Position numbers and translations under genes: made by a program | The notes under the pieces: model-generated | The model's input: the letters and a program-made list of their open reading frames with translations, nothing else | What the model was told of the DNA's origin: nothing | Databases searched by the model: none | Assembly: GCA_038207785.1 (NCBI GenBank) | Contig: JBBQZK010000001.1 | Span: 9,405-73,404 of the forward strand | Source of the DNA: Candidatus Limnocylindria bacterium | GTDB taxonomy: Bacteria > Chloroflexota > Limnocylindria > P2-11E | Direction: 5' to 3' | DNA: 64,000 bases | Shown: positions 1 to 64,000 of the stretch, piece after piece | Numbering within the stretch: position 1 is the first letter of the stretch | Layout: every line of letters begins with the position of its first letter

Positions 1-429
1 CGCGCGGATCGCGCGACCATCGAACGAACGCACCGCCGCGTGGCCCGCCACGCCGACGGCTGGCAGACGTCGATCAGCGATCCCGCGGACGCCGCCTGGC
101 GGATCGCGGACGTGCGCGCCAAGGTCGCCGAGGCCGGCCGTGATCCGAGCGCTCTCGAGACCCACCTCTATCACAACATCAATGTGGGCTCGGACCGGTC
201 GGTCGCGCTCGATGAGTCGAAGCGCTTCCTCGACACCTACTACTCCACGGACTTCGCGCCCGGCTTCGTCGCGGACTGGACCGCGGCCGGTACGCCCGAG
301 GAGTGTGCCGAGCACCTGCGCGTCTTCGGGCGCATGGGCTTCAGCGAGATCACGCTGCGCTGCACGAGCTGGGACCAGCGCGGTCAGCTCGAAAAAGTCA
401 TCACCGAGGTGCTGCCCCTGCTCCGATGA
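1..429 (+). CDS. LLM-class (luciferase-like) flavin/F420-dependent oxidoreductase, C-terminal part; the 5' end lies outside the window
   Basis: The reading frame is open from nt 1. The C-terminus ...GTPEECAEHLRVFGRMGFSEITL resembles LLM oxidoreductase C-termini. It is convergent with the minus-strand operon. Confidence 0.5.
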   Translation, partial: RADRATIERTHRRVARHADGWQTSISDPADAAWRIADVRAKVAEAGRDPSALETHLYHNINVGSDRSVALDESKRFLDTYYSTDFAPGFVADWTAAGTPEECAEHLRVFGRMGFSEITLRCTSWDQRGQLEKVITEVLPLLR

Positions 430-432
430 GCG

Positions 433-1239
433 CTACGAGCTGAAGGCGATGCGGGCGCTGCCGGCGGGTCCGGCTCGCAGCCGGCGCTCGGCCGCGGCGA
501 CGTCGCCCGTCGCGAGCACCAGCTCGTGGATGCCCTCCCCTTCCTCCGCGAGGATCCGTTCGACGGCCGGATCGCCGGCCGGGGTCACGAGCTCAATGGT
601 CGTCCCGCCCAAGCGGTAGCGGGGCCCGGCGTCCGAGTGCGCCCCGCCGGCTTCGACCACCTCGTCCAGGCCGAGCTGCCGGCCATAGATCTCGCGGGCG
701 CGGGCCGCGTCGGCCACGAGCACGCGCACGGCACGGATCCCGGTGGCCCCGTTCGGGTGCGTGCCGGGCACCTCCCAGGCGAGGCGTTCCGCGTCGGCGG
801 CGTCCCACTGGATGAGGAACGGCCACGGCCGTCGCCAGGCGAGGCCCTCCGGGATCAGCAGCCGCCACGACAGCACCCGCCCGTCGGGCCGGGTGCGGGA
901 CATCGCGAACGGCCCGACGGCGGCCAGGCCGGTGGCCGCGAAGCGGCGCGCGTCGTCGTCGATGTCCGTCGTCGCGACGGCGTATCCGATCAGGCCGCCC
1001 TCGCGGCGCTCCAGAAAGTCCAGCATCGCGCTGCGCGAGTCCTGTCGCCGCGCTTCGGCCTCGTCATGCACGGCGAGGAGCTCGATGTAGTCGGGGCCGA
1101 AGCGGATGAGCGCGTTGTGGGTGCCCAGACCGACGTGACGTCCGCCGGGCTGGACCTCAAAGCCGAGCGCGCGGTAGCGCTCGATCGCGACCGGCAGATC
1201 CCGCACCGCGATCACGACGTGGTCAAGCCGGCTGATCAT
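433..1239 (-). CDS. VOC-family (glyoxalase/bleomycin-resistance/dioxygenase fold) protein with two VOC domains
   Basis: The N-terminus is MISRLDHVVIAVRDL... and a second ...IRAVRVLVADAARAREIYGRQLGL module follows. The ATG at 1239 overlaps the stop of the upstream nitroreductase gene (ATGA); the ORF-track start at 1266 would give a 31-nt overlap. Confidence 0.6.
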   Translation of the reverse strand: MISRLDHVVIAVRDLPVAIERYRALGFEVQPGGRHVGLGTHNALIRFGPDYIELLAVHDEAEARRQDSRSAMLDFLERREGGLIGYAVATTDIDDDARRFAATGLAAVGPFAMSRTRPDGRVLSWRLLIPEGLAWRRPWPFLIQWDAADAERLAWEVPGTHPNGATGIRAVRVLVADAARAREIYGRQLGLDEVVEAGGAHSDAGPRYRLGGTTIELVTPAGDPAVERILAEEGEGIHELVLATGDVAAAERRLRAGPAGSARIAFSS

Positions 1240-1844
1240 CCTTGCGAGTGGCCCCAGTTGCCCCATTTCCCATAGTGCAGCGGCCGTTCGCGGGTGCGGG
1301 CGCGGTCCGATCCGGCCGGACCGACGTGCTCGGTCGGGTAGCCGACCGCGATCGTGCAGACCGCCGTATACGCGGCGGGCACGCCGAACGCCTCACGCAC
1401 GGCATCCTGGCGCTGCACCTCGAACAGGAGCGCGCCGAGGCCGTTGTCCACCGCCGTCAGGAGGACCAGGAGCGCGGCCATCCCGGTGTCGACGTCCCAG
1501 TACGGGACCGGCCACACCCGCTCCGGCTGACCCGGAGGACGTTTGTCAGGCCGCCCGTAGCGCTCGAGGTAGGCGTCCTTGTGGGACAGGCAGACGATGA
1601 GCACCGGCGCGTTGAACAGGAGCGGGAACTGGGCGTAGGCGGTCCCATCGGGGCCGCGATGGGCGCTCCAATACCGCTCGGTCTCCTCGCGACCCCGAAG
1701 GACGAGGAACGCCCAGCCCTGACTGAAGCCGGCCGAGGGTGCCCGGAGCGCGTTGTCGACGAGCAGCTGGACGAGGTCATCGGGGACGGGGCGGTCCGCG
1801 AAGCTTCGGACCATCTTCCGTCGCCGGACGACCTCTTGGAACAT
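1236..1844 (-). CDS. nitroreductase-family protein
   Basis: Composition is nitroreductase-like (…RRKMVRSFADRPVPDDLVQLLVDNALRAPSAGFSQGW…). The internal ATG at 1844 overlaps the stop of the upstream gene (TGATG). The ORF-track N-terminal extension is Gly/Arg junk. Confidence 0.65.
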   Translation of the reverse strand: MFQEVVRRRKMVRSFADRPVPDDLVQLLVDNALRAPSAGFSQGWAFLVLRGREETERYWSAHRGPDGTAYAQFPLLFNAPVLIVCLSHKDAYLERYGRPDKRPPGQPERVWPVPYWDVDTGMAALLVLLTAVDNGLGALLFEVQRQDAVREAFGVPAAYTAVCTIAVGYPTEHVGPAGSDRARTRERPLHYGKWGNWGHSQG

Positions 1845-2971
1845 CACGTGATCAACAGGGTCCCGTCGCGGATGATCGTCACGCCCTCCGCCTCCACCGT
1901 GGCGTCGGTGAACCACAGCTCGGCCGAGAAGCTCGAGGCGAACGTTCCCCCCGACTCGACGATGTCCCCGAGGTGGAACCGGAAGCCGCCGGCGCCGAAG
2001 CCCCAGTACACCGGCATGCGCGCGCCGTCGATCGTGAGCGGTAGGAGCGGATTGCTGCCGATGACGATCTCGCTGAGCCGATCCTTGTCGCCGGTCTGCG
2101 CATCCCAGGCCGCCCGGAGCTCGCCGGTCCGAGAGCCGGCGTTGGCCTCGACGAGGTGGCCGGCGCGGAAGATCAGCTCGAGGTCACCGGTGAACGCGTT
2201 GAGGTCCACACTGCGGCCGGCGACCCCCTGGCCCCGCCGATAGCGGATCGTCCCCTCGGCGCTGTCGGCGATCGGCAGCGTCCGGATCGCGCCGGCGGGC
2301 AGCTCCTCCTCCCGGTCGCGGGCGCATCGTGCGTTCCGCACCTTGTCCGGCGAGGCATCCCCGTCGTTGAGGTGATACCAGCCGTCGCGCTCGAGCGTCA
2401 CGCTGAGGTCGGTGCCGTCGGGTGTGCGGACGCGCAGCGTTTTGCCGCGGACGGCCGCGACGATCCGCTCCTGGCGCGCGCGCAGATCGGCGCGATCGAG
2501 GTCCAGGATCGCGTGCTGGTACGCCGCGTACAGCCGCAGGGTCACCTCGCTCCCGGACCCGCTCGCGAGGTCCGGGAACCAGTGGAAGTGCACGCCGCGG
2601 CCCGGCCAGCGGGCGAGGACCCATTCCGACTGCATCGTCGTCGTCGAGCCCCGGAGGGCGTAGTTGCCCGGTAGCCAGATGAAGACCTGCGCCGGGCGAA
2701 AGAGATCGAGCATCGCCTCGTTCTCGCGAAGGGCCGCGGCCGGGTCCGGATGCTTCCCCTCGCGGTCGCGTACCGCCGTCAGGCGCTCGGTCCAGTTGAC
2801 GGTGGTGGCGTGCTCGATGCCCCCCGCGCGCAGGACGGCGAGACGGACAGCCTCGAAGAGCTTCGGCAGCACGTACGGGTCGGCGAGGTAGATGACGCGC
2901 TCGCCCGGCTGCACGCGGAGGGTCCGGTTCACGATCTGGTCGGCCAGTGCGTCCCAGTCCGGGTCACTCAC
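1844..2971 (-). CDS. M29-family (aminopeptidase T/AmpS-like) metallopeptidase-like protein
   Basis: The N-terminal ...LRVQPGERVIYLADPYVLPKLFEAVRLAVLRAGG pattern is typical of the M29 fold. The GTG start overlaps the thioesterase stop (GTGA). Confidence 0.4.
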   Translation of the reverse strand: MSDPDWDALADQIVNRTLRVQPGERVIYLADPYVLPKLFEAVRLAVLRAGGIEHATTVNWTERLTAVRDREGKHPDPAAALRENEAMLDLFRPAQVFIWLPGNYALRGSTTTMQSEWVLARWPGRGVHFHWFPDLASGSGSEVTLRLYAAYQHAILDLDRADLRARQERIVAAVRGKTLRVRTPDGTDLSVTLERDGWYHLNDGDASPDKVRNARCARDREEELPAGAIRTLPIADSAEGTIRYRRGQGVAGRSVDLNAFTGDLELIFRAGHLVEANAGSRTGELRAAWDAQTGDKDRLSEIVIGSNPLLPLTIDGARMPVYWGFGAGGFRFHLGDIVESGGTFASSFSAELWFTDATVEAEGVTIIRDGTLLIT

Positions 2972-3390
2972 CGCGGCGGGTTCGGGTCGCGGGTGCTGTA
3001 AAGGACGCGACCGATCGCGATGAGCTCGCCCGTCGCGTTGCGCACCTCTGCGTCGGCGACGCCGATCGACCGCCCCAGCCGGACGACCCGTGCCGTCGCG
3101 GTCAATGCCTCACGGCCGGCGACCTTCAGGTAGTCCACCCGCAGGTCGATGGTCGGGACGCCGCGCCCGAGCTGGAGGGCGATCGCGTAGTCGCCGGCGA
3201 TATCGAGCAGCGACCCGATGACGCCCCCGTGGAGATACGGGACGGATGGGTCACTGACGAGCTCTTCCCGGAACGGCATCCGGATGAGCACGGCGCCGGC
3301 CGCGTCGGTGGAGAACTCGAGGCCGAGGAACGCGTGGAACGGGCTGGTCGCGAACTCGCGATCGAGCTCCGCGCGCGCGGCCGGCTCCAT
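2968..3390 (-). CDS. PaaI-family hotdog-fold acyl-CoA thioesterase
   Basis: It is 140 aa and has the PaaI-like ...PYLHGGVIGSLLDIAGDYAIAL... motif. Its ATG overlaps the stop of the acyl-CoA ligase gene. Confidence 0.7.
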   Translation of the reverse strand: MEPAARAELDREFATSPFHAFLGLEFSTDAAGAVLIRMPFREELVSDPSVPYLHGGVIGSLLDIAGDYAIALQLGRGVPTIDLRVDYLKVAGREALTATARVVRLGRSIGVADAEVRNATGELIAIGRVLYSTRDPNPPR

Positions 3391-4952
3391 CAGGCGACCT
3401 GCTCGGTCATCGACTCCTGTGCCTGCCGCTCGAGGGCCTTGCGATCGATCTTGCTCGTCCCGGACAGCGGGAACTCGTTCACGAAGAACACCCGTCGCGG
3501 GTGCGCGTACGCGGCGCCACGCTCGAGGTAGAAGGCCTTGATCTGCTCCTCGGTGACCTCGTGCCCTTCACGGCGCACGACGAACGCCACCGGCACGGCG
3601 CCCTTCAGTGCATGCGGGACCGGGACGACCGACGCCTCGAGCACCCCGGGGTGCTGGAGCACGATCGCCTCGACCTCCTTCGGGTAGACGTTTTCGCCGC
3701 CAACGCTGATCTGGTCGTCCTTGCGCCCGAGGAAGAAGTAGAACCCCTCGGCGTCACGGCGCATGAGGTCGCCGCTCTTCAGCCATCCATCCGGCGTGAA
3801 TCGGGCCGCGGTGACCTCGGGCAGGTTGTGGTAGCCGCGGGCATTCCCCGGATTGCGGATCCAGGTCTCGCCGATCTCGTCGACGCCGACATCGACACCA
3901 GCCTCGTCGACGAGCCGGACCTCCATCTCGGGCAGCAGGATCCCGCAGCTGCCGAGCTTCTTCTTCCCCCAGCGCGGGATGAGGATCGGGACCGGTCCGC
4001 TCTCCGTCATCCCGTAGCCCTCGACGACATCCACGCCGCCGAAGGCCTCCTGGAGCTGCTCGAGGAACTCGGCGGTCACGGGCGCCGAGCCGACGCCGAG
4101 GTAATTGACGCTCCGGACGTCGTGGGCCTTCAGGAACTCGTGGTCCCGCAGCATGAGCGCGAACATCGTGGGAACGCCGATCGTGTGCGTGCAGGCGTAG
4201 CGCTCGATGGCTTCGATCACCGCTCGCGGGTCGAACTTCGGCAGGATCACCGCGGACGCGCCGCCCAGGATGAACGGATAGAACGCGCCGCTCAGCGCGT
4301 TCGCGTGATACATCGGGCCGCTGATCAGCGTGCGCTCGTCCGGGCTGATGAGATGCGCCCGGCGGAGGATCTCGGCGTTGTGGATCTGACCGGCGTGGTG
4401 GAGCCGCACGCCCTTGGGCCGTCCGGTCGTCCCCGAGGTGTACGGCATCATGCATAGGTCCTCGAACTCGATCTCGACCGCGACGCGCTCCGCGGACGCG
4501 TCGGCGACCCAGCGGTCGTAGGAGACCCGGCCGGCGACCGACCTCACCGCGTCTTTGCCACAGAGGACGACCTGTCGGATCGTCGGGATGTCGGCGGCGA
4601 GCTGGACCGCGAGCTCGTGCCAGTCGGGTGAGGCGATGAGGATCCGAGACCCGCTGTCCGCCAGGACGTAACGCATCGCGTCGTTGCCCGACCGGACGTT
4701 CATCGGGACGGCGACCGCGCCGGCGCGCATGACACCGAAGAAGCACTCCACGAAATGGCGCTCGTTGCCCTGCATCAGGGCGACCCGCTCGCCCTTTTGG
4801 ATGCCACTCGCGAGCAGCGCGTTCGCGACCCTGTTCGCGCGAGCCTCGAGCTCGGCATAGGTGAGCTCGTCGCCGTCCTGGATGAGCGCGACCTTCGACG
4901 GCGAAACGCGATAGCCGATCTCCGGCAGGTACCCGAAGTTCTGGATGTACAC
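3390..4952 (-). CDS. AMP-dependent acyl-CoA synthetase/ligase
   Basis: It has the AMP-binding signature YTSGTTGRPKGV and the C-terminal ...SGDL...GRKDDQI...GENVYPKEVE. It uses a GTG start. Confidence 0.85.
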   Translation of the reverse strand: MYIQNFGYLPEIGYRVSPSKVALIQDGDELTYAELEARANRVANALLASGIQKGERVALMQGNERHFVECFFGVMRAGAVAVPMNVRSGNDAMRYVLADSGSRILIASPDWHELAVQLAADIPTIRQVVLCGKDAVRSVAGRVSYDRWVADASAERVAVEIEFEDLCMMPYTSGTTGRPKGVRLHHAGQIHNAEILRRAHLISPDERTLISGPMYHANALSGAFYPFILGGASAVILPKFDPRAVIEAIERYACTHTIGVPTMFALMLRDHEFLKAHDVRSVNYLGVGSAPVTAEFLEQLQEAFGGVDVVEGYGMTESGPVPILIPRWGKKKLGSCGILLPEMEVRLVDEAGVDVGVDEIGETWIRNPGNARGYHNLPEVTAARFTPDGWLKSGDLMRRDAEGFYFFLGRKDDQISVGGENVYPKEVEAIVLQHPGVLEASVVPVPHALKGAVPVAFVVRREGHEVTEEQIKAFYLERGAAYAHPRRVFFVNEFPLSGTSKIDRKALERQAQESMTEQVA

Positions 4953-4955
4953 CGC

Positions 4956-5987
4956 CTACGGGACCAGCAGGATCTTGCCGAACGCTTCGCGCCGCTCCAG
5001 CGCGTCCTCGGCGGCGCGGGCCTCCGCCAACGGCAGCACCCGGTCGATCACCGGCCGGATCCGGCCGCGTCGGACCAGATCGAGCAGAGCGACCAGGCCC
5101 TCGCGGGTCCAGCCATCCGACCCGATGATCGTTTCCTCACGCGTCCAGACGTATCGGAGGTCGGTGACCGCATCGAAGCCGCTGGTCGCGCCGCAGGTGA
5201 GAATGCGGCCACCCTTGCGGACGGAGCGGACGCTCGTCGGCCAGGTGTCTTTGCCTGAGTAGTCCACAACGACATCGACCCCGCGCTTGCCCGTCAGCTG
5301 CCAGAGCTGCTTGCCCCAGTCCGCTGCGCTCGTGTCGATGACGGCGTCGGCTCCGAGCTCCGTCAGGCGCTTCCTTTTATCCGCCGAGCTGCTGCCGGCA
5401 TAGATCGTCGCGCCCGCGAGCTTCGCGATCTGTACGCAGGCGGTCCCGACACCGCCGCTCGCGCCGTGGATGAAGACCGTCTCGCCCAGGCGGACCTGGC
5501 CACGATCCATCATCAGCCGCCAGGCGGTCCCGTAGCCGATCGGGAGGGCCGCGGCGTGCTCGAAGCTGACGTCGTCGGGGAGCGGGATCACGTTTGCGGC
5601 CGACACGACCGCAAATTCGGCCATGACGCCTTGGGCGTCCTCGCCGAGAGCGCCCTCGGGGATCGCCGGATCGATGAGGACTCGCTGACCGACGCGCACC
5701 GTCGTGACACCGGGCCCGACCGCCGCGATGACGCCGGCGCCGTCGCCACCGGAGATGTGCGGAAGCTCCGTCTTCTTGGCGGGCATCCCGCGCCGGACGA
5801 AGATGTCGAGGAAGTTCAGGGCGCAGGCCCTGATCTCCACGAGGACCTCGCCCGCGCCTGCCGCCGGCCGCGGCCAGCGCTCCTCGAGGCGCAGGACCTC
5901 GGATCCGCCGTGTTCGTGGAAGACGATCGCCCGCATCACCTGGCCCGCTGGCGCTTCCGCCTCGCCGACCGGGGCCGCCTGACCCAT
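4956..5987 (-). CDS. zinc-type alcohol dehydrogenase / quinone oxidoreductase (MDR superfamily)
   Basis: It has the MRAIVFHEHGG... GroES-like N-terminus and the Rossmann motif HGASGGVG. The ATG at 5987 has a GGAGG RBS 5 nt upstream. An alternative ATG at 5936 (MRAIVF) lacks an RBS. The 561-aa ORF-track entry is over-extended. Confidence 0.75.
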   Translation of the reverse strand: MGQAAPVGEAEAPAGQVMRAIVFHEHGGSEVLRLEERWPRPAAGAGEVLVEIRACALNFLDIFVRRGMPAKKTELPHISGGDGAGVIAAVGPGVTTVRVGQRVLIDPAIPEGALGEDAQGVMAEFAVVSAANVIPLPDDVSFEHAAALPIGYGTAWRLMMDRGQVRLGETVFIHGASGGVGTACVQIAKLAGATIYAGSSSADKRKRLTELGADAVIDTSAADWGKQLWQLTGKRGVDVVVDYSGKDTWPTSVRSVRKGGRILTCGATSGFDAVTDLRYVWTREETIIGSDGWTREGLVALLDLVRRGRIRPVIDRVLPLAEARAAEDALERREAFGKILLVP

Positions 5988-6012
5988 CCCTACCTCCGCA
6001 CTGCGTGCGCAT

Positions 6013-6034
6013 TGACATGTTACGAGGAATGTCA
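6013..6034. promoter_or_regulatory. everted inverted repeat TGACAT-N10-ATGTCA overlapping a perfect TTGACA -35-like hexamer on the minus strand, upstream of the dehydrogenase operon
   Basis: Read directly from the sequence. The half-site is the same as in the ATGTCACGTGACAT palindrome found elsewhere in the window. The 12-mer TGACATGTTACG recurs at 21183. Confidence 0.5.
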
Positions 6035-6060
6035 AAGGGCACGCGCTCCGCTCGCCGAAG

Positions 6061-6840
6061 TCAGACGGAGCGGACGGACCTCCGTCGGGGCTGCGGCGCA
6101 CGGACCGGAAGAGGCTCCGCCGCTCCATGCGTCGCCCGGACGCCGAGCAGGCTGCCGATGATCCGGGTCTGGCCGTCGCGCACGTGGCGCGCGGTCGCCT
6201 CTCGGGCACCCTGGCGGTCCCGCCGAGCGAGCGCCGAGACGATGTCGCCGTGATCGTTGGTCGGCAGCGCCTCCAGCAGCACCGGATCGACGTACGCGGT
6301 GATGGTCGGGTCGATGAGCAGGATCCGCCTGCTCTCATCGAGGAGGCCCTCGATGAGGTGGACCAGTCGCTCGTTGGCCGACAGGCGTGCGAGCGCCAGA
6401 TGGAACTCGGAGTTGGCCTCGATCGCGAAGCGACGGTATGCCGCGGGATCGGTGCTGAACTTCTTGGCCTCGGACTGCACCCGGCGCTGCAGGCGCTCGA
6501 ACCCGTCGACGTCGCGGTCCGTGACGTGGTCGACCGCGAGCTCGGCGGCCAGGGCCTCGAGGGCCAGACGAAGCTGGAAGATCTCCTGGACGTCACCGAC
6601 GCTGAGCTCGGTGACGACGTAGCCGACGCGGGGAATGACACTGACGAGGCCCTCGGTGCAGAGCAGCTTGAGCGCCTCGTGCACCGGCGTCCGGCTCATC
6701 TTGTACTTCTGGGAGACCTTTGTGCCGAGCACCATCTCCCCCGGCTTCAGCTTCGTGCTGAGGATGTCCTCTTTGAGCTGGCGATAGGCCTTCTGCGCGA
6801 GCGAGCGGGTGTTCTTGACGGATGAGCGGATCATCGGCAC
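6061..6840 (-). CDS. GntR-family transcriptional regulator (FadR-like, FCD C-terminal domain)
   Basis: It has the N-terminal winged HTH (…SQKYKMSRTPVHEALKLLCTEGLV…) and a helical FCD-like C-terminus. It sits 28 nt downstream of dppC in the same operon. Confidence 0.8.
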   Translation of the reverse strand: MPMIRSSVKNTRSLAQKAYRQLKEDILSTKLKPGEMVLGTKVSQKYKMSRTPVHEALKLLCTEGLVSVIPRVGYVVTELSVGDVQEIFQLRLALEALAAELAVDHVTDRDVDGFERLQRRVQSEAKKFSTDPAAYRRFAIEANSEFHLALARLSANERLVHLIEGLLDESRRILLIDPTITAYVDPVLLEALPTNDHGDIVSALARRDRQGAREATARHVRDGQTRIIGSLLGVRATHGAAEPLPVRAPQPRRRSVRSV

Positions 6841-6867
6841 TGCGCGGAGCCTAGCAAAGCACGGTCC

Positions 6868-7800
6868 TCACTCATTCGGGCCGCGACGTCGCGGATCGAG
6901 CACGTCCCGGAGACCGTCGCCGGCGAAATTGAATGCGAGCCCGGTGACGACGATGAGGACGCCGGGGATGGTGCTGACCCACCAGGCGACGTCGAGGATG
7001 ATGCGGCCGTCGGCCACCATGTTGCCCCACGTCGGCGTCGGGGGCTGCACCCCGAGGCCGAAGTAGCTGAGCGCCGACTCTTGCAGGATGACCGCGCCGA
7101 CGCGCAGCGTGGCCGACACGATGATCACCGGCGCGACGTTCGGAAGGATGTGCCGCACCATGATCCGCCCGCTGCGCGCGCCGACGGCGTGGGCGGCCTG
7201 CACGAATTCGGTGGTCCGGAGCGACAGAACGACGCTCCGAACGAGCCGCGCGGTCCCCGGCCAGGCCGACAGGCCAAGGAACACGATCAGCAGCTGCAGG
7301 CTCGAGCCGTAGATGCTGAGGACGGCGATGAGGAGGAAGAAGATCGGGATCGAAATGAAGACGTCCACGACGCGCATCAGGAAGTTGTCCGTCCGGCCGC
7401 CGACGTAGCCGGCGATCACGCCGATCGCGCTGCCGATGGTGACGCTGATCACCATCGCAACGAGACCGACGCTGAGCGACACCCGGGCTCCATAGATCGC
7501 GCGACTGAGCATGTCGCGTCCGAGCCCGTCGGTCCCGAGCCAATGAGCCGCCCCCGGCGCCTGCAGCCGGTCCCTCAGGATCTGCGCTTCGGGATCGGCC
7601 GGCGACACGAGAGGCGCGAGCAGACCGGCCACAGCGAACAGGAGCACGACCGATGCGCCCACCGCGACCCGGTGATTGGCGATCAGTCGCCGCCAGAGCT
7701 CGGGCCGCTTCCGCAGCACCGTGGCAGGAGCGGCGCCGGTCACGGACCGACCGACGACGGTCACGCTAGCTGTACTGGATCCGCGGATCCGCGGCGCCAT
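6868..7800 (-). CDS. peptide/nickel ABC transporter permease (DppC/OppC-like)
   Basis: It has the family-5 permease signature ...ESALSYFGLGVQPPTPTWGNMV.... An alternative GTG start at 7764 lies immediately after the dppB stop. Confidence 0.85.
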   Translation of the reverse strand: MAPRIRGSSTASVTVVGRSVTGAAPATVLRKRPELWRRLIANHRVAVGASVVLLFAVAGLLAPLVSPADPEAQILRDRLQAPGAAHWLGTDGLGRDMLSRAIYGARVSLSVGLVAMVISVTIGSAIGVIAGYVGGRTDNFLMRVVDVFISIPIFFLLIAVLSIYGSSLQLLIVFLGLSAWPGTARLVRSVVLSLRTTEFVQAAHAVGARSGRIMVRHILPNVAPVIIVSATLRVGAVILQESALSYFGLGVQPPTPTWGNMVADGRIILDVAWWVSTIPGVLIVVTGLAFNFAGDGLRDVLDPRRRGPNE

Positions 7801-8719
7801 AGAGCACGTCGGCGAGGAGGTTTCCGAGCACCGAGGCGATCGCGCTGAACAACGTGACCGTGATCACGACCGGATAGTCGCGGATGAACACCGAGTCGAC
7901 CGCGAGGCGGCCGACCCCTGGCAGCGAGAAGATGGATTCGACGATCGCCGCGCCGCTGATCAGGAACGGGAGCGTGAAGCCGAGCAGCGTGATCACCGGG
8001 AGGAGGGAGTTGCGCAGCGCGTGACGGACCACCACGGTCCGCCGCTGCAAGCCCTTCGCGTGGGCCGTCCGGACGTAATCCTGGCTGAGCGATTCGAGCA
8101 TCGACGACCGCACGTAGCGCGCGATCGTTCCCATGAGACCGGTGCTCAGGACGATAGTGGGCATCACCAGATACGGCGCCATCTCCATGGGATTCCATCC
8201 GGTCGCCAGTGGCGGTCGGATACCGCTCACCGGCAGCCAATGCAATCGGACCGCGAACAGCATGATGAGCATCAGGCCCAGCCAGAACGAGGGCACCGTG
8301 AAGCCGAACAGCGCGACGAGCGTGCCGAGGTAGTCGAGCGGCCCGTTGGGCCGGAGCGCCTGCAAGATGCCGATGGCGGCGCCCGCGAGCACGCCCACAA
8401 CGATCGCGAGCAGCCCGAGCGTCAGCGTTGTCGGCATGCGCTCGAGAACGAGATTGATCACCGGCTGGCGGGACCGGTACGAGTACAGCTCGCCCCGCGC
8501 GAGCGCGGTCATGGTCTTCACGTACTGCACCGGCAGCGGATCGTCGAGCCCGAGCTCCACCCGGAGCTCGCGGTATCGCTCGGGCGTGGCCTGCTCCGGA
8601 TCCACGAGCAGGCGCGCCGGATCGCCGGGGGCGAAGTGGATGATCGCGAACGACAAGATCGAGATCCCGATGATCAGCGGGATGAGCTGGATGAGACGGC
8701 GTGCGATGTACCGTCTCAT
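7766..8719 (-). CDS. peptide/nickel ABC transporter permease (DppB/OppB-like)
   Basis: It begins MRRYIARRLIQLIPLIIGISILSFAIIHFAPGDP, a typical DppB N-terminus. It has six TM segments and the EAA-like loop. Confidence 0.85.
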   Translation of the reverse strand: MRRYIARRLIQLIPLIIGISILSFAIIHFAPGDPARLLVDPEQATPERYRELRVELGLDDPLPVQYVKTMTALARGELYSYRSRQPVINLVLERMPTTLTLGLLAIVVGVLAGAAIGILQALRPNGPLDYLGTLVALFGFTVPSFWLGLMLIMLFAVRLHWLPVSGIRPPLATGWNPMEMAPYLVMPTIVLSTGLMGTIARYVRSSMLESLSQDYVRTAHAKGLQRRTVVVRHALRNSLLPVITLLGFTLPFLISGAAIVESIFSLPGVGRLAVDSVFIRDYPVVITVTLFSAIASVLGNLLADVLYGAADPRIQYS

Positions 8720-8773
8720 TCCAGCTCCCCCCTTACTGCGCGAACGCGGACGACCGGTGGCGTGGGTAGAACG

Positions 8774-10480
8774 CTAGACGGCCTCCCACTGTGCCGCGGT
8801 GGTCCAAAGCTGCGGGCTGACCTTGATCGGCGGGATCTTGACGGTGTTCCGAACGACGAGCAGGTCCTGGATCCGCCAGAGGTGGATGAATGGCACGTCC
8901 CCCTCGACGATGCTCTGGATCTCTCCGTAGATGCGTTTGATGTCCTTCTCCTCGGTCGCCTTCGTGCCCTGGACGAACAGGTCGTCGACCTTGGGGTTGG
9001 CGTACCCGACGGTGTCCGGGCTGGGAGGCGGGGTGTGGAGGAAGTTCGCCTGGAGGTCGATACGGGGATCGATCGTGAAGTTGCCCCAGCCTTGGAAGAA
9101 CCCTTCGTAGCCCCCGACCACGCCCTTGGAGATGATGGTGCCGAAGTCGAGCTGCTGGATCTGGAACGGGATGCCCATGGTCTTGAAATACGGCTGCAGC
9201 GCGGCCGCCCAAGGGGCAGTGCGCGGTGAGCACATGTAGGTCCACTCGAAGCGCTTGCCATTCTTCACCCGGACCCCGTCGGCGCCCATGGTCCACCCTG
9301 CCGCGTCGAGCAGCTGTTTGGCCTTGGCCGGGTCGTACTCATATTTGGGGGCCTGGGGGTTGTAGATGTAGGACAGCGGCGACACGAGCGAATAATTCGG
9401 TTCGGCCGTCCCGGCGAAGAGGGCGTCGGTGATCGCCTTCCGATCGGGGGTATGGGCCATCGCCTCACGGACATTGCGGTCGGAGAACAGGACATTGGTG
9501 GGGTCGAGCTGCATGTACCAAGCCGTGGTGCCCGGCGACCGCTGCGTCGTGTAGTTCGTCTTGTCCTTGTCGAACTCTCCGAACTGATCGGCGAGGACGG
9601 ACGCGACCTGCACGCTGCCCGCGCGGAGCTCGGCGATGCCCGTCGCCGCATCGGGGATGCCGCGGGAGATGATCGTGTCGAGCCGGGGACGCCCCGCGAA
9701 GTGGTCCTTGAACGCGGTGAGCACGACCCCCTCGCCGTTCTTCCAGTCGCTGACCATGAACGGTCCGGTCAGGATCGGCTTGCGCGCGAATGCCGACTTG
9801 GGATGGTCGGCGACGGGGATCGTCGAAAGGATGTGCTTGGGCACCATGATCGAGCTCGCGACGGTGACGAGGAAGATCGCCGACAGATTCTTCAGCTTGA
9901 AGACCACGGTGTCGTCCCCGCTGGTGGTGATCCCTGCGATCGTCGTCGCCTTCTTGTCCTTGAAGTCCTGCGCTCCGACGATGTTGGCGAGATTGGATGG
10001 CAGGCCGCCGGGCCGATCCGGATGGGACAGCGTCTCGTACGTGTACTTGATGTCCTCGAGCGTGAACGGATTGCCGTCGTGCCACTTGACGCCCTTACGG
10101 ACCTTGAACGTATAGGTCGTTCCGTCCGCGGACACCGTCCACGACTCGGCCAGGTCCGGCGTTGGGCTCATTTCCGGGAGCTGGACCCTGACCAGGCGAT
10201 TCGCCGTGGCGAAGAAGATGTTCCCCGCGTAAGCGTTCCCATTGCCGTAGGGCAAGAGCGTGTTCGGCTCCTGCCCCTGGTTGATGATGAGCGTGCCGCC
10301 GATCTTGGGCGCCTTCGTTCCGCCGGCCCCGGGCGCCGCGCTGCCGCTGGTGGTCGGTCCGGTCGTCGCCGGCTGGCAGGCGGCCAGCGCCGCGAGCGCC
10401 GCTGCGCTCAAGCCGGTCGCCGCGATGAGCTCTCTGCGCGTGAGGACCGTCTGCCCTGAAGGACCCTTCGCTCGCCTCAT
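8774..10480 (-). CDS. ABC transporter substrate-binding protein, family 5 (peptide/nickel), Tat/lipoprotein signal
   Basis: It has an RR motif and an ...AALAALAAC lipobox. It is 568 aa, and its start has a GGAGG RBS. Confidence 0.85.
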   Translation of the reverse strand: MRRAKGPSGQTVLTRRELIAATGLSAAALAALAACQPATTGPTTSGSAAPGAGGTKAPKIGGTLIINQGQEPNTLLPYGNGNAYAGNIFFATANRLVRVQLPEMSPTPDLAESWTVSADGTTYTFKVRKGVKWHDGNPFTLEDIKYTYETLSHPDRPGGLPSNLANIVGAQDFKDKKATTIAGITTSGDDTVVFKLKNLSAIFLVTVASSIMVPKHILSTIPVADHPKSAFARKPILTGPFMVSDWKNGEGVVLTAFKDHFAGRPRLDTIISRGIPDAATGIAELRAGSVQVASVLADQFGEFDKDKTNYTTQRSPGTTAWYMQLDPTNVLFSDRNVREAMAHTPDRKAITDALFAGTAEPNYSLVSPLSYIYNPQAPKYEYDPAKAKQLLDAAGWTMGADGVRVKNGKRFEWTYMCSPRTAPWAAALQPYFKTMGIPFQIQQLDFGTIISKGVVGGYEGFFQGWGNFTIDPRIDLQANFLHTPPPSPDTVGYANPKVDDLFVQGTKATEEKDIKRIYGEIQSIVEGDVPFIHLWRIQDLLVVRNTVKIPPIKVSPQLWTTAAQWEAV

Positions 10481-10525
10481 TCCACCGCCTCCTTCGCGTT
10501 CCTGACCGCTCGCCTCCCCATGTTT

Positions 10526-10539
10526 ATGTCACGTGACAT
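10526..10539. promoter_or_regulatory. operator palindrome ATGTCACGTGACAT upstream of the substrate-binding-protein-dppBC-GntR operon
   Basis: It is a perfect 14-bp palindrome lying about 45 nt upstream of the substrate-binding-protein ATG. It is part of the repeated promoter-operator cassette. Confidence 0.7.
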
Positions 10540-10557
10540 TCCAGACCGGGCCACCCG

Positions 10558-10586
10558 ATGATGCGTCGCCGCCGATGCGCGGTCAA
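10558..10586 (-). promoter_or_regulatory. putative promoter: TTGACC (-35) - 17 nt - CATCAT (-10-like), directly upstream of the operator
   Basis: The same -35/17-nt/-10 arrangement recurs at 12119-12147, 16280-16308 and 24872-24900. Confidence 0.45.
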
Positions 10587-10597
10587 TGACCGCCGGC

Positions 10598-12061
10598 CTA
10601 CGGATACGGATTGACCGAAAGGGTGTTGAAGTTGCGGAGGAACGCCGGGATCGGCGCATCCGTGAAGGCCGGGGCGACCGCGCTGGCGTCCGGCCCGCCG
10701 ATGAGCTTGCCGTATGGGTTGCTGAGCCCAGCGGCAGCGGTGTTGAGATCGGCGGCCTTCGTGCTCGGCCAGCTGCCGTGGTCGATCCGGCCCAGCAGCA
10801 CCTGGATCGCGGCGATCTGCTCGGCGGCGGTGAACTGGCAGTGACCCGAGCGGTGCACGAGCAGCTGTCGGAGCTGGCTCGAGGTGCCGGCGTCCAGGAA
10901 CGCCTGCGCGTAGCCCTGGTCCTGGTTCGGGTATCCATAGGGGTCGGCCTGGGTGTGCATCGTCATGACGACCGCGCGCCCGATGTTGCCGCTGAAGATC
11001 GGATCGAGGTCCTCGACCTTCGTCACCGTGCCGGGATCCGCGCCGATGCGCGGCGCGCGCGCGAGCGTGCGGAGATCGGCGGCGAGGTTGAGTCCCGCGG
11101 CGGCATACATCGCCCGAACGATGTCGGCCGATGCCGAGCGCGCGAGCTGCGCCCCGTAGTCGACGCCGGTGTTCCAGGAGAAGTTCCCTCCGGTCACCGA
11201 GCCGTCGACGCTGTTCCAGGTGCCGACGCGGATCTCATAGTCGGCCCGGCCGTCGTCGTGATACATCCCATTGAATCGGCTGTTGAGGTACTGGTTGTAC
11301 TGCCGTGTCGCGTAATCGGTCGCGGCCGGCTGGGTCGCTCGCGCGTCGTCGATCCAATCCGGCGTATCGACCATCGCCTCGGCCAGCGCGAGGCGGGCGC
11401 GGCCTGCGGCCGTCTGCTGCGCGGCGTCGACCGTGGCGATGTAGGCGTTGTAGTAGCGGGTCAGCTGTCCGCCGTACTTGCCGATGTTCACCAGCGGCTG
11501 ATCGAATCCGAGGAGCTGCTGCATCACGAAGGCGTGGTCGAGGCGCTCGTTCGCGCGTCCGATGCTGCCGGCGATGTAGGTGCATTCCGCGAGCCCGCCG
11601 GCGAATCGCCCGGGATAGAACTGGAGCAGGTGCGCGGTCACCGCCCCACCGGCGGAGAGACCCCAGGCGATCGTCCGCGCCGGGTGACCGACGAGCCGCT
11701 CGAACGTGTCGAGCACGAGGGCCTGAGATGGATACATCTGCTTCGGCTCGTAGCAGAAGTCGCTGCAGGCGTACGAGCCCCCGGCGATCGCGAAGCCCTG
11801 GCCCAGCAGCCATTGGCGCGTCCACTGGTCGGAGCTGACCTGCGCGAGATTCGGGTCGCCCTGGATCCCGTGGCTGTAGAGGAAGAGCGTGCCGTTGTAG
11901 CTCCCCGGGACCTCGATGCGGTAGGTCGCGCCGTCGCTCATCGTTCCGACGTACACCGTCGGAGTGCTCGTCGCCGATGCCGACGTCCCGGTCAGGCCGA
12001 TCGCGACGACGAGTGCCACGCCGACGAGCCAGGCCGGCCAGCTGCTGCGCCCTGTCATCAT
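10598..12061 (-). CDS. secreted alpha/beta-fold hydrolase (esterase/depolymerase-like), signal peptide
   Basis: It starts MMTGRSSWPAWLVGVALVVAIGLTGTSASA and has a GGAGG RBS. It has a G-x-S-x-G nucleophile elbow, GLSAGG. The ORF-track start at 12691 is an over-extension. Confidence 0.5.
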   Translation of the reverse strand: MMTGRSSWPAWLVGVALVVAIGLTGTSASATSTPTVYVGTMSDGATYRIEVPGSYNGTLFLYSHGIQGDPNLAQVSSDQWTRQWLLGQGFAIAGGSYACSDFCYEPKQMYPSQALVLDTFERLVGHPARTIAWGLSAGGAVTAHLLQFYPGRFAGGLAECTYIAGSIGRANERLDHAFVMQQLLGFDQPLVNIGKYGGQLTRYYNAYIATVDAAQQTAAGRARLALAEAMVDTPDWIDDARATQPAATDYATRQYNQYLNSRFNGMYHDDGRADYEIRVGTWNSVDGSVTGGNFSWNTGVDYGAQLARSASADIVRAMYAAAGLNLAADLRTLARAPRIGADPGTVTKVEDLDPIFSGNIGRAVVMTMHTQADPYGYPNQDQGYAQAFLDAGTSSQLRQLLVHRSGHCQFTAAEQIAAIQVLLGRIDHGSWPSTKAADLNTAAAGLSNPYGKLIGGPDASAVAPAFTDAPIPAFLRNFNTLSVNPYP

Positions 12062-12080
12062 CGGACCTCCCCACGCTCGG

Positions 12081-12094
12081 ATGTCACGTGACAT
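12081..12094. promoter_or_regulatory. operator palindrome ATGTCACGTGACAT upstream of the secreted hydrolase gene
   Basis: It is a perfect 14-bp palindrome 20 nt upstream of the ATG. A TTGACC-N17-CATCAT promoter lies at 12119-12147. Confidence 0.7.
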
Positions 12095-12143
12095 GCAACG
12101 TGCACCCGGCCTTGCGCGATGATGGGCTTCCTGGGCCCTCGGG

Positions 12144-13493
12144 TCAATGACCGGGCCCGGAGGCCGCGGGCGCATCCGATCGTGCCGCGGCGAACAGCGC
12201 CGCGCGATCGACCGGCGTCCCGCGCTTGAACACCATCGCGATGCCGGTGGTCGCGGCGATCGTCCGCGTCGGGTCGCCGACGACCAGAACGAGGTCCGCT
12301 CGCTTCCCCGGCGCAACGACGCCGATATCGCTCGCCCCGAGCGTCTCTGCAGGCACGCTCGTCGCCGCCCGGAGCGCGGCGGCGGGTGAAAGGCCGGACC
12401 GCACGAGAAGCTCGAGCTCGCGATGGAATGAACTGCCCGGCAGGATGTAGGCGAACGGCGCATCGGTCGCGGCATGCAGGCGCACGCCCGCTTCGAACAT
12501 CGCGCCGGTGAACCGCATGACCTTCTCGAGCGCCCGCGCCGCCTGCGAGTAATCGGCCGCCGACCAGCCCTCGACGAACCGGTCACGCGTCTCACGCCAC
12601 CCGGAGCGCGCGACCGCGGCGTACTCGGCCATCGCCGGGTCCGCGTCGAGCGCCTCGATGCCGCGCCGGCCCCGTTCCACCGTGCGATCAAGGGTGATGA
12701 GCGTGGGGTTCACGTAGATCCCCTGCTCGGCCAGCCGCGCCGCGATGCGCTTGGTCCGGTCGGCTCCGAGGTCGACGGCCGCCCAGCCGCGGACGAAGTT
12801 GGCCCAGAACGCGCCGAGCCCGCGGCGGCGGCGATCCTCCGCCGGCCAGATGAGCTCCTCGGGCACGACCTCGGTGTAGAGGGACTGGGCGGTGTGCTCG
12901 AGACCGGCGACGCCGCAGTCGATGGCCTCGCCGGCGCGCACCTGTCCGAGATGGGCGCTCGTGCTCAGGCCGTGCTCGCGGGCTCGCCGGACGAACGTCC
13001 GCATGGCGGCGGCAGGCAACATCATGTACGCCTTACACGCGTCGACCCGCTTCTCGTCCAGCAAGTCGGCCGCGCGCACGGCATCCTCGTCATTCGCGAG
13101 GGCAAGGGAATGATCGGGCCAGAACGGCTCGGCGCCGTCGATCAGCGGACCGCAGCAATAGATGCGCGGGCCGCCGTCGCCACCGGAGCGCTCCGCGGCT
13201 CGCCACGGCAGGATGCGTTCGAAGGAGTTCCCGACGTCCTTGACCGTGGTGATGCCATAGGCGAGCCACAGGGGGAGCGCCTGCGGCTGCACGTGCGTGT
13301 GCATGTCGATGAACCCTGGCAGCACGGTGTGGCCACGCCCCGCGATGGTCCGGGCGCCCGCCGGCACTGCCGTGCGTTCGCGCGGCCCGCAGGCGACGAT
13401 CAGCTCGCGCTCGAGCACGACAGTGGCGTCCTCGATCACCGGGGCGCCGGTCCCATCGAACAGCCGCGCGCCGACGATCGCGATGGGCGCCAC
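12144..13493 (-). CDS. amidohydrolase-superfamily metal-dependent hydrolase
   Basis: It has ...LPGFIDMHTHV... with HxH metal ligands and a C-terminal ...GTDAP.../...GKRADLVLV... region. The GTG start at 13493 follows the M20 stop; the ORF-track start would overlap 104 nt. Confidence 0.7.
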   Translation of the reverse strand: MAPIAIVGARLFDGTGAPVIEDATVVLERELIVACGPRERTAVPAGARTIAGRGHTVLPGFIDMHTHVQPQALPLWLAYGITTVKDVGNSFERILPWRAAERSGGDGGPRIYCCGPLIDGAEPFWPDHSLALANDEDAVRAADLLDEKRVDACKAYMMLPAAAMRTFVRRAREHGLSTSAHLGQVRAGEAIDCGVAGLEHTAQSLYTEVVPEELIWPAEDRRRRGLGAFWANFVRGWAAVDLGADRTKRIAARLAEQGIYVNPTLITLDRTVERGRRGIEALDADPAMAEYAAVARSGWRETRDRFVEGWSAADYSQAARALEKVMRFTGAMFEAGVRLHAATDAPFAYILPGSSFHRELELLVRSGLSPAAALRAATSVPAETLGASDIGVVAPGKRADLVLVVGDPTRTIAATTGIAMVFKRGTPVDRAALFAAARSDAPAASGPGH

Positions 13494-13497
13494 GGGC

Positions 13498-14853
13498 TCA
13501 GCCGGCGTCGGCGAACTCGCTGACGAAACGGGCCGTCGCCCGGGCGATCGGCTGAACGAGGTCCAGCCGGAGGTTCTCGTTCGGCGCGTGCAGGCGCGCA
13601 TCGGGATGCGTCATCCCGAGCGCGACGAACGGGACCTTGTGCGGATCGCAGATCGGATGCATCGGCGCCGTGCCGGGGCCGGAGATCAATCGAAGCCCTG
13701 GCGCGCCGTAGACCGCCTCGGTCGCCCGCTCCGCCGCGCGCACGAGCGGGTCATCGATCGGCGTCCAGTACGGCCGCTCCGCGGAATGCAGGGTCAGCTC
13801 GACATCGGCGAAGCCACGGCGCGCGAGGTGCTGCCGCAGCTGCTCGAACACCCTGAGTGGATCCTGGTCGGGCACGAGCCGCAGATCGAGGCGGGCCCTG
13901 GCCACCGCGGGAAGGATGGTCTTCGTTCCCGGCCCCATCCACCCTGCGGCGAGGCCGGTGATGTTGCAGGTGGGACTGAAGATCTGGGCCACCTTCGCGG
14001 CCTGTCCCGTCCGCCCCGCGACGAAGGCGGTCGCGCCATGCAGCGCGGCGAAGGCGCGCTCGTCGAACGGCAGCGTATCCAGATGCGCGAGCTGCCGTGC
14101 GGACGGCGGCAGAGCGTCGTCGAGGAATCCGTCGATGATGACCGAGCCATCCGGCGCGACCAGCGTGGCCAGCGCGGATGCCAGACGCGCCCCGGCGTTC
14201 GGCAGCAGCGAGGCATACATCGAGTGGGCGTCCTGGGCCAGCGTGCGGACCTCTAGCTCGAGATACAACATGCCGCGGACCCCGCAGCTCAAGAGCGGCC
14301 GATCGGCCGCGTCGACCTGACCGCCCTCGTTCAGCGCGCCGTCGGCGACGCCGAGCTCGGGACGCTTCGCGAGGAGGGCGCTCAAGTGCGGGCTGCCGGT
14401 CTCTTCCTCACCCTCGACCAGGAAGCGCACCCGGCAGGGCAGCTCGCCGAACGCCTCGCGGTACGCCTCGAGGACGTGGATGCGGGTCACCAGGTGCCCC
14501 TTGTTGTCGACGACGCCGCGCGCGAACAGCCGGCCATCACGCACCGCGGGGCTGAACGGCGGCGTCACCCATTCGGTCAGCGGATCGGCCGGCTGCACGT
14601 CGTAATGCTGGATCGCCAGCAGCGTCTTCGGTCCGGGTCCGATCTCCCCCACGACGAGCGCCGGGGCGCCGGGCAGCTCGACGGTCATGACCGCGCAGCC
14701 CGCGGCGCGAAGGCGCTCCGCGACCCACCGCGACGCGGTCGCGAGCGGCTGCGCCTGAGCGGTCTCGGACGGGATCGCGCAGAGCTCCCGGAGGTCCTCG
14801 ACGATGCGCGGCTGACGCTCGGACAGCAGGCGGTCGAAGGGACCGAACTCCAC
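13498..14853 (-). CDS. M20-family metallopeptidase (dipeptidase/ArgE/CPG2-like)
   Basis: It has ...HYDVQPAD...GVVDNKGHLV... and ...FLVEGEEETGS... motifs. It is ATGA-coupled to the upstream amidohydrolase. Confidence 0.8.
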   Translation of the reverse strand: MEFGPFDRLLSERQPRIVEDLRELCAIPSETAQAQPLATASRWVAERLRAAGCAVMTVELPGAPALVVGEIGPGPKTLLAIQHYDVQPADPLTEWVTPPFSPAVRDGRLFARGVVDNKGHLVTRIHVLEAYREAFGELPCRVRFLVEGEEETGSPHLSALLAKRPELGVADGALNEGGQVDAADRPLLSCGVRGMLYLELEVRTLAQDAHSMYASLLPNAGARLASALATLVAPDGSVIIDGFLDDALPPSARQLAHLDTLPFDERAFAALHGATAFVAGRTGQAAKVAQIFSPTCNITGLAAGWMGPGTKTILPAVARARLDLRLVPDQDPLRVFEQLRQHLARRGFADVELTLHSAERPYWTPIDDPLVRAAERATEAVYGAPGLRLISGPGTAPMHPICDPHKVPFVALGMTHPDARLHAPNENLRLDLVQPIARATARFVSEFADAG

Positions 14854-16235
14854 TAGCCCGCCTTCGCCGGCGCGCCGCCCGGTACGGCGGGCTGATCGTT
14901 CCTCGCGAGCGCATCCGCCGCCGCGAGCAGATCGGCGCGGTGGTGCAGCCGCCCGCCGAGCATGACCTGCTCGATGTCGTTGAGCGCCCGGATGTCGCGC
15001 GCCACGTCGCCGCGCGCGATGACCAGGTCGGCCCGCGCGCCCGCCCGGATGGTGCCCTCATCGGGAGCGCGGAACGCGGCCGCGGCCTGCCCGGTGGAGG
15101 CGTGGATGGCCTCGACCGGCGAGAGGCCGGCTTCGACCAGGTACTCGATCTCGCGGATGAGGCTCGCGCCGGGCGCGACCAGGCCGTCGACGGTGTCGGT
15201 CCCGGTGAGGATGCGGATCCCGGCTCGGTGCGCGAGACCGGTGAAGGCGGTCATGCCGGCCACCGAATCCTGCAGCTCGGTGATCTCGTCGTCGGTCAGC
15301 GGGTCGATGTACGGCGAGCCGGCGGTCTGCACGATCGCTTGGATCGCGGGGCTCAGGTGATCGATGCGCGGCCCGTCGCTGCGCGTCCGCTCGCCGACGT
15401 TGGACACCACGTTCTGGACCACGATCGTCGGATCGAGGAAGATCCGATCGCGGTGCGCCTGCCAGCTCTCGAGGGTCCGGGTCACCGCGCGCGAGTCCGG
15501 GTCGAACCGCGCCCAGTGCGCGGTGCGCCGCATCACGCGGAGGTCGAGCGGGAACCGGCCGACATAGGCCGGGTCGTCGTGCACCTCGCCGGGATGGGCC
15601 CGGACGTGCTCGAGGATCGTGAGGCCCTGGGAGATCGCCTCGACGCTCGTCATCGAGAGCGGCACGTGGCCGGTCAGCAGGATGTCGTGCTCCCGCGCGA
15701 ATGCGGTGATCTGGCGCATCGCGCCCGAGGAGACCCAGTTGTGGATCTTGAGGAACTCGACCCCGAAGGCGAGGTTGTTCTCGAGCAGCAGCTGGGTGTC
15801 GCGGCCCTCCCGCAGGAACCGCAGCTCGTTCTCCGCGCCGTTCAGGGTGACGCCGCTGATCCGCAGCCGGGGATTGACCTCATCCAGGTCGAGCCAGCGA
15901 CGGACGGCCGCGAGCTTGCCCAATGGCCCGCCCGCGTCCTTCAACCTGGTGACGCCATGGGCCAGCAGCAGCTTGAGCACCCATTTCGAGCGCGCGAGGG
16001 TGCCGTGGCCGATGTGGACGTGCATGTCCGACAGCCCCGGCAGCACGCTGTGCCCGGAGGTGTCGATGGCGGTCGCCGAAGACACTTCCGGAGGCGATCC
16101 CTGACCGACCGCGGCGATGCGTCCGCCGCGCACGTGGATCCAGGATCGCTCGAGCGGCGCGGCGCCGGTCCCGTCGATGAGCAGGCCGCCCGAGAGGATC
16201 AGATCGTTCGCGGTCGGGTCGGCCGTGTCACGCAT
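14853..16235 (-). CDS. amidohydrolase-superfamily protein
   Basis: It has ...VLPGLSDMHVHIGHG... and a C-terminal ...GTDTVDG.../...GARADLVIARGD... region. It is the first gene of the amidohydrolase-M20-amidohydrolase operon. Confidence 0.75.
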   Translation of the reverse strand: MRDTADPTANDLILSGGLLIDGTGAAPLERSWIHVRGGRIAAVGQGSPPEVSSATAIDTSGHSVLPGLSDMHVHIGHGTLARSKWVLKLLLAHGVTRLKDAGGPLGKLAAVRRWLDLDEVNPRLRISGVTLNGAENELRFLREGRDTQLLLENNLAFGVEFLKIHNWVSSGAMRQITAFAREHDILLTGHVPLSMTSVEAISQGLTILEHVRAHPGEVHDDPAYVGRFPLDLRVMRRTAHWARFDPDSRAVTRTLESWQAHRDRIFLDPTIVVQNVVSNVGERTRSDGPRIDHLSPAIQAIVQTAGSPYIDPLTDDEITELQDSVAGMTAFTGLAHRAGIRILTGTDTVDGLVAPGASLIREIEYLVEAGLSPVEAIHASTGQAAAAFRAPDEGTIRAGARADLVIARGDVARDIRALNDIEQVMLGGRLHHRADLLAAADALARNDQPAVPGGAPAKAG

Positions 16236-16253
16236 CGCTGCTCCAAGCCTTGG

Positions 16254-16267
16254 ATGTCACGTAACAT
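16254..16267. promoter_or_regulatory. operator ATGTCACGTAACAT in a divergent intergenic region; a TTGACC-N17-CATCAT cassette at 16280-16308 serves the minus-strand operon
   Basis: It lies 19 nt upstream of the minus-strand ATG at 16235 and 24 nt upstream of the plus-strand ATG at 16291. Confidence 0.7.
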
Positions 16268-16290
16268 GCAGGCGATCGGATGATGCGCGC

Positions 16291-17559
16291 ATGAGCACGG
16301 TCGGTCAAAGCGGGACGCTGCTGATCACGGGGGCGACCGTCTGGGACGGGACCGGCGACGCGGTGCGCGAGGACGTCGCGATGCGGATCGCGGGCTCGCG
16401 CATCGCGGCGATCGGCCGCACCGCGGACTTCGGCGCGCAGCCCGTGTCAGGTGCCGAGATCGACGGCCATGGCCTCTTCCTGATGCCCGGTCTCATCAAC
16501 ATGCACGAGCACCTGATCTTCCGTGGCACAGTCGGGCCACCGGCCGCGGCCCTCGGGCGCGGCGCCCCCGAGCTGACGATCCACGCCGTGCGGGTCGCGG
16601 CTACGGCGCTCGCGCAGGGCATCACGACGGTCCGCGACATGGGCACGAAGTTCGAGATCGCCCTCCGGCTGCGCGACGCGATCGGCGCCGGGCAGATCCT
16701 CGGTCCGCGCATCCTCGCCTGCAACAGCGCGATCCGGGTCACCGGCGGTCACGGCTATCAGGCGGTCCACGCCGATGGGGTCGCCGAGTTCCAGCGCGCG
16801 GCGCGGACGCAGCTCGCGGCAGGCGCCGATTTCATCAAGGTCATGGCGAGCCACGATCCGACGCCGATGCCCGGGCCCGAGCCCACGCGGCCGGAGTGCA
16901 CGGTCGACGAGCTCCGCGCCGCGTTCGAGGTGGCGCACGACTGGGGTCATCACGCCGGGTGCCACGTCATGGGGAGCACCGCGATCTCCCGCGCGCTGGA
17001 CGCCGGCGCCAATGTCATCGAGCACGGTCACTTCCTGACCGAGGACCAGGCCATCCGGATGGCTCGCGATGGGGTCACCTTCACGCCGACCCTCAGCGCG
17101 TACAACGTGCAGACCATGCATCCGCGTTTCAAGCGCGGCGCGGCATGGAAGGCGGCGCACGACGCGCTGCGCTCCGGGCATGCCTCGGCCATGCGCGCCG
17201 CCGTGAGCGCTGGTGTCGCGATGGTCGTGGGAACGGATTCCGTCGGCTGCTACGCCGAAGAGGTCGACCTCCTCCGCAAGGCCGGGGTCGGGACGTTGGA
17301 ATCGCTTCGCGCGTGCACCTCGAACGCCGCCCGCGCGCTCGGCTTGGACCAGGAGATCGGGACGATCAGCGTCGGTCGAATGGCGGACATCATCGCGCTG
17401 CGCGCCGATCCCCGGACCGACCCATACGCCCTCGAGCAGGTGCAGCTCGTGATCCGCGAGGGCCGGGTGCACCGACCGGCGGATCTGGTGTACGCCGAGT
17501 CCGCGCTTCCCGCCGAGGTATCGCTGACGACCCTGGTGCGCTCGCCTAGCAGCGCCTGA
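16291..17559 (+). CDS. amidohydrolase-superfamily protein
   Basis: It starts MSTVGQSGTLLITGATVWDGTG... and has ...MPGLINMHEHL... and ...GTDS.... The ORF-track start at 16117 is an over-extension. Confidence 0.75.
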   Translation: MSTVGQSGTLLITGATVWDGTGDAVREDVAMRIAGSRIAAIGRTADFGAQPVSGAEIDGHGLFLMPGLINMHEHLIFRGTVGPPAAALGRGAPELTIHAVRVAATALAQGITTVRDMGTKFEIALRLRDAIGAGQILGPRILACNSAIRVTGGHGYQAVHADGVAEFQRAARTQLAAGADFIKVMASHDPTPMPGPEPTRPECTVDELRAAFEVAHDWGHHAGCHVMGSTAISRALDAGANVIEHGHFLTEDQAIRMARDGVTFTPTLSAYNVQTMHPRFKRGAAWKAAHDALRSGHASAMRAAVSAGVAMVVGTDSVGCYAEEVDLLRKAGVGTLESLRACTSNAARALGLDQEIGTISVGRMADIIALRADPRTDPYALEQVQLVIREGRVHRPADLVYAESALPAEVSLTTLVRSPSSA

Positions 17560-18496
17560 GCTTCTGGAGGCTGCGGAGCTCGCGCGGTGGATCCAGGTAG
17601 CGGCCGGTCGTGCTCCAGGAGGTCTCGCCGACATAGAGGTCGCCGCGCGAATCCATCGCGAGGCCGTGTGGCGTGATGAAATCGCCGTCGCCTTCGCCGG
17701 CCGGCCCGTTCCCGATCCGGGCCACGCAGTCGCCGGCGGTCGTGTACACGCTGATCCGCGGACCCAGGCCCGGCGCCTCCTTATTAAAGGGGTATGTCGG
17801 GCCCAGCTCCGAGACGTACACATGGTCACGCGGACCGTCGGCTTCGATCCACAGTGCGCAGGCGCGATGCATGTTCACCCATTGATCGAGGACCCGACCG
17901 GAACGGTCGAAGATCTGGACCCGGTGGTTCTCGCGGTCGGCGACATAGAGCCGGCCGTCGCGATCAAGCGCGAGGTTGTGCGGAAGGTTGAACTCGCCCG
18001 GGTCGGTACCCGATCCGCCCCACGATGCGAGCCGGCGACCGTCCTGATCGAAGCGGTGCACCCGGGCGTTCCCGTAGCCGTCGGACACGTAGAGCTCGCC
18101 GGTTCCCGGGTCGACGACGGCATGCGTCGGCCGGTTGAACGGCGCACCGGAGTGGAACGCAGCCGGGGCGTTCGGCGTGCCGATCTCCCGCTCGACCTTC
18201 CCTTCCACGCTGCACCGACGAACGGTGTGGTCGCCCTCGTCGACGAGCCAGAGGGACCCGTCGGCCGCGGACGACGCGCCATGCGGGGCGCTGAAGATCC
18301 CCTCGCCCCACGACGAGAGAAAGGAGCCGTCGCGGTCGAACACCATGATCGGGTGGTCGCCGCGGGTGAAGAGGAACACCCGGTCCTCGCGATCGACCGC
18401 CACGGCGGCGACCTCCTTGAGACCCATCCCGGCCGGCAGGCGTGGCCAGTCGGGCACCGTCTCGAAGCGGAACGCGCCGGCCCCGAGGACCGCCAT
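17546..18496 (-). CDS. NHL-repeat beta-propeller protein
   Basis: It has repeated ...LYVSDGYGNARVHRFD... and ...LYVADRENHRVQIFD... blades. The ATG is at 18496; the ORF-track N-terminal extension is Arg/Gly junk. Confidence 0.6.
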   Translation of the reverse strand: MAVLGAGAFRFETVPDWPRLPAGMGLKEVAAVAVDREDRVFLFTRGDHPIMVFDRDGSFLSSWGEGIFSAPHGASSAADGSLWLVDEGDHTVRRCSVEGKVEREIGTPNAPAAFHSGAPFNRPTHAVVDPGTGELYVSDGYGNARVHRFDQDGRRLASWGGSGTDPGEFNLPHNLALDRDGRLYVADRENHRVQIFDRSGRVLDQWVNMHRACALWIEADGPRDHVYVSELGPTYPFNKEAPGLGPRISVYTTAGDCVARIGNGPAGEGDGDFITPHGLAMDSRGDLYVGETSWSTTGRYLDPPRELRSLQKLRRC

Positions 18497-18498
18497 CG

Positions 18499-19209
18499 TC
18501 AGGCAGTGACCACGAGGGAGAGCGAGCCCACCGCGCCGAGCGTGATCGTCCACCTTCCGACGGCGAGCGGCACGGGCGCGAAGACGGCCCCCGTCGCCAC
18601 GAGCGACGAGCGACCGGCGGCGGCGGTCGCCGCCAGGTCCAGCGCGCGGGCGATGGCGGCACGAACGTCGACCTGGCCGCGCGACACGACCTCGCCGTCG
18701 CGGGTCACCACCGCCTCCAGCGGATCCGCCGGCGGCGCGATCGGCCGTCCGAAGAGCATCGCCCCCTGCAATCCGAAATCGGCGACGGCGAGGGGCAGCG
18801 TGACGCTCCAGTCGCGGACCCGGCAATCAGCGATCTCGATGCACGGCAGCGCCATCGCGTGGCCGTCGGCCAAGAGGACGCCGACCTCGGTCTCGAACAG
18901 CGGCGCGATCAGTGAGCGCAGCGAGATCACCGAGTCGGCCGCGACGACGCTGGTGTCGAACACCGGGGCACTGAACGGCCGGTCGGTCCCGAACCGCCGT
19001 TGGATCGCCGGGTCGGTCGCGGCGATCTTCCAGCCGATCTGTTCCGCGCCGTCGCGGCGAAGCCGCTCGTACAGCAGTGCGGCGACCTGGCTGCCCTCCG
19101 CCGCCGACAGGCCCCCGATCGGCGGGAGCGGGTCGATGGGCTGCGCCGAGCGGCGCGCGGCCCAGAGGGCATCGGCGTGTGCCGCTACGGTGTCGCCGTC
19201 AGCGGTCAC
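18499..19209 (-). CDS. 2-keto-4-pentenoate hydratase / MhpD-HpaH-like hydratase-decarboxylase family protein
   Basis: Its architecture resembles E. coli MhpD (…SAAEGSQVAALLYERL… …ETEVGVLL… …CIEIADCRVRDWS…). Confidence 0.5.
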   Translation of the reverse strand: MTADGDTVAAHADALWAARRSAQPIDPLPPIGGLSAAEGSQVAALLYERLRRDGAEQIGWKIAATDPAIQRRFGTDRPFSAPVFDTSVVAADSVISLRSLIAPLFETEVGVLLADGHAMALPCIEIADCRVRDWSVTLPLAVADFGLQGAMLFGRPIAPPADPLEAVVTRDGEVVSRGQVDVRAAIARALDLAATAAAGRSSLVATGAVFAPVPLAVGRWTITLGAVGSLSLVVTA

Positions 19210-20120
19210 GGGAGATACGCCAGCAACCGGCGAGCGTTGTCGACGAAGAGCATCCGCAGCTCACGATCGGTCAGCCCGGCGTCGCGGAGGAGCGGCACGA
19301 AGCCGGTGAGCATGACGTCATAGCCCGCGCCAGCGTACGCGTGCAGGCGCGTCGTGAACGACACGTCGCACGAAAGGAACAGCTGGGCGCCGAACCCCCG
19401 TCGCACGAGGGTCGCGACGGTACGGGCGCGCTCCTCGTCGCTCTGCACGTCGGTCAGACCGACGTGATCGATACCGAGCGAGGCGCCGGTATCGAGCACC
19501 CGCAGCTGGAGATCGAGATCGCGCCGGTCGCCGAAGTGTCCGATGACGACGCGGCCCAGGTCGGCACCCTCCGAACGGAGCACGTCGACCTGCTGCAGCG
19601 CGAGCTCGCCGAACCAGGTATGGGTCAGGATCGGCGCCCCTGTAGCGGCCTGCGCCATCGCCGCCGCGCGGAACACCCGCTCCTCGGTCGGGCTCATCCC
19701 GTGCCGCCAGGTCCCGATCTCTCCGATCACCCCCGCGCGCACCCCACTGTCGCCGATGCCCTCGCGGAGCTCGCGCTGGAACACCAGGGCGAGCTCCGGG
19801 GCGGTCGAGGTCCGCACGCTGTCGGGGTAGTAGGGCTCGCGGTACAGCCCGGTGGCCGCGACGACCCGCACGCCCGACCGCTCCGCGGCGGTCCGCAGGC
19901 CGACGACATCGCGTCCGAGACCCTCGGGGGTCAGGTCCACGAGCGCGCCTCCCCCGGCCTCCCGGTAGCGGACGAGCTCGCTGGCCAGGACGTCGACGTC
20001 GGCGAGGACATGGACCAGGCCCCGCCAGGATCGATCGAACGCGCAGAGCAGGTGCTCGTGGGTCTGGGTATGACCCAAGGCTTCGCCATCGATCGGGCCG
20101 GCGACGGTCATGGCGCGCAC
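19206..20120 (-). CDS. phosphotriesterase-family (PTE/Php-like) TIM-barrel hydrolase
   Basis: It has ...GHTQTHEHLL... at the N-terminus and ...GVIGEIGT... and ...PILTHT.... It is ATGA-coupled. Confidence 0.75.
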   Translation of the reverse strand: MRAMTVAGPIDGEALGHTQTHEHLLCAFDRSWRGLVHVLADVDVLASELVRYREAGGGALVDLTPEGLGRDVVGLRTAAERSGVRVVAATGLYREPYYPDSVRTSTAPELALVFQRELREGIGDSGVRAGVIGEIGTWRHGMSPTEERVFRAAAMAQAATGAPILTHTWFGELALQQVDVLRSEGADLGRVVIGHFGDRRDLDLQLRVLDTGASLGIDHVGLTDVQSDEERARTVATLVRRGFGAQLFLSCDVSFTTRLHAYAGAGYDVMLTGFVPLLRDAGLTDRELRMLFVDNARRLLAYLP

Positions 20121-20123
20121 GCG

Positions 20124-21161
20124 CTAGAAGGCCAACGCTCCGTCCTTCACCACCGCGTGCCCGTCGAGCTCCAACGTCGCGTCGCGCATCGTCATGTCGA
20201 TGTGCGCCGGCGCCATCGCGCGTCCGCCGATGTGCACGTCCGCTCCCAACGCGAAGCTCACGCATCCGGTCGTGTGCGTGTCCTCGCATGGCGCGGCGAC
20301 ACCGCTGAGCCGGCAGCGTGGATTCGTCCCGAATGCCAGCTCGGTCACGTGATAGATCTCGCGGTCGCCGTGGCGCGCCAGCCAGCGGCCGAGCTTCCCT
20401 GCTTCGAGATCGCCCTCCACCTTCGTGACGTACCCGTCTTCGACGATGAAGCGGACGGGCTCGCCGAGCTGCTTGAAGTCGTTCGCCGCGATCGACCTGT
20501 CGATCACGATGATGCCGTTCGCGGTGCCGTCGTTCGGGACCCGGCTCACCTGGCCACCGGGCAGCGACTGCCGCGCACCCTTGGCCACGACCCCGTTGTG
20601 GGTCTTGCCGGTGTAGTCACCGAGCTCGAGGGTGAGGTCGGTGCCCGCCGGCGACGTCACGCGTACCTTCTTTGCGTTGGCTATGAGCGATCCGCCCTGA
20701 TCGGTGCGCGCGCGCAGCGCCTCGACCTCCTCGAGCGAACCCGGAAGCAGGCGCATCGCGGATTCGGTCGTGAGGTAGCTCAATGACACCACTCGCGTGC
20801 CGCCCGCCAGGATCTCCTTGAACGCGGGCGCGAACATCAGGAAGTCCAGATCCGACGTGGCGAACGCGATGACCGGGCAGCTCGCGAGCGCGCCAGCGAG
20901 ACCGGCGGGGATGCGTACACCGCCCGGCGGCAGGGAGGCTCCGGCGAACAAGCCGAACTCGGCCATCGGCCGATACGCAAGCGGCTGGTAGGTGAAGACG
21001 TACGGGCGGATGCCCGAGGTGATCGCCGCACAGCGCAGCGCCTCGACGAGGTCGGCGGTCACGGTCTCATCCCACACGATGAGGACCTCGTCGCCACGAC
21101 GCAGGGTCAGCGCGCCTTCGAGGACCGCCGCGGCCTGGGCGACGAGCTGGCTGGCCGACAT
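20124..21161 (-). CDS. M29-like aminopeptidase / NicX-like protein
   Basis: It has ...LRRGDEVLIVWDETVTADLVEALRCAAITSG... The ATG at 21161 has a GGGGGAG RBS. Confidence 0.4.
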   Translation of the reverse strand: MSASQLVAQAAAVLEGALTLRRGDEVLIVWDETVTADLVEALRCAAITSGIRPYVFTYQPLAYRPMAEFGLFAGASLPPGGVRIPAGLAGALASCPVIAFATSDLDFLMFAPAFKEILAGGTRVVSLSYLTTESAMRLLPGSLEEVEALRARTDQGGSLIANAKKVRVTSPAGTDLTLELGDYTGKTHNGVVAKGARQSLPGGQVSRVPNDGTANGIIVIDRSIAANDFKQLGEPVRFIVEDGYVTKVEGDLEAGKLGRWLARHGDREIYHVTELAFGTNPRCRLSGVAAPCEDTHTTGCVSFALGADVHIGGRAMAPAHIDMTMRDATLELDGHAVVKDGALAF

Positions 21162-21185
21162 CACAACTCCCCCGCCAAATATGAC

Positions 21186-21199
21186 ATGTTACGTTACAC
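21186..21199. promoter_or_regulatory. operator variant ATGTTACGTTACAC in a divergent intergenic region
   Basis: The TGTTACGTTACA core matches TGTnACGTnACA. It is flanked by TGACAT and GTGTCAC. Confidence 0.55.
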
Positions 21200-21204
21200 G
21201 TTAG

Positions 21205-21948
21205 GTGTCACTCCGCGAAGTGTTCATCGAGCGCATGACCTGGCCCGACATCGAGGCGGCGCTCGCCGCCGGCGCGCGTACCGCCGTCATCGCCGCCGGC
21301 GCGACCGAGCAGCATGGCCGGCACCTCCCGGAGGGGTCGGATGCCTTCATGGGCGAGGCCGTCGCCGAGCGGGTCGCGCGCGAGCTCGGCGACGCGTTGG
21401 TCGCGCCGGTCATCCGGCCGGGGTGCTCGGATCACCCTCTCGACTTCCCTGGAACGATCTCGATCCCGGCCGACACCCTCATCGACATCCTCGACGCATA
21501 CGTCACGTCGCTCCGTCGCAACGGCTTCGAGCGGTTCGTCGTGTTCTCGACGCACGGTGGGAACTTCCCGGTCCTCGAGCGGTGGCAAGGGTCCCGAAGT
21601 GCGCCGGGGCTCATCGTCATCCCCGATCGGCGCGGTCACGTCCGACCGGTCTACCAGTTCGCGGTGGCCTCCGGAACGGAGCAGCCCGGGGTGCTGCACC
21701 ACTCCGACGCCTTCGAGACGTCGCAGATCCTCGCCTTGCATCCCTCGCTCGTCCACCTGGACCGCGCGGAGCGCGGATATGTGGGTCCCCTGACCGCGGA
21801 CGAGCTGTTCGCCAGAGGCACCCGCATCGTCAGCCCGAACGGCGTGCTCGGGGATCCGGCGGGGGCGACGGCCGAGATCGGTGAGGTCATGTTGCGGTCG
21901 GTGACCGACTACATCGTGGGCAAGGTGCGGGCAGCGACACCGGCGTGA
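21205..21948 (+). CDS. creatininase-family amidohydrolase (creatinine amidohydrolase/MftE-like)
   Basis: It has ...AAGATEQHGRHLPEGSD... and ...FSTHGGN... motifs. It uses a GTG start. Confidence 0.75.
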   Translation: MSLREVFIERMTWPDIEAALAAGARTAVIAAGATEQHGRHLPEGSDAFMGEAVAERVARELGDALVAPVIRPGCSDHPLDFPGTISIPADTLIDILDAYVTSLRRNGFERFVVFSTHGGNFPVLERWQGSRSAPGLIVIPDRRGHVRPVYQFAVASGTEQPGVLHHSDAFETSQILALHPSLVHLDRAERGYVGPLTADELFARGTRIVSPNGVLGDPAGATAEIGEVMLRSVTDYIVGKVRAATPA

Positions 21949-21970
21949 GCGTCGTTCGACCGCGATCCCT

Positions 21971-22897
21971 GTGATACGCGTGCAGACCGTGCTGGGACCG
22001 GTGGAGCCGGCTTCGGTCGGTCAGGCCTCGATGCACGAGCACATCAAATGCGATTTCTGGAAATACCACCTCGAGCTCAGCTACGACGGCATCCTCGACG
22101 ACGAGGATCTCCTCGAGGCCGAGCTTCGATCGTTCCGCGGGACCGGTGGCCGGACGATCGTCGACGCGACGACGATCGGGATCGGGCGGGACCCGCTCGG
22201 TCTGGCACGGCTGGCGCGCGCCGCCGACGTCCAGATCGTCATGGGCGCGGGCTGGTATCGCGAGCGCGTCTACTCGCCGGAAGTAGTCGAGCGCACGAGC
22301 AACGAGCTTGCCGATGTGCTCATCCGTGAGTTCTCCGACGGCGTGGGCACGACCGGGGTGCGTCCGGGGATCATCGGCGAGATCGGGACCGAACGGTCAC
22401 TGGTCACGGCGGCGCAGGAGCGGGTCTTCCGCGCGGCCGCCCGCGCCCAGCGCGAGATCGGCGCGTCGATCACCACGCACACCACCTACTTCGGCGGCCT
22501 CGCCCTGGAGCAGGTCGCCATGCTCCGGCGGGAGGGCGTGCCGCCGGAACGCATCGTGATCGGACATCTGGCCGAGCAGCGATCGATCGTTGACGTGCTC
22601 GAGGTCGCGCGCACCGGGGTCTTCATCGAAGTCGACCACGTGGGCGCGCTCCAGGTCCAGTTCCAGCCGGAAGGTCAGCGGGTCCAGAATGTGGTCGCGC
22701 TCGTGCGCGCCGGCCACCTCGATCAGCTGCTCCTCTCGATGGACATCTGCAAACGGTCGCAGCTCGAGGCCTATGGTGGCAACGGCTACGGCTACCTGTT
22801 CCGCGTGTTCGTCCCACTGCTCCGCGAGGCGGGGCTGACCGAACGGGAGGTCACGACGATCCTGGTCGACAACCCGCGCCGCGTCCTCGCGTTCTGA
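21971..22897 (+). CDS. phosphotriesterase-family hydrolase (second paralogue)
   Basis: It has ...QASMHEHIKCDF... and ...GIIGEIGTERS... and ...SITTHTT.... It is a paralogue of the gene at 19206-20120. Confidence 0.75.
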   Translation: MIRVQTVLGPVEPASVGQASMHEHIKCDFWKYHLELSYDGILDDEDLLEAELRSFRGTGGRTIVDATTIGIGRDPLGLARLARAADVQIVMGAGWYRERVYSPEVVERTSNELADVLIREFSDGVGTTGVRPGIIGEIGTERSLVTAAQERVFRAAARAQREIGASITTHTTYFGGLALEQVAMLRREGVPPERIVIGHLAEQRSIVDVLEVARTGVFIEVDHVGALQVQFQPEGQRVQNVVALVRAGHLDQLLLSMDICKRSQLEAYGGNGYGYLFRVFVPLLREAGLTEREVTTILVDNPRRVLAF

Positions 22898-23817
22898 TGT
22901 CCGCCCCGCGCCCGAGGCCGGCCGGGGGCGCTCCGGGCATCGTCGCGATCGCGGGCGCGGGCCGGATGGGCGCGCAGATCGGCGCGGAGTACGCGCTCGC
23001 CGGCCACCCGACGATCTTGATCACCCGCGCGGGCGCCACCGCCGACCGTGCGCTCGAGGGGGCGACGGCCGCGATCCGGCTCCTCGCGGAGGAAGGCCTT
23101 GCGAGCGAGAACGATGCGCGAGCGGCCGTCCGCCGTCTGGGGATGGCGACCGACCTGCCGGGCGCGTGCCGCGGGGCGGACATCGTCGTCGAATCGGTCG
23201 CCGAGGACTTCGAGACGAAGGTCAGGGTACTCACGGCCGCGGGCGACGCGGCGCCCGACGCGATCCTCGCGACGAACACCTCGTCGCTCTCGATCGGGGC
23301 GCTCGGCGACGCGGCCGGCGTGGCTGACCGGCTCATCGGGACGCACTACTGGAATCCACCGACGCTCATGCCGCTCGTCGAGGTCGTCACCGGACCGAAT
23401 ACCGCCCCGATCGTGCGAGACCGGATGCTCGAGACGCTCCGGCGGCTCGGCAAGGATCCGGTCGTCGTCGGCGACGTGCCGGGCTTCGTCTGGAACCGTC
23501 TGCAGTTCGCGTTGCTCCGCGAGGCGGCGGCGCTCGTGGCTGCGGGCGTGGTCAGCGCGCCGGACCTCGATCGCATCGTCGCTCGCGGCCTCGCGCGGCG
23601 CTGGAGCCTCGTCGGACCGTTCGACACCATGGCCCTCGGCGGGCGGGAGACCTTCCTCGCGATCGCCCGCGGGCTGTTCCGCGAGCTCAGCGCAGGGACA
23701 TCGGTGGACGACCTGGCGGCGCTGCCGGAGACGGGACCACGCCGGCTCGCCGGGCTGGCGCAGGAGCGCGACCGAGGGTTGGCCGAGCTGCGGCGGCGCG
23801 ATGGCGCCGCGGAGTGA
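22897..23817 (+). CDS. 3-hydroxyacyl-CoA dehydrogenase family protein (NAD-binding)
   Basis: It has the ...IVAIAGAGRMGAQIG... Rossmann fold and ...NTSSLSI... and ...HYWNPP.... It is TGATG-coupled. Confidence 0.8.
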   Translation: MSAPRPRPAGGAPGIVAIAGAGRMGAQIGAEYALAGHPTILITRAGATADRALEGATAAIRLLAEEGLASENDARAAVRRLGMATDLPGACRGADIVVESVAEDFETKVRVLTAAGDAAPDAILATNTSSLSIGALGDAAGVADRLIGTHYWNPPTLMPLVEVVTGPNTAPIVRDRMLETLRRLGKDPVVVGDVPGFVWNRLQFALLREAAALVAAGVVSAPDLDRIVARGLARRWSLVGPFDTMALGGRETFLAIARGLFRELSAGTSVDDLAALPETGPRRLAGLAQERDRGLAELRRRDGAAE

Positions 23818-24845
23818 CGGTCGTCCCGGATCCGGCCCGCCTACGGATCCTCGCACCCGGCATCGCCCTCGCGCTCGCGCTGACCGCCGCGGCTGTCGCT
23901 CTCGGCGTTGTCGAAACGCGCGCGTTCGGCCACGATCTCATCGAGCCGCTCGTGCTCGCGCTCCTGCTCGGCGTCGTCGCGCGCAACGTGCTTCCGCGCC
24001 CCGAACGGTTCGTCGCGGGCGCGAATCTCGCGTCCAAGCAGGTGCTCGAGGTCGGCGTCGGGCTCCTTGGCGCGAGCGTCGATCTGCGCCAGATCCTGGC
24101 CACCGGACCGGCCCTCGTCTCGCTCGTCGTCATTGCGGTGGCGGTCGGCATGTCGGGAAGCTACGTCCTTGGTCGGATGCTGGGGCTCTCGGCGATCCTT
24201 GCCGCGCTCGTCGCGGTCGGCAATGCCATCTGCGGGAACTCGGCGATCGCCGCGGTCGCGCCCGTCCTGCGGGCGGAAAAGAAGGACGTGGCCAGCGCCA
24301 TCGGACTGACCGCGGTCCTGGGCGTCTGCCTCGTGCTGCTGCTGCCGGCCCTCATTCCGGTCTTCCTCCTGAGCAACTACCAGTACGGCATCCTCGCGGG
24401 CATGAGCGTGTACGCGGTGCCGCAGGTCATCGCGGCGGCATTCCCCGTCAGCCAGCTGTCGGGCGAGGTCGCGACCCTGGTCAAGCTGACCCGGGTCTTG
24501 CTCCTCGGTCCGACCGTGCTGATCGTGGCGTTGCTCGCGGCGCGCCGCGGCGGGCCGGTCGGTGTGCGGCGGAGCTGGTCCACCTACCTTCCCTGGTTCG
24601 TGCTCGCGTTCCTGATCCTCGCCGCGCTCCGCAGCACGGGCGTCCTCGGCGAGGCCGTTGCCACACCCGCGCGCGAGGCGAGCCGGTGGCTCACCACGAT
24701 CGCGATGGCCGGGCTCGGCTTCGGGGTGGAGCTGGCCGCGGTGAAGCGCGTCGGTCCTCGCGTCGGCGTCGCGATCGTGCTCTCGCTCGCGCTCATGGCG
24801 GGCCTCACCCTCGTCCTGCTGCGCCTGCTCGCGATCGCCGGCTGA
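23814..24845 (+). CDS. YeiH/UPF0324-family membrane protein (putative sulfate exporter family)
   Basis: It is a polytopic membrane protein. The GTG start overlaps the upstream stop (GTGA). Confidence 0.6.
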   Translation: MTVVPDPARLRILAPGIALALALTAAAVALGVVETRAFGHDLIEPLVLALLLGVVARNVLPRPERFVAGANLASKQVLEVGVGLLGASVDLRQILATGPALVSLVVIAVAVGMSGSYVLGRMLGLSAILAALVAVGNAICGNSAIAAVAPVLRAEKKDVASAIGLTAVLGVCLVLLLPALIPVFLLSNYQYGILAGMSVYAVPQVIAAAFPVSQLSGEVATLVKLTRVLLLGPTVLIVALLAARRGGPVGVRRSWSTYLPWFVLAFLILAALRSTGVLGEAVATPAREASRWLTTIAMAGLGFGVELAAVKRVGPRVGVAIVLSLALMAGLTLVLLRLLAIAG

Positions 24846-24910
24846 TCGCGGTCCGGACCGTCACCAGCCAGTTGACCCGCACCGCCATCGAGCGCATGCT
24901 TGCCGCATAC

Positions 24911-24924
24911 ATGTCACGTGAAAT
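24911..24924. promoter_or_regulatory. operator ATGTCACGTGAAAT, with a TTGACC-N17-CATGCT promoter at 24872-24900, upstream of the DJ-1 pair
   Basis: It matches the cassette architecture, here on the plus strand. Confidence 0.6.
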
Positions 24925-24953
24925 GCTTATCGTCCGCTCGGTTGTCGCTTCGG

Positions 24954-25571
24954 GTGACTGACCGCCGGCGGGTCGGCATCGTGCTGTTCGAGGATGTCGA
25001 GGACATCGATTATGTCGGGCCCCTCACCGTCTTCGGGATGGCCTCGCAGCTGTTCCCGGACGAGCTGGAGACCGTGACGGTGAGCGCCACCGGAGCGGCG
25101 GTCCGGACGTCGATGGGCGTCTCGGTGCTGCCGCACGCGAGCTTCGCGTCCGCGGGACGGATCGACATCCTGGTCGTGGCCGGCGGGACCGGACATCGCG
25201 CAGCGATGCTCGATCGCGAGCTGACCGACTGGATCGCCGAGCGCGCGCGGGATGCCGAGATCGTCTCGTCGGTCTGCTCGGGAGCGTTCATCCTCGCGGC
25301 CGCCGGCGTGCTGCGCGATCAGCCCGCGACCGCCGCCTGGATGGCCCTCGACCGGCTGCGCGCGACGTTCCCGAGCCTGGACGTCCGCTCGGACGTGCGG
25401 TGGGTCGACGAAGGCGGCGTGGTCACGAGCGCCGGGGCGTCCGCGGGCATCGACATGAGCCTCCATCTCGTGGACCGGCTGCTCGGCCCGGCCGCGGCCG
25501 CGCGGGTCGTGAAACACATGTCGTATACCGGCTGGCCGGTGCGTGAAGGGGTGCCGGGTGCGATCGGATAG
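24954..25571 (+). CDS. DJ-1/PfpI-family protein (glutamine amidotransferase-like class 1)
   Basis: It has ...RRVGIVLFEDVEDIDYVGP... and the nucleophile elbow ...SVCSGAFILAAAGVL.... The GTG start is at 24954; the ORF-track TTG at 24900 would include the operator. Confidence 0.7.
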   Translation: MTDRRRVGIVLFEDVEDIDYVGPLTVFGMASQLFPDELETVTVSATGAAVRTSMGVSVLPHASFASAGRIDILVVAGGTGHRAAMLDRELTDWIAERARDAEIVSSVCSGAFILAAAGVLRDQPATAAWMALDRLRATFPSLDVRSDVRWVDEGGVVTSAGASAGIDMSLHLVDRLLGPAAAARVVKHMSYTGWPVREGVPGAIG

Positions 25572-26187
25572 CGATCCGCGTCGGGTCGGCGTGCTCGTCT
25601 ACCCGGACGTCGAGGACCTCGACTTCGTCGGACCGCTCGAGGTCTTCGGCATGGCCGCGCGGCTGCGCACGGGCGCGCTCGAGGTGCTCACCGTCGCCGA
25701 GACCACCGCGCCGGTGCGCACGTCGTTCGGGCTGTTGGTCACCCCCCACTGCAGCTTCGCGACTGCGCCGCCGATCGACATCCTCGTCGTGCCGGGCGGC
25801 GGTGGCGCCTGGGCGAGCCTCGAGAACCGCACCTTGCTGGACTGGATCGCGCGGAGCGCGGCGGGGGCCGAGATCACGACCTCGGTGTGTTCGGGGGCGA
25901 TGCTGCTCGCGGTGGCGGGCGTCCTTCGTCACCAGCCCGCGACGACGCACTGGAACGCGATGAGCCGGATGCGCGAACGGTTCCCCGATCTCGAGCTGCG
26001 GGAGGGCGTGCGCTGGGTGGACGAGGGCGGCGTGATCACGAGCGCCGGCGTCTCGGCGGGGATCGATATGGCTTTGCACGTCGTCGAGCGGCTCTTCGGA
26101 CCCGAGACCGCGGACCTCACCGCGCACTGGCTGCAGTACGAGCCCTGGCGCGCCGCCCGGCTGGCGGCGGCCTCGGCCGCCGGATGA
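25558..26187 (+). CDS. DJ-1/PfpI-family protein (tandem paralogue)
   Basis: It is roughly 55% identical to the upstream gene (…SVCSGAMLLAVAGVL…). An alternative GTG lies at 25543. It overlaps the upstream gene. Confidence 0.7.
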   Translation: MRSDSDPRRVGVLVYPDVEDLDFVGPLEVFGMAARLRTGALEVLTVAETTAPVRTSFGLLVTPHCSFATAPPIDILVVPGGGGAWASLENRTLLDWIARSAAGAEITTSVCSGAMLLAVAGVLRHQPATTHWNAMSRMRERFPDLELREGVRWVDEGGVITSAGVSAGIDMALHVVERLFGPETADLTAHWLQYEPWRAARLAAASAAG

Positions 26188-26206
26188 ACGGGCCCGATCG
26201 GGCGGA

Positions 26207-28165
26207 CTAGCCCGGGCCGAACCCGTCGACCGGCGCGATCCGCCGTTGTCCCCGCGGACTCGTTTCCAGCACTTCGAGGATCGTGCCATCCGGTCCGAGG
26301 CGGTAGTCCTGCTCAGTGAGCTCGCTTACCCGATCGATCGCGACGCGCCAGGCCGTGCCTGCGGCCTCGCCAGCGGGCGGGCGGCTCGCCACAACGCTGA
26401 CACTGCGCGGCTCGCCACGCTCCAGCGTCAGCCCCTGCCGCGAAGCCTCGCCGGAGCTCGCCGCGACGGCCGCGGCGAGCGCGGTGACCGACACCCGTTC
26501 GGTGGCGATGACCTTCCCGGGCAAGGTGATCGTTGACTGGAATCCGTCGATGGCCTGGACCTCGACGATCGTGTCGCCACCCTCGGCGGACCGCACCTCG
26601 ATCGTGTCCTCGCCCAGCGGCGACACCATGCGCTGCGTGCCGCGGACGATGGTCCCGTCCGCCTTCAGATCGAGGCTGGTGGTCCGCACCATTCGCCCGC
26701 CCTGGCCCTGCTCGCTCGCGGTCCGCTCCTCGACGCGCAGCTCGCCCCGAGACGTACGGCTCCGGCGGAAGCTCGTCTCGGCGACCACCGCGCCGGCGAC
26801 CTCATCGCGCAGCCGCCCGGCCCGCAGGGCCGTAGCGTCGTCCGAGGGTGGATCGAGCTCCGTCTCGAACACGGGCGGCCGCTCAACAGCTCGCGCGCGG
26901 TCGGCCAGTCGCGCCTCGAGCGCATCGCGCGCGAAGTCGTAGCCGTTCACGAAGACGTGAGCGATCTCGCGGAGCGCGGCGACGTCGTCGACCGGATTGC
27001 CCGGGAGGAGCAGGAGATCCGCCCGCTTCCCCACCTCGACCGTCCCCCAGTCCGCCGTCTCGTTCACGAACCGCGCGGCTTCGACGGTCCCGCAACGCAG
27101 GGCCTCATAGCTCGAGAGGCCGGCCGCCCGCAGGTTTGCGAGCTCGCGGTGGATCGAGAAGCCCGGGATCACGTAGGGGTTCGGCGTGTCGGTGCCAAGG
27201 AGCAACGGGGCGCCTTCGCTATGCAGCACGCCGACGATGCGCCGGTAGACCTCGCTCAGCCGCGCGAGCGTGTCGTAGTAGTCGTCGTCGAAGGTCTGGC
27301 CGCGGAACCGGAAGTCCTGCGAGGGGTCCCAGGCCGCACGCGTGGCGGGGCTCATGTAGCGCAGGTACGGATCGAGCCTCGCCTGCGCCGGCCGTTGGGT
27401 GGTCTGCTGCCAGACGACACCGGTCGGGCAATTCCAGATCTGCTGCTCGTGCATCAGCACGGCGAGCCGCCGGATCGAATCCCAGTCGAGGTGCTCGATC
27501 GCGAGCTTCGCCAGGGCCAGGCGGTTGGCGCGGTCGCTCGGATCGGGCATCGTTACGCCCGCCTCCAAGTGATCGCGGCGAATGCCCGTGAGGTGCTCAA
27601 AGCAGGTGTGGCCGTTCGCGATCGCCTGCTCGTAGCTGATCGAGTCCGGGCAATGCCCGGTGATCATGACCCCGTGGGTCTTGGCCGCGACGCAGAGCGC
27701 GGCGTGGGACTCCGGGCTCAGCCACGAATACACTTTGATCTGCGGGTACCCGCGCTCCGCCCAGGCGCGCACGAGCGGCTCGGCCTGTTCGGGACGGGCG
27801 ACCATCGCCGAGGTGGACCAGATCGTGCGCCCGCTTTTGCCAGGGCCGTCGACGATCGGACTCGTCGTGATCAAATGGGGACCGGGGAGCAGGCCGTTAC
27901 GGATCTGTCGCTGGAGGGCCAGGTGCATCGGCGCGCCCCACATGTTGCGAACGGTCGTGACGCCGTTGGCGAGGTAGAGCCGGTACTCGTCCAGGTCCCA
28001 CCAGTGCACGTGCATGTCGGCGAGGCCGGGCATCAGGTACCGTCCGCGGCCCTCCACCACACGGGCGCCGGGTGGCACGACGCAGGTCGCCGCCGGACCG
28101 ATCGATCGGATCCGGCCGGCTTCGATGACGACGGTCTGATCGGGGATCACTGCGTCGCGGTCCAT
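26207..28165 (-). CDS. amidohydrolase-superfamily protein with a C-terminal extension of roughly 180 aa
   Basis: It has ...LMPGLADMHVHWWD... and ...GTDTPNP... and ...GKRADLLLLPGNP.... The ATG at 28165 follows the cupin gene stop; the ORF-track start at 28624 overlaps the cupin gene. Confidence 0.6.
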   Translation of the reverse strand: MDRDAVIPDQTVVIEAGRIRSIGPAATCVVPPGARVVEGRGRYLMPGLADMHVHWWDLDEYRLYLANGVTTVRNMWGAPMHLALQRQIRNGLLPGPHLITTSPIVDGPGKSGRTIWSTSAMVARPEQAEPLVRAWAERGYPQIKVYSWLSPESHAALCVAAKTHGVMITGHCPDSISYEQAIANGHTCFEHLTGIRRDHLEAGVTMPDPSDRANRLALAKLAIEHLDWDSIRRLAVLMHEQQIWNCPTGVVWQQTTQRPAQARLDPYLRYMSPATRAAWDPSQDFRFRGQTFDDDYYDTLARLSEVYRRIVGVLHSEGAPLLLGTDTPNPYVIPGFSIHRELANLRAAGLSSYEALRCGTVEAARFVNETADWGTVEVGKRADLLLLPGNPVDDVAALREIAHVFVNGYDFARDALEARLADRARAVERPPVFETELDPPSDDATALRAGRLRDEVAGAVVAETSFRRSRTSRGELRVEERTASEQGQGGRMVRTTSLDLKADGTIVRGTQRMVSPLGEDTIEVRSAEGGDTIVEVQAIDGFQSTITLPGKVIATERVSVTALAAAVAASSGEASRQGLTLERGEPRSVSVVASRPPAGEAAGTAWRVAIDRVSELTEQDYRLGPDGTILEVLETSPRGQRRIAPVDGFGPG

Positions 28166-28257
28166 CGGCACGAGCGTGACCGATGTGATCGCGACCGGAC
28201 CCTCGGGCCGCGCGGGAATGTCCAGGCCCTCGCGGAGGGCCGGCAGTCGAGCGGAGC

Positions 28258-28881
28258 TCACGCTCGGTCCGACCGCCAGGTCTCGCCGGCGTCCCGGATC
28301 GTCGCCGGTCCGCCGGCACGGACCCGGAGGTGGCCGAAGCGCTGGTTGATGCTCGAGCCGAGCGCCTCGATGTCGGCGCCGTACACGTGGATCGAGATGG
28401 CCGGACCTGCCCCGGCGTTGCTGACGCGGTGGATGTTCTCCTCGGGCGGGACGAGTGCCGAGCAGTCGCCGCGAGCCGCCCGCTCGTGTCCCGCCTCGAC
28501 GAGGTAGCGGTCCTCGCCGGACCGCATGAGGCGGTAGCGGATCTGGGACTCCTCCCCCTCGTACACGCCCACGACGCACCAGCAGATGTGGTCGTGGATG
28601 GGCGTGGCCTGGCCGGGATGCCACACGAGGGCGACGACGCTGAACGAGCGATCCGGGGAGACCGCGAGCACGTGTTGGGTGTAGCGGTCAGGGGTGCCGG
28701 CTCGCGCACCCTCGGGCAGCCACGAGCGATCCGCGAGGAGCGGCGGCAAGCGCCGCATCGCGAGATCGGCCATCTCCCGGGGACCTCTGCCGTCGGCCTG
28801 CGCCGCCGACAGCTGGGCCACGAACGATCGCAGCGCGGGCGCGAGCGTCGGCGCTGACGGACCGGACCTCACCGCTTGCAT
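28258..28881 (-). CDS. cupin-fold protein (cysteine dioxygenase type I-like)
   Basis: It has ...ALVWHPGQATPIHDHICWCVVGVYEGEE.... The ATG at 28881 lies inside the operator. The ORF-track GTG is at 28893. Confidence 0.55.
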   Translation of the reverse strand: MQAVRSGPSAPTLAPALRSFVAQLSAAQADGRGPREMADLAMRRLPPLLADRSWLPEGARAGTPDRYTQHVLAVSPDRSFSVVALVWHPGQATPIHDHICWCVVGVYEGEESQIRYRLMRSGEDRYLVEAGHERAARGDCSALVPPEENIHRVSNAGAGPAISIHVYGADIEALGSSINQRFGHLRVRAGGPATIRDAGETWRSDRA

Positions 28882-28893
28882 GTTACGTGACAC
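28880..28893. promoter_or_regulatory. operator variant ATGTTACGTGACAC spanning the stop of the amidohydrolase gene and the start of the cupin gene
   Basis: The amidohydrolase TAA is at 28885..28883 and the cupin ATG at 28881..28879. Confidence 0.5.
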
Positions 28894-30145
28894 GGCTGGT
28901 GCCGCCGCGCGGCCGCTCCTCGAGGGGAGCGGCTGAACGGATGCGGACCCCGGACTGCATCACGAACCGCACGCGCCCGCGGTCGCTGAAGAGCGCCGGC
29001 TCGGACAACGGGTCCCCGGCGACGCCGATGAGGTCCGCCTGCTTACCCGGTTCGAGCGTGCCGACCGTGTCCAGCCCGAGGCAGGCGGCCGCCGTCTTCG
29101 TGGCCGCCATGATGGCCTGCAACGGAGTCATGCCGGCTTCGACCATGAAGCTGATCTCCTCGGCGTTCGCGCCATGCGGGCCGATGCCGGTGTCCGTCCC
29201 CATCGCGATCCGCACGCCCATCCGGAGGGCCAGCTGGAATGCCTCACGATGCCGCCCGATCAGGGCGTCCGCCTTCTTGATCACGTAGCTCGGCATGGCC
29301 GCCGGATCCGCGTCGGCCCGCCGGCGGGTCCACGGCAGCGCCGAAAGCGTCGGCACGAGGAACGTTCCGCGCTCGACCATCATCAGGCAGGCTTCCTCGT
29401 CGAGGAAGGTCCCGTGCTCGATGGACTCGATCCCGGCAAGCACGGCGTTCTTGATCCCCTGCGCCGAGTGAGCGTGAGCCATCACGGTCTTCCCCGCGGC
29501 GTGCGCCTCGTAGACGACGACGGCGATCTCCTCCGGCGAGAATCCCGTGGCGGTCGGCTCGTCGCTCGGCGACATGACCCCACCCGAGGTCAGCACCTTG
29601 ATCTGATCGGCGCCCGCGCGGAGCAGCTCGCGGGTGCCACGCCGAACGGCGTCCACGCCGTCGACCACGGCCATCGGGCGCTCCGCGTCCACGGGAAGGC
29701 GCATGACCACGCCCATCGGCATGAGCTGATCGCCGTGCCCACCGGTCTGAGACAGCGCGCCGACCGAGAGGCGCATCCGCGGCCCCGGGAACAGGCCACG
29801 GTCCACCGCGAGCCTGACTCCACGGGGCGTCCCGCCGCCATCGCGCACGGTCGTGATGCCCGCCTCCAGCGTCGCGCGCGCGTTGAACAGAGCCTGGGCG
29901 GTCACGAGGCTCGACGGCGTGAGCAGCTTCTCCTGCGCGTTGAAGGTCGTGATCCCCAGGTGCACGTGGCTGTCGATGAGTCCGGGGAGGATCGTCAGCT
30001 CGGACGCGTCGATCACCTCCGCGTCTCGCGGGCGCTCGCTGCCGACGCGCTCGATGCGGCCGTCGGCGATGGTGATCCAGGCTGGGCGCACCGGATCGGC
30101 GCCGGTGCCGTCGATGACCCCGCCCGCGTGGATCGCCGTCCTCAC
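28883..30145 (-). CDS. amidohydrolase-superfamily protein
   Basis: It has ...ILPGLIDSHVHLG... and ...GTDTGIGPHG... and ...GKQADLIGV.... Confidence 0.75.
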   Translation of the reverse strand: MRTAIHAGGVIDGTGADPVRPAWITIADGRIERVGSERPRDAEVIDASELTILPGLIDSHVHLGITTFNAQEKLLTPSSLVTAQALFNARATLEAGITTVRDGGGTPRGVRLAVDRGLFPGPRMRLSVGALSQTGGHGDQLMPMGVVMRLPVDAERPMAVVDGVDAVRRGTRELLRAGADQIKVLTSGGVMSPSDEPTATGFSPEEIAVVVYEAHAAGKTVMAHAHSAQGIKNAVLAGIESIEHGTFLDEEACLMMVERGTFLVPTLSALPWTRRRADADPAAMPSYVIKKADALIGRHREAFQLALRMGVRIAMGTDTGIGPHGANAEEISFMVEAGMTPLQAIMAATKTAAACLGLDTVGTLEPGKQADLIGVAGDPLSEPALFSDRGRVRFVMQSGVRIRSAAPLEERPRGGTSRVT

Positions 30146-30149
30146 GGCC

Positions 30150-30863
30150 TCAGATCCCCCACTTGGCGCGATCGGCGGCCTCGGAGTCGGTCCAGTGCGC
30201 GACGCGCGCGGTCATCCCCATCGCGTCGATGTAGCTCTCGCCGCCGACCATCCGCGCGTGCCGCTCCTCTTCCAGCGCGGCATGCGCCTCGGTCAGCTCG
30301 ATGACCCGCTCGGCGTCCGCGCGCGGCACGACGACGACGCCGTCGTCGTCGCCCAGGATCAGGTCGCCCGGCTGCACAGGAATGCCGCCGCACTGGATCG
30401 GGATGTTGATCGCCCCCGGCCCGGCGCCAGGCCAGAGCGGCATCGCCACCGACCGGGCGAAGACCGGCCAGCCCTTCGCGCGCAGGATCGTCGCGTCGCG
30501 CACCCCGCCGTCCACCACGATCCCGGCCGCACCGGCCCGCTCCAGGTACCAGGCGATGCGGTCGCCCATGCAGCAGAACTCCTTGATGCCGGCCGCATCC
30601 ACGACGATGACCTCGCCCGGACGGACCACGTCCGACGACTTCAGGACGAAGAGCGCATCGGCGGCCCGGGTCCACACCGTCACCGCAGGCCCGCAGACCT
30701 TCATCCCCGGTGCGATCGGCTTGATCTCGTGATGCACGGCCCCGTGACGACCCATCGCGTCATACGCATGCACCGGCGGGTGCGCCCTGAACCGCTCGAT
30801 GAGCCCTGCGGGCAGCGGCTCGGGCGCCGCGAGGATCTTCCCGTACTGGCTGTGCCGCTCCAT
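30150..30863 (-). CDS. RraA-family protein (RraA/HMG-CHA aldolase/oxaloacetate decarboxylase-like)
   Basis: It has ...GIVVDGGVRD... and ...GWPVFARS.... The ATG at 30863 has a GGAGG RBS. The ORF-track extension is junk. Confidence 0.7.
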   Translation of the reverse strand: MERHSQYGKILAAPEPLPAGLIERFRAHPPVHAYDAMGRHGAVHHEIKPIAPGMKVCGPAVTVWTRAADALFVLKSSDVVRPGEVIVVDAAGIKEFCCMGDRIAWYLERAGAAGIVVDGGVRDATILRAKGWPVFARSVAMPLWPGAGPGAINIPIQCGGIPVQPGDLILGDDDGVVVVPRADAERVIELTEAHAALEEERHARMVGGESYIDAMGMTARVAHWTDSEAADRAKWGI

Positions 30864-30918
30864 GATGTCGCCTCCGTCGCCGAACTCTGGCCCACCCGGT
30901 CCGCGTGGTCGCTTGGGA

Positions 30919-31944
30919 TCACGACCAGTCCAGCACGACCTTTCCGCACTCACCCGAGCGCACGACGGCGAAGGCCTCCGCGAACTGCGCCGCGCGGAAC
31001 CGGTGCGTGATGACCGCACCGATGTCGAGGCCGCTCTGGAGCATCGAGCCCATCCGATACCAGGTCTCGAACATCTCCCGGCCGTAAATGCCCTTGATCG
31101 TGAGGCCGCGGAAGATGACTTGGTTCCAGTCGATCGCCACCTCTTCGTTGGGGATCCCGAGGAGCGCGATGCGACCGCCGTGGTTCATCGTGGCGAGCAT
31201 CGAACGGAGCGCGGCCGGGCTTCCGGACATCTCGAGTCCGATGTCGAACCCCTCCAGCATCCCGAGCTCTGCCATGACGCCGCTGAAGGTGGTCGCCGCC
31301 GGGTCCACCGCGAGCGTCGCGCCGAGCGTTCGCGCAAGGTCGAGCCGGTACGGATTGCGGTCGCTGACCACGACGTAGCGGGCGCCCACGAACTGGCTCA
31401 CCGCCGCGGCCATCACCCCGATCGGTCCGGCGCCGGTGATGAGCACGTCCTCGCCGGCGAGCTCGAAGGACAGCGCGCTGTGGATCGCGTTGCCGAGCGG
31501 ATCGAGGCATGAGCCGATCTCGTCCGGCATGCCGGCGGGCAGCACATACGCGTTCGTCGCAGGCACCGTCACCTCGTCGGCGAACGCTCCGGGGCGCTGG
31601 ACCCCGATCCCCTCGGTGTTTCGGCACAGGTGGCGGCGGCCGGCCCGGCAGTTCCGGCAATGGCCGCAGGTCACGTGGCCCTCGACAGCGACCCGCTGTC
31701 CGATCTCGAATCCGCGCACGAGATCGCCGATCTCGACGATCGACCCCATGAATTCGTGGCCGACGACCAGCCCGATCGGCACGTTGGCGCGGGACCAGGC
31801 ATCCCAGTTCCAGATGTGCAGATCGGTGCCGCAGATCGAGGTGTAATGGACGCGGATCCGTAGATCGTTGGGGCCGGTCAGGGGAGCCGGCACATCGTCG
31901 AGCCAGAGTCCGGCCTCGGGCCTGCTCTTCACGAGCGCGCGCAT
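30919..31944 (-). CDS. tdh: L-threonine 3-dehydrogenase
   Basis: It is near-collinear with E. coli Tdh (…[14 protein letters not shown]… …[19 protein letters not shown]… …GKVVLDWS). It is ATGA-coupled to kbl. Confidence 0.9.
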
Positions 31945-33134
31945 CAGCTGGCGCCGAGCTCCCGTCCGGCGGTCGCGAACGCCTCGAGCGCGCGGTCGAC
32001 GTGCGCGGACTCGTGGGCGGCCGAGAGCTGTACGCGGATCCGCGCCTCCCCGCGCGGCACGACCGGGAACGAGAATGCGATGACGTAGATCCCGAGCTCG
32101 AGGAGCCGGTCGGCCATCCTCGTCGCGAGGCCCGCGTCGCCAAGCATGACCGGCACGATCGGATGCTCGCCGGGAATGATCCGGAAGCCGCGCTGCGCCA
32201 TCCCCTCGCGGAACCGGACCGTGTTCGCCCAGAGCCGCTCTCGCTCCAGGCTGGATCGCTCGATGAGATCCAGCACCGCGATCGACGTCGCGGCGATCAC
32301 GGGTGCGAGGCTGTTCGAGAACAGGTAGGGCCGGGACCGCTGCCGCATGAGCTCGACGATCTCTTTGCGCCCGGAGATATAGCCGCCGGAGGCGCCACCC
32401 AGCGCCTTGCCGAGCGTGCCCGTGATGACGTCCACCCGGCCGACCACACCACCGGCCTCGTGGGATCCGCGGCCGCTCGCGCCCATGACGCCGACCCCGT
32501 GCGAGTCGTCGACCATGACGAGCGCGTTCGAGCGGTCCGCGAGATCGCAGATGCCGCGGAGATCCGCCACGACGCCGTCCATCGAGAACACCCCGTCGGT
32601 CGCGATGACCGTGAAGCGGGCTCCCGAAGCCGCGGCGAGCTGACGCTCGAGATCGTCCAGATCGTTGTTCGCGTACCGGTAGCGCGTCGCTTTGGACAGA
32701 CGCACGCCGTCGATGATGCTGGCATGGTTGAGGGCATCGCTGATGATCGCGTCACCCTCGCCCACGAGCGTCTCGAAGAGGCCCCCATTCGCGTCGAAGC
32801 ACGAGCCATAGAGGATGGTGTCCTCGGTGCCGAGGAAGCGCGTCAGGCGATCCTCGAGCTCGGTGTGGATCTCCTGCGTGCCGCAGATGAACCGGACCGA
32901 CGAGAGCCCATAGCCCCACCGATCGAGGGCCCGGTGGGCCGCGGCCACGACGTCCGGGTGATTGGAGAGCCCGAGGTAGTTGTTCGCGCAGAAATTGAGG
33001 ACCTCGCCGCCCGGGCGAGCGACGATGACGGCCCCCTGGGCCGAGGCGAGGACCCGTTCGCGCTTGAACAGCCCGGCATCACGGATGCCGTCGAGCTGCC
33101 CGCGGAGGTGGTCGGACAGCGCGGTCGTCCGCAT
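31944..33134 (-). CDS. kbl: 2-amino-3-ketobutyrate CoA ligase (glycine C-acetyltransferase)
   Basis: It is near-collinear with E. coli Kbl (…[15 protein letters not shown]… …SVRFICGTQ… …[12 protein letters not shown]…). The MRTT start at 33134 matches the E. coli N-terminus. An alternative ATG at 33146 lies inside the operator. Confidence 0.9.
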
Positions 33135-33158
33135 GCTACGTAACATGTTACGTCAGTG
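33133..33158. promoter_or_regulatory. two overlapping operator variants, ATGCTACGTAACAT at 33133-33146 and ATGTTACGTCAGTG at 33145-33158, between kbl and the asparaginase gene
   Basis: They overlap the kbl start codon(s) and end just before the asparaginase GTG at 33156. Confidence 0.55.
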
Positions 33159-34196
33159 CCACGCGGCGCAGCCGACCGCAGTGATCACGCGCTGAGCGAG
33201 CTGCTGCTCGAGGTCACCCGGGGCGCGCTGGTCGAGGAGCGACACCGGGGCGCGCTGGCCGTCGTCACGCCGGACGGTCAGCTGGCGCACGCGGCCGGGG
33301 ATCCGGACGCGACCGTGGCGTACCTGCGATCCGCGGCGAAGCCGTTCCAGGCCATCGCGCTCGTGCGGAGCGGCGCCGCTGACCGGTTCGATCTGAACGC
33401 CGCGGATCTCGCCCTGTGCTGCGCGTCGCACAACGGCGAGGAACGGCACATCGCCGGCGTGGCCGCGCTGCTCGAAAAGATCGGCTGCAGCGAACGGGAT
33501 CTCGCCTGCGGCACATACCCACCCCTCCTCGCGGCTGCCGCCGCCGCTCTGGACCGGCGCGGCGAGCGCCCCACCGCCCTGCACAACAACTGCAGCGGCA
33601 AGCACGCCGGCATGCTCGCGCTCGCGCTCCACCTTGGTGCTCCGATCAGGGGCTACCTGCAGTCAGACCATCCCGTGCAGCGGGAGATCCTGGCTGACGT
33701 CTCGCGTTTCACCGGCGTGCCGGTCGAGCGCATCGCCCAGGCTATCGACGGCTGCGGCGCACCCACCTTCGGCACCCCGGTCACCGGGATGGCCCTGGCC
33801 TTCGCGCGTCTCGCGAACCCGGATGTGCTGCGCGGAGCTGATCGCTCGGCTGCGCTGCGGCTCCGGGACGCGATGATCGCAGAGCCCTATCTGGTGGGCG
33901 GTGCGGAAAGCTTCGACACTGCGGCGATGACCAACGGCGTCGGCCGACTGGTGTCGAAGCGGGGCGCGAGCGGAGTGCAATGCGTCGGCGTCGTGGGCCG
34001 GCTGGGCATCGCGGTCAAGATGGAGGCCGGATCGGCGGCGCCCGGCCCGGCTGCCGCCGTGATGTGCGCGGCGCTTCAGCAGCTGCGGGTGCTCGATCAG
34101 CCCGGCGAGCTTGCGCTCGACGCTTTCGCCCGCCCGCCGATCCGTAGCGTCGTCGGAGACATCGTGGGGCAGACTCGCGCTGTGTTCGTCCTCTAG
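33156..34196 (+). CDS. L-asparaginase II family protein (PF06089-type)
   Basis: It has the hallmark ...HNNCSGKHAGMLAL... and an N-terminal ...LLLEVTRGALVEERHRGALAV.... It uses a GTG start. Confidence 0.8.
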   Translation: MPRGAADRSDHALSELLLEVTRGALVEERHRGALAVVTPDGQLAHAAGDPDATVAYLRSAAKPFQAIALVRSGAADRFDLNAADLALCCASHNGEERHIAGVAALLEKIGCSERDLACGTYPPLLAAAAAALDRRGERPTALHNNCSGKHAGMLALALHLGAPIRGYLQSDHPVQREILADVSRFTGVPVERIAQAIDGCGAPTFGTPVTGMALAFARLANPDVLRGADRSAALRLRDAMIAEPYLVGGAESFDTAAMTNGVGRLVSKRGASGVQCVGVVGRLGIAVKMEAGSAAPGPAAAVMCAALQQLRVLDQPGELALDAFARPPIRSVVGDIVGQTRAVFVL

Positions 34197-34245
34197 CCCT
34201 GGACGCACGCGATGCCCACGCGTGGGACCGCAAGTAGCGCGACGC

Positions 34246-34886
34246 TCAGGAAGCGGATGGACGGGAACGAGGGGACGATCCGGACGCGCGTCCTGTACCA
34301 GCGACGCGCGGCAGCCAGGCCGCGCGCTGCGACTCGTATGCCGCGATCGCCGGGGCGTGCGCGAGCGTCAGATCGATCTCGTCCCGGCCGGCGAGGAGTC
34401 GCGCGCGCGAGCTGTCGTCGATCGCGAACGGCGCGTGGTAGCCGAGCGCCGGCACCGCCACGCTCCGCCGGTCCACGTCGACCGTCAGCTCGATCAGGGG
34501 ATCCGCGGCGACCGCCGCGAGGATGCGCGCGACGTCCGCCGCCGGCAGCTCCGCGAGCACGAGCCCGACGGCGAGACAGTTGGAGCGGAAGATGTCGGCG
34601 AAGCTCGGCGCGACGACGGCCCGGAAGCCGCGATCATCGAGCGCCCATGCGGCGTGCTCCCGCGAGCTGCCGCAGCCGAAGTTCGCGCCGGCGACGAGCA
34701 CGGTCGCGCCGGCGAAGCGCGGATCGTTCAGAACGAACCCAGGGTCCGCGCACCACGCCGCGAAAAGTCCCGCCCCGTAGCCGGTGCGCTCGATGCGCTT
34801 GAGCCAGTCGCTCGGGATGATCTGGTCGGTGTCCACGTCGCGGCGGTCGAGCGGGAGCGCCCGCCCGGTGACCGCCCGCACGGCCC

Positions 34887-34890
<4 letters not shown>
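34246..34890 (-). CDS. leuD: 3-isopropylmalate dehydratase small subunit
   Basis: It has ...[19 protein letters not shown]... and is ATGA-coupled to leuC. Confidence 0.85.
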
Positions 34891-39314
<4,424 letters not shown>

Positions 39315-39327
39315 CTCTTCCTCCTGT

Positions 39328-39573
39328 TTATTCGGCCGGGTGGATGCGTGCGTCGCGTACGTCGATGAGCGATGCGAACTGACTGAGCGCGAGCGCCGCT
39401 TCCTTCGGCACCGCGCCCGCCTCGATGCGGACGGACCAGCGCCCCGCGTCGGCGCGGTCGGCGCGGAACGACCGCAGGCCGAGCCTGCGGCGCCGCACGA
39501 CGGACAGGACGCGCTCGATCGCGCCGGGTACCGCGTCGACCGTGAGCTCGAAGGTGTGTTGATCGTCGCTCAC
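39328..39573 (-). CDS. ilvN: acetolactate synthase small (regulatory) subunit, short single-ACT form (81 aa)
   Basis: It is ACT-like (…[31 protein letters not shown]… …[13 protein letters not shown]…). The GTG overlaps the ilvB stop (GTGA) and has a GAGGAG RBS. Confidence 0.6.
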
Positions 39574-41285
39574 GAGAACGGCTCCTCGATGAGATCCGCG
39601 TTCGCGCCGCCCGGCGGCACGATCGGCCAGACATTCGCCTCGCGCTCGACGCGGATGTCGAGCACGACCGGACCCGGATGCGCTTTCGCGGTGGCGAGCG
39701 CGGGCGCGAGGTCGGCGCGCCGCTCGACGCAGAAGCCGAGGACGCCGTACGCATCCGCGAGCTTCACGTAGTCCGGGCTGCTGATGGGCGTCTGCGAGAT
39801 CCGGCCGTCGTGGAACAGCTGCTGCCACTGCCGGACCATGCCGAGGTAGCCGTTGTTCAGGATCGCGAGCTTCACCGGCGTGCCCTCCTGCACCGCGGTG
39901 CCAAGCTCCTGGATCGTCATCTGCGCGCCGCCGTCCCCGGCGATCGCCCAGACTTCCGACGCGGGCCGGCCGAGCTGCGCGCCGATCGCCGCGGGGAGCG
40001 CGTAGCCCATCGCGCCGAGGCCACCCGAGGTGAGGAACCGGTCCGGCTGGGTGAGCCGGAGGTGCTGCGCGGCCCACATCTGGTGCTGGCCGACGTCCGC
40101 GACGAAGTACGCGTCTTCGCTCGCCGCCTCGCGGATCGCGCGGATCACCAGCCGCGGCGGGAGCTCGACACGTCGCTCGTACTCGCTGACCCGCGGCCGC
40201 GGCCGGTCGTGCTCGAGGCGGGCCCGCCACTCGGGGCGCGTGACCTTCGGGAGGCGCGCGGCGATGGCGAACAGCACGGCACCGGCGTCGCCGAGGATGC
40301 CGAGTGCCGTCGGCACGTTCTTGCCGAGCTGCGTCGCGTCGATGTCCGCGTGGATGATGGCGGCCCGCGGCGCGAACGCGCTGATCTTGCCGGTGACGCG
40401 ATCATCGAACCGCAGACCCACGCCGAGGATGACGTCGGCGTCGTTGACCATCCGGTTCGCGGCTGCGCTCCCGTGCATGCCGAGCATGCCCGCGGCGAGC
40501 GGATGTTCTTCGGAGATCGCGCCGATGCCGAGGAGGGTCGTGACGATCGGCGCGTCGATGCGCTCGGCAAGGGCCCGCAGCTCACCGTGCGCGCCGGCCA
40601 GGCGGACGCCCTGACCGGCGATGATCACCGGCCGCGCCGCGCCCTGGAGGAGCGCCGCCGCGCGGTCGAGCGCGACCGGATCCGCTCCGGCCGGGGGTGG
40701 CGGCGCGAACGCGCTCTCAGCACGTGCGCGCGCCGCCGTCGCGCGCAGCTGGATGTCCTTCGGGATGTCGACGACGACCGGACCCGGCCGGCCGGCACGC
40801 GCGACCGCGAACGCCTGGTGGATCGTGGGCTCGATGTCCTCGACCCGCTCGACGAGGAACGCGTGCTTCGTGACGGCGCCGACCAGCCCGAGGACGTCGG
40901 TCTCCTGGAACGCGTCGCGTCCCATGAGCGGCGTCGACACCTGGCCGGTGATCGCCACGACCGGGACGCTGTCCATGTACGCGCAGGCGAGCCCGGTCAC
41001 AAGGTTCGTGGCTCCGGGGCCGGAGGTCGCGACGCAGACGCCGGCGCGTCCGGTGGCCCGCGCGTAGCCATCGGCCATGTGCGCTGCACCCTGCTCGTGC
41101 CGCACGAGCACGTGATGGACGCGCGGATGGTCGGGGAGTGCGTCGTACAGCGGAAGGCAGGCGCCCCCGGGATAGCCGAAGACGACGTCGGCGCCGGCGT
41201 GCTCGAGGGCACGCCACACGAGGTCGGCACCGCGCAGCGTGACCGCGTCGGCTGCCGGGATCGCCGGCCGGATCTGCGTCGCCAT
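39570..41285 (-). CDS. ilvB: acetolactate synthase large subunit
   Basis: It has the TPP/FAD ALS fold (…GYPGGACLPLYDAL… …GDGGAQMTIQELGT…) and a GAAGGAGG RBS. Confidence 0.9.
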   Translation of the reverse strand: MATQIRPAIPAADAVTLRGADLVWRALEHAGADVVFGYPGGACLPLYDALPDHPRVHHVLVRHEQGAAHMADGYARATGRAGVCVATSGPGATNLVTGLACAYMDSVPVVAITGQVSTPLMGRDAFQETDVLGLVGAVTKHAFLVERVEDIEPTIHQAFAVARAGRPGPVVVDIPKDIQLRATAARARAESAFAPPPPAGADPVALDRAAALLQGAARPVIIAGQGVRLAGAHGELRALAERIDAPIVTTLLGIGAISEEHPLAAGMLGMHGSAAANRMVNDADVILGVGLRFDDRVTGKISAFAPRAAIIHADIDATQLGKNVPTALGILGDAGAVLFAIAARLPKVTRPEWRARLEHDRPRPRVSEYERRVELPPRLVIRAIREAASEDAYFVADVGQHQMWAAQHLRLTQPDRFLTSGGLGAMGYALPAAIGAQLGRPASEVWAIAGDGGAQMTIQELGTAVQEGTPVKLAILNNGYLGMVRQWQQLFHDGRISQTPISSPDYVKLADAYGVLGFCVERRADLAPALATAKAHPGPVVLDIRVEREANVWPIVPPGGANADLIEEPFS

Positions 41286-41304
41286 GAGCGGGCCTCCTTC
41301 TCGC

Positions 41305-41341
41305 GTACATAAGAGGAAGGCCTCCCATTGCTGGGAGGCCT
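41305..41341 (-). terminator. ilvB leader attenuator: a 10-bp GC hairpin (AGGCCUCCCA-GCAA-UGGGAGGCCU) followed by UUCCUCUUAUGU
   Basis: It lies about 30 nt downstream of the leader-peptide stop and about 20 nt upstream of the ilvB RBS. An alternative pairing, CUGGGAGGC (overlapping the leader stop) with GCCUCCCAG, would form an anti-terminator. Confidence 0.55.
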
Positions 41342-41372
41342 CCGTGGTGGGTTCTGCGTGTCGCCTGTGCCG

Positions 41373-41447
41373 CTAGCCTCCCAGCCGTCTCCCATCGCCC
41401 TCAATAAGGACGATGCCGATAACGACGACGAGGCCGAGCTGGCGCAT
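41373..41447 (-). CDS. ilv operon leader peptide MRQLGLVVVIGIVLIEGDGRRLGG
   Basis: It is a 24-codon ORF with 10 of 13 consecutive codons Val/Ile/Leu. It sits immediately upstream of the attenuator hairpin. Confidence 0.55.
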   Translation of the reverse strand: MRQLGLVVVIGIVLIEGDGRRLGG

Positions 41448-41524
41448 CAGGAAGATGGACGATGCGGCACGCGCACCGGCACGGTCAACGCTCGCGGCCG
41501 AAGTCGGTGCACCATGCACAGTGC

Positions 41525-42217
41525 TCACGACGCGAGCTCCTCGAGCGCGGTCTGGCCGAGCACGGCGAGGTACAGCGTCACGCGCTGGCCGGCATCCTCG
41601 AGGTCGGCTCCGGTGAGCTCGCCGATCCGCCTGAGGCGCTGGCGCACGGTGTTGCGGTGCAGGAACAGCGCGCGGGCAACGCCGTTCACGCTGCCATGCG
41701 ACCGCAGGAACTCCTCGAGCGTCCGGAGCTCCTCGCGCTGGGCCTGCTCGGCGAGCGGGCCGAGGACCGCGCGGCAGAAGGTGCGGATCTCCTCTGTCGG
41801 CCGGCCGAGGACGAAGCAGTACGGGCCGAGTTCGGCGAACGCGGTGACGCGCCCGTGGCCGTTGAGCGCGCGCCCCACGCGCACCGCCTGTTCGGCCTGC
41901 AACACGACGAGCTGGAGGGAACGCTCGCGATCGCGCGGACCGGCGATGCCGACCGAGAGCGTCGGATCGCCGAGCGCGTCGGCGACCGCGGCGCGAAGGC
42001 TGGCCGCCGCACCGGCAGGCTCGGCGCCGGGCGGCACGCGCTGGAGCGCGATGACCGTCGGTCCGCGTGCGCCGACGATCCGCGCGTCCGGTGGAAGCGC
42101 CCGGCGGACCGCACCGTGGAGCGACCGCAGGGTGCCCTCGGCCGCGCCCTGGAACGCGAACGCGTAGAGCGGCGATGGCGTCGTCGCCGGGGTCGTCCGC
42201 TCGGATCGCGCGTCCAC
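41525..42217 (-). CDS. PucR/CdaR-family-like transcriptional regulator (C-terminal PucR-type HTH)
   Basis: It has ...LRTLEEFLRSHGSVNGVARALFLHRNTVRQRLRRIGELTG.... It uses a GTG start with an AAGGAG RBS. Confidence 0.6.
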   Translation of the reverse strand: MDARSERTTPATTPSPLYAFAFQGAAEGTLRSLHGAVRRALPPDARIVGARGPTVIALQRVPPGAEPAGAAASLRAAVADALGDPTLSVGIAGPRDRERSLQLVVLQAEQAVRVGRALNGHGRVTAFAELGPYCFVLGRPTEEIRTFCRAVLGPLAEQAQREELRTLEEFLRSHGSVNGVARALFLHRNTVRQRLRRIGELTGADLEDAGQRVTLYLAVLGQTALEELAS

Positions 42218-42242
42218 CGCTCGCTCCTTTCATTTCGCACCG

Positions 42243-42273
42243 GAAACAGAAAAGACCTCCCGGTCTGGGAGGT
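42243..42273. terminator. GC hairpin (GACCTCCC-GGTCT-GGGAGGTC) with an A-run on one side and a T-rich tail on the other; candidate bidirectional intrinsic terminator
   Basis: On the minus strand the hairpin is followed by UUUUCUGUUUCC. It separates the ACT gene from the PucR-like gene. Confidence 0.5.
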
Positions 42274-42441
42274 CCTTGTTGGTGCCGGTCTCGATGTGTG
42301 TGCTACGCGGTCGTGGTGTTCCTCCCAGCGTCGTTCAAGCCCCACATGATGTGGAGCTCGATAACGATGGCGCGGAGGACGCTGGACCGCATCGCGACAA
42401 CGGTACATCCTGCCGGGGGTCCGGCCAAGCCCCAGGCAGTC

Positions 42442-43125
42442 CTAATACGTCCGGCCCCGCTGCCGCGCGATGTCGAAGCGCGCCGTCTTGGCGACCGCCA
42501 TCACGGCCATGACGCCCGCCTGGACGGGGTCGCTGACGATCAGATCGGCCGCCTTCGGCGCCGACCCAGCCATGTTCAGGCTGATCACCAGGATGCCGCG
42601 CCGGCGGACCTCCTCGACGGCCTCGGTGATCTCGCCGCCCATGAGCGAGCCGGCGAGCACGAGGGCCACCGCGCGCGGCAGGCGGGCAACCGCCCGGACC
42701 GCCGCGGCGAGGGTCTGCTCGCCGACGATCGGGATCGTGTCAATGCTGATCTTCTCGCCGCGGATGTTGTGGCGGTCCGCCTCCGAGATCGCGCCGAGCG
42801 CGACCTGCCCGACCTGCGCGCCGCCGCCCACCACGATGATCCGCTTGCCGTAGACCTCGGCCATCGTCGGCACGACCTGGACCGCCGAGAGCACGTCGAG
42901 CCCGTTCAGGTCCGTGACCAGCCGGCCGGGGTCGGCGCTCGCCGGCAGGTCGATCTCGACGTGGACCCGCGCGCGGTCGCCGCGCTCAGGGATCTCGATC
43001 CCGGTGATGTTGCCGCCGTGGGCGAGGATCACGGTCGTGATCGCGTGCAGCGTCCCCGGCCGGTCCGCGCCATCGCACGCGAGCGCGATGGAGACCGGGA
43101 CGCCGGTCCGCTCAGCGGGCGGCAT
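42442..43125 (-). CDS. ACT-domain-containing protein
   Basis: It has an N-terminal ACT-like ...GVPVSIALACDGADRPGTLHAITTVILAHGGNITGIEI.... The ATG at 43125 has a GGAG RBS. Confidence 0.45.
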   Translation of the reverse strand: MPPAERTGVPVSIALACDGADRPGTLHAITTVILAHGGNITGIEIPERGDRARVHVEIDLPASADPGRLVTDLNGLDVLSAVQVVPTMAEVYGKRIIVVGGGAQVGQVALGAISEADRHNIRGEKISIDTIPIVGEQTLAAAVRAVARLPRAVALVLAGSLMGGEITEAVEEVRRRGILVISLNMAGSAPKAADLIVSDPVQAGVMAVMAVAKTARFDIARQRGRTY

Positions 43126-43419
43126 CGAGCTCGCTCCGCTCCAGGTGGAGCGCTTCCAGGAACGCGACGCGGAGGCCGAGCAGGTTCGGATCGCGCCGAT
43201 CGCGCGGGTGCTCGGCGGCAACGCGCAGCACGTCCGAGACGCGTGCCGGCCGATCGGTGAGCAGGATGACGCGGTCCGCGAGATATACCGCCTCGTCGAG
43301 GTCGTTGGTCACGGGCACCAGGGTGGACGGTAGCGCGTCCGCGCCGCGAGGAGGTGATCCTGGGTCGCCGCAGGATGAACGTGTCGAGTTCCCAGGGCAC
43401 GGTGTAGCCGGGCGATGAG
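43112..43419 (-). pseudogene. remnant of an ABC-transporter ATP-binding protein (NitT/TauT-type C-terminus)
   Basis: ...LVPVTNDLDEAVYLADRVILLTDRPARV... matches an ABC ATPase C-terminus. No Walker A or signature motif lies upstream. The upstream part reads in a different frame. Confidence 0.45.
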
Positions 43420-44034
43420 TTACTGCTCGGCGATCGCCAGCCGGCCCGCGAGAGCAACGAACGACCCGGCGAAGCCCCGGCGCATCCAGGTGAGCACGCG
43501 CGGCCGGGCGATGACCTGCCTGCGCACCGACGCGGCGAAGACGCCGTAGCCGACGAACACGACGAAGGTCACGACCATGAAGACGCCGCTGAGCTCCAGC
43601 ATCCGCACGACCCCGTCCGGCTCCGCGCTACTGACGAACTGCGGGAGGAACGCGAAGAAGAAGATCGTGAGCTTGGGGTTGAGGATGTTGATCAGCACCC
43701 CGGTCATGACCATCCTCGCCACACCGCGCGGGGCCGCGCCCTCTGCTACGACGAGGGCGCGCTTGTCCCGGAGCGTGCTCCACGCGAGGTAGAGCAGGTA
43801 GGCGGCGCCCGCGTACTTCAGGCTCTGGAACGCGAGTGCGCTCGCGTGCACGAGTGCCGCGAGACCGGTGATCGCAGCAAGCATGTGCGGGACGATGCCG
43901 AGGGTGCAGCCGAACGCCGCGATGACGCTTGCGCGCGCGCCGCGAGACACGCCGGCGGAGAGCGTGTACAGGACTCCGGTGCCCGGTGTCGCCACCACGA
44001 TGATCGTCGTCACCAGGAAGGCGATGCTCACCAC
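43420..44034 (-). CDS. LysE/RhtB-family amino-acid exporter
   Basis: It is 204 aa with 6 TM segments and a typical LysE N-terminus, MVSIAFLVTTIIVVATPGTGVLYTLSAG. Confidence 0.75.
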   Translation of the reverse strand: MVSIAFLVTTIIVVATPGTGVLYTLSAGVSRGARASVIAAFGCTLGIVPHMLAAITGLAALVHASALAFQSLKYAGAAYLLYLAWSTLRDKRALVVAEGAAPRGVARMVMTGVLINILNPKLTIFFFAFLPQFVSSAEPDGVVRMLELSGVFMVVTFVVFVGYGVFAASVRRQVIARPRVLTWMRRGFAGSFVALAGRLAIAEQ

Positions 44035-44250
44035 GCGCCGCGCATGCCCGCCGCGGTCGCTGAGCCGCCGTCGCCCGGGATATTCGTACGCCCATCACCG
44101 GCCACCGTCGTGATGGTGCCGTCGGTCGCGATCCGGCGCACCCGATTCGTCGCAGGGCCGCCGTCCCGGCTGGATCCCTTCGTGTCCTTGTTGCCCGCGA
44201 TCGTCACCATCGTCCCGGTCCCCGGATCAACGCAAACGTACTTACTGAGA
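44028..44250 (-). pseudogene. fragment of an NHL-repeat protein
   Basis: ...DGGPATNRVRRIATDGTITTVAGDGRTNIPGDGGSA... has an NHL-type blade. There is no credible start or N-terminus. Confidence 0.35.
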
Positions 44251-44306
44251 GCGCGAGCATCACAGCGAGCGAGTGGACCACCATCGATGCGCAGTATCGC
44301 CGTTGA

Positions 44307-44456
44307 GCGGGTGCGGCTCGGTCCAGGGGCAGCTCCGGGACGGTCGGCGCCAGCACGGACGCCTACTCGGTCCTCGCGACGATCCAAGAGCTGTTCGGGC
44401 TGGCCAAACTCGGTGCGGCAGCGCAGGCAACGAGCTTCGCCGCGCTCCTCGACTAG
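44307..44456 (+). pseudogene. C-terminal fragment of a phosphoesterase (phospholipase C/acid phosphatase family) gene
   Basis: ...STDAYSVLATIQELFGLAKLGAAAQATSFAALLD* matches the family's C-terminal motif. An in-frame stop lies just upstream at 44304. Confidence 0.4.
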
Positions 44457-45271
44457 CTCCCCGCGAGGTCACCGAGCCAGTCGGCCGCGAGCGCGACTGC
44501 GGCGAGCGACACGAGCACCCGGTGCACGTGCGGGCGACGCGAAACGGTCACCGCGACCGCGAATAGGGCCAGCGCGGCGAGGAAGAACGCGCCCGGTGCG
44601 CCGCCGCGCGGGCGGACGAGCACGACCACGATGGCCGCAAGCGCGAATGCGGCCCAGCATGCGGCGCGCGCCCGGTCGGTGCCGAGCCGTGCCGCGAGCC
44701 CCGACGCGCCCGCGGACCGGTCCGTCCCGATGTCCGGAAGCGCGTCGGCGAGATGGATCGCGACCACGAGCGGTGCGCCGATGAGGTACGCGACGGGCAC
44801 CAGCAGATCCGCGCGCCCGACGACGGCGAACGCCGCGACCGCGAGCGTCGGCAGCGCGATCGAGAACGGCACGACGCTCGCGATGGTCCGATCGACGCCG
44901 CGGTCGTACACGAACCCGCATGCGGTGCCGAGCGCGACGAGAGCGGCGACCGCCGGGCTCACGACAAACGCGACGGTGAGGCCCGCGGCAAGGAACAGCC
45001 ATGCGCCGAGCCGCGCGCTGCCGGCGGCCACGACGCCACGTGGGATCAGCCGCCAGGGCTTCGTCGCCGCATCGAGCTCGCGGTCGCACCAGTTGTTGTC
45101 GAGCGCGATGGCGACCTGCGTGAGCAGGACCGCCGCGAGGAAACCCACGGTCGGACTGGGCGGCGGCCCGCCCTGTGCGGCGATCCAGACGAACGCGAAT
45201 GCGGCGAGGAGAACGACCGGGATCGCGCGCAGATGCAGGAACTCGGCCCACAGGAACGCGGTGCTGCGCAC
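44453..45271 (-). CDS. UbiA-family prenyltransferase (membrane)
   Basis: It has ...ALDNNWCDRELD..., an NDxxDxxxD-like motif, and multiple TM helices. It uses a GTG start. Confidence 0.65.
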   Translation of the reverse strand: MRSTAFLWAEFLHLRAIPVVLLAAFAFVWIAAQGGPPPSPTVGFLAAVLLTQVAIALDNNWCDRELDAATKPWRLIPRGVVAAGSARLGAWLFLAAGLTVAFVVSPAVAALVALGTACGFVYDRGVDRTIASVVPFSIALPTLAVAAFAVVGRADLLVPVAYLIGAPLVVAIHLADALPDIGTDRSAGASGLAARLGTDRARAACWAAFALAAIVVVLVRPRGGAPGAFFLAALALFAVAVTVSRRPHVHRVLVSLAAVALAADWLGDLAGS

Positions 45272-45335
45272 CGCGGGACGATAGAGGGGCGCCCGCAGGT
45301 CGCGGACGCCGCCTCTACAACAGCAGCCTTGGCCG

Positions 45336-45935
45336 CTAGATGCGGCCGGTGGTGGCCCCGCTCCGCTCGGCCTGCGCGGGCTCGATCCAGGCCTCGAGGA
45401 TCGCGCTCCGCGTGATCTCGGGCGCGGTCGCGTCCATGCCGGGGAAGTCCCCGTCCTGGAGCTCGCGGAAGACGGTCATCGGCACGAGCCGGTCGATCTC
45501 CGTGACGAACTTCGCGCACTCGACGAACGAGCGCTTCGCGAGGGACGCGGTCTCCGTGTCGCCAAGAGCCGTCGCCGTCGTATGCAGCATCGTGTAGCTC
45601 AGGTACACGAGGTTGAGGGCCGTGTGGTCGTCACGCAGGCCCTTCGCAGCGCCTTCGGTGCGGACCTTGTTGTACAGGCCGGCGGCGATGCCGAGGGCGT
45701 CCGAGACGACCTCCTTCACGGGGTGCGTCGGGCTGCCGCCAAGGGCGCCGAGGCGCGTGCCGATGGCCTCATCCTGACGCTTCAGGCTGAGTGCGATGCG
45801 CGCAACGGTCTGCGCCACATCAGGCTTGTCTTTGAACTCGTCCTTCTGCCGCTCCATCGCGGTATGGACGTGGCTCACCAGCGACTTCATGTCGCCGAGG
45901 TACTTCGTGATGGTCTCCTGCTTCTTGTCACCCAT
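45336..45935 (-). CDS. ferritin-like (DUF892/YciE-YciF-like) protein
   Basis: It has a helical repeat architecture and an AAGGAG RBS. It is Lys-rich, with a local GC content lower than its neighbours. Confidence 0.4.
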   Translation of the reverse strand: MGDKKQETITKYLGDMKSLVSHVHTAMERQKDEFKDKPDVAQTVARIALSLKRQDEAIGTRLGALGGSPTHPVKEVVSDALGIAAGLYNKVRTEGAAKGLRDDHTALNLVYLSYTMLHTTATALGDTETASLAKRSFVECAKFVTEIDRLVPMTVFRELQDGDFPGMDATAPEITRSAILEAWIEPAQAERSGATTGRI

Positions 45936-46046
45936 GGTGCTGTCTCTCCTTCATGTACGGGGTGCACGATGTAGAGCAAGGCGTCGGCCACATCTCCGCT
46001 CGCCCGCCCGTCGGCCGGGCGCTCGCGGAGCCGCCAGAATGCCCGC

Positions 46047-46646
46047 ATGAGCGAGCTCACTGCGGCGGAGGTCCGCTCGTTGCGCGCCTTGAAGTCACCA
46101 CACGGCGTACAGCGAGCGCTCGATGGGATGCCCTACCACCTCGCGACGACCGCATGGTCTCCCCGGCTCGTGCTTCGCGAGCGCACGGTGCACTGCCTCG
46201 AGGCGGCGATCTTTGCCGCGGCGGCGCTCCGGCACATCGGGCACCGTCCGCTCATTGTCGATCTCGAAGCGGAGCACGACACCGATCACGTGATCGCGGT
46301 GTACCGCGAGCGCGGCTTGTGGGGTGCGGTGGCGCGCTCCAATTACGCGGGCCTGGAGCATCGCGAGCCCATCTACCGGACGCTCCGCGAGCTCGCGCTC
46401 AGCTACTTCCCGATGTACTTCAACCTGCGCGGTGAGCAGACCCTCCGCACCTTTTCGCGCCCGGTCGACCTGACCCGGTTCGACGCGCGCGGATGGATGA
46501 CCTCGGAGAAGGACGTCTGGTTCATCCCCGAATACCTGCTGACCATCTCCCATACACGGCTGCTGCCATCGGGCGTCGCGAGCGCCCTCCATCGCTTCGA
46601 CAAGCGCACGTTCGACGCCGGGCTGGTCGGGCACCGCTGGACGTGA
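46047..46646 (+). CDS. hypothetical protein (possible transglutaminase-like/papain-fold cysteine hydrolase)
   Basis: It has Cys...His candidates (…TVHCLEAAIFAAA… …DHVIAVY…). No firm family assignment was possible. Confidence 0.3.
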   Translation: MSELTAAEVRSLRALKSPHGVQRALDGMPYHLATTAWSPRLVLRERTVHCLEAAIFAAAALRHIGHRPLIVDLEAEHDTDHVIAVYRERGLWGAVARSNYAGLEHREPIYRTLRELALSYFPMYFNLRGEQTLRTFSRPVDLTRFDARGWMTSEKDVWFIPEYLLTISHTRLLPSGVASALHRFDKRTFDAGLVGHRWT

Positions 46647-46650
46647 CGCC

Positions 46651-47631
46651 CTAGCGGTCGAGCGCGCCGATCGCGAGCAGCAGCCCGTCCTTCTTGATCG
46701 CTGGACTCGTCACGATGAACAGCAGCACGCCCCCGGTCTGCGCGTGGAGTGTCGCGAGCGGCTCGCCGACGAGGTCCACCATCTCGCCCACTACGTCGCC
46801 CTTCCGCAGCATGTGTCCGACGGCAACGCGCGGGTGGAAGATGCCCTCGGCCGGTGAGCGGAGCCAGTCGAACGCGTTGACCACGGTCGGCGGCTTCACG
46901 AGGTGCGGGACGCCGCTCAGCGCGCCGACCGCTCGAAGGATGTTCGTCACACCCTTCACATGTCGCGCCACATCGCGTTCGATCAGCAATCCGCGACCAC
47001 CGGACTCGGCGAGCATGGACGCGACGCCGTTCAGGCACGCGACGGCGTACAGCGAGCCGGGCCGCTCACCCGTGGGCGCGCTTTTCACCGCCCACTTTGC
47101 TCCGTACGCGTTCGCCATGCGTGTGATCCGCGCATCGAGCGCGGGCTCGTCCGTCTGACGGTAAATGACGAATGGCGTGAGATCCTCGATGAGATCGCCC
47201 GCGTGGAGGTCGATCGCGTTATCGCATTTCCGCACGATCTCGGTCAGCAGGCGATGGGCGAACCGCTCGCCCCAGGTTCCGTCGGCGCGACCGGGGAACA
47301 GCCGGTTGAGGTTGTCGTTGTCCTCCGGGTTGACATAGATGCTCCGCTCGTAGAACCCCGGCCGGTTGAGCAGCGGCAGGACCAGCACCGTGCCCCGCAC
47401 CTGCGCTGGATCAAGACCGCGCCCGATACGGATCGCCGCCTCGATGCCGGTGTACTCCGCGGCGTGGATGCCCGCGGTGATGAGGACCGTCGGGCCATCG
47501 GATGAGCCGCTCACCGCGATGAACGGCCAGCGGTACTTCTCTAGACCGGGGTCCCCGCCGAAGGTGAACTCGCCCGTCGCGCGCTCGCCCGTCGCGGGGA
47601 GCGGGATGGGACCCAGAGAACGGCCGGCCAC
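46651..47631 (-). CDS. succinylglutamate desuccinylase/aspartoacylase (AstE/AspA) family zinc hydrolase
   Basis: It has ...ITAGIHAAEYTG... and ...DLHAGD.... It uses a GTG start. Confidence 0.7.
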   Translation of the reverse strand: MAGRSLGPIPLPATGERATGEFTFGGDPGLEKYRWPFIAVSGSSDGPTVLITAGIHAAEYTGIEAAIRIGRGLDPAQVRGTVLVLPLLNRPGFYERSIYVNPEDNDNLNRLFPGRADGTWGERFAHRLLTEIVRKCDNAIDLHAGDLIEDLTPFVIYRQTDEPALDARITRMANAYGAKWAVKSAPTGERPGSLYAVACLNGVASMLAESGGRGLLIERDVARHVKGVTNILRAVGALSGVPHLVKPPTVVNAFDWLRSPAEGIFHPRVAVGHMLRKGDVVGEMVDLVGEPLATLHAQTGGVLLFIVTSPAIKKDGLLLAIGALDR

Positions 47632-47656
47632 GACGACACGCTAGCGCGATGCCGCG

Positions 47657-48511
47657 CTAGGGCGTGCACTTCGTGTAGTCACCGGTCGTGTAGCCCGTCG
47701 AGAGCCACTGCTGGCGCTGCGCCGCCGACCCATGCGTCCAGGCCTCGGGAGCGACGCGCCCCGCGGTCTGTTTCTGGATCCGGTCGTCACCGACCGATGC
47801 AGCCGCATCGAGCGCGGTGGCGATATCGGTCTGCGTCGGCGCCTGCAAGAAGCCCGTCTCGGCTGCATGCTTCGCCCAGACGCCCGCGAAGCAGTCGGCC
47901 TGCAGCTCTTGTTTGACAGAAGTGCTCTGCGGCCCGGCGCGCTGATCACTGCTGAGGATGCCCAGCACATCCTGCACGTGATGCCCGTACTCGTGGGCGA
48001 CGACATACGCCTCGGCGAACGGTCCGCCCTTCGCGCCGAATTTCGTTTGCAGCTCGTTGAAGAACGCGAGATCCAGATACACCTTGCCGTCGACGGGGCA
48101 GTAGAACGGTCCCATCGCCGTGGAGGCGGTCCCGCACCCGGCCTGGGTCAGGTCAGTGAACAGCACGGTCGTAGCCGGCGAATACGTCTTCCCGCGCCGG
48201 CTGAGCTCGTCCTTCCAGTACTGCTGGATGCTGTCGACGTAGCCGACGATCCGGCAGTCCTGTCGTTTGTTGGCGTCCGCGCCGCTCTTGCAGTCTGCGA
48301 CCGTGGGCGCATTCGGGTCCGTGACAGTGGTCGTGTCGGTCGGGATCGCGTTGAGGATCCCGGTCGGATCGACACCGAGGAGCAGCGAGACGACGAGGAT
48401 CACGATGCCGATACCGCCGCCTCCGACCATGAGGCCGCCGCCGCCCATGCGGCGGCCACGGACGTCGTCGACCTGCGATGGATCCAGGCGCGCCTCGTCG
48501 TTGAAGCTCAC
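47657..48511 (-). CDS. neutral zinc metallopeptidase (YpfJ/PF04228-like), N-terminal TM anchor
   Basis: It has ...AYVVAHEYGHHVQ... with the HExxH motif. It has a Gly-rich N-terminus followed by a TM segment. It uses a GTG start. Confidence 0.7.
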   Translation of the reverse strand: MSFNDEARLDPSQVDDVRGRRMGGGGLMVGGGGIGIVILVVSLLLGVDPTGILNAIPTDTTTVTDPNAPTVADCKSGADANKRQDCRIVGYVDSIQQYWKDELSRRGKTYSPATTVLFTDLTQAGCGTASTAMGPFYCPVDGKVYLDLAFFNELQTKFGAKGGPFAEAYVVAHEYGHHVQDVLGILSSDQRAGPQSTSVKQELQADCFAGVWAKHAAETGFLQAPTQTDIATALDAAASVGDDRIQKQTAGRVAPEAWTHGSAAQRQQWLSTGYTTGDYTKCTP

Positions 48512-48594
48512 GCTCGAGGACTCGCAAGACCGCGGCCAACCGCCCGGACAGCCGCCATTTGGGTGCGATACCGTCGCGGCAGCGAGGAGGGGAC

Positions 48595-49479
48595 ATGGCG
48601 GTCGCCATCCGCACCCAGGCGCTCACCAAGGACTACGGCGCGGGCCACGGCATCTTTGACCTTGACCTCGAGGTGGCCGAAGGCGAGGTGTTCGGCTATC
48701 TCGGACCGAACGGGGCGGGCAAGACCACCACCATCAAGCTGCTCATGGGCCTCTGCCACGCGACGCGTGGCCGCGCGGCGATCTTCGGGCTCGACACCGA
48801 TCGCGATGCGGTCGCGGTCAAGAAGCGCGTGGGGTACGTTCCCGGTGAGCTGCCGCAGTTCGGGGGCTGGCGCGGATCCGAGATCGTGGCGTACATCGCC
48901 GGGCTTCGCGGGGATCTCGACGACGCGTGGATCGCCGCGATCGCGTCGCGCCTGCAGCTGGACCTCTCGCGGAAGTATCGCGAGTACTCCCACGGGAACA
49001 AACAGAAGCTCGCGTTGCTGCTCGCCTTCGCGCCGGATCCGGACCTGCTCATCCTCGATGAGCCCACGAGTGGTCTCGATCCGCTCCATCAGCAGGAGTT
49101 CTACGGCCTCGTGCGCGACGCGCGGGCGCGTGGCGCCACGATCTTCATCTCGTCGCACGTGTTATCGGAGGTCGAGCACATCTGCGATCGGGTCGGCATC
49201 GTGCGTGAGGGTCACCTGGCCACCGTCGGCACGCTCGACGAGCTCACCGGCATCCGGGCGCACCACGTGCGGATCGAGTTCGCCGACGCGCCGCCCGCCG
49301 AGCGGCTCGATGCTTTGAAGGGCTTCGAAGGGCTCGCCATCGAGGGCCATCGCGTGACGGGGCTCTATCGGGGGAGCTTCGACGAATTGCTGGCCGCCAT
49401 ATCCGGTTCGCGGATCGCGACGCTCGAGAGCCGCGAGCCGACGCTCGAAGAGGTCTTCCTGAGCTTCTATTCCGGATGA
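48595..49479 (+). CDS. ABC transporter ATP-binding protein (ABC-2/DrrA-like)
   Basis: It has Walker A GPNGAGKTT, the signature HGNKQKL and Walker B LLILDEPT. The ATG at 48595 has an AGGAGG RBS. The ORF-track start at 48559 carries an extension. Confidence 0.85.
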   Translation: MAVAIRTQALTKDYGAGHGIFDLDLEVAEGEVFGYLGPNGAGKTTTIKLLMGLCHATRGRAAIFGLDTDRDAVAVKKRVGYVPGELPQFGGWRGSEIVAYIAGLRGDLDDAWIAAIASRLQLDLSRKYREYSHGNKQKLALLLAFAPDPDLLILDEPTSGLDPLHQQEFYGLVRDARARGATIFISSHVLSEVEHICDRVGIVREGHLATVGTLDELTGIRAHHVRIEFADAPPAERLDALKGFEGLAIEGHRVTGLYRGSFDELLAAISGSRIATLESREPTLEEVFLSFYSG

Positions 49480-51095
49480 CGCTCGTGCGCATCGCCCTTC
49501 GCGCCCAACGGACGGGGACGCTGGCGACGGCCTGGATCGGCACGGTGACGGGCATCGCCAACGGCGTCGGCTACGCCGCGGTCGCGGGGACGACGCACGC
49601 GGAACGCGTTGCCTTCGCCCGGCAGATGGAGCTTCTCGGGAAGCAGCTCTCGTATCTGCTCCCCCAGCCCGTCGCGCTCGACACCATGGGCGGCTACCTC
49701 ACGTGGCGGAGCTTTCCCACGCTCGCGATCGTGTTCGCGATGTGGGGCCTCCTTGCGGCGACGGGTGCAGGTCGCGGGGACGAGGAGCGCGGGCTCACCG
49801 AAGCGTGGCTCGCCACCGGCGTCAGCCGAGCGCGGTGGCTTGCCACCCGCACGGTCGGCTTCATCGCCGTCGCGATGGCGTCGCTCCTCGTCGGATGTGG
49901 GGTCACCACCGTCGCGGTCGCCCTGGTCGGCGATGCTGTGCCGCTCGGCGCGATGGCGTTCGCCGGCCTGCTCGTGCTCGGGGTGGCCGTGTGGGGCTTC
50001 GGACTCGGGCTGCTCGCGGCGCAGCTCGTGACGACGCGGCGAGCGGCGTCGGTCATCGGGGGCGCGGTGATCGTTGCGCTGTACGTCGTCAATTCGGTCC
50101 TCCGGGCGGGCGCGGATCCGGGGCCGCTCAAGTGGCTCTCTCCGTTCTACCTGTTCGACCGCAGCACGCCGCTCGTGCCGGGCGGCACGGTGGACCTCGT
50201 CGCCACGCTCCTCCTCGTCATGATCGGCGTGGTCCTGGCGGGCCTCGCGGCCGTCGCGTTCGCACGGCGTGACCTCGGCGGCGCGCTGTTCGAACGCCGA
50301 CCGGCGACCGCGGCGCCCACGGTGCGGCCGTCCTCCGACCCCCTGCTCCGGCTGCCGGTCCTCGCAGGGGTCGACCAGCAGCGGTGGTGGATCGTCGGCT
50401 GGGCCCTCGGCCTCGCGGTCCTCGGCTACTTCCTCACGTCGCTCGCGAGGACGATCGTGGACTCGCTCGCAGCGATCCCGTCGATGCAGGTCTATCTCAC
50501 GCGCGCGGGGATCAACGCGTACGCGGACATCGTCGGCGTCATCTGGTTCGGGACCGCGCTGCTGCTCATATCCGTCTTCGTGGTCGCGCAGGTGAACGGG
50601 TGGGCCGCGGATGACGCCGAAGGCCGGCTCGAGGCGTCCCTCGCCGCGGGCGCGTCCCGCCACCGGATCGTCCTCGAGCGCCTCGCCGCGTTGCTCGTGG
50701 CCGCCGGAATCGTCGCGGTCGTCAGCAGCGGGGGCGTGTACCTCGCGACGCGGGCGTTCGACATCAGCGTGCCCGGCGATCGGCTGCTGGTCGCCGCGCT
50801 CCTCGTGCTTCCCCTGGTGTTCGCGTTCGGCGGGATCGGACACGCGCTCGTCGGCTGGCGGCCGCGCGTCGCCGTGGTGATCCTGAGCACCGTCGCGATC
50901 GTGTCGTATTTCATTCAGCAGTTCGCGCCGGTCTTCGACGTGCCCGAGTGGGTCAGCAAGCTCTCGTTGTTCGTGCTGTACGGGACGCCGCTGACGAAGG
51001 TCGAATGGTCCGGTGCGCTGACGCTGACGGCCATCGGCATCGCCGGGACGGCTGTAGCGCTGGGCGGGATGCGCCGGCGGGACGTGGGTCGCTAG
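49476..51095 (+). CDS. ABC-2-type transporter permease (duplicated 6-TM domains)
   Basis: It is ATGA-coupled to the ATPase and is a 539-aa polytopic membrane protein. Confidence 0.7.
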   Translation: MTLVRIALRAQRTGTLATAWIGTVTGIANGVGYAAVAGTTHAERVAFARQMELLGKQLSYLLPQPVALDTMGGYLTWRSFPTLAIVFAMWGLLAATGAGRGDEERGLTEAWLATGVSRARWLATRTVGFIAVAMASLLVGCGVTTVAVALVGDAVPLGAMAFAGLLVLGVAVWGFGLGLLAAQLVTTRRAASVIGGAVIVALYVVNSVLRAGADPGPLKWLSPFYLFDRSTPLVPGGTVDLVATLLLVMIGVVLAGLAAVAFARRDLGGALFERRPATAAPTVRPSSDPLLRLPVLAGVDQQRWWIVGWALGLAVLGYFLTSLARTIVDSLAAIPSMQVYLTRAGINAYADIVGVIWFGTALLLISVFVVAQVNGWAADDAEGRLEASLAAGASRHRIVLERLAALLVAAGIVAVVSSGGVYLATRAFDISVPGDRLLVAALLVLPLVFAFGGIGHALVGWRPRVAVVILSTVAIVSYFIQQFAPVFDVPEWVSKLSLFVLYGTPLTKVEWSGALTLTAIGIAGTAVALGGMRRRDVGR

Positions 51096-53158
51096 CGGAC
51101 CGTCACGTACCAGTACACGCCGTAGTCCTCCATCCACTGCGCGCCCTCGACGAGCGGCCGGATGTACAAGCGATACGTCCCGGGCGTCGCGGGCGCCTGG
51201 ATCGTGAACTGGAACCAGGCGACCTGGTTCGGCCCGACGTAGGGAGCGGGCTGGAGGGCCACCCGGTTGTAGCGCGGCCATGCGGTGTTCGGCGAGCCGA
51301 GCTGGCCGTCACCGCCGAGAGGGCTCGGCTGATCCTGGCCGGGCATCGGCGACCACGTGCCGAGGTACGCGACCTCGCCCATGCGTCCGCTGACCCAGCC
51401 CCTCGAGCCCGAATTGTAGTACGCGACGGTCGCCGTCGAGCGGTCGCCGGCGCAGAGCGTCGGATATCCGGACTGGCCGTACCACGACGCATGGAAGCCG
51501 GGCTGCCCCGACGGCAGCGTCGGTGGCGGCGGGATCCCGGGTCCTTCGCTGGAGGTGCACGCAGCCGTCGACGGCGCCGGTGACACGACCGCGAGCTGGC
51601 CGGCTGCGACCGTGACCGTGCCGCTCGATGCGATGGCCCTGGTCGCGTCGATCGTCGCGGTATACGTGCCGGGGGCGAGATCGACGAAGCCGAACCAGCC
51701 CGACCCGTCGGTCGTGCGGCGCGCGATCACCACGTCGTTCGCGCCGTGGAGCGAGACGACCGCCTGCGTGATCGGCGCGCCGCTCGCGTCGACCGCGATC
51801 CCGCGGATGTGGCCCAGCGACGGCTGGTCCTTCCACGGCATGCCCGGCGCCGCGGCGGGTGTCGCGAAGACCGCGGGCGTCACGGGATCATCTGCACTCG
51901 GCTTCGTCAGCGCGGCGATGAGCTGCGCGCGCGCGGACGCGCCGGTGCGGGTCCCGGCATCCGTCGCCGCGTCAGGGGTGCGGTACGAGTAGCCGGCCCA
52001 TCCAGCCGATGGCACGCCGGCCGTGCTCGGCGCGACCGCGGTGCGCACCTGCCGGATGGTCGAGGGGATGTCGTTGAGGTACATCGCGGATCCCACCGCG
52101 CTCGACCGCTGGAACTGCGAATCCTTCGCGAAGTCGGACCACTGCGCGTACCAGGTGCGCTGATTGGCGTCGGTATCGCGCTTGTAGTTCATCGCGATGT
52201 TGAGATCGAGGATGCCCTCGCGCAGCCAGCCGACCCAATCCTGCAGCACTTCGGCATACGTCCGGGTCTTCTCCCAGCCGCCGACGCTCTGCGGCCCCGA
52301 GCCGTACGTGATCGTGTCCGCGCTGATCCGGATCGCAGGCCGGATGGCGTACGTCTCGAGATAGATCTTGCGCACGATGTTCGTGACCTGGTCGCGCCGC
52401 CACTGCGTCCACGCGACGTCCGTGTTCGCCGGCCGGTCCGTGCGTCCGGTCGAGGCCTGGAAGCGCGCGAGGGCCGTCGGGTTGTAGCCCCAAGAGGGCA
52501 CGTTCGTGCCGAAGTTGCCGTCGGGGTACCGGATGCGGTCGAGGTTGATGCCGTCGACGTTGTAGCCGCGCGCGATGCTCGTCGCGATGTTCACGATGTA
52601 CGCGGCGGCATCGGGGTGCCCGGGATCGATGAAGTACTCGTTCGTGAGGTTGGACGCGCCGTCGGAGCGGTAGTCGATCCAGTTGGCGGCGCCGGTCGTC
52701 GCCGGCCCGTGCTGGTTGTACGCGTGATTCGGGTCAGTAGGTGCGGCCGGGCCCTGCCACACGCCGGTGGTGATGATCCACGCGTGGACCTGGATGCCCT
52801 GGGCGTGCGCGGCATCGATGAGCGACTGCAGCGGATCGAACGGCGCGGGCGAGACCCCGGCGTATGCCGCGCGGGGCAGGCTCGAGCGGTTGCAAAGGCA
52901 GTCGCCGCGACGGACGACCTGCGCGACGATCGCGTTCATGTTGGCGCTCTTGACGTCCGTGACGAGCTGATCGATCTGGGCCTGCGTGTACAGGCCGTCC
53001 CCGAACGCGTCGACCCAGAACGCCCGCAGCTGGCCGCCGGCCGCGGCGACGGGCGCGATGTTCGGATCGACCGTCGTGCCCGCGGCGCGGGCTGGAGCCG
53101 CGCAGGCGAGCGCGGCCAGCACGACCGCGAGCGCGATCCCGATCGAGCGGCGGATCAC
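51092..53158 (-). CDS. secreted glycosyl-hydrolase-like family 10 (GHL10/PF02638-like) protein with a CarbR-like domain and a C-terminal ~140-aa beta domain
   Basis: It has a signal peptide VIRRSIGIALAVVLAALACAAPARA and ...FWVDAFGDGLYT... and ...GIQVHAWI.... The GTG at 53158 overlaps the upstream stop (GTGA). Confidence 0.55.
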   Translation of the reverse strand: MIRRSIGIALAVVLAALACAAPARAAGTTVDPNIAPVAAAGGQLRAFWVDAFGDGLYTQAQIDQLVTDVKSANMNAIVAQVVRRGDCLCNRSSLPRAAYAGVSPAPFDPLQSLIDAAHAQGIQVHAWIITTGVWQGPAAPTDPNHAYNQHGPATTGAANWIDYRSDGASNLTNEYFIDPGHPDAAAYIVNIATSIARGYNVDGINLDRIRYPDGNFGTNVPSWGYNPTALARFQASTGRTDRPANTDVAWTQWRRDQVTNIVRKIYLETYAIRPAIRISADTITYGSGPQSVGGWEKTRTYAEVLQDWVGWLREGILDLNIAMNYKRDTDANQRTWYAQWSDFAKDSQFQRSSAVGSAMYLNDIPSTIRQVRTAVAPSTAGVPSAGWAGYSYRTPDAATDAGTRTGASARAQLIAALTKPSADDPVTPAVFATPAAAPGMPWKDQPSLGHIRGIAVDASGAPITQAVVSLHGANDVVIARRTTDGSGWFGFVDLAPGTYTATIDATRAIASSGTVTVAAGQLAVVSPAPSTAACTSSEGPGIPPPPTLPSGQPGFHASWYGQSGYPTLCAGDRSTATVAYYNSGSRGWVSGRMGEVAYLGTWSPMPGQDQPSPLGGDGQLGSPNTAWPRYNRVALQPAPYVGPNQVAWFQFTIQAPATPGTYRLYIRPLVEGAQWMEDYGVYWYVTVR
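51095..51520. repeat. copy A of a ~420-bp direct repeat encoding the shared secreted beta domain
   Basis: It is roughly 80% identical at the nucleotide level and roughly 75% at the protein level with 53870-54295. Confidence 0.6.
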
Positions 53159-54426
53159 CGGACGTACGCCGCCTTGAAGGATTCGAAGCGCGCGTAGAAG
53201 ACGTCGGTGGGCTCGCCGAAGGCCTGCGCGAACGCGGCATGCCACTCGATCCCGCGACCCACGGCCTCGCACCACGTGCGCAGCGGCAGCGGTCCATTTG
53301 CGGCGAGGAGCCGATCGACCGCGAGGTACGAGACGCTGTACGGGTTCGCGCTGTCCGGCCATTGTGTCTCGAGCTGCGCGAGCGCCGGATGGGTCGTCGC
53401 GGTGACGAGCTGCCGCTTCGTGAACGTGTCCATGTTCCCCTGCGGGATGAGCCCGTCAGCGACGAGCGTGCGATACGCGAGCGACTCGGCCATTCCCTCC
53501 GAGAGCCAGCGGGGCCCGAGCATGCATGCGTTGCCGCCGAGCTCGCCCTGCCACACGTGGATGTACTCGTGCGCCGTGAGCTCTCGGCGCTCGGTGTCGG
53601 CGCTCCAGGTGTCCGCCGCCACGGCCCGTGGACTCACCCACTCGCTGTTGCTCGTGACGATGTCGATGCCATCGAGGCGTGCGAGGCAGCAGTACTGGTC
53701 GGCGGTGCTCCCGACCACGATCCGCGTCGTGGCCGTGCGCGAACGATCTCCGCCCACGGCGCGCGCCAGATATGCGGCCGCGCGATCGATGCCCTCGTGG
53801 ACGTCGGCGATGGAACGGGCATCGACGCCGGCCCCGACCGTGAAGTACATACCGCGCGGATCGGGCGGCGTGGCGGCCGGGGCGGAGCCGTCGGGGTTGA
53901 GGACGGTGATCTGCCAGAAGACCCCGTAGTCCTCCATCCATTGCGCGCCTTCGATGAGCGGGCGGATGGCGACGCGGTACGTGCCCGGGGTCGCGGGGGC
54001 CTGAACGGTGAACTGGAACCACGCGACCTGCCCGGGTCCGACGTACGCCGCGGGCTGCACGGCCGGGCGGTTGTACCGGGCCCAGCCCGTCGCCGGTGAT
54101 CCGAATGCACCGTCGCCGCCGACGATGGTCGCCGCGTCCTGCCCCGGGTCGCTGTCCGCGGTGCCGAGGTAGGCGACCTCACCGAGGCGCCCCCTGACCC
54201 AGCCCCGCGAGCCGGAGTTGTAGTAGGCGACCGTGGCCGTCATGCGATCGCCTGGGCAGAGCGACATGTACCCGGACTGGCCGAACCAGGCCGCGTGGAA
54301 CCCGGGCAACCCGGTGGCCCGGCTGGCCGGAGGGGGCACGCCCGGACCGACCGAGGAAGCGCACGTGGCTGCGTGTGCCGGACGGCCAAGCGCCGTCACC
54401 GACGCGACCACGAGCAGAGCCACCAT
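53155..54426 (-). CDS. secreted protein with an N-terminal shared ~140-aa beta domain and a C-terminal HExxH zinc-metallopeptidase-like domain
   Basis: It has a signal peptide MVALLVVASVTALGRPAHA and a GAGGA RBS. It carries ...TAHEYIHVWQGELGG...SEGMAESLAY.... Confidence 0.55.
   Translation of the reverse strand: MVALLVVASVTALGRPAHAATCASSVGPGVPPPASRATGLPGFHAAWFGQSGYMSLCPGDRMTATVAYYNSGSRGWVRGRLGEVAYLGTADSDPGQDAATIVGGDGAFGSPATGWARYNRPAVQPAAYVGPGQVAWFQFTVQAPATPGTYRVAIRPLIEGAQWMEDYGVFWQITVLNPDGSAPAATPPDPRGMYFTVGAGVDARSIADVHEGIDRAAAYLARAVGGDRSRTATTRIVVGSTADQYCCLARLDGIDIVTSNSEWVSPRAVAADTWSADTERRELTAHEYIHVWQGELGGNACMLGPRWLSEGMAESLAYRTLVADGLIPQGNMDTFTKRQLVTATTHPALAQLETQWPDSANPYSVSYLAVDRLLAANGPLPLRTWCEAVGRGIEWHAAFAQAFGEPTDVFYARFESFKAAYVR
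53870..54295. repeat. copy B of the ~420-bp direct repeat
   Basis: It pairs with copy A at 51095-51520. Confidence 0.6.
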
Positions 54427-54475
54427 CCCGATCCTCACTACGACCACAACTCTCACGCGCGCGAAGCGTGACGCG

Positions 54476-56656
54476 CTATCTCGCGTACCGTCCCAACCCT
54501 TCCACCAGCACTTCAGCGACGTGGCGCACGACGAACCCGTCGTGCGCCACGTTGGCGGCCCCGCGCAGATGCAGGAGGCAGCCGGGATTGTCCGTCGCGA
54601 GCACCGTCGCACCGGTCGCGCGAACGTTCTCGAGCTTGCGTTCGGCGATGCGCTGGGCGAGGGCCGGGTGATCGAGCGACGTCGAGCCACCGAACCCGCA
54701 GCACACCCCAGCCTCGGCGAGCTCGCGGACGGGGATGCCGGCGCGCTCGAGCAGCTGCCGACCGACGTCGCCGGAGCCCATGACGTTGGTCGTCTGACAG
54801 AACGCGTGGACAGTCACGGCCTCGGCATCTGCCCGGAGGGGCAGCGCCGGCGGGTCCGCGATCCGAGCGAGGAAGCTCAGCAGGTCGAGGGTCCGCTCGG
54901 AGAGGTGCTGTGCGCGGGCCCGCCACTCGGGCTCACCGGCGAGCAGCTCCACATAGTCGTGAGCGATGGCGATGGCGCAGGACGCACCGGCGCTCACGAT
55001 CCAGTCGGACCGCAGGTCCTCGAGCGCTTCGATCGTCTGCTTCGCCATGCGCCGGGCCGTCTCCCGATCGCCCGCATCGAGCGGCGGCAGGCCGCAGCAA
55101 TGCTGCCCGGCCGGGACGACGACGCGCACACCGCAGGCGCGCAGCAGCTCGATCGCGGCGCGAGCCTGCTCCGGGGCGAACCGGTCGGTGATGCACTGCA
55201 GGAAGTACGCGACCGTCAGACCGCGCGCCTTGCTTTCGCGCCACGGGCCGGTCGCATGCGCCTCGAACGCGCGGCCAAGGAGCGTGTCGCGCCCGGGACG
55301 CGACGCGAGCGCGGGGACGCTCCGCCACCGGAGAGCCGGCGGCAGGGGGATCCGCAGGAATGCGCCTCGCCGGAGCGGGCGCTGGACGACGGACGCGGCG
55401 CGCATCACGGCGTCGAAGACCCGCGGCCGGGACCAGACGGCGAACGCCACGCGCTTCGCGAACGGCAGGCCATTGGCCGCGACGACCGCCGCGCGCACCC
55501 GCAGGATCTGTTGCGGCAGCGGGATGTCGACCGGGCAGATGGTCGCGCACGCGTTGCAGCTCACGCAGAGGCTCTGCGGCCCGGCCGCGTTCTGGAGCCC
55601 GTGATGCGCGGCGGTATTCACGAGGCCGATCGGCCCCGAGTACACGTAGCCGAACACGTGCCCGCCGACGACCTGATATGACGGACAGACGTCGGCGCAC
55701 GCGGCGCAGCGGATGCAGCGCAATGCGTCGCGGAAGCCGGGATCCGCGTGCAGCTGCGTGCGGCCGTTATCCACCAGCACAAGGTGGATCTCGCGGTCGC
55801 CGTCGGTGCCGGTGATGAAGCTCGTGTAGCTCGTGATCTCCTGCGCGGTGGCACTGCGCGCGAGGAGACGGAGCTGTGACGCGGCGTCCGCGAACGTGGG
55901 CACGAGCTTTTCCCAGCCGGCGATGACGATGAGCGTGTTGGGCAGCGTGCTCACGAGGTCGCCGTTCCCTTCGTTCGTCACGAGCATGACGGTGCCGGTG
56001 TCCGCGATCAGCGCGTTCGCTCCGATCATGCCGGCGCCGGCCGCGAGGAACACCCGCCGTAGCTCGGCGCGCGCTAGCGCCACCATCGCGCCGATGTCGT
56101 CGGGATCGACTGCCCGCTGGGCCTCGGCCTCGAGAAGCGCGGCCACCTGCTGGCGACTCTTGTGGATGGCCGGCATGACCATGTGGCTCGGGGTCTCGTG
56201 CGCGAGCTGAACGATCCATTCGCCGAGATCCGTTTCGACGACGCGGATGCCCGCGGCCTCGAGGTGGTGATTCAGGAAGACCTCTTCACCAACCATCGAC
56301 TTGCCCTTCGCGAAGAGCGTCACGCCCCGCTCACGCAGGAGACCCAGGACGATGCTCCGTGCGTCGTCGGCCGTCCGCGCGTCGTGCACAACGCCGCCGC
56401 GCGCCGTGAACGCGCGTTCGAATCGTGCGCGGATCCCGGACGGATCCGCAAGCACGCTGTTCTTGGCTGTCACGAGGCGGGCCTTCTCCTCGGCGAACGA
56501 GCTGCCGGTGGCCCCGACAGCGGACGCTTCGGCTCGCAGTCGTTCGAATGCCGCGTCGCGGGTCAGCCGCCAGGCCCGCTGGAACGCGAGCAAGTTGCGG
56601 CGCAGGCGCGGGTCCGCCAGGGCGCGGCGATACCGCTCGCCGAATGGCGCGATCAC
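54476..56656 (-). CDS. lutB: lactate-utilisation LutB-LutA fusion protein (DUF162/LUD + 2x[4Fe-4S] + two CCG domains)
   Basis: It has ...CIRCAACADVCP... and ...CVSCNACATICP... ferredoxin motifs, then ...CCGLP... and ...CCGFGG... CCG domains. Confidence 0.7.
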   Translation of the reverse strand: MIAPFGERYRRALADPRLRRNLLAFQRAWRLTRDAAFERLRAEASAVGATGSSFAEEKARLVTAKNSVLADPSGIRARFERAFTARGGVVHDARTADDARSIVLGLLRERGVTLFAKGKSMVGEEVFLNHHLEAAGIRVVETDLGEWIVQLAHETPSHMVMPAIHKSRQQVAALLEAEAQRAVDPDDIGAMVALARAELRRVFLAAGAGMIGANALIADTGTVMLVTNEGNGDLVSTLPNTLIVIAGWEKLVPTFADAASQLRLLARSATAQEITSYTSFITGTDGDREIHLVLVDNGRTQLHADPGFRDALRCIRCAACADVCPSYQVVGGHVFGYVYSGPIGLVNTAAHHGLQNAAGPQSLCVSCNACATICPVDIPLPQQILRVRAAVVAANGLPFAKRVAFAVWSRPRVFDAVMRAASVVQRPLRRGAFLRIPLPPALRWRSVPALASRPGRDTLLGRAFEAHATGPWRESKARGLTVAYFLQCITDRFAPEQARAAIELLRACGVRVVVPAGQHCCGLPPLDAGDRETARRMAKQTIEALEDLRSDWIVSAGASCAIAIAHDYVELLAGEPEWRARAQHLSERTLDLLSFLARIADPPALPLRADAEAVTVHAFCQTTNVMGSGDVGRQLLERAGIPVRELAEAGVCCGFGGSTSLDHPALAQRIAERKLENVRATGATVLATDNPGCLLHLRGAANVAHDGFVVRHVAEVLVEGLGRYAR

Positions 56657-57057
56657 CCGACGAACACGACGTGCAGCTCGCGTGGTCCATGCACGCCCAC
56701 GGTGAGCGCGCGCTCGATGTCCGCCGTGCGGCTCGGTCCGGTCATCAACGTCACGTAGGGCCGGCCGTCGCGCACGAGACGGTCGATGCGCGCGAGCGCG
56801 TCATCGAGCGTGGGAAGGAGCTCGCCGGCGGGAACGAGGAGCCACAGCCGCTCGGCAAGCATCGCTTCGCCACGTTCTTCCCGCGGCAGCGCGACCGCGA
56901 CGGATCCGGTCTCGGCGACAGCGAACAGCGCGTCCACGATGCGATCGCCTTCGTGGTGACCAGCGGCCGCACGAGCAGCGGTCGCGTCGGTCGCGGTGGT
57001 GACGACGGCGCCGACGGCGGTCGCCTTTCGCGCGAAGTGCAGGTGCAGGTCGGACAA
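56653..57057 (-). CDS. lutC: LutC/YkgG-family (LUD-domain) protein, short form
   Basis: It has ...TLMTGPSRTADIERALTVGVHGPRELHVV... The TTG start lies immediately after the upstream stop. It is ATGA-coupled to lutB. Confidence 0.5.
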   Translation of the reverse strand: MSDLHLHFARKATAVGAVVTTATDATAARAAAGHHEGDRIVDALFAVAETGSVAVALPREERGEAMLAERLWLLVPAGELLPTLDDALARIDRLVRDGRPYVTLMTGPSRTADIERALTVGVHGPRELHVVFVG

Positions 57058-57684
57058 CTAGGTCGCGCGCTCGAACCGGTCCGTCTTCACGTTCCAACCG
57101 AACAGCAGCTTCGCGTCGGGCTTCCCGTCCTTCACGCCACGGATCTCGTGCACGGTGCTCACGACACGGCGCGTGGGGTGCTCCCACTCGCCGAGCGAAC
57201 GCAGGTACACCACGAGCGAGATCCGCGCGGCGTGGGCGTCGGGCACGCCGCAGCCGTGGCAGATGATCGCGAAGGCCTCGTCCGGGTCGGGCGCGTGCAG
57301 CGCCGTCGCGAGTGCGGTCCCTTGGGTGATGCCGTTGAACGCGCGGCGCACCGGATCGCCGAAGACGTACCCGGCAGACCACGTACCGCGGCTGATCTCC
57401 GGCACGATGAGGTAGCCGCCCTTCGCCTTCTCGATCAGCGGATCGACGTCGTCGCCGTCGTACCCGAGCGCGAGCACCGGCTTTGATTGCTCGGCGAGCA
57501 TCGCCCGCATCGTGGTCGTCTTGCCCGCGAGGCGCGGGACCGCCATCACGATGAAGCTCTTGTGCGCTCGCGCTGTATCGCGAAGGAGATCGGCGATCTC
57601 CTGGGACATCGTGCCGTTCGCCACCTGATCGGCGAGCCTGATCGGAGCTTCAGCCACGCGCAAACAGTAATCATCCGCCGACAT
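57058..57684 (-). CDS. truncated/divergent CpaF/VirB11-like secretion-ATPase core domain protein
   Basis: It has a Walker A-like AVPRLAGKTTT. ...YLIVPEISRG... resembles the rpDrIIVGEvRG box, and ...TALATALHAPDPDEA... resembles the TGHdGsmtTiHAnsa His box. It has no N-terminal domain. The ATG at 57684 has a GAGGTGGG RBS. Confidence 0.4.
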   Translation of the reverse strand: MSADDYCLRVAEAPIRLADQVANGTMSQEIADLLRDTARAHKSFIVMAVPRLAGKTTTMRAMLAEQSKPVLALGYDGDDVDPLIEKAKGGYLIVPEISRGTWSAGYVFGDPVRRAFNGITQGTALATALHAPDPDEAFAIICHGCGVPDAHAARISLVVYLRSLGEWEHPTRRVVSTVHEIRGVKDGKPDAKLLFGWNVKTDRFERAT

Positions 57685-57746
57685 GCACTGCGCCCACCTC
57701 GTGGGCGGGCGCAGTCGGTCAAGGAGGGAGTGGAGGAGTTGACGGG

Positions 57747-58463
57747 CTAGTGGCGCGGGCCGTGGCCGGTCGAGTCGGCGAGCTTGGCCATCCGGTCGGC
57801 CAGCCCGGTCTCGAGCTGCGTCGCCTGAGCGGCGGTGATGGTGCCGGCGGTCTTCGCGGCCTCGATCTTCGTGGTCGCGTCGGTGACGAGGGCTTGGATC
57901 AAGGCCTCGCGGGTCTTGCCTGCGGCCGTCGCGATCTGGGCCAGGGTCTGGCCGCCTTGCATCTTCGTGTGCAGATCGGCGGTCGTGGTGCCGAGGAACG
58001 TCGCCGCGGTGGCGAGCGGGTCCGCCTGCACGCCAAAGCCGAAGCCGTGGCCCGGGCCACCGGGGCCACCGTTCGGGTGCTGATCGGCCGTGCCGGGCTG
58101 GTCGACCATCGTCGAGATCGCCTGCCGCTCGGCACTGACGAGCGCGGCGATGAGTCCGTCGCGGGTCTTGCCGTTGGCGACCGCGATGGCCGCGAGGGTC
58201 TTGCCGGTCGCCAGCTGCGTCCGCAGGTCGGCCGCGGCGATGCCGATGTACGCGGCGGCGGCCGTCATGAGGTCGGCGCCCTTGGGACCGTTGTCGGACA
58301 GCACGCCGAGATCGGCGCCGATCTGCGCGGCGAGCTGGGTGCCTGGGCCGGGCTGGGCGGCCGCGGCGATCGCGGACGTCCAGACGATGCCGGCGCTCGC
58401 CACGCCGCCTGACAGGACGAGCGCGACACCGGTCGCGATGAGGGCCCGCTCGATGTTCTTCAC
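57747..58463 (-). CDS. secreted protein with internal ~45-aa tandem repeats
   Basis: It has a signal peptide MKNIERALIATGVALVLSGGVASA. Its repeats are ...ADLRTQLATGKTLAAIAVANGKTRDGLIAALV... and ...ADLHTKMQGGQTLAQIATAAGKTREALIQALV.... It uses a GTG start with an AAGGAG RBS. It is divergent from the two-component system. Confidence 0.5.
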   Translation of the reverse strand: MKNIERALIATGVALVLSGGVASAGIVWTSAIAAAAQPGPGTQLAAQIGADLGVLSDNGPKGADLMTAAAAYIGIAAADLRTQLATGKTLAAIAVANGKTRDGLIAALVSAERQAISTMVDQPGTADQHPNGGPGGPGHGFGFGVQADPLATAATFLGTTTADLHTKMQGGQTLAQIATAAGKTREALIQALVTDATTKIEAAKTAGTITAAQATQLETGLADRMAKLADSTGHGPRH

Positions 58464-58570
58464 ATCTGTTCTCCTTCGCTCGGACGCCGGTCGTGGCGTA
58501 CGACAGCCACGGTCGCATTCCCCATGCGGAGAATCATGAACGGGCCCTAAGAAACCGGCGGAATGCGGGC

Positions 58571-58588
58571 GTTCTTAGCCTGTTCTTA
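58571..58588 (+). promoter_or_regulatory. direct repeat GTTCTTA-N4-GTTCTTA, with 11-bp periodicity, upstream of the response-regulator gene
   Basis: Tandem direct repeats at one helical turn are typical of OmpR-family binding sites; this could be an autoregulatory site. Confidence 0.35.
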
Positions 58589-58612
58589 ACGCGCAGTTCC
58601 TAGACTCGCTCC

Positions 58613-59290
58613 ATGAACGTCCTCCTGGTCGAGGACGACCCCGCGGTACGCGGCGCGGTGGAGCGGGCGCTCCGCCACGCCGGGCACCAGCCGGCTGTCG
58701 CGGCGGATGGCGTTCGCGCGCTGGAGCAGGCGACGGCCGTCCTGTACGACGCGGTGGTCCTCGACCTCGGCCTTCCGGGTCTCGACGGGCTCGAGGTCTG
58801 CCGCCGGCTGCGAGCGGTCGGCAATCAGGTGCCGGTCCTGATGTTGACCGCGCGTGCCGCGGTGGCGGAGCGCGTGTCGGGCCTGGACGCGGGCGCCGAT
58901 GACTATCTGGTGAAGCCCTTCGCGCTCGATGAGCTGCTCGCCCGGCTGCGCGCATTCGAGCGGCGCGCGCCGACGAGCGGGCAGACCCGCGGCGAGCTGC
59001 GATTCACGGATCTCGCGCTCGATCGCGACGCGATGACCTGCCGGCGCGGGGCTCACGAGATCCCGCTGTCGCGGACCGAGTACCAGCTCCTCGAGCTGCT
59101 CATGGCGAACCAGGGCAAGGTGCTGAGCCGCGATGTCATCTTCGACACGGTGTGGGGCTACGACTTCGGCCCCGAGTCCAATTCGCTGGACGTGTACGTC
59201 GGGTATCTCCGCCGCAAGCTCGAGGTGGATGGCGGCTCGCGGATCATCCACACCGTCCGTGGGGTGGGCTACGTGATGCGCGAGTCATGA
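58613..59290 (+). CDS. OmpR-family response regulator
   Basis: It has a receiver domain (DD...D...K) and a winged-helix output domain (…VYVGYLRRKLE…). Confidence 0.9.
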   Translation: MNVLLVEDDPAVRGAVERALRHAGHQPAVAADGVRALEQATAVLYDAVVLDLGLPGLDGLEVCRRLRAVGNQVPVLMLTARAAVAERVSGLDAGADDYLVKPFALDELLARLRAFERRAPTSGQTRGELRFTDLALDRDAMTCRRGAHEIPLSRTEYQLLELLMANQGKVLSRDVIFDTVWGYDFGPESNSLDVYVGYLRRKLEVDGGSRIIHTVRGVGYVMRES

Positions 59291-60624
59291 GCTTCCGCCT
59301 GCGGATCGCGCTGCTCGCAGCGGGGGCGGTCGCCGTCGCCGTCATCGGGGCAGCGGTGCTCATGTACATCGTCGTCGAGACCCAGCTGGTCAACCAGTTC
59401 AACACCACGCTCGTCGACGCCGCGAATGCGGTGCGGTCCCCCGGCGGCGATCACGGTCCAGGCGGCCGCTTTCCTGGAGCGCCGCAGGGAACGGTGTCCG
59501 GCCGCTCGGATGTCGCTGCGCAGATCGTCAACAGCACCACCGGTACGGTGAGCCGCTCAGATGCGCAGCCGGTCGTGGCGCTCGTCACGCCGGACGTCCT
59601 CGCGGTCGCGAGCGGCTCGACGCCCGCTTACTCGTTCGATACGACCGTCGATGGATCGCGGCTGCGCGTATACGTGGCACCCGCGGGGCGCGGCACCGCG
59701 GTGGAGGTCTGGGGCCCGCTCGATCCCATCGAGAGCGCGCTCGCTGCAACGCGCGTCCGGCTCGCCGTGGTCGCGCTGGGGGGCGTCTTGTTAGCGGCGG
59801 CACTGGGCACCGTCGTCGCGCGCGCCGCTATCGCGCCGGTCGAACGGCTGACGTCCGTGGTCGAGGATGTCGCGCGCACGCGCGATCTGTCCCGCCGGGT
59901 GGCCGCGACCGGACACGACGAGCTCAGCCGCCTCGCCGCGAGCTTCAACGAGATGCTCGGCGCGCTCGAGGTCTCGCTGCGGCAGCAGCGCCAGCTCGTG
60001 GCGGACGCGTCGCACGAGCTCCGCACCCCGCTCACGAGCCTCCGCACCAACCTCGAGCTCCTCGCGCGCGGCCATCCGACGGACGAGGCCGAGCGTCATC
60101 TGGTGCTGACCGATCTCGTCGCGCAGATGGAGCGCCTCTCTACGCTCGTCGCCGACCTCATCGATCTGGCGCGCGACGAGGAGGCGGCAGTGCCGGTCGA
60201 AGAGCTGCAGCTCGATGAGCTCGTCGTGGACGCCCTCGCCGGCGTGCGGGGCCGCTACCCGGCGGTGACGTTCCAGCTATCGAGCCAGCCGACCGTGGTC
60301 ACCGGCGCGCGGTCGCGGATCTCGCGCGCCATCACGAACCTGCTCGACAACGCGGCGAAGTGGAGCCCACCGGGCGGTACGGTCGAAGTCAGCGTGGCGG
60401 CCGGCGAGGTCGTCGTGCGTGATCACGGACCCGGGATCGCGCCCGAGGACGCGCCGCATGTCTTCGACCGATTCTGGCGCGCGAGCAGCGCGCGAGGCAT
60501 GCCCGGCTCCGGCCTCGGCCTCTCGATCGTGAAGGACGTCGCCGAAAAGCACGGCGGCAGCGTCACCCTCGACCCAGCCCCCGGCGGTGGCGCCCGCTTC
60601 AGGCTCCGACTGGCGGGTGCCTAG
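59287..60624 (+). CDS. sensor histidine kinase (2 TM, HAMP, HisKA, HATPase_c)
   Basis: It has the H-box ...ADASHELRTPLTSL... and G-boxes. It is ATGA-coupled to the response regulator. The ORF-track start at 59152 is over-extended. Confidence 0.85.
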   Translation: MSFRLRIALLAAGAVAVAVIGAAVLMYIVVETQLVNQFNTTLVDAANAVRSPGGDHGPGGRFPGAPQGTVSGRSDVAAQIVNSTTGTVSRSDAQPVVALVTPDVLAVASGSTPAYSFDTTVDGSRLRVYVAPAGRGTAVEVWGPLDPIESALAATRVRLAVVALGGVLLAAALGTVVARAAIAPVERLTSVVEDVARTRDLSRRVAATGHDELSRLAASFNEMLGALEVSLRQQRQLVADASHELRTPLTSLRTNLELLARGHPTDEAERHLVLTDLVAQMERLSTLVADLIDLARDEEAAVPVEELQLDELVVDALAGVRGRYPAVTFQLSSQPTVVTGARSRISRAITNLLDNAAKWSPPGGTVEVSVAAGEVVVRDHGPGIAPEDAPHVFDRFWRASSARGMPGSGLGLSIVKDVAEKHGGSVTLDPAPGGGARFRLRLAGA

Positions 60625-60921
60625 ATCTACCATCGAACGACGGTCATCAATGCCCGCACCGTCCGTTGCAGCCACCGGGCCGACATCAAGCCGGTGTCTC
60701 CCGATGGCGACGGCTGCGCCGAATGTCTCGCCGTGGGCGACGAGTGGGTCCACCTGCGGATGTGCCTGACCTGTGGCGCCGTCCGGTGCTGCGACTCATC
60801 ACCGAATCAGCACGCCAGCAGACATGCGGACACGTCGGGACATCCGCTCGTGCGGTCGATGGAGCCGGGTGAAGGCTGGATGTGGTGCTACGTGGACGAG
60901 ATCTTCATAGAAGTCGCTTGA
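60625..60921 (+). CDS. UBP-type zinc-finger (zf-UBP) protein, with a start-codon problem
   Basis: It has ...RCSHRADIKPVSPDGDGCAECLAVGDEWVHLRMCLTCGAVRCCDSSPNQHASRHADTSGHPLVRSMEPGEGWMWCY.... The first Cys-His ligand pair lies upstream of the only in-frame GTG at 60694. No ATG, GTG or TTG lies between the histidine-kinase stop (60622-24) and that Cys codon. Confidence 0.55.
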   Translation: MYHRTTVINARTVRCSHRADIKPVSPDGDGCAECLAVGDEWVHLRMCLTCGAVRCCDSSPNQHASRHADTSGHPLVRSMEPGEGWMWCYVDEIFIEVA

Positions 60922-60930
60922 ATGGGGCTC

Positions 60931-60959
60931 GCTCGGGGCCGGCACAGCCGGGCCCGAGC
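60931..60959. terminator. 13-bp GC-rich hairpin (one mismatch, ACA loop) between convergent genes
   Basis: The arms are GCTCGGGGCCGGC and GCCGGGCCCGAGC. There is no clear U-tract. Confidence 0.3.
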
Positions 60960-60979
60960 GTACGCGCGGAGGAGGACGG

Positions 60980-61123
60980 CTAGTGCTGCCCCATCGTCAC
61001 GATGAGCACGATGATCAGGATCGACACAAGGAAGATCGGTATCGCCAGCGCCGCGAAGATGATGTGGTCCTGCTGCCGGTACTGCGGATCGGGCTTGTGC
61101 GGCGGGGTCCCATGAGCGGCCAT
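60980..61123 (-). CDS. hypothetical 47-aa single-TM protein
   Basis: It reads MAAHGTPPHKPDPQYRQQDHIIFAALAIPIFLVSILIIVLIVTMGQH. No RBS was evident. Confidence 0.3.
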   Translation of the reverse strand: MAAHGTPPHKPDPQYRQQDHIIFAALAIPIFLVSILIIVLIVTMGQH

Positions 61124-61151
61124 CGCGCGAAATCTAGCGCATAGTCCTCGA

Positions 61152-61412
61152 GTGGAGATCGCGCTCCTCATCTGGTTCGCCGTCGGTGCTGGCATCGCCG
61201 CAGGCGCATTCATCATCGCCCGATCCACGATCCAGATCGCGTCCGTTGCGTACAACGTCCTCGAGAAGCGCCTCGATCCACGCGTGGCCACGCGTCAAAC
61301 GATCCTGCTGACGCTCGCTGCGATCGCGGCTCTCGTCGCGACCTCGATCATCGCCGGCATCGCGACCCTGGCGATGCTCCAGGGATTGATCGATGCGAGC
61401 GGCCTGAGCTAG
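61152..61412 (+). CDS. hypothetical small membrane protein (2 TM)
   Basis: It uses a GTG start and is followed by a strong hairpin terminator. Confidence 0.35.
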   Translation: MEIALLIWFAVGAGIAAGAFIIARSTIQIASVAYNVLEKRLDPRVATRQTILLTLAAIAALVATSIIAGIATLAMLQGLIDASGLS

Positions 61413-61424
61413 GAGCGCACGAAG

Positions 61425-61450
61425 AAGCGCCGGCTTGCGGGCCGGCGCTT
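61425..61450. terminator. intrinsic terminator hairpin AAGCGCCGGC-TTGCGG-GCCGGCGCTT, bidirectional
   Basis: It is a perfect 10-bp stem, with an A-run upstream and TTCATTGATCT downstream. Confidence 0.6.
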
Positions 61451-61615
61451 CATTGATCTGCGCGAGTGCGGTCACATTGTCTTTGGCGTTTCAGGCTGCG
61501 GCGAGGGCCGCGGCTGAAGCGGCTGATCGATCGGCTGACCCCCCGTTTGGCCTGGCTCGACCTGCGGCGGGGGATGTTCGCCGGGCCGCGGAGGAAGGGG
61601 CCCTTGAGGATTCAA

Positions 61616-62128
61616 CTAGCGCTCGGTCTCGCCGGTCGAGCCCTGGCCCGGCTTGCCCTGGCCACCCTGCGTTCCGCTCTGGCCACCCTGGCCACCGTGC
61701 GATCCGCTCTGGCCACCCTGGCCAACCTTCGTTCCGCTCTCGCCGCCCTGGCCACCCTGCTGCGAACCGCCCTGACCGCCCTGGCCACCGTGCGATCCGC
61801 TCTGGCCACCCTGGCCACCGTGCGATCCGCTCTGGCCACCCTGCGATCCGCTCTGGCCACCCTGGCCACCCTGCGATCCGCTCTGGCCACCCTGGCCACC
61901 GTGCGATCCGCTCTGGCCACCCTGCGTTCCGCTCTGGCCACCCTGACCAACCTTCGTTCCGCTCTGGCCGCCCTGGCCACCCTGCTGCGAACCGCCCTGA
62001 CCGCCCTGACGGCCGGCCTGGTCCTGCGGCTGGCCCTGCTTGCCCTGCTCGCCGTGCTTACCCTGCTGACCTTGGCCACCCTGGGATCCACCCTGGCTTC
62101 CTTGTCCCTGCTTGTCCTTGTCCTGCAT
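61616..62128 (-). CDS. Gly/Gln/Ser-rich low-complexity (GGQ-repeat) intrinsically disordered protein
   Basis: It reads MQDKDKQGQGSQGGSQGGQGQQGKHGEQGKQ...(QGGQSGSHGG)n...GETER. It has a strong AAGGAGG RBS. The ORF-track start is over-extended. Confidence 0.6.
   Translation of the reverse strand: MQDKDKQGQGSQGGSQGGQGQQGKHGEQGKQGQPQDQAGRQGGQGGSQQGGQGGQSGTKVGQGGQSGTQGGQSGSHGGQGGQSGSQGGQGGQSGSQGGQSGSHGGQGGQSGSHGGQGGQGGSQQGGQGGESGTKVGQGGQSGSHGGQGGQSGTQGGQGKPGQGSTGETER
61640..62100. repeat. coding minisatellite with 24/30-bp periodicity (unit about CCGCTCTGGCCACCCTGGCCACCGTGCGAT) and a ~210-bp higher-order duplication
   Basis: Directly visible tandem repeats. The block ccaaccttcgttccgctct.gccgccctggccaccctgctgcgaaccgccctgaccgccctg occurs twice. 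Confidence 0.7.
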
Positions 62129-62216
62129 TGCGTGGCCTCCTTCGTATTTACCGGCGAGCCGGCTCCTTCTATCGCCGCAGAGGCCGTGCCAGAGACCGTA
62201 CGCGGCCGCCTGGCCG

Positions 62217-62657
62217 TCACCCGTTACGAACGGCCGAGCCGCGCCCACGCGGTCGGTCGTCCAGCCGCGCGACAAGCGCGCGGACCCGGCGCTCGATGCC
62301 GTCACGGACAAGCCGGAAGGCCGCAAGCCGCTCCTCGTCCGGACCGCGCGCGAGCGCGGGGTCGGCGAGCTTCCACCGCAGCTGTACCGCGGCGCCGGGC
62401 GGGATCGGACAGTTCGCATCGCACACCGTGACGCAGATGTCGAAGGGTCCGGCGACGTCGTCCACGCACGTGCTGCGCTGGGCCCTGATATCGATCCCCA
62501 CCTCGGCCATCGCGCGGATCGCGAGCGGATGGAGCTCGCTCGCGACCGTGCCCGCGCTCTCGGCGACGAACCGATCGCCGCCGAGCGCGCGGAGGAATGC
62601 TTCGGCCATCTGCGAGCGGGCGGAGTTGTGCCCGCAGAGGAACAGCACGCGCGTCAC
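62217..62657 (-). CDS. arsC: LMW-PTP-family arsenate reductase (thioredoxin-coupled ArsC type) / low-molecular-weight phosphatase
   Basis: It has the P-loop LFLCGHNSARSQMAEA (CX5R) plus downstream ...VTVCDANCP... cysteines in the ArsC positions. Confidence 0.65.
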   Translation of the reverse strand: MTRVLFLCGHNSARSQMAEAFLRALGGDRFVAESAGTVASELHPLAIRAMAEVGIDIRAQRSTCVDDVAGPFDICVTVCDANCPIPPGAAVQLRWKLADPALARGPDEERLAAFRLVRDGIERRVRALVARLDDRPRGRGSAVRNG

Positions 62658-62683
62658 ATGGCTATGGTGCCATCGCCGCGGAC

Positions 62684-62989
62684 CTACTCGGGAAGCTTGA
62701 GCTTCTTTCCCGGGTGGATCATGTCGGGGTCGTCCCCGATGACATCCTTGTTCAGCTCGTAGATCTCTTTCCAGCGGTTCGCGTCGCCGAGCTGCTCCTG
62801 GGCGATGTCCGAAAGGTTGTCACCGTCCTTGATCGTGTAGGACTTCTCGGACTTCTCGGACTTCTCCGACTTATCTGCGGCCTTGATCTCGTCGGGCGCG
62901 TGGATCTCGCTCCCGGGAATGACCTTGTACTCCTTCGGTGCGTAATCCGGGGTCTTGGTCTCGCTGTCGGTGCCTGCGTCGTTCGGCAT
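62684..62989 (-). CDS. small LysM-domain protein with an N-terminal Lys/Glu/Ser-rich (KSEKSEKSEKS) tail
   Basis: The C-terminal ...YTIKDGDNLSDIAQEQLGDANRWKEIYELNKDVIGDDPDMIHPGKKLKLP is a LysM fold. Confidence 0.65.
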   Translation of the reverse strand: MPNDAGTDSETKTPDYAPKEYKVIPGSEIHAPDEIKAADKSEKSEKSEKSYTIKDGDNLSDIAQEQLGDANRWKEIYELNKDVIGDDPDMIHPGKKLKLPE

Positions 62990-63062
62990 GTGTCGTCCTC
63001 CCGCGCGTCTTCGCGCGCGTCATGGCGGTGCAGTTTCGGTGCCGTCAAGGAACCAAGCCGCC

Positions 63063-63080
63063 GTGACTCCCTATCGTCAC
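63063..63080. promoter_or_regulatory. inverted repeat GTGAC-N8-GTCAC just upstream of the MFS transporter start (also CGCGCG-TCTT-CGCGCGCG at 63002-63019)
   Basis: Direct reading of the sequence. It lies in the divergent intergenic region between the LysM-arsC cluster and the MFS gene. Confidence 0.3.
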
Positions 63081-63083
63081 CCG

Positions 63084-64000
63084 ATGCGTTCGGGTCCGCT
63101 GCGTCACAAGTGGTTCGCGTGGTTCACCGTGACGGTCACGTCCGGATCGATCGGCGACGAGATCATGCGGCTCGCGCTCCCTCTCCTGATCCTCGACCTC
63201 ACGCACGACATCGGCGCCGCCGCGATCCTCCGGGTCGTCGAGACCGTCCCGTACGTGCTGTTCGGCGCCTTCGCCGGCGCGCTCATCGACCGATCGGAGA
63301 AGCGGCGGCTGCTCGCGATCACGACGATCCTGAGCTTCGTGTTCACGGCGGTGATCCCGATGTCCGTGCACCTGGGCTGGTTCTCGCTCGGGCTGCTCTA
63401 TGCGATCGCGTTCATCCTCGGGACGCTCGAGGTCGTGTGGGGCATCACCGCGGACTTCAGCATCGTGCCTGCGCTCGTGGATCCGGAGGAGCTGACGAAC
63501 GCGAACGCGACGTATCTCACCGCCGATCGCGTCGCGCGGATCGTTGGCCCGAGCCTCGGTGGCTTCGCCGTGGGTGCGCTCGCGTTCACGGGGGCGTACG
63601 GCTCCGCCAACGCCCTCTGGCTCTCGGCGTTCCTGTACCTGCCGTCGCTCGTGGTGTTCTTGCGCATGCCTCCGCTGAACGACGTGGACCCCGCGACCGT
63701 CGCACCACTCACCGTCGCCAACGTCAAGAGCGAGGTCGGCGAAGGGTTCACCTTCATCTGGCGAAGCACGGTCCTGCGCGCGCTGTTCGTGCTCATGTTC
63801 ATCAGCAACCTCGGCAGCCAGGGGATCAACACGCTCCTCCTCTTCGTCCTGCGCGAGGAGTACAAGCTTGACGCCATCACGATCGGCCTCGCGCTGTCGT
63901 TCACCGGCGTCATTCAGATCTTCGGCTCGGCGTTCGCGCCGCGTCTGGCGCGAGGCCGGCCGCTCGGACTGACGATGCTCATCGTCGTGTCCATCGCCGC
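63084..64000 (+). CDS. MFS transporter (partial, runs off the 3' end of the window); absent from the ORF track
   Basis: An ATG at 63084 opens a frame to the window end. It has multiple TM helices (…LLILDLTHDIGAAAILRVVETVPYVLFGAFAGALIDR…). Confidence 0.7.
   Translation, partial: MRSGPLRHKWFAWFTVTVTSGSIGDEIMRLALPLLILDLTHDIGAAAILRVVETVPYVLFGAFAGALIDRSEKRRLLAITTILSFVFTAVIPMSVHLGWFSLGLLYAIAFILGTLEVVWGITADFSIVPALVDPEELTNANATYLTADRVARIVGPSLGGFAVGALAFTGAYGSANALWLSAFLYLPSLVVFLRMPPLNDVDPATVAPLTVANVKSEVGEGFTFIWRSTVLRALFVLMFISNLGSQGINTLLLFVLREEYKLDAITIGLALSFTGVIQIFGSAFAPRLARGRPLGLTMLIVVSIA

Follow-up and report, generated by a model that had tools for sequence, protein, structure and literature searches.

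We analyzed a 64,000-nucleotide stretch of DNA (the window) around a short site, here called site C, that lies between a gene for a GntR-family regulator and an operon headed by a zinc-type dehydrogenase gene (Table 1). The genes from position 10480 down to position 433 all lie on one strand, and the operon gene order is the same in two related loci, L009 and L001. The first-pass annotation described a seven-gene operon; six genes could be verified, encoding the dehydrogenase (ADH), an AMP-ligase, a 4HBT thioesterase, an M29/NicX-like protein, a nitroreductase, and a glyoxalase_3 protein. Among NCBIfam models, the dehydrogenase showed only below-cutoff similarity, to those for quinone oxidoreductase and crotonyl/acryloyl-CoA reductase. 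The true start of this gene is probably an in-frame ATG that follows a GGAGG Shine-Dalgarno (SD) sequence. The equivalent upstream ATG in locus L008 follows GGGGG and is the start used in the gene call, and in locus L092 an in-frame ATG has GGGGA 13 nt upstream, with the gene call starting further upstream, inside the candidate operator described below. When these upstream ATGs are taken as starts, the distance from the operator to the SD-preceded start codon is 22 to 28 nt in all four loci compared.

The 259-aa regulator encoded immediately upstream of the operon matched the Pfam GntR model (PF00392), an N-terminal winged helix-turn-helix (wHTH) domain, over residues 14 to 76 with 53.4 bits against a cutoff of 27, and it matched the FCD model (PF07729), an all-helical C-terminal effector domain, over residues 86 to 221 with 75.3 bits against a cutoff of 24.3. 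No NCBIfam equivalog reached its cutoff for this protein. The nearest relative with a solved structure is TM0439 (3sxy/3fms); Atu1419 (6z74) stands lower among the ten matches, with an E value of 4e-11. Between 0.4 and 34 kb we found no second regulator gene, including any paralogue, and the GntR gene is the sole one in the island. The region from 34.2 to 36.3 kb, at first taken as a possible hiding place for a regulator, carries leuC and leuD. The syntenic L009 locus, 16 kb in length, also has no regulator gene besides GntR.

Table 1. Coordinates of genes, candidate operators, and promoter-like elements in the window
Feature	Coordinates	Strand	Basis, sequence, or context
Glyoxalase_3 gene	433-1266	minus	
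Nitroreductase gene	1236-1916	minus	
M29/NicX-like gene	1844-2971	minus	
4HBT thioesterase gene	2968-3390	minus	
AMP-dependent ligase gene	3390-4952	minus	
Zinc-type dehydrogenase gene (quinone or enoyl reductase family), operon gene 1	4956-5987	minus	Pfam ADH_N, ADH_zinc_N
SD and in-frame upstream ATG	5985-5997	minus	GGAGG 5997-5993; ATG 5987-5985
Site C, candidate 22-bp operator	6013-6034		TGACATGTTA-CG-AGGAATGTCA
Site C box 1	6013-6018		TGACAT
Site C box 2	6017-6022		ATGTTA
Site C centre	6023-6024		CG
Site C box 3	6025-6030		AGGAAT (degenerate)
Site C box 4	6029-6034		ATGTCA
TAACAT, candidate -10 (TANNNT)	6017-6022	minus	Inside the operator; reads towards the dehydrogenase gene; inferred
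TTGACA	6030-6035	minus	Part of box 4; unsupported as a -35
GntR-family regulator gene, FadR subfamily (wHTH and FCD)	6061-6840	minus	Pfam; presumed binder
Candidate operator A	10522-10543		ATGTCACGTGACAT at 10526-10539; ahead of the operon for a substrate-binding protein (SBP), two permeases, and GntR
Promoter at operator A	TTGACC 10586-10581, CATCAT 10563-10558		17-bp spacer; operator A downstream
Candidate operator B	12077-12098		Ahead of secreted hydrolase gene 10598-12061
Promoter at operator B	TTGACC 12147-12142, CATCAT 12124-12119		17-bp spacer; operator B downstream
Candidate operator F	16250-16271		ATGTCACGTAACAT; between divergent amidohydrolase genes
Promoter at operator F	TTGACC 16308-16303, CATCAT 16285-16280		17-bp spacer; serves the minus-strand amidohydrolase gene
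Candidate operator D	21182-21203		TGACATGTTA-CG-TTACACGTTA; 20/22
Candidate operator G	24907-24928		Ahead of DJ-1/PfpI genes
Promoter at operator G	TTGACC 24872-24877, CATGCT 24895-24900		17-bp spacer; operator G downstream
Candidate operator H	28876-28897		Ahead of cupin (CDO_I-like) and amidohydrolase genes
Candidate operator E	33129-33150		18/22; between divergent aminotransferase and asparaginase II genes

The plus strand from 6010 to 6036 reads cat-TGACAT-gttacgagga-ATGTCA-aa. This confirmed the everted repeat TGACAT-N10-ATGTCA that had been noted between the GntR/FCD gene and the dehydrogenase operon, with arms that extend to 7 nt each (TTGACAT at 6012 to 6018 and ATGTCAA at 6029 to 6035). 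The claim that its half-site is also that of the palindromes found elsewhere in the island was borne out. The proposal that the half-site is used here in a different binding geometry was not, since site C and the island palindromes (ATGTYA-CG-TRACAT) fall in an identical 22-bp, four-box register and differ only in which boxes match. The common frame, TRACATGTYA-CG-TRACATGTYA (TRACATGTYACGTRACATGTYA), is its own reverse complement and consists of two 10-bp units (TRACA followed by TGTYA), each centred on CATG, with CG between them and their centres 12 bp apart. Site C matches this frame at 19 of 22 positions. Boxes 1, 2, and 4 fit the consensus in site C and only the inner boxes 2 and 3 do so in the island palindromes; the everted repeat is the outer box pair. 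The proximal unit of site C has CATG at its centre, and the distal unit reads AATG.

A 12-mer of site C, TGACATGTTACG, does have the exact second copy reported for it, at 21182 to 21193 rather than at 21183 to 21194, and a palindromic copy with one mismatch lies at 33139 to 33152. Allowing up to one mismatch, the 12-mer gave 4 matches against 0.05 expected. Single half-sites carry no weight and only their arrangement counts, because the TGACAT hexamer alone is not enriched (14 found versus 14.6 expected) and TGTYACG counted alone is only marginally so (18 versus 11.5 expected). The significance of site C rests on arrangement and conservation, not on hexamer frequency.

Eight sites in the 64-kb window score at least 16/22 on the 22-bp frame, all of them intergenic and between 6 and 34 kb, where 0.25 would be expected, a count to be read knowing that the 22-mer consensus was derived from the very sites scored and that a leave-out matrix test removes this circularity only partly. 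When a matrix was derived solely from the five island palindromes, site C scored 15.9 bits and ranked 8th in the window, directly after the seven other sites, and the next background position scored 8.5 bits. Operators C and D have boxes 1 and 2 and the central CG in common, are oriented alike, and lie about equally far from a gene start, which for operator D is 24 nt away (minus-strand gene start at 21161). Operator E includes a perfect 16-bp palindrome, ACGTAACATGTTACGT, at 33138 to 33153. Four other island promoters have an operator just downstream of TTGACC and, after 17 bp, CATCAT or CATGCT; this placement suggests a repressor-like action. The palindrome and promoter at operator A are kept in L008 and L009, and the L009 equivalent of operator H is GTGTCACGTAGCAT.

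We determined the conservation of site C from four syntenic loci, the window itself, L008, L092, and L009, whose GntR proteins are 100, 85, 73, and 67% identical to that of the window. Across these loci, 21 of 24 positions in the block from 6012 to 6035 are invariant, compared with 3 of 37 in the flanks, so the site is conserved while its surroundings diverge. In L009, where the intergenic gap is only 43 bp, the conserved block overlaps the GntR stop codon. L001, at 97% identity the closest genome, is uninformative for footprinting because a run of N falls exactly on the site C intergenic region.

The motif also travels with homologues of the regulator. Of 97 loci, 27 have an exact TRACATGTYA or ATGTYA-NN-TRACAT no more than 400 bp from the GntR homologue gene, many of these 27 being related to one another and so not independent, and such a motif was found within the same distance in four further loci. 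Elsewhere in the loci, the motif occurred 9 times in 611 kb, with 8 of these matches in close-orthologue loci (GntR identity of at least 62%). In loci whose GntR homologues are 41 to 44% identical, two-unit sites such as TGGCATGTTA-GC-TAGCATGTTC adjoin the regulator gene. The same layout, TGACATGTCA-AT-GGGCATGTCG, is found at about 35% identity, and several of these loci also hold AMP-ligase, ADH, and 4HBT genes. The spacing between CATG cores near GntR homologue genes peaks at 12 bp (17 observed versus 1.2 expected), and the two-unit form is the usual one in this regulator clade. These results show that the motif recurs ahead of co-localized genes and goes with GntR homologues even where the gene neighbourhoods are otherwise unrelated. 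Literature searches for TGACATGTCA returned only primers and unrelated matches, and a search for GntR with ACATGT returned no matching operator. The site bound by PxpR of C. glutamicum, agattgttcaacaatct, is unrelated to the site C motif.

Based on these results, we think that site C is probably the operator of the GntR/FCD repressor whose gene lies just upstream. The earlier suggestion that the same regulator or a paralogue controls the acyl-CoA operon holds in its first part, in that the adjacent GntR/FCD protein is a very probable regulator given the footprint, the motif co-occurrence, and the lack of another regulator gene, but the island has no paralogue. From the sequence we infer binding, its stoichiometry and sign, and the promoter with its transcription start, as follows. 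Without its small-molecule effector, the GntR protein would occupy site C, probably as two side-by-side dimers, and keep the dehydrogenase/AMP-ligase/thioesterase operon off. It could do so in either of two ways. It may mask an internal, -10-only promoter (the conserved TAACAT at 6022 to 6017, about 20 to 30 nt ahead of the SD and ATG), or it may stop transcription that reads through from the upstream transporter-GntR operon. Once an effector bound the FCD domain, the protein would leave the operator.

The TAACAT hexamer at site C is kept in all four orthologues, 22 to 29 nt from an SD-preceded start codon. There are six copies of TAACAT in the 64-kb window, all in operator boxes and all pointing at a nearby gene start. 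The hexamer faces the gene in sites C and D and in two sites of locus L010, which makes four of four independent cases (p of about 0.06 for random orientation). A consistent -35 element upstream of the TAACAT boxes was looked for and not found. The conserved TAACAT inside the operator may be the -10 of the dehydrogenase operon. Such a -10 inside the operator cannot be general, because the core of the distant homologues, TGACATGTCA, is not TANNNT.

The first-pass annotation had instead taken TTGACA as the -35 of the operon, with the regulator or a paralogue bound to the everted repeat in its own geometry. A perfect TTGACA does lie on the operon strand (6035 to 6030), and the plus strand has one as well; relative to ATGTCA-CG-TGACAT, the outer boxes are indeed an everted pair; and two classes of site occupy orthologous positions in L008, L009, and L096, the inner-box class upstream of transporter or GntR genes and the outer complete unit downstream of GntR. 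However, the plus-strand copy (6012 to 6017) points away from the minus-strand operon, towards the 3' end of the GntR gene, and the minus-strand copy has no -10 partner of the sigma-70 type: in none of the four orthologues is there a TANNNT 16 to 18 bp downstream, the hexamers at 17 bp being ATGCGC, ACGGAC, ACAACG, and ATGAAG. The proposed -35 hexamer is not conserved in the orthologues either, reading ATAACA in L009, and the other island promoters have TTGACC, not TTGACA. Nor is this the only consensus TTGACA, as had been stated, because the window holds five. With site C scoring in the register of the island palindromes and no paralogous regulator in the island, we consider this reading improbable. 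A scan from 5500 to 7200 returned zero sigma-70-like promoters, which counts against a TTGACA promoter and in favor of a variant with no internal promoter. In this variant, all transcription of the operon comes from the promoter at 10586, running through the SBP, permease, and GntR genes, and site C acts as an intra-operon roadblock by which expression of the catabolic genes is separated from that of the transporter and regulator. The single strand of all these genes, the short L009 gap with its site overlapping the GntR stop codon, and the lack of a conserved terminator also fit this variant; the scan found one weak terminator-like site, inside the GntR gene, and a GntR-proximal hairpin considered as a terminator was rejected (z of -1.4, sequence not conserved). 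However, the distance from operator to SD and ATG is conserved and the TAACAT always faces the gene, as if promoter-proximal, and a block at site C would be partly redundant because the promoter at 10586 already has its own operator. We consider the roadblock rather unlikely.

The remaining alternatives do not involve the GntR protein at site C. The arms could form an RNA hairpin (UUGACAU/AUGUCAA with a 10-nt loop) that acts between the GntR and dehydrogenase genes in termination, transcript processing, or transcript stability; the extended fold from 6005 to 6042 has a predicted energy of -10.8 kcal/mol (z of -3.1) in the window, and the arms reach 9 bp in L092. Folded together, however, the four orthologues give a consensus of only -3.7 kcal/mol, with compensatory changes in 0 of 7 stem pairs. 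Two of the seven pairs are broken in L009, where the left arm has a G-to-A change that disrupts pairing yet fits the degenerate R position of a protein box. There is no U-tract, the loop has changed as little as the stem, contrary to what hairpins usually show, and the 10-mer is also present in DNA contexts that allow no hairpin. Site C thus does not qualify as a structured RNA or an intrinsic terminator. Rfam searches of the site C region and the whole window gave no match at or near the gathering score; two sub-threshold, chance-level matches fell between 5700 and 6300, neither over the operator. We find an RNA element hardly credible. A different transcription factor, such as a PadR-like protein, could also bind site C, and the B. 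subtilis padC operator, AACATGTAAATAGTTACATGAT, does have paired CATG cores whose flanks look like ATGTWA/TWACAT (PMC5728393). PadR belongs to another protein family, however, the CATG spacing is 14 bp in padC versus 12 bp here, neither the island nor the syntenic L009 has a PadR or other additional regulator gene, and the motif follows GntR homologues across unrelated neighbourhoods. We rejected this highly improbable alternative on the spacing and the gene absence.

The operator reading defines a candidate regulon for an uncultured freshwater/soil Chloroflexota lineage, with one FCD-type GntR repressor and eight predicted operators. The genes that would be switched together include a peptide-type ABC transporter, about a dozen amidohydrolase, phosphotriesterase, and creatininase genes, and the acyl-CoA ligase/reductase/thioesterase operon. 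We know of no experimentally described promoters or regulons in Ca. Limnocylindria. A defined 22-bp DNA target together with a defined protein offers a practical means of identifying the island's substrate. A more ambitious, and doubtful, extension is that the FCD-GntR clade uses a modular 22-bp operator of two CATG-centred 10-bp palindromes with a 12-bp period, in which the choice of the boxes that match consensus and the A or G at R would be functional, TAACAT boxes would also serve as the -10 of promoters without a -35, the operator itself then carrying the promoter (sites C, D, E, F, and H), and inner-box-only operators would sit past TTGACC-17-CATCAT promoters. If true, this would be a compact promoter-operator code coordinating an amidohydrolase-rich catabolic island of about 34 kb in Ca. 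Limnocylindria (Chloroflexota). Site C itself is a cleanly documented case of ordinary gene regulation that poses no challenge to the current view of bacterial repression. What is new is modest, a putative GntR operator architecture of tandem 10-bp units with a 12-bp period that lies outside canonical FadR spacing.

NanR of E. coli binds tandem TGGTATAW repeats; these are direct repeats, and their hexamer is unrelated to the site C boxes. NanR is like the regulator described here in belonging to the FadR subfamily and in having an operator with more than two arrayed boxes instead of a single palindrome, and it differs in that the site C boxes alternate in orientation whereas its own are direct repeats. 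It is listed as an exception within the FadR subfamily, whose consensus is NyGTM-N0-1-KACNy, with GT and AC 2 to 3 bp apart (PMC4494728). Canonical FadR operators of the TGGTNNNACCA type share with the system proposed here a winged-helix GntR dimer, a symmetric operator, and a repressor at or after the promoter. The site C motif is not such a palindrome, because the island palindrome has 6 bp between GT and AC (T-GT-CACGTG-AC-A) and the 10-bp core has the two in the opposite order (AC-AT-GT). Suvorova, Korostelev and Gelfand (2015) described weaker boxes 7 to 12 nt from the GntR palindrome centre on one or both sides, and such extra half-site boxes were reported for 13 FadR-subfamily orthologous groups (PMC4494728). 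Taken as a central palindrome, site C has boxes within this range, with TGACAT and ATGTCA centred about 8 nt to each side of 6023/6024, but one of the central boxes is further from the consensus than these flanking boxes are.

Atu1419 of Agrobacterium fabrum (PDB 6z74) is a VanR-type FCD GntR repressor of hydroxycinnamate degradation genes whose dimer recognizes a 10-bp palindrome of ATGT/ACAT elements, ATGTATACAT; its regulated regions contain several palindromes, some of which overlap -10 boxes, with a contribution from a degenerate second site (PMC7797058). The likeness lies in the FCD-domain GntR protein and the 10-bp palindromes of ATGT/ACAT elements. However, the sequence similarity to our GntR protein is only distant, and in our unit ACA comes before TGT, everted relative to ATGT-AT-ACAT. 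The units also stand in tandem at 12 bp here, whereas those of Atu1419 are 109 to 190 bp apart and looped through a tetramer.

The 124-bp gap at 5936 to 6061 extends from the stop codon of the minus-strand GntR gene to the ATG (5936) of the minus-strand zinc-type dehydrogenase gene and reads, on the plus strand at 6010 to 6036, cat-TGACAT-gttacgagga-ATGTCA-aa. It contains the everted TGACAT-N10-ATGTCA repeat reported in the first-pass annotation, with TGACAT at 6013 to 6018, its complement at 6029 to 6034, and a 10-nt spacer; the true arm length is 7 nt (TTGACAT/ATGTCAA). We call the 22-bp putative operator at 6013 to 6034 site C. The 12-mer TGACATGTTACG does recur exactly, as had been claimed, at 21182 to 21193, one base from the position first given, and a palindromic copy with one mismatch lies at 33139 to 33152. 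At ≤1 mismatch, TGACATGTTACG has 4 matches in the window versus 0.05 expected, and the TGACAT hexamer alone shows no enrichment (14 versus 14.6 expected).

The palindrome ATGTCACGTGACAT of the surrounding island, an amidohydrolase-rich gene cluster, occurs with ≤3 mismatches at 10526, 12081, 16254, 21186, 24911, 28880, and 33133, every time in an intergenic position. An eighth match, at 46960, is probably due to chance (8 matches in the window versus 1.5 expected). Overlaid on sites C, D, and E, the palindromes gave a single reverse-complement-symmetric 22-mer, TRACATGTYA-CG-TRACATGTYA, consisting of two CATG-centered 10-bp palindromes 12 bp apart or, equivalently, of four half-site boxes. Sites scoring ≥16/22 are expected ~0.25 times per 64 kb. 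Because this consensus was drawn from the same sites that were scored, we used a separate matrix from five palindrome-type sites only. Under this matrix, site C scored 15.9 bits, ranking 8th among all window positions, right behind the seven other sites, and the best background position reached 8.5 bits. This score and rank place site C in the palindrome family in the same register, which bears out the shared half-site and does not support the proposed different binding geometry. In site C, boxes 1, 2, and 4 conform to the consensus, with a degenerate box 3 (AGGAAT); TGACAT-N10-ATGTCA is the outer box pair of the 22-bp frame, and the 12-mer common to the 6013 and 21182 sites is boxes 1 and 2 plus the central CG.

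Putative operators, promoters, and genes around site C (window coordinates)
Feature	Position	Strand	Detail
Site D	start 21182		20/22 to 22-mer
Site C	start 6013		19/22 to 22-mer
Site E	start 33129		18/22 to 22-mer
Sites B, G, H	starts 12077, 24907, 28876		17/22 each
Sites A, F	starts 10522, 16250		16/22 each
Site C block, gene orientation	window, L008, L092		TTGACATTCCTCGTAACATGTCAA
Site C block, gene orientation	L009		ATAACATTCTTCGTAACATGTCAA
Promoter-operator cassettes	10558-10586, 12119-12147, 16280-16308	minus	(ca)TTGACC, exactly 17 nt, CATCAT
Promoter-operator cassette	24872-24900	plus	TTGACC-17-CATGCT
Secreted hydrolase	10598-12061	minus	
Family-5 substrate-binding protein (SBP), then two permeases	SBP 8774-10480	minus	
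GntR/FCD regulator	6061-6840	minus	
Genes downstream of GntR		minus	dehydrogenase, AMP-ligase, 4HBT thioesterase, M29/NicX-like protein, nitroreductase, glyoxalase_3

Sites C and D share the 12-mer, with matching orientation and similar distances to the start codon. The first gene behind site D (20124 to 21161) and a gene within the site C operon (1844 to 2971) encode paralogous minus-strand proteins with only faint M29/NicX-like similarity. A perfect 16-bp palindrome, ACGTAACATGTTACGT, lies at 33138 to 33153 between the divergent aminotransferase and asparaginase II genes, and since both start codons are within ~10 nt of it, their leaders appear to be very short or absent.

The window has a G+C content of 70%, and its closest genome match, a Candidatus Limnocylindria (Chloroflexota) MAG, carries a GntR protein of 97% identity. 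The island (0.4 to 34 kb) holds amidohydrolase, M20, phosphotriesterase-family, creatininase, DJ-1, aminotransferase, and asparaginase II genes, is bounded by leuCD, and has no detectable regulator gene other than GntR. Six genes of the supposed seven-gene operon after GntR could be verified. An 805-amino-acid ORF (26207 to 28624, minus) probably represents an amidohydrolase annotated too long; it overlaps a separate cupin (CDO_I-like) gene (28258 to 28893), and L009 has two distinct genes for this region (26207 to 28893, minus). Beyond the island are a core biosynthetic cluster (leuD, leuC, leuA, ilvC, and acetolactate synthase large subunit; 34246 to 41285) and a PucR-type regulator (41525 to 42217).

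The gene order SBP-permease-permease-GntR-dehydrogenase is kept in three fetched loci, L008, L092, and L009, with GntR identities to the window protein of 85%, 73%, and 67%. Among these and the window, the site C block is invariant at 21/24 positions versus 3/37 in the flanks; in L009, this block and the GntR stop codon overlap. All three loci in which the region ahead of the SBP gene is available have CATGTCACGTGACAT there, behind a conserved TTGACC-17-CATCAT. The true dehydrogenase start is probably upstream of 5936, at an in-frame ATG (5987) that follows a GGAGG Shine-Dalgarno sequence. With this start, the operator-to-ATG distance would be 22 to 28 nt in 4/4 orthologues; the corresponding ATG is the called start in L008, and L092 also carries an in-frame ATG at that position. 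The ~17 added residues (5937 to 5987, minus) are poorly conserved, and the extension is found in L008 and L092 and absent from L009. These results show that the dehydrogenase operon is preceded, at a fixed distance, by a conserved 22-bp site of the island operator family.

The transporter operon (window 6868 to 10480, L008 263 to 3863, L009 6364 to 9975) comprises a family-5 SBP and two permeases with GntR directly after, and no ATP-binding subunit gene adjoins it in these loci (0/3). In L001, the nearest genome record (GntR 97% identical), ten N (471 to 480) replace everything from the GntR 3′ part through the dehydrogenase 5′ part; whether a gap in the assembly or masked sequence, they fall precisely where the repeated operator would be.

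The operator motif tracks the window GntR clade. An exact 10-bp core or palindrome lies ≤400 bp from the GntR homologue gene in 27/97 fetched loci, and elsewhere in these loci there are 9 matches in 611 kb, 8/9 of them in close-orthologue loci. CATG-CATG spacing near GntR homologue genes peaks at 12 bp (17 versus 1.2 expected), although such counts overstate independence because many loci are related. The window layout recurs in L096 (52% identity), where GntR has a palindrome-type site upstream and TGACATGTCA right after its stop codon. Next to the regulator gene, four more loci (41 to 44% identity) carry CATG sites of two units or with 12-bp spacing, such as TGGCATGTTA-GC-TAGCATGTTC and TAACATGCTA-CC-TACCATGTCA. 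Homologues of ~35% identity have TGACATGTCA-AT-GGGCATGTCG, laid out as in site C, and several adjoin AMP-ligase, dehydrogenase, and 4HBT genes. In soil metagenome loci L020, L030, L032, L039, L041, and L044 (33 to 39% identity), AMP-ligase and zinc-dehydrogenase genes adjoin, with 4HBT also in L039. Because the same neighbors occur at this identity, the regulator-pathway association is much older than the island.

TTGACA at site C had been taken for the -35 of the operon and for the only such consensus here. The window has five TTGACA copies, and the -35 role does not hold: the plus-strand copy is oriented toward the GntR 3′ end, the minus-strand copy (6035 to 6030) has ATGCGC 17 bp downstream (ACGGAC in L008, ACAACG in L092, ATGAAG in L009) and is ATAACA in L009, and a promoter scan of 5500 to 7200 found none. 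Four promoters in the island have the form TTGACC-17-CATCAT or CATGCT, and their operators lie 9 to 25 nt downstream of the -10, a repressor-like placement. These near-identical cassettes, each with a ATGTCACGTRACAT-type operator, recur in L008 and L009 ahead of the SBP gene and in L009 also ahead of the amidohydrolase gene; they look like a propagated module and offer a first glimpse of a promoter consensus in the Limnocylindria lineage. Site C itself contains TAACAT (6022 to 6017, minus), which fits TANNNT. All six window copies of TAACAT lie within operator boxes, each directed at a nearby gene start without a TTGACC promoter, and two sites in L010 follow the same rule. This placement and orientation, with the constant operator-ATG distance, suggest a -10-only promoter embedded in site C, but more distant homologues have TGACAT in its place and no -35 is seen.

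An RNA hairpin could also account for the repeat, and the extended window hairpin has a folding energy of -10.8 kcal/mol (z, -3.1) versus only -3.7 kcal/mol for the consensus fold of four sequences. We rejected it because these sequences show no compensatory changes among stem pairs, the L009 G-to-A change breaks pairs yet agrees with the R of the protein box, conservation is as high in the loop as in the stem, and an Rfam search gave nothing meaningful. On comparative grounds, we regard site C as a genuine, conserved regulatory site, and its proposed link to GntR stands, given the conserved block and a motif that tracks the GntR clade. The GntR/FCD protein would bind site C, probably as two adjacent dimers, and repress the dehydrogenase operon by occluding an embedded promoter or blocking read-through from the transporter-GntR operon; a metabolite acting via the FCD domain would release it.

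Pfam places the regulator under both GntR and FCD, and no equivalog model reaches cutoff for it. A literature search found no paper describing the 22-mer/10-bp-unit motif. Site C superficially resembles PadR operators, but these have a CATG spacing of 14 bp (PMC5728393), and with no PadR gene present, we rejected PadR as the binder. Neither site C nor the island motif has canonical FadR spacing. GntR palindromes with extra boxes 7 to 12 nt from the center have been described statistically (PMC4494728). Atu1419, an FCD relative with a solved structure, is the one among the structure matches with a published DNA complex; its dimer binds the 10-bp palindrome ATGTATACAT, and its sites overlap -10 boxes, with distant sites joined by a tetramer (PMC7797058). 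Unlike in Atu1419, the window 10-bp unit is everted (ACA/TGT) and the units are in tandem. Site C adds to a known type of operator, without the -35 and the separate geometry first ascribed to it.

Follow-up and report, generated by a model that had tools for sequence, protein, structure and literature searches.

A palindrome fronts every operon of a 34-kb peptide/amide breakdown cluster in an uncultured soil Chloroflexota bacterium. It was found in a 64-kb stretch of DNA (the whole of which is called the window below), and is probably the operator of the GntR/FCD (VanR-like) regulator encoded in the same cluster (Table 1). Judging from sequence, this protein would act as a repressor of 11 transcription units until an effector releases it.

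A recurrent palindrome at operon starts

The string TGTNACGTNACA occurs exactly five times in the window (0.04 expected), and ATGTCACGTGACAT with three or fewer mismatches gives eight matches (1.5 expected). Seven of these eight, at 10526, 12081, 16254, 21186, 24911, 28880 and 33133, are exactly where an earlier note on this DNA had placed a 14-bp palindrome; the eighth, at 46960, is weak and lies inside a coding region. A symmetrised position weight matrix (PWM) was derived from the seven sites, and is for that reason circular as a test within the window. Its scores are cleanly bimodal: the seven ATGTYACGTRACAT sites reach 22.8-28 bits, the next best match 14.6 bits (at 6017) and all remaining matches less than 10 bits. 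No match of at least 20 bits appeared in 200 local shuffles of the window. All seven strong sites are intergenic according to the gene map, intergenic DNA making up 5.2% of the window, and the PWM scan of 34-64 kb found no site, i.e. none in the 30 kb outside the island. The earlier claims of confinement to intergenic and divergent regions, of a recurrence unlikely by chance and of a suspected absence from 34-64 kb are all borne out.

The 14-bp motif is real, but a closer inspection revealed that it is only the centre of a palindrome of about 22 bp, TTRC-ATGTYACGTRACAT-GYAA, whose halves can also be written TTRC-ATGTYAC and GTRACAT-GYAA, with ATGT/ACAT boxes. Partial second copies stand at a common +12 offset (12093, 21198, 6029), as does the overlapping copy ATGTTACGTCAGTG at 33145, which had been noted correctly. 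Self-complementarity within the 14-mer is 10-12/14 per site, and the variable positions 5 and 10 change independently. The distance from the end of the operator to the start codon ranges from -2 to 58 nt, somewhat wider than the 10-50 nt first given. The site at 28880 overlaps the stop codon of gene 28883-30145, and that at 33133 abuts or overlaps the kbl gene start. A site described as an 'everted' variant at 6013-6034 does exist, as a degenerate extended copy (6011-6036, 14.6 bits) with one inner half-site degenerate and both outer arms intact. It is kept base for base in two related genomes, a 23-nt block T(G/A)ACATTCYTCGTAACATGTCAA being common to the window and loci L096 and L010, with diverging flanks.

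A chance origin of the copies, or an origin from a repeated or mobile element, has nothing beyond the repetition itself in its favour. The excess of exact matches and the empty shuffles stand against it; moreover, the flanks have nothing in common beyond the 22 bp or so and the promoter hexamers, orthologous positions keep their sites where other intergenic DNA has diverged, and GC content does not differ between the island and the remaining window. This reading is effectively refuted.

Table 1. Genes, proposed operators and promoter-like sequences of the island, by window position; regulated units are those predicted from the operators.
Feature	Position	Strand	Remarks
Zn-ADH, acyl-CoA synthetase, 4HBT thioesterase, M29/NicX-like, nitroreductase, glyoxalase_3	433..5987	-	Downstream of weak operator; Pfam
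Degenerate extended operator TTTGACATTCCTCGTAACATGTCAAT	6011..6036	-	Between GntR stop and ADH start; 14.6 bits
GntR/FCD (VanR-like) transcription factor gene, proposed repressor	6061..6840	-	Last gene of transporter operon
SBP_bac_5 binding protein and two Opp/Dpp-type permeases	6868..10480	-	Pfam
Operator core ATGTCACGTGACAT	10526..10539	.	45 nt upstream of SBP start codon (10480)
Promoter-like TTGACC-N17-CATCAT, SBP-permease-permease-GntR operon	10558..10586	-	-10 ends 18 nt before 10526 operator
Regulated unit: one gene	10598..12061	-	Gene map, Pfam, NCBIfam
Operator core ATGTCACGTGACAT	12081..12094	.	19 nt upstream of gene 10598-12061; partial second copy 12093-12106
Promoter-like TTGACC-N17-CATCAT	12119..12147	-	24 nt upstream of 12081 operator
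Regulated unit: amidohydrolase-M20-amidohydrolase	12144..16235	-	Gene map, Pfam, NCBIfam
Operator core ATGTCACGTAACAT	16254..16267	.	55-nt divergent gap, amidohydrolase-M20-amidohydrolase operon (-) / amidohydrolase 16291 (+)
Promoter-like TTGACC-N17-CATCAT	16280..16308	-	12 nt upstream of 16254 operator; minus-strand operon
Regulated unit: amidohydrolase	16291..17559	+	Gene map, Pfam, NCBIfam
Regulated unit: NHL propeller, hydratase-like, PTE, unknown	17546..21164	-	Gene map, Pfam, NCBIfam
Operator core ATGTTACGTTACAC	21186..21199	.	Divergent gap, operon 17546-21164 (-) / creatininase-PTE-3HCDH-YeiH operon (+); partial copy 21198-21211
Regulated unit: creatininase-family, PTE, 3HCDH, YeiH	21220..24845	+	Gene map, Pfam
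Promoter-like TTGACC-N17-CATGCT	24872..24900	+	10 nt upstream of 24911 operator
Operator core ATGTCACGTGAAAT	24911..24924	.	29 nt upstream of two DJ-1/PfpI genes
Regulated unit: two DJ-1 genes	24954..26187	+	Gene map, Pfam
Regulated unit: cupin and 684-aa amidohydrolase	26207..28821	-	Gene map, Pfam
Operator core ATGTTACGTGACAC	28880..28893	.	58 nt upstream of cupin-amidohydrolase operon
Regulated unit: kbl, tdh, RraA-like, amidohydrolase	28883..33134	-	Gene map, Pfam
Operator core ATGCTACGTAACAT (33133-33146) and overlapping half-copy ATGTTACGTCAGTG (33145-33158)	33133..33158	.	Between kbl-tdh-RraA-amidohydrolase operon (-) / asparaginase II (+)
Regulated unit: asparaginase II	33156..34196	+	Gene map, Pfam

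Putatively regulated genes and candidate promoters

Each transcription-unit start between 6 and 34 kb has a site, with about 32 genes behind them, close to the 30 or so estimated earlier. The earlier estimate of its extent was roughly 28 kb; the regulon continues past the left edge of the window. The number of operators per island is high (eight in the window and further ones past the left edge). The regulated set looks like a peptide/amide/amino-acid scavenging island of an uncultured Limnocylindria (Chloroflexota) bacterium. Its five amidohydrolases are related to Xaa-Pro dipeptidases and the M20 protein is a dipeptidase; six amidohydrolases had been reported, where we count five Amidohydro_1 genes and two PTE-family genes. 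The kbl and tdh products score above the NCBIfam equivalog cut-offs. Of an Opp/Dpp/Nik-type (PepT) importer set, the family-5 binding protein and two permeases are present, none of which reaches an NCBIfam equivalog cut-off (best matches Opp4A, 236 vs 650, and NikA, 165 vs 393). The set lacks its ATPase component, no ABC ATPase gene adjoining these genes in the window or in the related loci L010, L096, L013, L016 and L097; the ATPases may be encoded elsewhere. The gene order of 433..5987, behind the weak operator, recurs after the GntR gene in L010.

Consensus matches identified promoter-like TTGACC-N17-CATCAT or CATGCT sequences 10-24 nt upstream of the operator at four operons, and recognised none for six of the 11 transcription units. 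Upstream of the binding-protein gene only the -35, -10, operator and Shine-Dalgarno (SD) blocks are conserved among three genomes; the -35 and -10 are invariant, as is the 10526 operator in the alignment of the window, L096 and L010. In units with a recognisable promoter the operator would follow the -10 box after 10-24 nt and precede the SD, at about +4 to +31, so that the protein, once bound, would block promoter escape or early elongation; it is because of this position that repression is proposed. In each of the three short divergent gaps, a single site in the middle would control transcription both ways.

Placed between predicted promoter and SD, the sites would be transcribed, and a palindrome can form a hairpin. 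The element might then act at the RNA level (a hairpin in the 5'-UTR, or a signal for processing or translation), or else be a promoter element of an alternative sigma factor. Both are highly improbable: the independent variation at positions 5 and 10 breaks pairing with no compensatory changes, the stem would have at most 5 bp around a 4-nt loop, and a single element serves both strands in divergent gaps. Moreover, dyad symmetry is full even before one-direction operons, unlike in sigma-factor promoters, and a separate sigma-70-like promoter is conserved upstream.

It is quite unlikely that the GntR protein, bound to these sites, activates all or some of the units or has a dual role there. 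Such a role would suit the six units without a recognisable separate promoter, as well as the resemblance of the half-site TAACAT/TGACAT to a -10 box, which may make it part of the promoter itself (in L013, TTGACG-N17-TAACAT overlaps the operator). However, an operator over the -10 box is likewise in repressor position, as are the operators downstream of a conserved -35/-10 pair at four units, and solved or characterised FCD relatives such as Atu1419 are repressors (PMC7797058).

The GntR/FCD regulator and its orthologues

The proposed repressor gene follows the permease genes after 27 nt, in the operon that the 10526 site precedes, and had been grouped with the transporter before. Its product carries a GntR winged helix-turn-helix (PF00392, residues 14-76; 53.4 bits in Pfam, cut-off 27) and an FCD domain (PF07729, residues 86-221; 75.3 bits, cut-off 24.3). 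An AlphaFold model (pLDDT 85, helices from residue 81 to 231) finds its best fold matches exclusively among FCD regulators (McbR, TM0439, PmiR, Atu1419; probability 1.0, TM-score about 0.5-0.7). Asn143, His147 (N143-x3-H147), His197 and His219 align with NRIFH, EQH and REH of 6z74 and form a predicted metal site, the three histidines being invariant across 25 orthologues. The recognition helix MSRTPVHEAL has the conserved arginine expected to contact the G of the GT box (R50, invariant), aligned with SRTPV of Atu1419, TM0439 and 7u5q. The operator itself follows the family signature (N)yGT(N)xAC(N)y as ATGT-CACGTG-ACAT, with x = 6, in line with the GT-Nx-AC compatibility proposed earlier.

The protein would recognise the ATGT/ACAT boxes in the palindrome as a dimer or a dimer of dimers. 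By analogy with solved FCD repressors, a small-molecule effector bound at the Asn/His3 metal site would release the regulator and switch on the 11 units, its own operon included. The targets would comprise the peptide-type ABC importer, five amidohydrolases, the M20 dipeptidase, PTE- and creatininase-family hydrolases, DJ-1 proteins, kbl-tdh, asparaginase II and others.

A Pfam scan covering nearly all called genes (a few short ones of 47-86 aa excepted) found no other regulator gene in 1-34 kb, in agreement with the earlier note. Elsewhere in the window it found a PucR-type HTH (41525-42217) and an OmpR-type response regulator (58613-59290). With its central CG and ATGT...ACAT arms, the motif recalls the operator patterns of the LacI and PadR families; however, no LacI-type or PadR-type regulator gene was found in Pfam scans of the window.

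The motif accompanies GntR/FCD orthologues (52-97% identity) into four other gene contexts. L096 (85%) has a perfect site 57 nt before the binding-protein gene and a weak site after the GntR gene. L010 (67%) has four sites, all at orthologous operon starts, and its orthologous cupin gene has GTGTCACGTAGCAT at L010:337. Three sites occur in L008 (62%), and L001, from the same species, keeps the motif. In L011/L012 (52%), a different gene neighbourhood, the GntR gene and an aminotransferase gene diverge, with a site in the region between them. Across 962 kb of related loci there are 10 matches of at least 22 bits (0.2 expected), two near-duplicate contig pairs included (L011/L012, L033/L034). 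About 70 loci with unrelated GntR clades yielded none at this threshold, the single AT-rich match in L003 scoring 20.9 bits, and L015, L037, L097 and L098 (45-49% identity) had no clear copy. Because orthologous islands keep the motif (L096, L010, L001, L008, L011) and no strong coding-region copies exist in the window, the two corresponding tests that the earlier note set against itself fail to refute it, and its interpretation of the motif as a GntR operator is supported at the level of sequence.

In paralogues with the helix SRSPVxQAL the outer arms are kept and the centre is changed (CATGTTAGCTAGCATG, CATGTTAATGAACATG or CATGCTAGGTAACATG): the motif varies in step with the regulator. The same core also stands beside unrelated genes (DUF1007, NicO) in loci of a GntR clade of 32% identity, whose recognition helix differs (LGKAPIRxAL); apart from the GntR homologue, these loci have nothing in common with the window. 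Either another part of the protein sets specificity, or the shared core has to be explained differently.

Alternatively, the palindrome may be a real operator of some other transcription factor whose gene lies beyond the window, perhaps a global nitrogen or amino-acid regulator, the GntR gene being just one of its targets. The visible genome is 64 kb, a spacing of GT-N6-AC is not typical of FadR/FCD regulators (PMC4494728), and the LGKAPIRxAL clade has the same core with another helix. However, the motif goes with GntR orthologues into four contexts, in one of which (L011) it occupies the divergent promoter region of the regulator itself, its centre shifts along with the recognition helix in paralogues, and the distant clade shares only a GntR homologue with the window. 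With no site in the 30 kb outside the island and no further regulator gene in 1-34 kb, an outside factor is unlikely.

Comparison with known regulators

The earlier note considered this not to be a described system, which overstates its novelty. The textbook arrangement in the FadR/FCD family is a local repressor whose palindromic operators stand before several catabolic operons, in the middle of divergons, and are accompanied by additional half-site boxes (PMC4494728, PMC7797058). The regulator-operator pair would be a new member of a well-known type of switch, with a half-site spacing, GT-N6-AC, wider than the subfamily norm. A literature search for the island motif found no match.

Atu1419 of Agrobacterium fabrum (VanR-type FCD, GntR superfamily; PDB 6z74, 6za3) has the same two-domain architecture and a matching fold, with a similar recognition helix (ISRTPVREAL) and a metal site (Asn137, His141, His192, His214) that aligns column for column (PMC7797058). 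Its operator ATGTATACAT is likewise built from ATGT/ACAT boxes, perfect and degenerate palindromes are used in both systems, and it represses several promoters of a catabolic gene cluster, its own included, much as proposed here (PMC7797058). However, identity is only about 24%, the Atu1419 operator spans 10 bp (GT-N2-AC) whereas the island boxes are 4 bp further apart in a palindrome of about 22 bp, and its regulon, of 8 genes, is smaller than the 32 or so proposed for the island. Atu1419 has been proven to be a tetramer and to loop DNA, and its effector derives from hydroxycinnamate degradation (PMC7797058).

The FadR-subfamily regulons compared by Suvorova, Korostelev and Gelfand (2015, PMC4494728) resemble the island in their palindromic GT...AC operators with TKGT/ACMA-type boxes, in single mid-divergon sites serving both operons, in weaker extra half-site boxes 7-12 nt from the site centre, and in autoregulated local repressors of catabolic and transport operons. 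Chloroflexi contribute only 6 of the 634 regulators analysed there. Against the operator assignment stands the GT-to-AC distance, 6 nt in 7/7 sites and in orthologous loci, where the subfamily has TKGT-N3-ACMA, or N2 in some groups; the 2-3 nt distance is a typical, not an obligatory, feature (PMC4494728).

By sequence profile and fold, the closest solved relatives are TM0439 of Thermotoga maritima (PDB 3sxy, 3fms), which has the same three-His type of metal site (PMC7797058), McbR/YncC (4p9f) and PmiR (7xp0), all FCD proteins. They are 21-26% identical to the island regulator, their targets and ligands are different or unknown, and none is reported with the island operator. AraR of Bacillus subtilis, whose operator we take to be ATTTGTACGTACAAAT, also has a GntR-type DNA-binding domain and a TGT-ACGT-ACA type palindrome with an ACGT centre like that of the island motif. 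It differs in its LacI/GalR-like effector domain, where the island regulator has FCD, and in its GT-N4-AC spacing. AraR binds adjacent sites cooperatively (PMC4494728).

Probable operator sites of the island

The earlier note had claimed one operator for the whole island, with seven palindromic sites, and both a mismatch search and a weight matrix found these seven exactly where it had placed them. Exact matches to TGTNACGTNACA in the window (70% GC) numbered 5 against 0.04 expected, and matches to ATGTCACGTGACAT with up to three mismatches numbered 8 against 1.5 expected; seven of these eight are the claimed sites, and the remaining one is a poor intragenic match at 46960. The weight matrix was symmetrised and built from the seven sites, so its test in the window is circular. 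It scored them at 22.8-28 bits, followed by a site at 6017 (14.6 bits), with all others below 10 bits, and none of the local shuffles of the window scored 20 bits. The same scan was blank across 34-64 kb, where absence of the palindrome had already been suspected. A chance or mobile repeat can be dismissed with near certainty, being excluded by the excess of exact matches, the blank shuffles and conservation of the sites in L096 and L010, two retrieved loci with homologues of the island's GntR protein.

Genes were mapped by codon log-odds, and Pfam was run on almost every called gene. All seven strong sites are intergenic, in a window of which 5.2% is intergenic DNA, and the start codon lies -2 to 58 nt from the operator end. 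Eleven transcription units between 0.4 and 34.2 kb, holding about 32 genes, each begin at a site (see table). Horizontal transfer or a compositional oddity of the island was ruled out by near-equal GC (0.701 in the island, 0.703 outside) and near-equal CACGTG counts (15 in the island half, 16 in the other half of the window).

When 19 sites, taken from the window and from close orthologues, were aligned in both orientations, the conserved stretch proved to exceed the 14-mer and to span about 22 bp, c-T-T-R-C ATGTYAC GTRACAT G-Y-A-A-g, as in TCGGATGTCACGTGACATGCAA. Positions 5 (C/T) and 10 (G/A) change independently of each other; pairing is thus not preserved, which argues against an RNA hairpin, and this candidate was rejected. 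More broadly, an RNA element or a sigma-factor promoter is very improbable as the nature of the palindrome, given the lack of covariation at the variable positions, the dyad symmetry kept even ahead of one-directional operons and the presence of a separate conserved promoter. At four sites a partial second copy follows at an offset of exactly 12 nt (6017/6029, 12081/12093, 21186/21198 and 33133/33145), in line with the extra boxes that GntR-family operators are described as having 7-12 nt from their centre (PMC4494728).

The 'everted' variant reported at 6013-6034 held up as a weaker site, scoring 14.6 bits and kept in L096 and L010. On the coding strand it reads TTTGACATTCCTCGTAACATGTCAAT, with the inner half-site degenerate on one side and both outer arms intact. 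Its 23-nt block differs from L096 and L010 by two transitions only, despite diverged flanking DNA; judged by this conservation, the degenerate site, which separates the regulator gene from the ADH operon, is evidently real and constrained.

Coordinates of the site-headed units, predicted promoters and sister-clade elements
Feature	Coordinates	Strand	Site or scan
SBP_bac_5, two permeases, GntR/FCD	10480 to 6061	-	site 10526
Zn-ADH, acyl-CoA synthetase, thioesterase, M29/NicX-like, nitroreductase, glyoxalase_3	5987 to 433		weak site 6011-6036
Single gene	10598-12061	-	site 12081
Amidohydrolase, M20, amidohydrolase; divergent: further amidohydrolase			site 16254
No-family gene, PTE, hydratase-like, NHL propeller; divergent: creatininase-family, PTE, 3HCDH, YeiH			site 21186
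Two DJ-1 genes			site 24911
Cupin, 684-aa amidohydrolase			site 28880
kbl, tdh, RraA-like, amidohydrolase; divergent: asparaginase II			site 33133
Promoter TTGACC-N17-CATCAT	10558-10586	-	upstream of 10526 operator; consensus scan
Promoter TTGACC-N17-CATCAT	12119-12147	-	upstream of 12081 operator; consensus scan
Promoter TTGACC-N17-CATCAT	16280-16308	-	upstream of 16254 operator; consensus scan
Promoter TTGACC-N17-CATGCT	24872-24900	+	upstream of 24911 operator; relaxed scan
Sister-clade element TTGACATGTCACGTGACATGTCAA	L036:2703-2740; L034:11495-11532; L033 at 2024; L031:3569-3606
Weaker copies of sister-clade element	L032:3097; L039:1583

The GntR/FCD protein and its relatives

Pfam searches of almost all called genes bore out the suggestion that the GntR/FCD gene is the sole regulator gene in 1-34 kb; the other regulators of the window, a PucR-type HTH gene at 41.5 kb and an OmpR/kinase pair at 58.6 kb, are far from the island. 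A search of genome contigs with the single GntR protein gave one close relative, L001, a Candidatus Limnocylindria (Chloroflexota) MAG of 92% nucleotide identity, which is the nearest genome record. The metagenome search with alignment returned mostly distant paralogues, and the informative orthologues came from exact-protein look-ups. An apparent 366-bp deletion in L001, which would have truncated the regulator C-terminus, reflects a ten-N scaffold gap (L001:471-480) rather than a natural knockout; L001 also seems to lack about 480 bp at window 1308-1791, presumably another assembly artefact.

The palindrome accompanies the regulator in several gene contexts. In L096 (85% identity) a perfect ATGTCACGTGACAT lies 57 nt ahead of the SBP gene, and the weak site after the GntR gene is also present. 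In the compact syntenic island of L010 (67%), sites precede the cupin and SBP genes, follow the GntR gene and occupy the DJ-1/amidohydrolase divergon. Three weaker sites in L008 (62%) neighbour a Rieske oxygenase gene and a gene without assigned function, and L011/L012 (52%), with a different neighbourhood, carry ATATCACGTGACAT in the GntR/aminotransferase divergent region. Paralogues with the helix SRSPVxQAL in place of SRTPVHEAL keep the outer CATGT...ACATG arms with a changed centre (CATGTTAGCTAGCATG and CATGTTAATGAACATG in L013, CATGCTAGGTAACATG in L016); these copies, too, are found in SBP/luciferase divergons or ahead of the regulator gene. The retrieved loci, 962 kb in all, gave 10 matches of at least 22 bits against 0.2 expected, a count that includes two near-duplicate contigs (L011/L012 and L033/L034). 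None of about 70 loci with other GntR clades reached 22 bits, the lone match being AT-rich (20.9 bits, L003), and no convincing motif was found in L015, L037, L097 and L098 (45-49% identity), L015 having a loosely similar CATGTCTCTATGCATG. In L097, from a Thermomicrobiales relative (49%), the permease-GntR gap (4400-4578) holds runs of inverted GTGAGTGGTGA/CACCACTCACC repeats and not the palindrome.

The island's GntR is strongly favoured as the putative binder, in support of the earlier note's candidate, by the combination of co-occurrence across contexts, a site upstream of the regulator gene itself and motif changes that go with those of the recognition helix. With 64 kb of sequence in view, the binder could instead be a regulator encoded elsewhere, which the co-occurrence and co-variation data render unlikely.

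The protein has GntR and FCD domains (Pfam), and its AlphaFold model (pLDDT 85) resembles McbR, TM0439, PmiR, AlkR and Atu1419. In a profile alignment to Atu1419 (6z74), NSEFH147, DH197 and RH219 fall on NRIFH141, QH192 and EH214, the Asn/His3 zinc site of that protein (PMC7797058); across 25 orthologues neither R50 nor any of the three histidines varies. Domain and residue tests place the system in the FCD branch of the GntR/FadR subfamily (VanR-like, metal-binding). Atu1419 binds ATGTATACAT, acts as a repressor at several promoters of a catabolic cluster and also employs degenerate second sites (PMC7797058). Both proteins share the SRTPV recognition helix and the operators have the same ATGT/ACAT boxes, but in Atu1419 these are 4 bp closer. 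The typical GT-AC distance in the FadR subfamily is 2-3 nt (PMC4494728), whereas in the island operator it is 6 nt. Such half-site spacing is unusually wide for an FCD regulator and could inform specificity rules for the GntR family. No operator like TGTCACGTGACA is described in the searchable full-text literature, nor is GTCACGTGAC linked there to GntR.

A distant clade of FCD-GntR proteins (31-32% identical, helix LGKAPIRxAL) has the same core within a perfect 24-bp palindrome, TTGACATGTCACGTGACATGTCAA. This element lies between a 274-282 aa gene without Pfam match and genes for DUF1007 and NicO (a nickel/cobalt-type transporter), with two corrin methylase genes (L033/L034) or an HMA P-type ATPase gene (L031) as neighbours; the sister-clade regulator may therefore control a metal transporter. 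The GntR homologue is all that these loci and the window have in common, and no homologue of the 277-aa no-family gene of the distant loci was found in the window. The window regulon is unusually rich in metal-dependent hydrolases and its first gene product is a NikA-related binding protein. These metalloenzymes, together with the sister clade's targets and their corrin methylase and heavy-metal ATPase neighbours, raise the idea, a long shot, that the palindrome-recognising lineage senses a metal or metal-ligand complex via the Asn/His3 site. If so, the island would be a metal-responsive metalloenzyme regulon rather than a substrate-induced catabolic cluster, and the lineage would add a new metalloregulator class to the GntR family.

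Predicted promoters and proposed mode of repression

Promoters were recognised as consensus matches, a sigma-70 scan giving clear ones at three units and a relaxed scan one at a fourth; neither recognised a promoter for the remaining units. The three TTGACC-N17-CATCAT copies have identical hexamers on the coding strand, with no other exact copies in the window, and this hexamer pair may be a house promoter consensus of the lineage or a regulon-specific promoter class. In all four units the operator starts 10-24 nt past the -10 hexamer, which corresponds to roughly +4 to +31 from the inferred transcription start, and a GGAG-type ribosome-binding site follows. When the SBP upstream regions of three genomes are aligned, conservation is confined to the -35, -10, operator and SD blocks, and L096 and L010 show no change in the -35 and -10. 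Conservation of this kind is the classical phylogenetic footprint left by a promoter whose operator lies downstream. The half-site TAACAT occupies the -10 position in paralogous loci (TTGACG-N17-TAACAT in L013).

We propose that the FCD regulator, as a dimer or larger assembly, would occupy the 22-bp palindrome, either over the -10 box or immediately past the transcription start, and so repress all eleven units, its own operon included, until an effector bound at the metal site released it. An activating or dual role for GntR is disfavoured by these operator positions and seems quite improbable.

Gene content of the putatively regulated units

Limnocylindria (Chloroflexota) are an uncultured lineage abundant in soil and freshwater and have, to our knowledge, essentially no experimentally characterised regulation. 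The island provides a clean, testable regulon for them; it is unusually complete and multi-operator for an uncultured lineage, with no new regulatory principle. About 32 genes are grouped into one functional unit, many of them encoding amidohydrolase-superfamily or other hydrolases without assigned substrate, and this grouping narrows the search for both the substrates and the inducer. The putative repressor, operators and promoters also form a compact set suited to tests in a heterologous host.

NCBIfam equivalog cut-offs were passed by kbl and tdh and unmet by the amidohydrolases, the M20 peptidase, the binding protein and the PTE-family proteins; below the cut-off, the amidohydrolases are nearest to Caulobacter-type Xaa-Pro dipeptidases and the M20 enzyme to dipeptidases. 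The regulon extends leftwards beyond the window. In L001 a perfect-class site, ATGTTACGTGACAT (L001:6421-6434), is found some 600 nt before window position 1. On one side of it is a luciferase-like monooxygenase gene that reaches into the window (3' end at window 40-429), and on the other an ornithine cyclodeaminase/mu-crystallin gene with a PLP-dependent enzyme gene behind it. From the gene content, the probable functions are uptake and hydrolysis of peptides or related amides, then amino-acid catabolism, the latter suggested by kbl-tdh, asparaginase II and, just beyond the window, the OCD-family and PLP enzymes. No ABC ATPase genes lie beside the SBP and two permease genes (6868-10480) in the window, L010, L096, L013, L016 or L097. 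Since they are never next to the family-5 binding protein and permeases in related loci, the ATPase subunits must be shared or come from genes at another location.

To the right, the island adjoins a minus-strand leuD-leuC-leuA-ilvC-(ilvN)-ilvB cluster, after which come a short gene of the PucR-type HTH class (41525-42217) and one for ACT/DUF5612 (42442-43125); the palindrome is absent from this whole stretch (34246-43125). Within the island, the gene at 10598-12061 (-) has a sub-threshold tannase-like DUF6351 match only, that at 20124-21164 (-) matches no family and that at 18499-19209 (-) has only weak similarity to 2-keto-4-pentenoate hydratase. In the 684-aa amidohydrolase (26207-28261, -), the Amidohydro_1 match stops near residue 440, leaving about 240 C-terminal residues without a Pfam match; its L010 orthologue is 415 aa long.

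Follow-up and report, generated by a model that had tools for sequence, protein, structure and literature searches.

Classical sigma-70 (group 1) promoters have the form TTGACA-17-TATAAT, with high-GC variants such as the -10 element TANNNT of Actinobacteria. Repression can act from within the transcribed region, as lac O1 is centred near +11 and roadblock repression relies on operators downstream of the start site, and the operator of the AraR-type GntR regulators of Bacillus reads ATTTGTACGTACAAAT. GntR operators follow the rule NyGT-Nx-ACNy, in which x is 2-3 in the FadR subfamily, and the palindrome of Atu1419 reads ATGTATACAT (PMC4494728, PMC7797058). Here we describe four promoter-operator cassettes in a 64-kb stretch of Limnocylindria DNA (the window, meaning the whole stretch that was analysed) that we consider, with good confidence, to be four independent sigma-70-type promoters, each predicted to carry an operator, ATGTYACGTGACAT, of one and the same repressor, for which the GntR/FCD product of 6061-6840 is the likeliest candidate. 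The cassettes stand ahead of four gene groups that serve in taking up and degrading peptides.

TTGACC-N17-CATNNT matched exactly four times in the 64-kb window versus 0.03 matches expected from shuffles (0 of 100 shuffles reached four), at 10558-10586, 12119-12147 and 16280-16308 on the minus strand and at 24872-24900 on the plus strand, which confirms in place and form the first-pass annotation, where TTGACC had been described as followed after exactly 17 nt by CATCAT (n=3) or CATGCT (n=1). Downstream of all four copies lies the ATGTYACGTGACAT palindrome, with a gene start close behind. When the search was relaxed to TTGACN-N15..20-NANNNT, the matches with a 17-nt spacer in the window were the same four cassettes and no others, and a generic sigma-70 scan of 8000-27000 returned four matches, three of which were cassettes. 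The cassettes and their genes are:

10581..10586, minus strand: cassette 1 -35-like TTGACC, within GGTCATTGACC, 6 nt past the stop of the S9-peptidase-like gene
10558..10563, minus strand: cassette 1 -10-like CATCAT, 17 nt past the -35
10526..10539, minus strand: cassette 1 operator ATGTCACGTGACAT, perfect, 18 nt past the -10, with RBS and ATG at 10478-10495
6061..10480, minus strand: cassette 1 operon, peptide ABC importer and GntR/FCD regulator
8774-10480, minus strand: family-5 solute-binding protein of the cassette 1 operon
7766-8719 and 6868-7800, minus strand: two ABC permeases of the cassette 1 operon
6061..6840, minus strand: GntR/FCD regulator, last gene of the cassette 1 operon and candidate repressor
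12142..12147, minus strand: cassette 2 -35-like TTGACC; the TGA inside it (12144-12146) is the stop codon of the amidohydrolase ORF 12144-13601
12119..12124, minus strand: cassette 2 -10-like CATCAT
12081..12094, minus strand: cassette 2 operator ATGTCACGTGACAT, perfect, 24 nt past the -10, with RBS and ATG at 12059-12072
10598..12061, minus strand: cassette 2 gene, alpha/beta-hydrolase, prolyl-oligopeptidase-like (S9)
16303..16308, minus strand: cassette 3 -35-like TTGACC, within the initial codons of the divergently oriented amidohydrolase gene 16291-17559
16280..16285, minus strand: cassette 3 -10-like CATCAT
16254..16267, minus strand: cassette 3 operator ATGTTACGTGACAT (minus-strand reading), one mismatch, 12 nt past the -10, with RBS and ATG at 16233-16246
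12144..16235, minus strand: cassette 3 genes, amidohydrolase (14853-16235), M20 dipeptidase-like (13498-14853) and amidohydrolase (12144-13601)
24872..24877, plus strand: cassette 4 -35-like TTGACC
24895..24900, plus strand: cassette 4 -10-like CATGCT
24911..24924, plus strand: cassette 4 operator ATGTCACGTGAAAT, one mismatch, 10 nt past the -10
24954..26187, plus strand: cassette 4 genes, two DJ-1/PfpI-family proteins, GTG start at 24954

The operator had initially been placed 9-22 nt past the second hexamer; its downstream position holds, and the measured distances are 18, 24, 12 and 10 nt for cassettes 1 to 4. An RBS and start codon behind the operator, also part of the initial description, are found for cassettes 1-3; for cassette 4 the start is a GTG with no evident Shine-Dalgarno sequence before it. 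Cassettes 3, 2 and 1 follow one another along the minus strand, leaving no space for intervening terminators. At all four window sites the -35 hexamer TTGACC agrees with TTGACA in 5 of 6 bases. The -10 variants CATCAT, CATGCT, CATTAT and CATCGT agree with TATAAT in 4/6 or 3/6 positions, with A at position 2, T at position 6 and, as first base, C instead of the usual T. By comparison among genomes and sites, the hexamers are probably sigma-70-type -35 and -10 elements with a repressor site just downstream, as first proposed; the operator, then put at +10 to +30, is predicted to span about +4 to +31, assuming a start about 7 nt past the second hexamer.

A promoter of the same form stands elsewhere in the window:

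41459..41488, minus strand: TTGACC-18-CATCGT promoter lacking an operator, used for comparison, 5' of the ilv/leu leader peptide
41373-41447 and 41315-41343, minus strand: ilv/leu leader peptide and terminator hairpin, forming an attenuator

TTGACC-18-CATCGT precedes an ilv/leu leader peptide and terminator both in the window and in L027 (3800), with differing spacers, and two more intergenic TTGACS-18-CAYNNT sites occur in L027; no matching promoter was seen in L028 (79% ilvB relative). Because the hexamer pair also precedes this unrelated attenuator, we take the hexamers to be the general sigma-70-type promoter of the lineage and the palindrome to be the regulon-specific operator. The occurrences at unrelated, housekeeping genes (the ilv/leu leader in two genomes and the two intergenic sites of L027) are a small sample, and since the ilv leader promoter is, beside the cassettes, the sole one of the form TTGACC-17/18-CATNNT found in the window, the number of sites that support a general consensus is small.

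The protein encoded at 6061-6840 combines an N-terminal GntR winged helix (PF00392) with a C-terminal FCD domain (PF07729) in Pfam, and its PDB relatives are GntR/FCD proteins throughout, with Atu1419, TM0439 and McbR as the closest solved relatives by sequence. No other regulator shows consistent linkage to the palindrome: the loci of GntR homologues at 85, 67 and 52% identity contain the palindrome with at most one mismatch, the locus of a 62% homologue has 2-mismatch versions only, and in the 97% relative, whose locus excludes the operon upstream of the regulator, one perfect palindrome lies about 6 kb downstream of the regulator gene. No palindrome with at most one mismatch was present in control loci (about 165 kb). 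In L014 and L015 the GntR/FCD gene is the only annotated transcription factor gene; other loci also have unannotated products. The palindrome comprises 14 bp, with ATGT...ACAT ends that may follow NyGT-Nx-ACNy and the centre CACGTG; its GT and AC are symmetric but 6 nt apart, and for the inner GTCAC and GTGAC x is 1. Since GT and AC are 6 nt apart, and not 2-3 nt as in the FadR subfamily, we assign the palindrome to the GntR protein by linkage only; this protein most likely binds it. The GntR/FCD gene is probably autoregulated, as the distal gene of the cassette 1 operon.

Operator-like sites also occur at 21186, 28880 and 33133, so the operator list of the first-pass annotation was incomplete. 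The promoter module is absent from all three:

21183..21204, no strand assigned: operator-like block GACATGTTACGTTACACGTTAG, inside the 40 bp that separate the divergent NicX-like and creatininase-family genes
28880..28893, minus strand: operator-like GTGTCACGTAACAT, directly 5' of a CDO_I-like gene
33133..33158, no strand assigned: a pair of operator-like sites that overlap each other, ATGCTACGTAACAT and ATGTTACGTCAGTG; the flanking aminotransferase and asparaginase II genes diverge

The block at 21183..21204 is identical in the relative L008, with no TTGACC-17-CATNNT nearby, and the site at 28880 is kept in L014 (position 337), with no promoter module upstream.

A search of relatives (metagenome-assembled genomes) for further copies uncovered seven more promoter-operator units (one each in L001, L009 and L015, two each in L008 and L014), at orthologous and other operons, and the spacing reported earlier as fixed is kept at 17/18 nt. 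These units carry TTGACC or TTGACG, then CATCAT, CATGCT or CATTAT, and a gap of 12-21 nt to the operator. Across genomes the -35 is TTGACC in 10 of 11 units and TTGACG in the eleventh, the spacer measures 17 nt in nine units and 18 nt in two, and pairwise identity among the 11 units was 97% in the -35, 87% in the -10, 95% in the operator and only 41% in the spacer. Relatives keep both hexamers at their 17/18-nt spacing, and the palindrome as well; spacer sequence and palindrome distance vary. At the solute-binding-protein gene, the units of L015 and L014 retain the hexamers and the 17-nt spacing with an unrelated spacer sequence, and that of the close relative L008 has decayed jointly (-35 TGGACC, spacing 13 nt, operator with 2 mismatches). 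In L012 (62% relative), the palindrome lies 25 nt past TTGACC, with no CATNNT at 17-18 nt. The ATG of the L014 amidohydrolase lies 12 nt past CATCAT and that of the ilv leader peptide 8-11 nt past CATCGT, distances that would be compatible with near-leaderless mRNAs. It seems unlikely that promoter and operator are kept, lost and perhaps spread as one lineage-specific plug-in module, with partial gene conversion explaining GGTCATTGACC and CATCATCG at sites 1 and 2, the ATG of the operator serving as start codon of a near-leaderless mRNA at some targets, and a GntR protein of the FCD type recognising half-sites in a GT-N6-AC geometry undescribed for the subfamily; if true, one repressor site would gate transcription and translation initiation together.

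The unusual uniformity of the hexamers and the non-canonical C as first -10 base could also indicate that a dedicated alternative sigma factor or a regulon-specific activator, not the housekeeping sigma, reads TTGACC-17-CATCAT, and across related regulon loci totalling about 58 kb nearly all TTGACN-16..18-NANNNT matches are operator-associated. We regard this as quite improbable, as the same pair stands before the ilv/leu leader in two genomes and at two other intergenic sites of L027, no sigma-factor gene is found among the annotated window genes, and TTGACC, A at position 2, T at position 6 and a distance of 17 nt make up the group-1 sigma pattern.

The first-pass annotation had considered the cassette modular and possibly copied, and a unit of about 75 bp might indeed have spread as a portable regulatory cassette, by duplication or gene conversion, recruiting genes to the regulon: the hexamers are nearly invariant between operons, sites 1 and 2 additionally have GGTCATTGACC and CATCATCG in common, and promoter and operator decay jointly in L008. 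Alignment did not bear this out, and we judge such an origin very unlikely, since the window spacers agree at just 2-8 of 17 bases (close to what chance gives at 70% GC), the gaps from -10 to operator are unequal (10, 12, 18 and 24 nt) and differ in sequence too, flanking repeats are absent, the GGTCA extension is missing from the orthologous units of L015, L014 and L009, and the ilv leader has the same hexamers without an operator. The common GGTCAATGACCG at 10581-10592 and 12142-12153 is as originally described; its overlap with the upstream stop codon is real at 12144-12146; at site 1 the stop (10598-10600) is 6 nt off. Because the spacers share so few bases and the gaps differ, we view the four units as independent promoters converging on the same sigma and repressor signals, and their likeness reflects a common sigma factor and a common repressor, not copying.

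At sites 1 and 2 the -35 is overlapped by GGTCAATGACC, a perfect 11-bp palindrome whose two occurrences fall exactly at two cassettes, as a second operator for another regulator might; this is highly improbable, because two of the four cassettes lack it, L008 has a weakened form (AGTCATTGACC), it is missing from the orthologous sites of L015, L014 and L009, and its one-mismatch matches elsewhere fall inside genes. That the ATGTYACGTGACAT palindrome acts in RNA, as a 5'-UTR hairpin for stability or translation, and not as a DNA operator, is hardly tenable, for although it lies within the predicted 5' UTR and its position-5 C-to-T variants are all oriented to give a U-G wobble in the transcript, a stem of just 5 bp would form, the predicted 5' UTRs of the four units fold no more stably than shuffles (z -0.8 to +0.9), there is no Rfam match, the stem would be disrupted by the changes at site 4 and at 28880, related sites are situated in divergent regions and where genes start, and the palindrome and a gene for a DNA-binding regulator occur together.

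With independent sigma-70-type promoters under one GntR/FCD repressor as the preferred reading, a repressor dimer would, in the absence of ligand, occupy the palindrome (about +4 to +31) and block promoter escape or early elongation. Read-through from upstream promoters would be stopped by the bound repressor too, since cassettes 3, 2 and 1 lie in series without room for terminators. A ligand, probably peptide- or amino-acid-derived, would bind the FCD domain and cause release of the DNA, turning on the family-5 peptide ABC importer, the S9-like peptidase, the M20 dipeptidase and several amidohydrolases, along with the DJ-1/PfpI proteins and the repressor gene itself. The data show the motifs with their statistics, their pattern of conservation and how the palindrome is linked to the GntR gene; we infer the transcription starts, repressor binding, direction of regulation and ligand.

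This is a conventional repressor-controlled regulon of known type, standard bacterial gene control with no new regulatory principle. Limnocylindria are abundant soil and freshwater Chloroflexota for which we know of no cultured model, and no promoter or regulon data for them were found in the literature searched; the main value of the analysis is that it gives an initial view of promoters in the lineage. TTGACC-17/18-CATNNT provides a concrete candidate housekeeping promoter consensus for Limnocylindria, and the peptide and amino-acid scavenging regulon gains a defined operator with a candidate GntR/FCD repressor, which may be used in annotating related genomes and designing expression tools. 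A candidate GntR operator with unusual half-site spacing is added as well.

Among known systems, the protein encoded at 6061-6840 shares the GntR winged helix and FCD domain with Atu1419 of Agrobacterium fabrum (PDB 6z74; PMC7797058), TM0439 (3sxy/3fms) and McbR (4p9f), and the palindrome is short with ATGT...ACAT ends, like the Atu1419 operator ATGTATACAT; the host, unlike theirs, belongs to an uncultured Chloroflexota class. As with FadR/VanR-subfamily repressors, the targets linked to the regulator gene are catabolic, autoregulation is probable and relief by a small ligand is predicted, whereas the centre of the palindrome, at which binding is predicted, has 6 nt (CACGTG) and not the 2-3 nt of FadR/VanR-subfamily sites. 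The palindrome is also of the TGT-ACGT-ACA type, with central ACGT, seen in the AraR operator, although AraR has a LacI/GalR-like effector domain, another spacing and another regulon. Like sigma-70 promoters, the units occupy short intergenic regions ahead of genes and have a 17-18-nt spacer kept in length and free in sequence; they differ from the classical form in the C as first -10 base and in unusually uniform hexamers, the starts being predicted. As at lac O1 and in roadblock repression, the predicted repressor site falls within the initial transcribed stretch, its distance from the promoter varies and there is no fixed helical phasing, but here several promoter-operator units stand in series along one gene array, so that each operator would also block read-through from the unit upstream.

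In the 64-kb window the pattern TTGACC-N17-CATNNT has exactly four matches, against 0.03 expected from dinucleotide-preserving shuffles, and the hexamers, 17-nt spacing and coordinates reported by the first-pass annotation are accurate. Each match is exact and lies ahead of the following genes:

Promoter-like units of the window and the genes behind them
Site 1, 10558-10586, minus strand: genes at 6061-10480 (minus) for a family-5 peptide-type solute-binding protein, two ABC permeases and a GntR/FCD regulator
Site 2, 12119-12147, minus strand: gene at 10598-12061 (minus) for a prolyl-oligopeptidase-like alpha/beta hydrolase
Site 3, 16280-16308, minus strand: genes at 12144-16235 (minus) for an amidohydrolase, an M20 dipeptidase-like protein and an amidohydrolase
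Site 4 (CATGCT), 24872-24900, plus strand: genes at 24954-26187 (plus) for two DJ-1/PfpI proteins

When the pattern was relaxed to TTGACN-N15..20-NANNNT, the same four sites were the sole matches with a 17-nt spacer in the window, and three of the four hits obtained when 8000-27000 was scanned for a generic sigma-70 consensus were sites 1-3, with site 4 scoring slightly under the threshold. The palindrome ATGTCACGTGACAT, a putative 14-bp operator, lies 3' of every one of the four units, perfect at 10526 and 12081 and with one mismatch each at 16254 and 24911, and its flanks carry weak added symmetry (T-R-C 5' and CC or G 3'). The earlier claim of a palindrome downstream of each hexamer pair holds at all four sites, with the gap from the second hexamer corrected from 9-22 nt to 10-24 nt (18, 24, 12 and 10 nt for sites 1-4). 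Sites 1 and 2 have GGTCAATGACCG in common, as had been described; the TGA within TTGACC of site 2 terminates ORF 12144-13601, and at site 1 the stop of the gene upstream is 6 nt away. Units 3, 2 and 1 follow one another on the minus strand, where the genes are tightly packed and the intergenic gaps are no longer than the units themselves.

The closest relatives of the window (GC about 70%) are metagenome-assembled genomes that carry the label Candidatus Limnocylindria (phylum Chloroflexota), and seven further intact units were found in loci from relatives:

Further intact units in loci (L numbers) from relatives; the last figure is the gap to the operator
L008, site 3 orthologue: TTGACC-17-CATCAT-12
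L008, site 2 orthologue: TTGACC-17-CATCAT-21
L009: TTGACC-18-CATTAT-14
L001 (region outside the window): TTGACG-18-CATGCT-13
L014, amidohydrolase unit: TTGACC-17-CATCAT-12
L014, solute-binding protein unit: TTGACC-17-CATCAT-20
L015, solute-binding protein unit: TTGACC-17-CATCAT-18

Compared in pairs, all 11 units together show identities of 97% for the -35, 87% for the -10, 95% for the palindrome and only 41% for the spacer, and the site 1 orthologues in L015 and L014 retain the two hexamers 17 nt apart around an essentially unrelated spacer sequence. Conserved length, free sequence and a tolerance of 17-18 nt are what a sigma-70-type promoter would be expected to show, and the proposal of such a promoter with a repressor site soon after the transcription start is well supported by this comparison. 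The site 1 orthologue in L008 (11470-11540) is decayed throughout (-35 TGGACC, a 13-nt spacer and the palindrome GTGTCACTTGACAT with two mismatches), which fits a single functional unit gone out of use, although an assembly error may instead account for it. The L001 unit precedes an ornithine-cyclodeaminase-like gene, as judged from N-terminal sequence alone. In L014 (3497-3510) the amidohydrolase ORF apparently begins at the operator's own ATG, 12 nt past CATCAT, with no other in-frame start upstream of the conserved N-terminus, suggesting a near-leaderless mRNA whose start codon would lie under the repressor. An opposite-strand -10 formed by the T-variant half-site (TAACAT) was discarded, as inspection by eye revealed no -35 partner for it at site 3 or in L001.

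A metagenome scan for TTGACC-N28..55-ATGTYACGTGACATC, in which the -10 was left unspecified to sample copies without presupposing it, gave seven matches, all on contigs of 38-48% GC and with nothing CATNNT-like at 17 nt; since these are chance matches, the scan is uninformative. On an unrelated metagenome contig (L023, Ga0124853_1507093, GC 0.41), one perfect and three two-mismatch copies of the palindrome lie in a short stretch at about 897-1030 and may mark a separate regulon with a similar site.

The sole other relaxed match in the window is TTGACC-18-CATCGT at 41488-41459 (minus). Behind it, at a distance of 11 nt, lies an ORF of 24 codons, MRQLGLVVVIGIVLIEGDGRRLGG (41373-41447), with Leu, Val or Ile as 12 of its residues; then come a strong terminator-like hairpin with a short U-run (41315-41343), an RBS with an ATG at 41285 and an ilvB-ilvC-leuA-leuCD-like operon. 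Judged by this layout, the element (41283-41488, minus) is a classical leader-peptide attenuator; the ilv/leu attenuator is not represented in Rfam, and the palindrome is absent here. A relative's locus with an 86% identical ilvB (L027) conserves the arrangement (TTGACC-18-CATCGT, 8 nt, MKGLVVVVIGIVLIGGDGRRLGG) with a different spacer sequence and has a further hexamer pair in each of two other intergenic regions (TTGACC-18-CACAAT and TTGACG-18-CATCGT), while in a more distant relative (L028) the attenuator is present in a different form, with no matching promoter ahead of the ilv leader. With the ORF starting only 8-11 nt past the -10, the leader mRNA would be nearly leaderless. Genes for a PucR-type HTH protein and an ACT/DUF5612 protein (41525-42217 and 42442-43221, minus) lie directly upstream of the leader, and such neighbours are also present in L027. 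Because the hexamer pair recurs at the ilv leader, where the palindrome is absent, and in L027, we read the hexamers, from this small sample, as the ordinary promoter consensus of the lineage and the palindrome as the element specific to the regulon. That a dedicated sigma factor or activator reads the hexamers is an explanation weakened by the same hexamer pair at the ilv leader sites.

Nor is it supported that the four units arose from a copied, portable cassette, as the first-pass annotation had considered possible: upon alignment the window spacers agree at just 2-8 of their 17 positions, the gaps to the operator differ in both length and sequence, and L015, L014 and L009 have no GGTCA extension at their orthologous sites. 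A role of the palindrome as an RNA hairpin was rejected, given that Rfam holds no match for the units, that the predicted 5' UTRs fold no better than shuffles and that several palindrome variants would break the stem, as was GGTCAATGACC as a second operator, which is not conserved in the orthologous sites of relatives.

Weaker palindrome-like sites are also found in the window:

Operator-like sites without the promoter module
21186: between a creatininase-family/NicX-like divergent pair
28880: at a CDO_I-like gene
33133-33158: two overlapping sites, offset by 12 bp, between the divergent genes for an aminotransferase and asparaginase II

A search ahead of the sites at 21186, 28880 and 33133 revealed no TTGACC-17-CATNNT-like module at a useful score. 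At the first, a 22-bp block, GACATGTTACGTTACACGTTAG (21183-21204), takes up most of the 40 bp between the two divergent genes and directly adjoins the start codon of the creatininase-family gene; it includes overlapping ACGTTA repeats, has TAACGT/TAACAT -10-like hexamers on the opposite strand and is identical in L008 (858-902) though the flanks differ. Just upstream of the second lies a GC-rich hairpin, GCCGCTCC-cctcga-GGAGCGGC (28895-28925, minus), within the 3' end of a long ORF (28883-30145) whose TAA stop is part of the palindrome. Only about 9 bp separate the aminotransferase and asparaginase II genes, and the longest aminotransferase ORF starts at the ATG of one of the two sites.

Among transcription factor genes, only the GntR/FCD gene (6061-6840, minus), the last in the site 1 operon, shows consistent linkage to the palindrome, and this linkage makes its product the candidate regulator. 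Perfect palindromes occur in L015 and L014 (GntR 85% and 67% identical), in each of which (16 kb for L014) it is the sole annotated transcription factor gene; L012/L013 (62%) carry ATGTCACGTCGCAT and ATGTTACGTAGCGT, and L016/L017 (52%; genomes labelled Actinomycetota) carry ATATCACGTGACAT in the divergent region upstream of the regulator gene itself. No palindrome at up to one mismatch was present in about 165 kb of control loci, comprising those with 30%-identical GntR proteins or non-syntenic S9 homologues. The S9-peptidase controls (L010, L011 and L026) are 56% identical and lack the operator. A genome scan with the GntR protein returned one close relative, on a contig running away from the operators, and six other matches of about 30% identity without the palindrome.

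If transcription starts about 7 nt past the -10, the operators would lie at about +4 to +31 with no fixed helical phase, pointing to simple steric or roadblock repression, which ligand binding to the FCD domain would relieve. Since promoters 3, 2 and 1 are serial without terminators, each operator would also stop upstream read-through, and on induction transcription would add up in the direction of the transporter and the repressor gene, whose place within its own regulated operon would provide negative autoregulation.

The site 1 operon, like its counterparts in L014 and L015, encodes a binding protein and two permeases without ATPase genes, and the ATPases must come from genes elsewhere. None of the regulon enzymes reached an NCBIfam equivalog cut-off, and the window amidohydrolases show weak similarity to Xaa-Pro dipeptidase. 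Scavenging of peptides or amino acids is the role suggested by this gene set, which combines a peptide importer with S9 and M20 peptidases, amidohydrolases, DJ-1/PfpI proteins, a CDO-like protein, an aminotransferase and asparaginase II.

A literature search for TGTCACGTGACA returned just two papers, both on other topics (shRNA knock-down of human hexokinases; Shewanella PrpF), and one on Limnocylindria and Chloroflexota promoters gave no titles on promoters or regulons of Limnocylindria. The practical value lies in a first candidate promoter consensus for this uncultured, ecologically common class, together with a defined operator and candidate regulator pair. The ATGT...ACAT ends of the palindrome agree with the GntR operator rule NyGT-Nx-ACNy (PMC4494728) and resemble the experimentally defined site ATGTATACAT of the FCD repressor Atu1419 (PMC7797058), which is among the closest solved relatives of the 6061-6840 protein, whereas the GT-to-AC distance is 6 nt compared to the 2-3 nt usual in the FadR subfamily, and the regulator is therefore assigned by linkage and not by motif class. 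Inferred from sequence, the system would be a conventional repressor-controlled catabolic regulon of known type.
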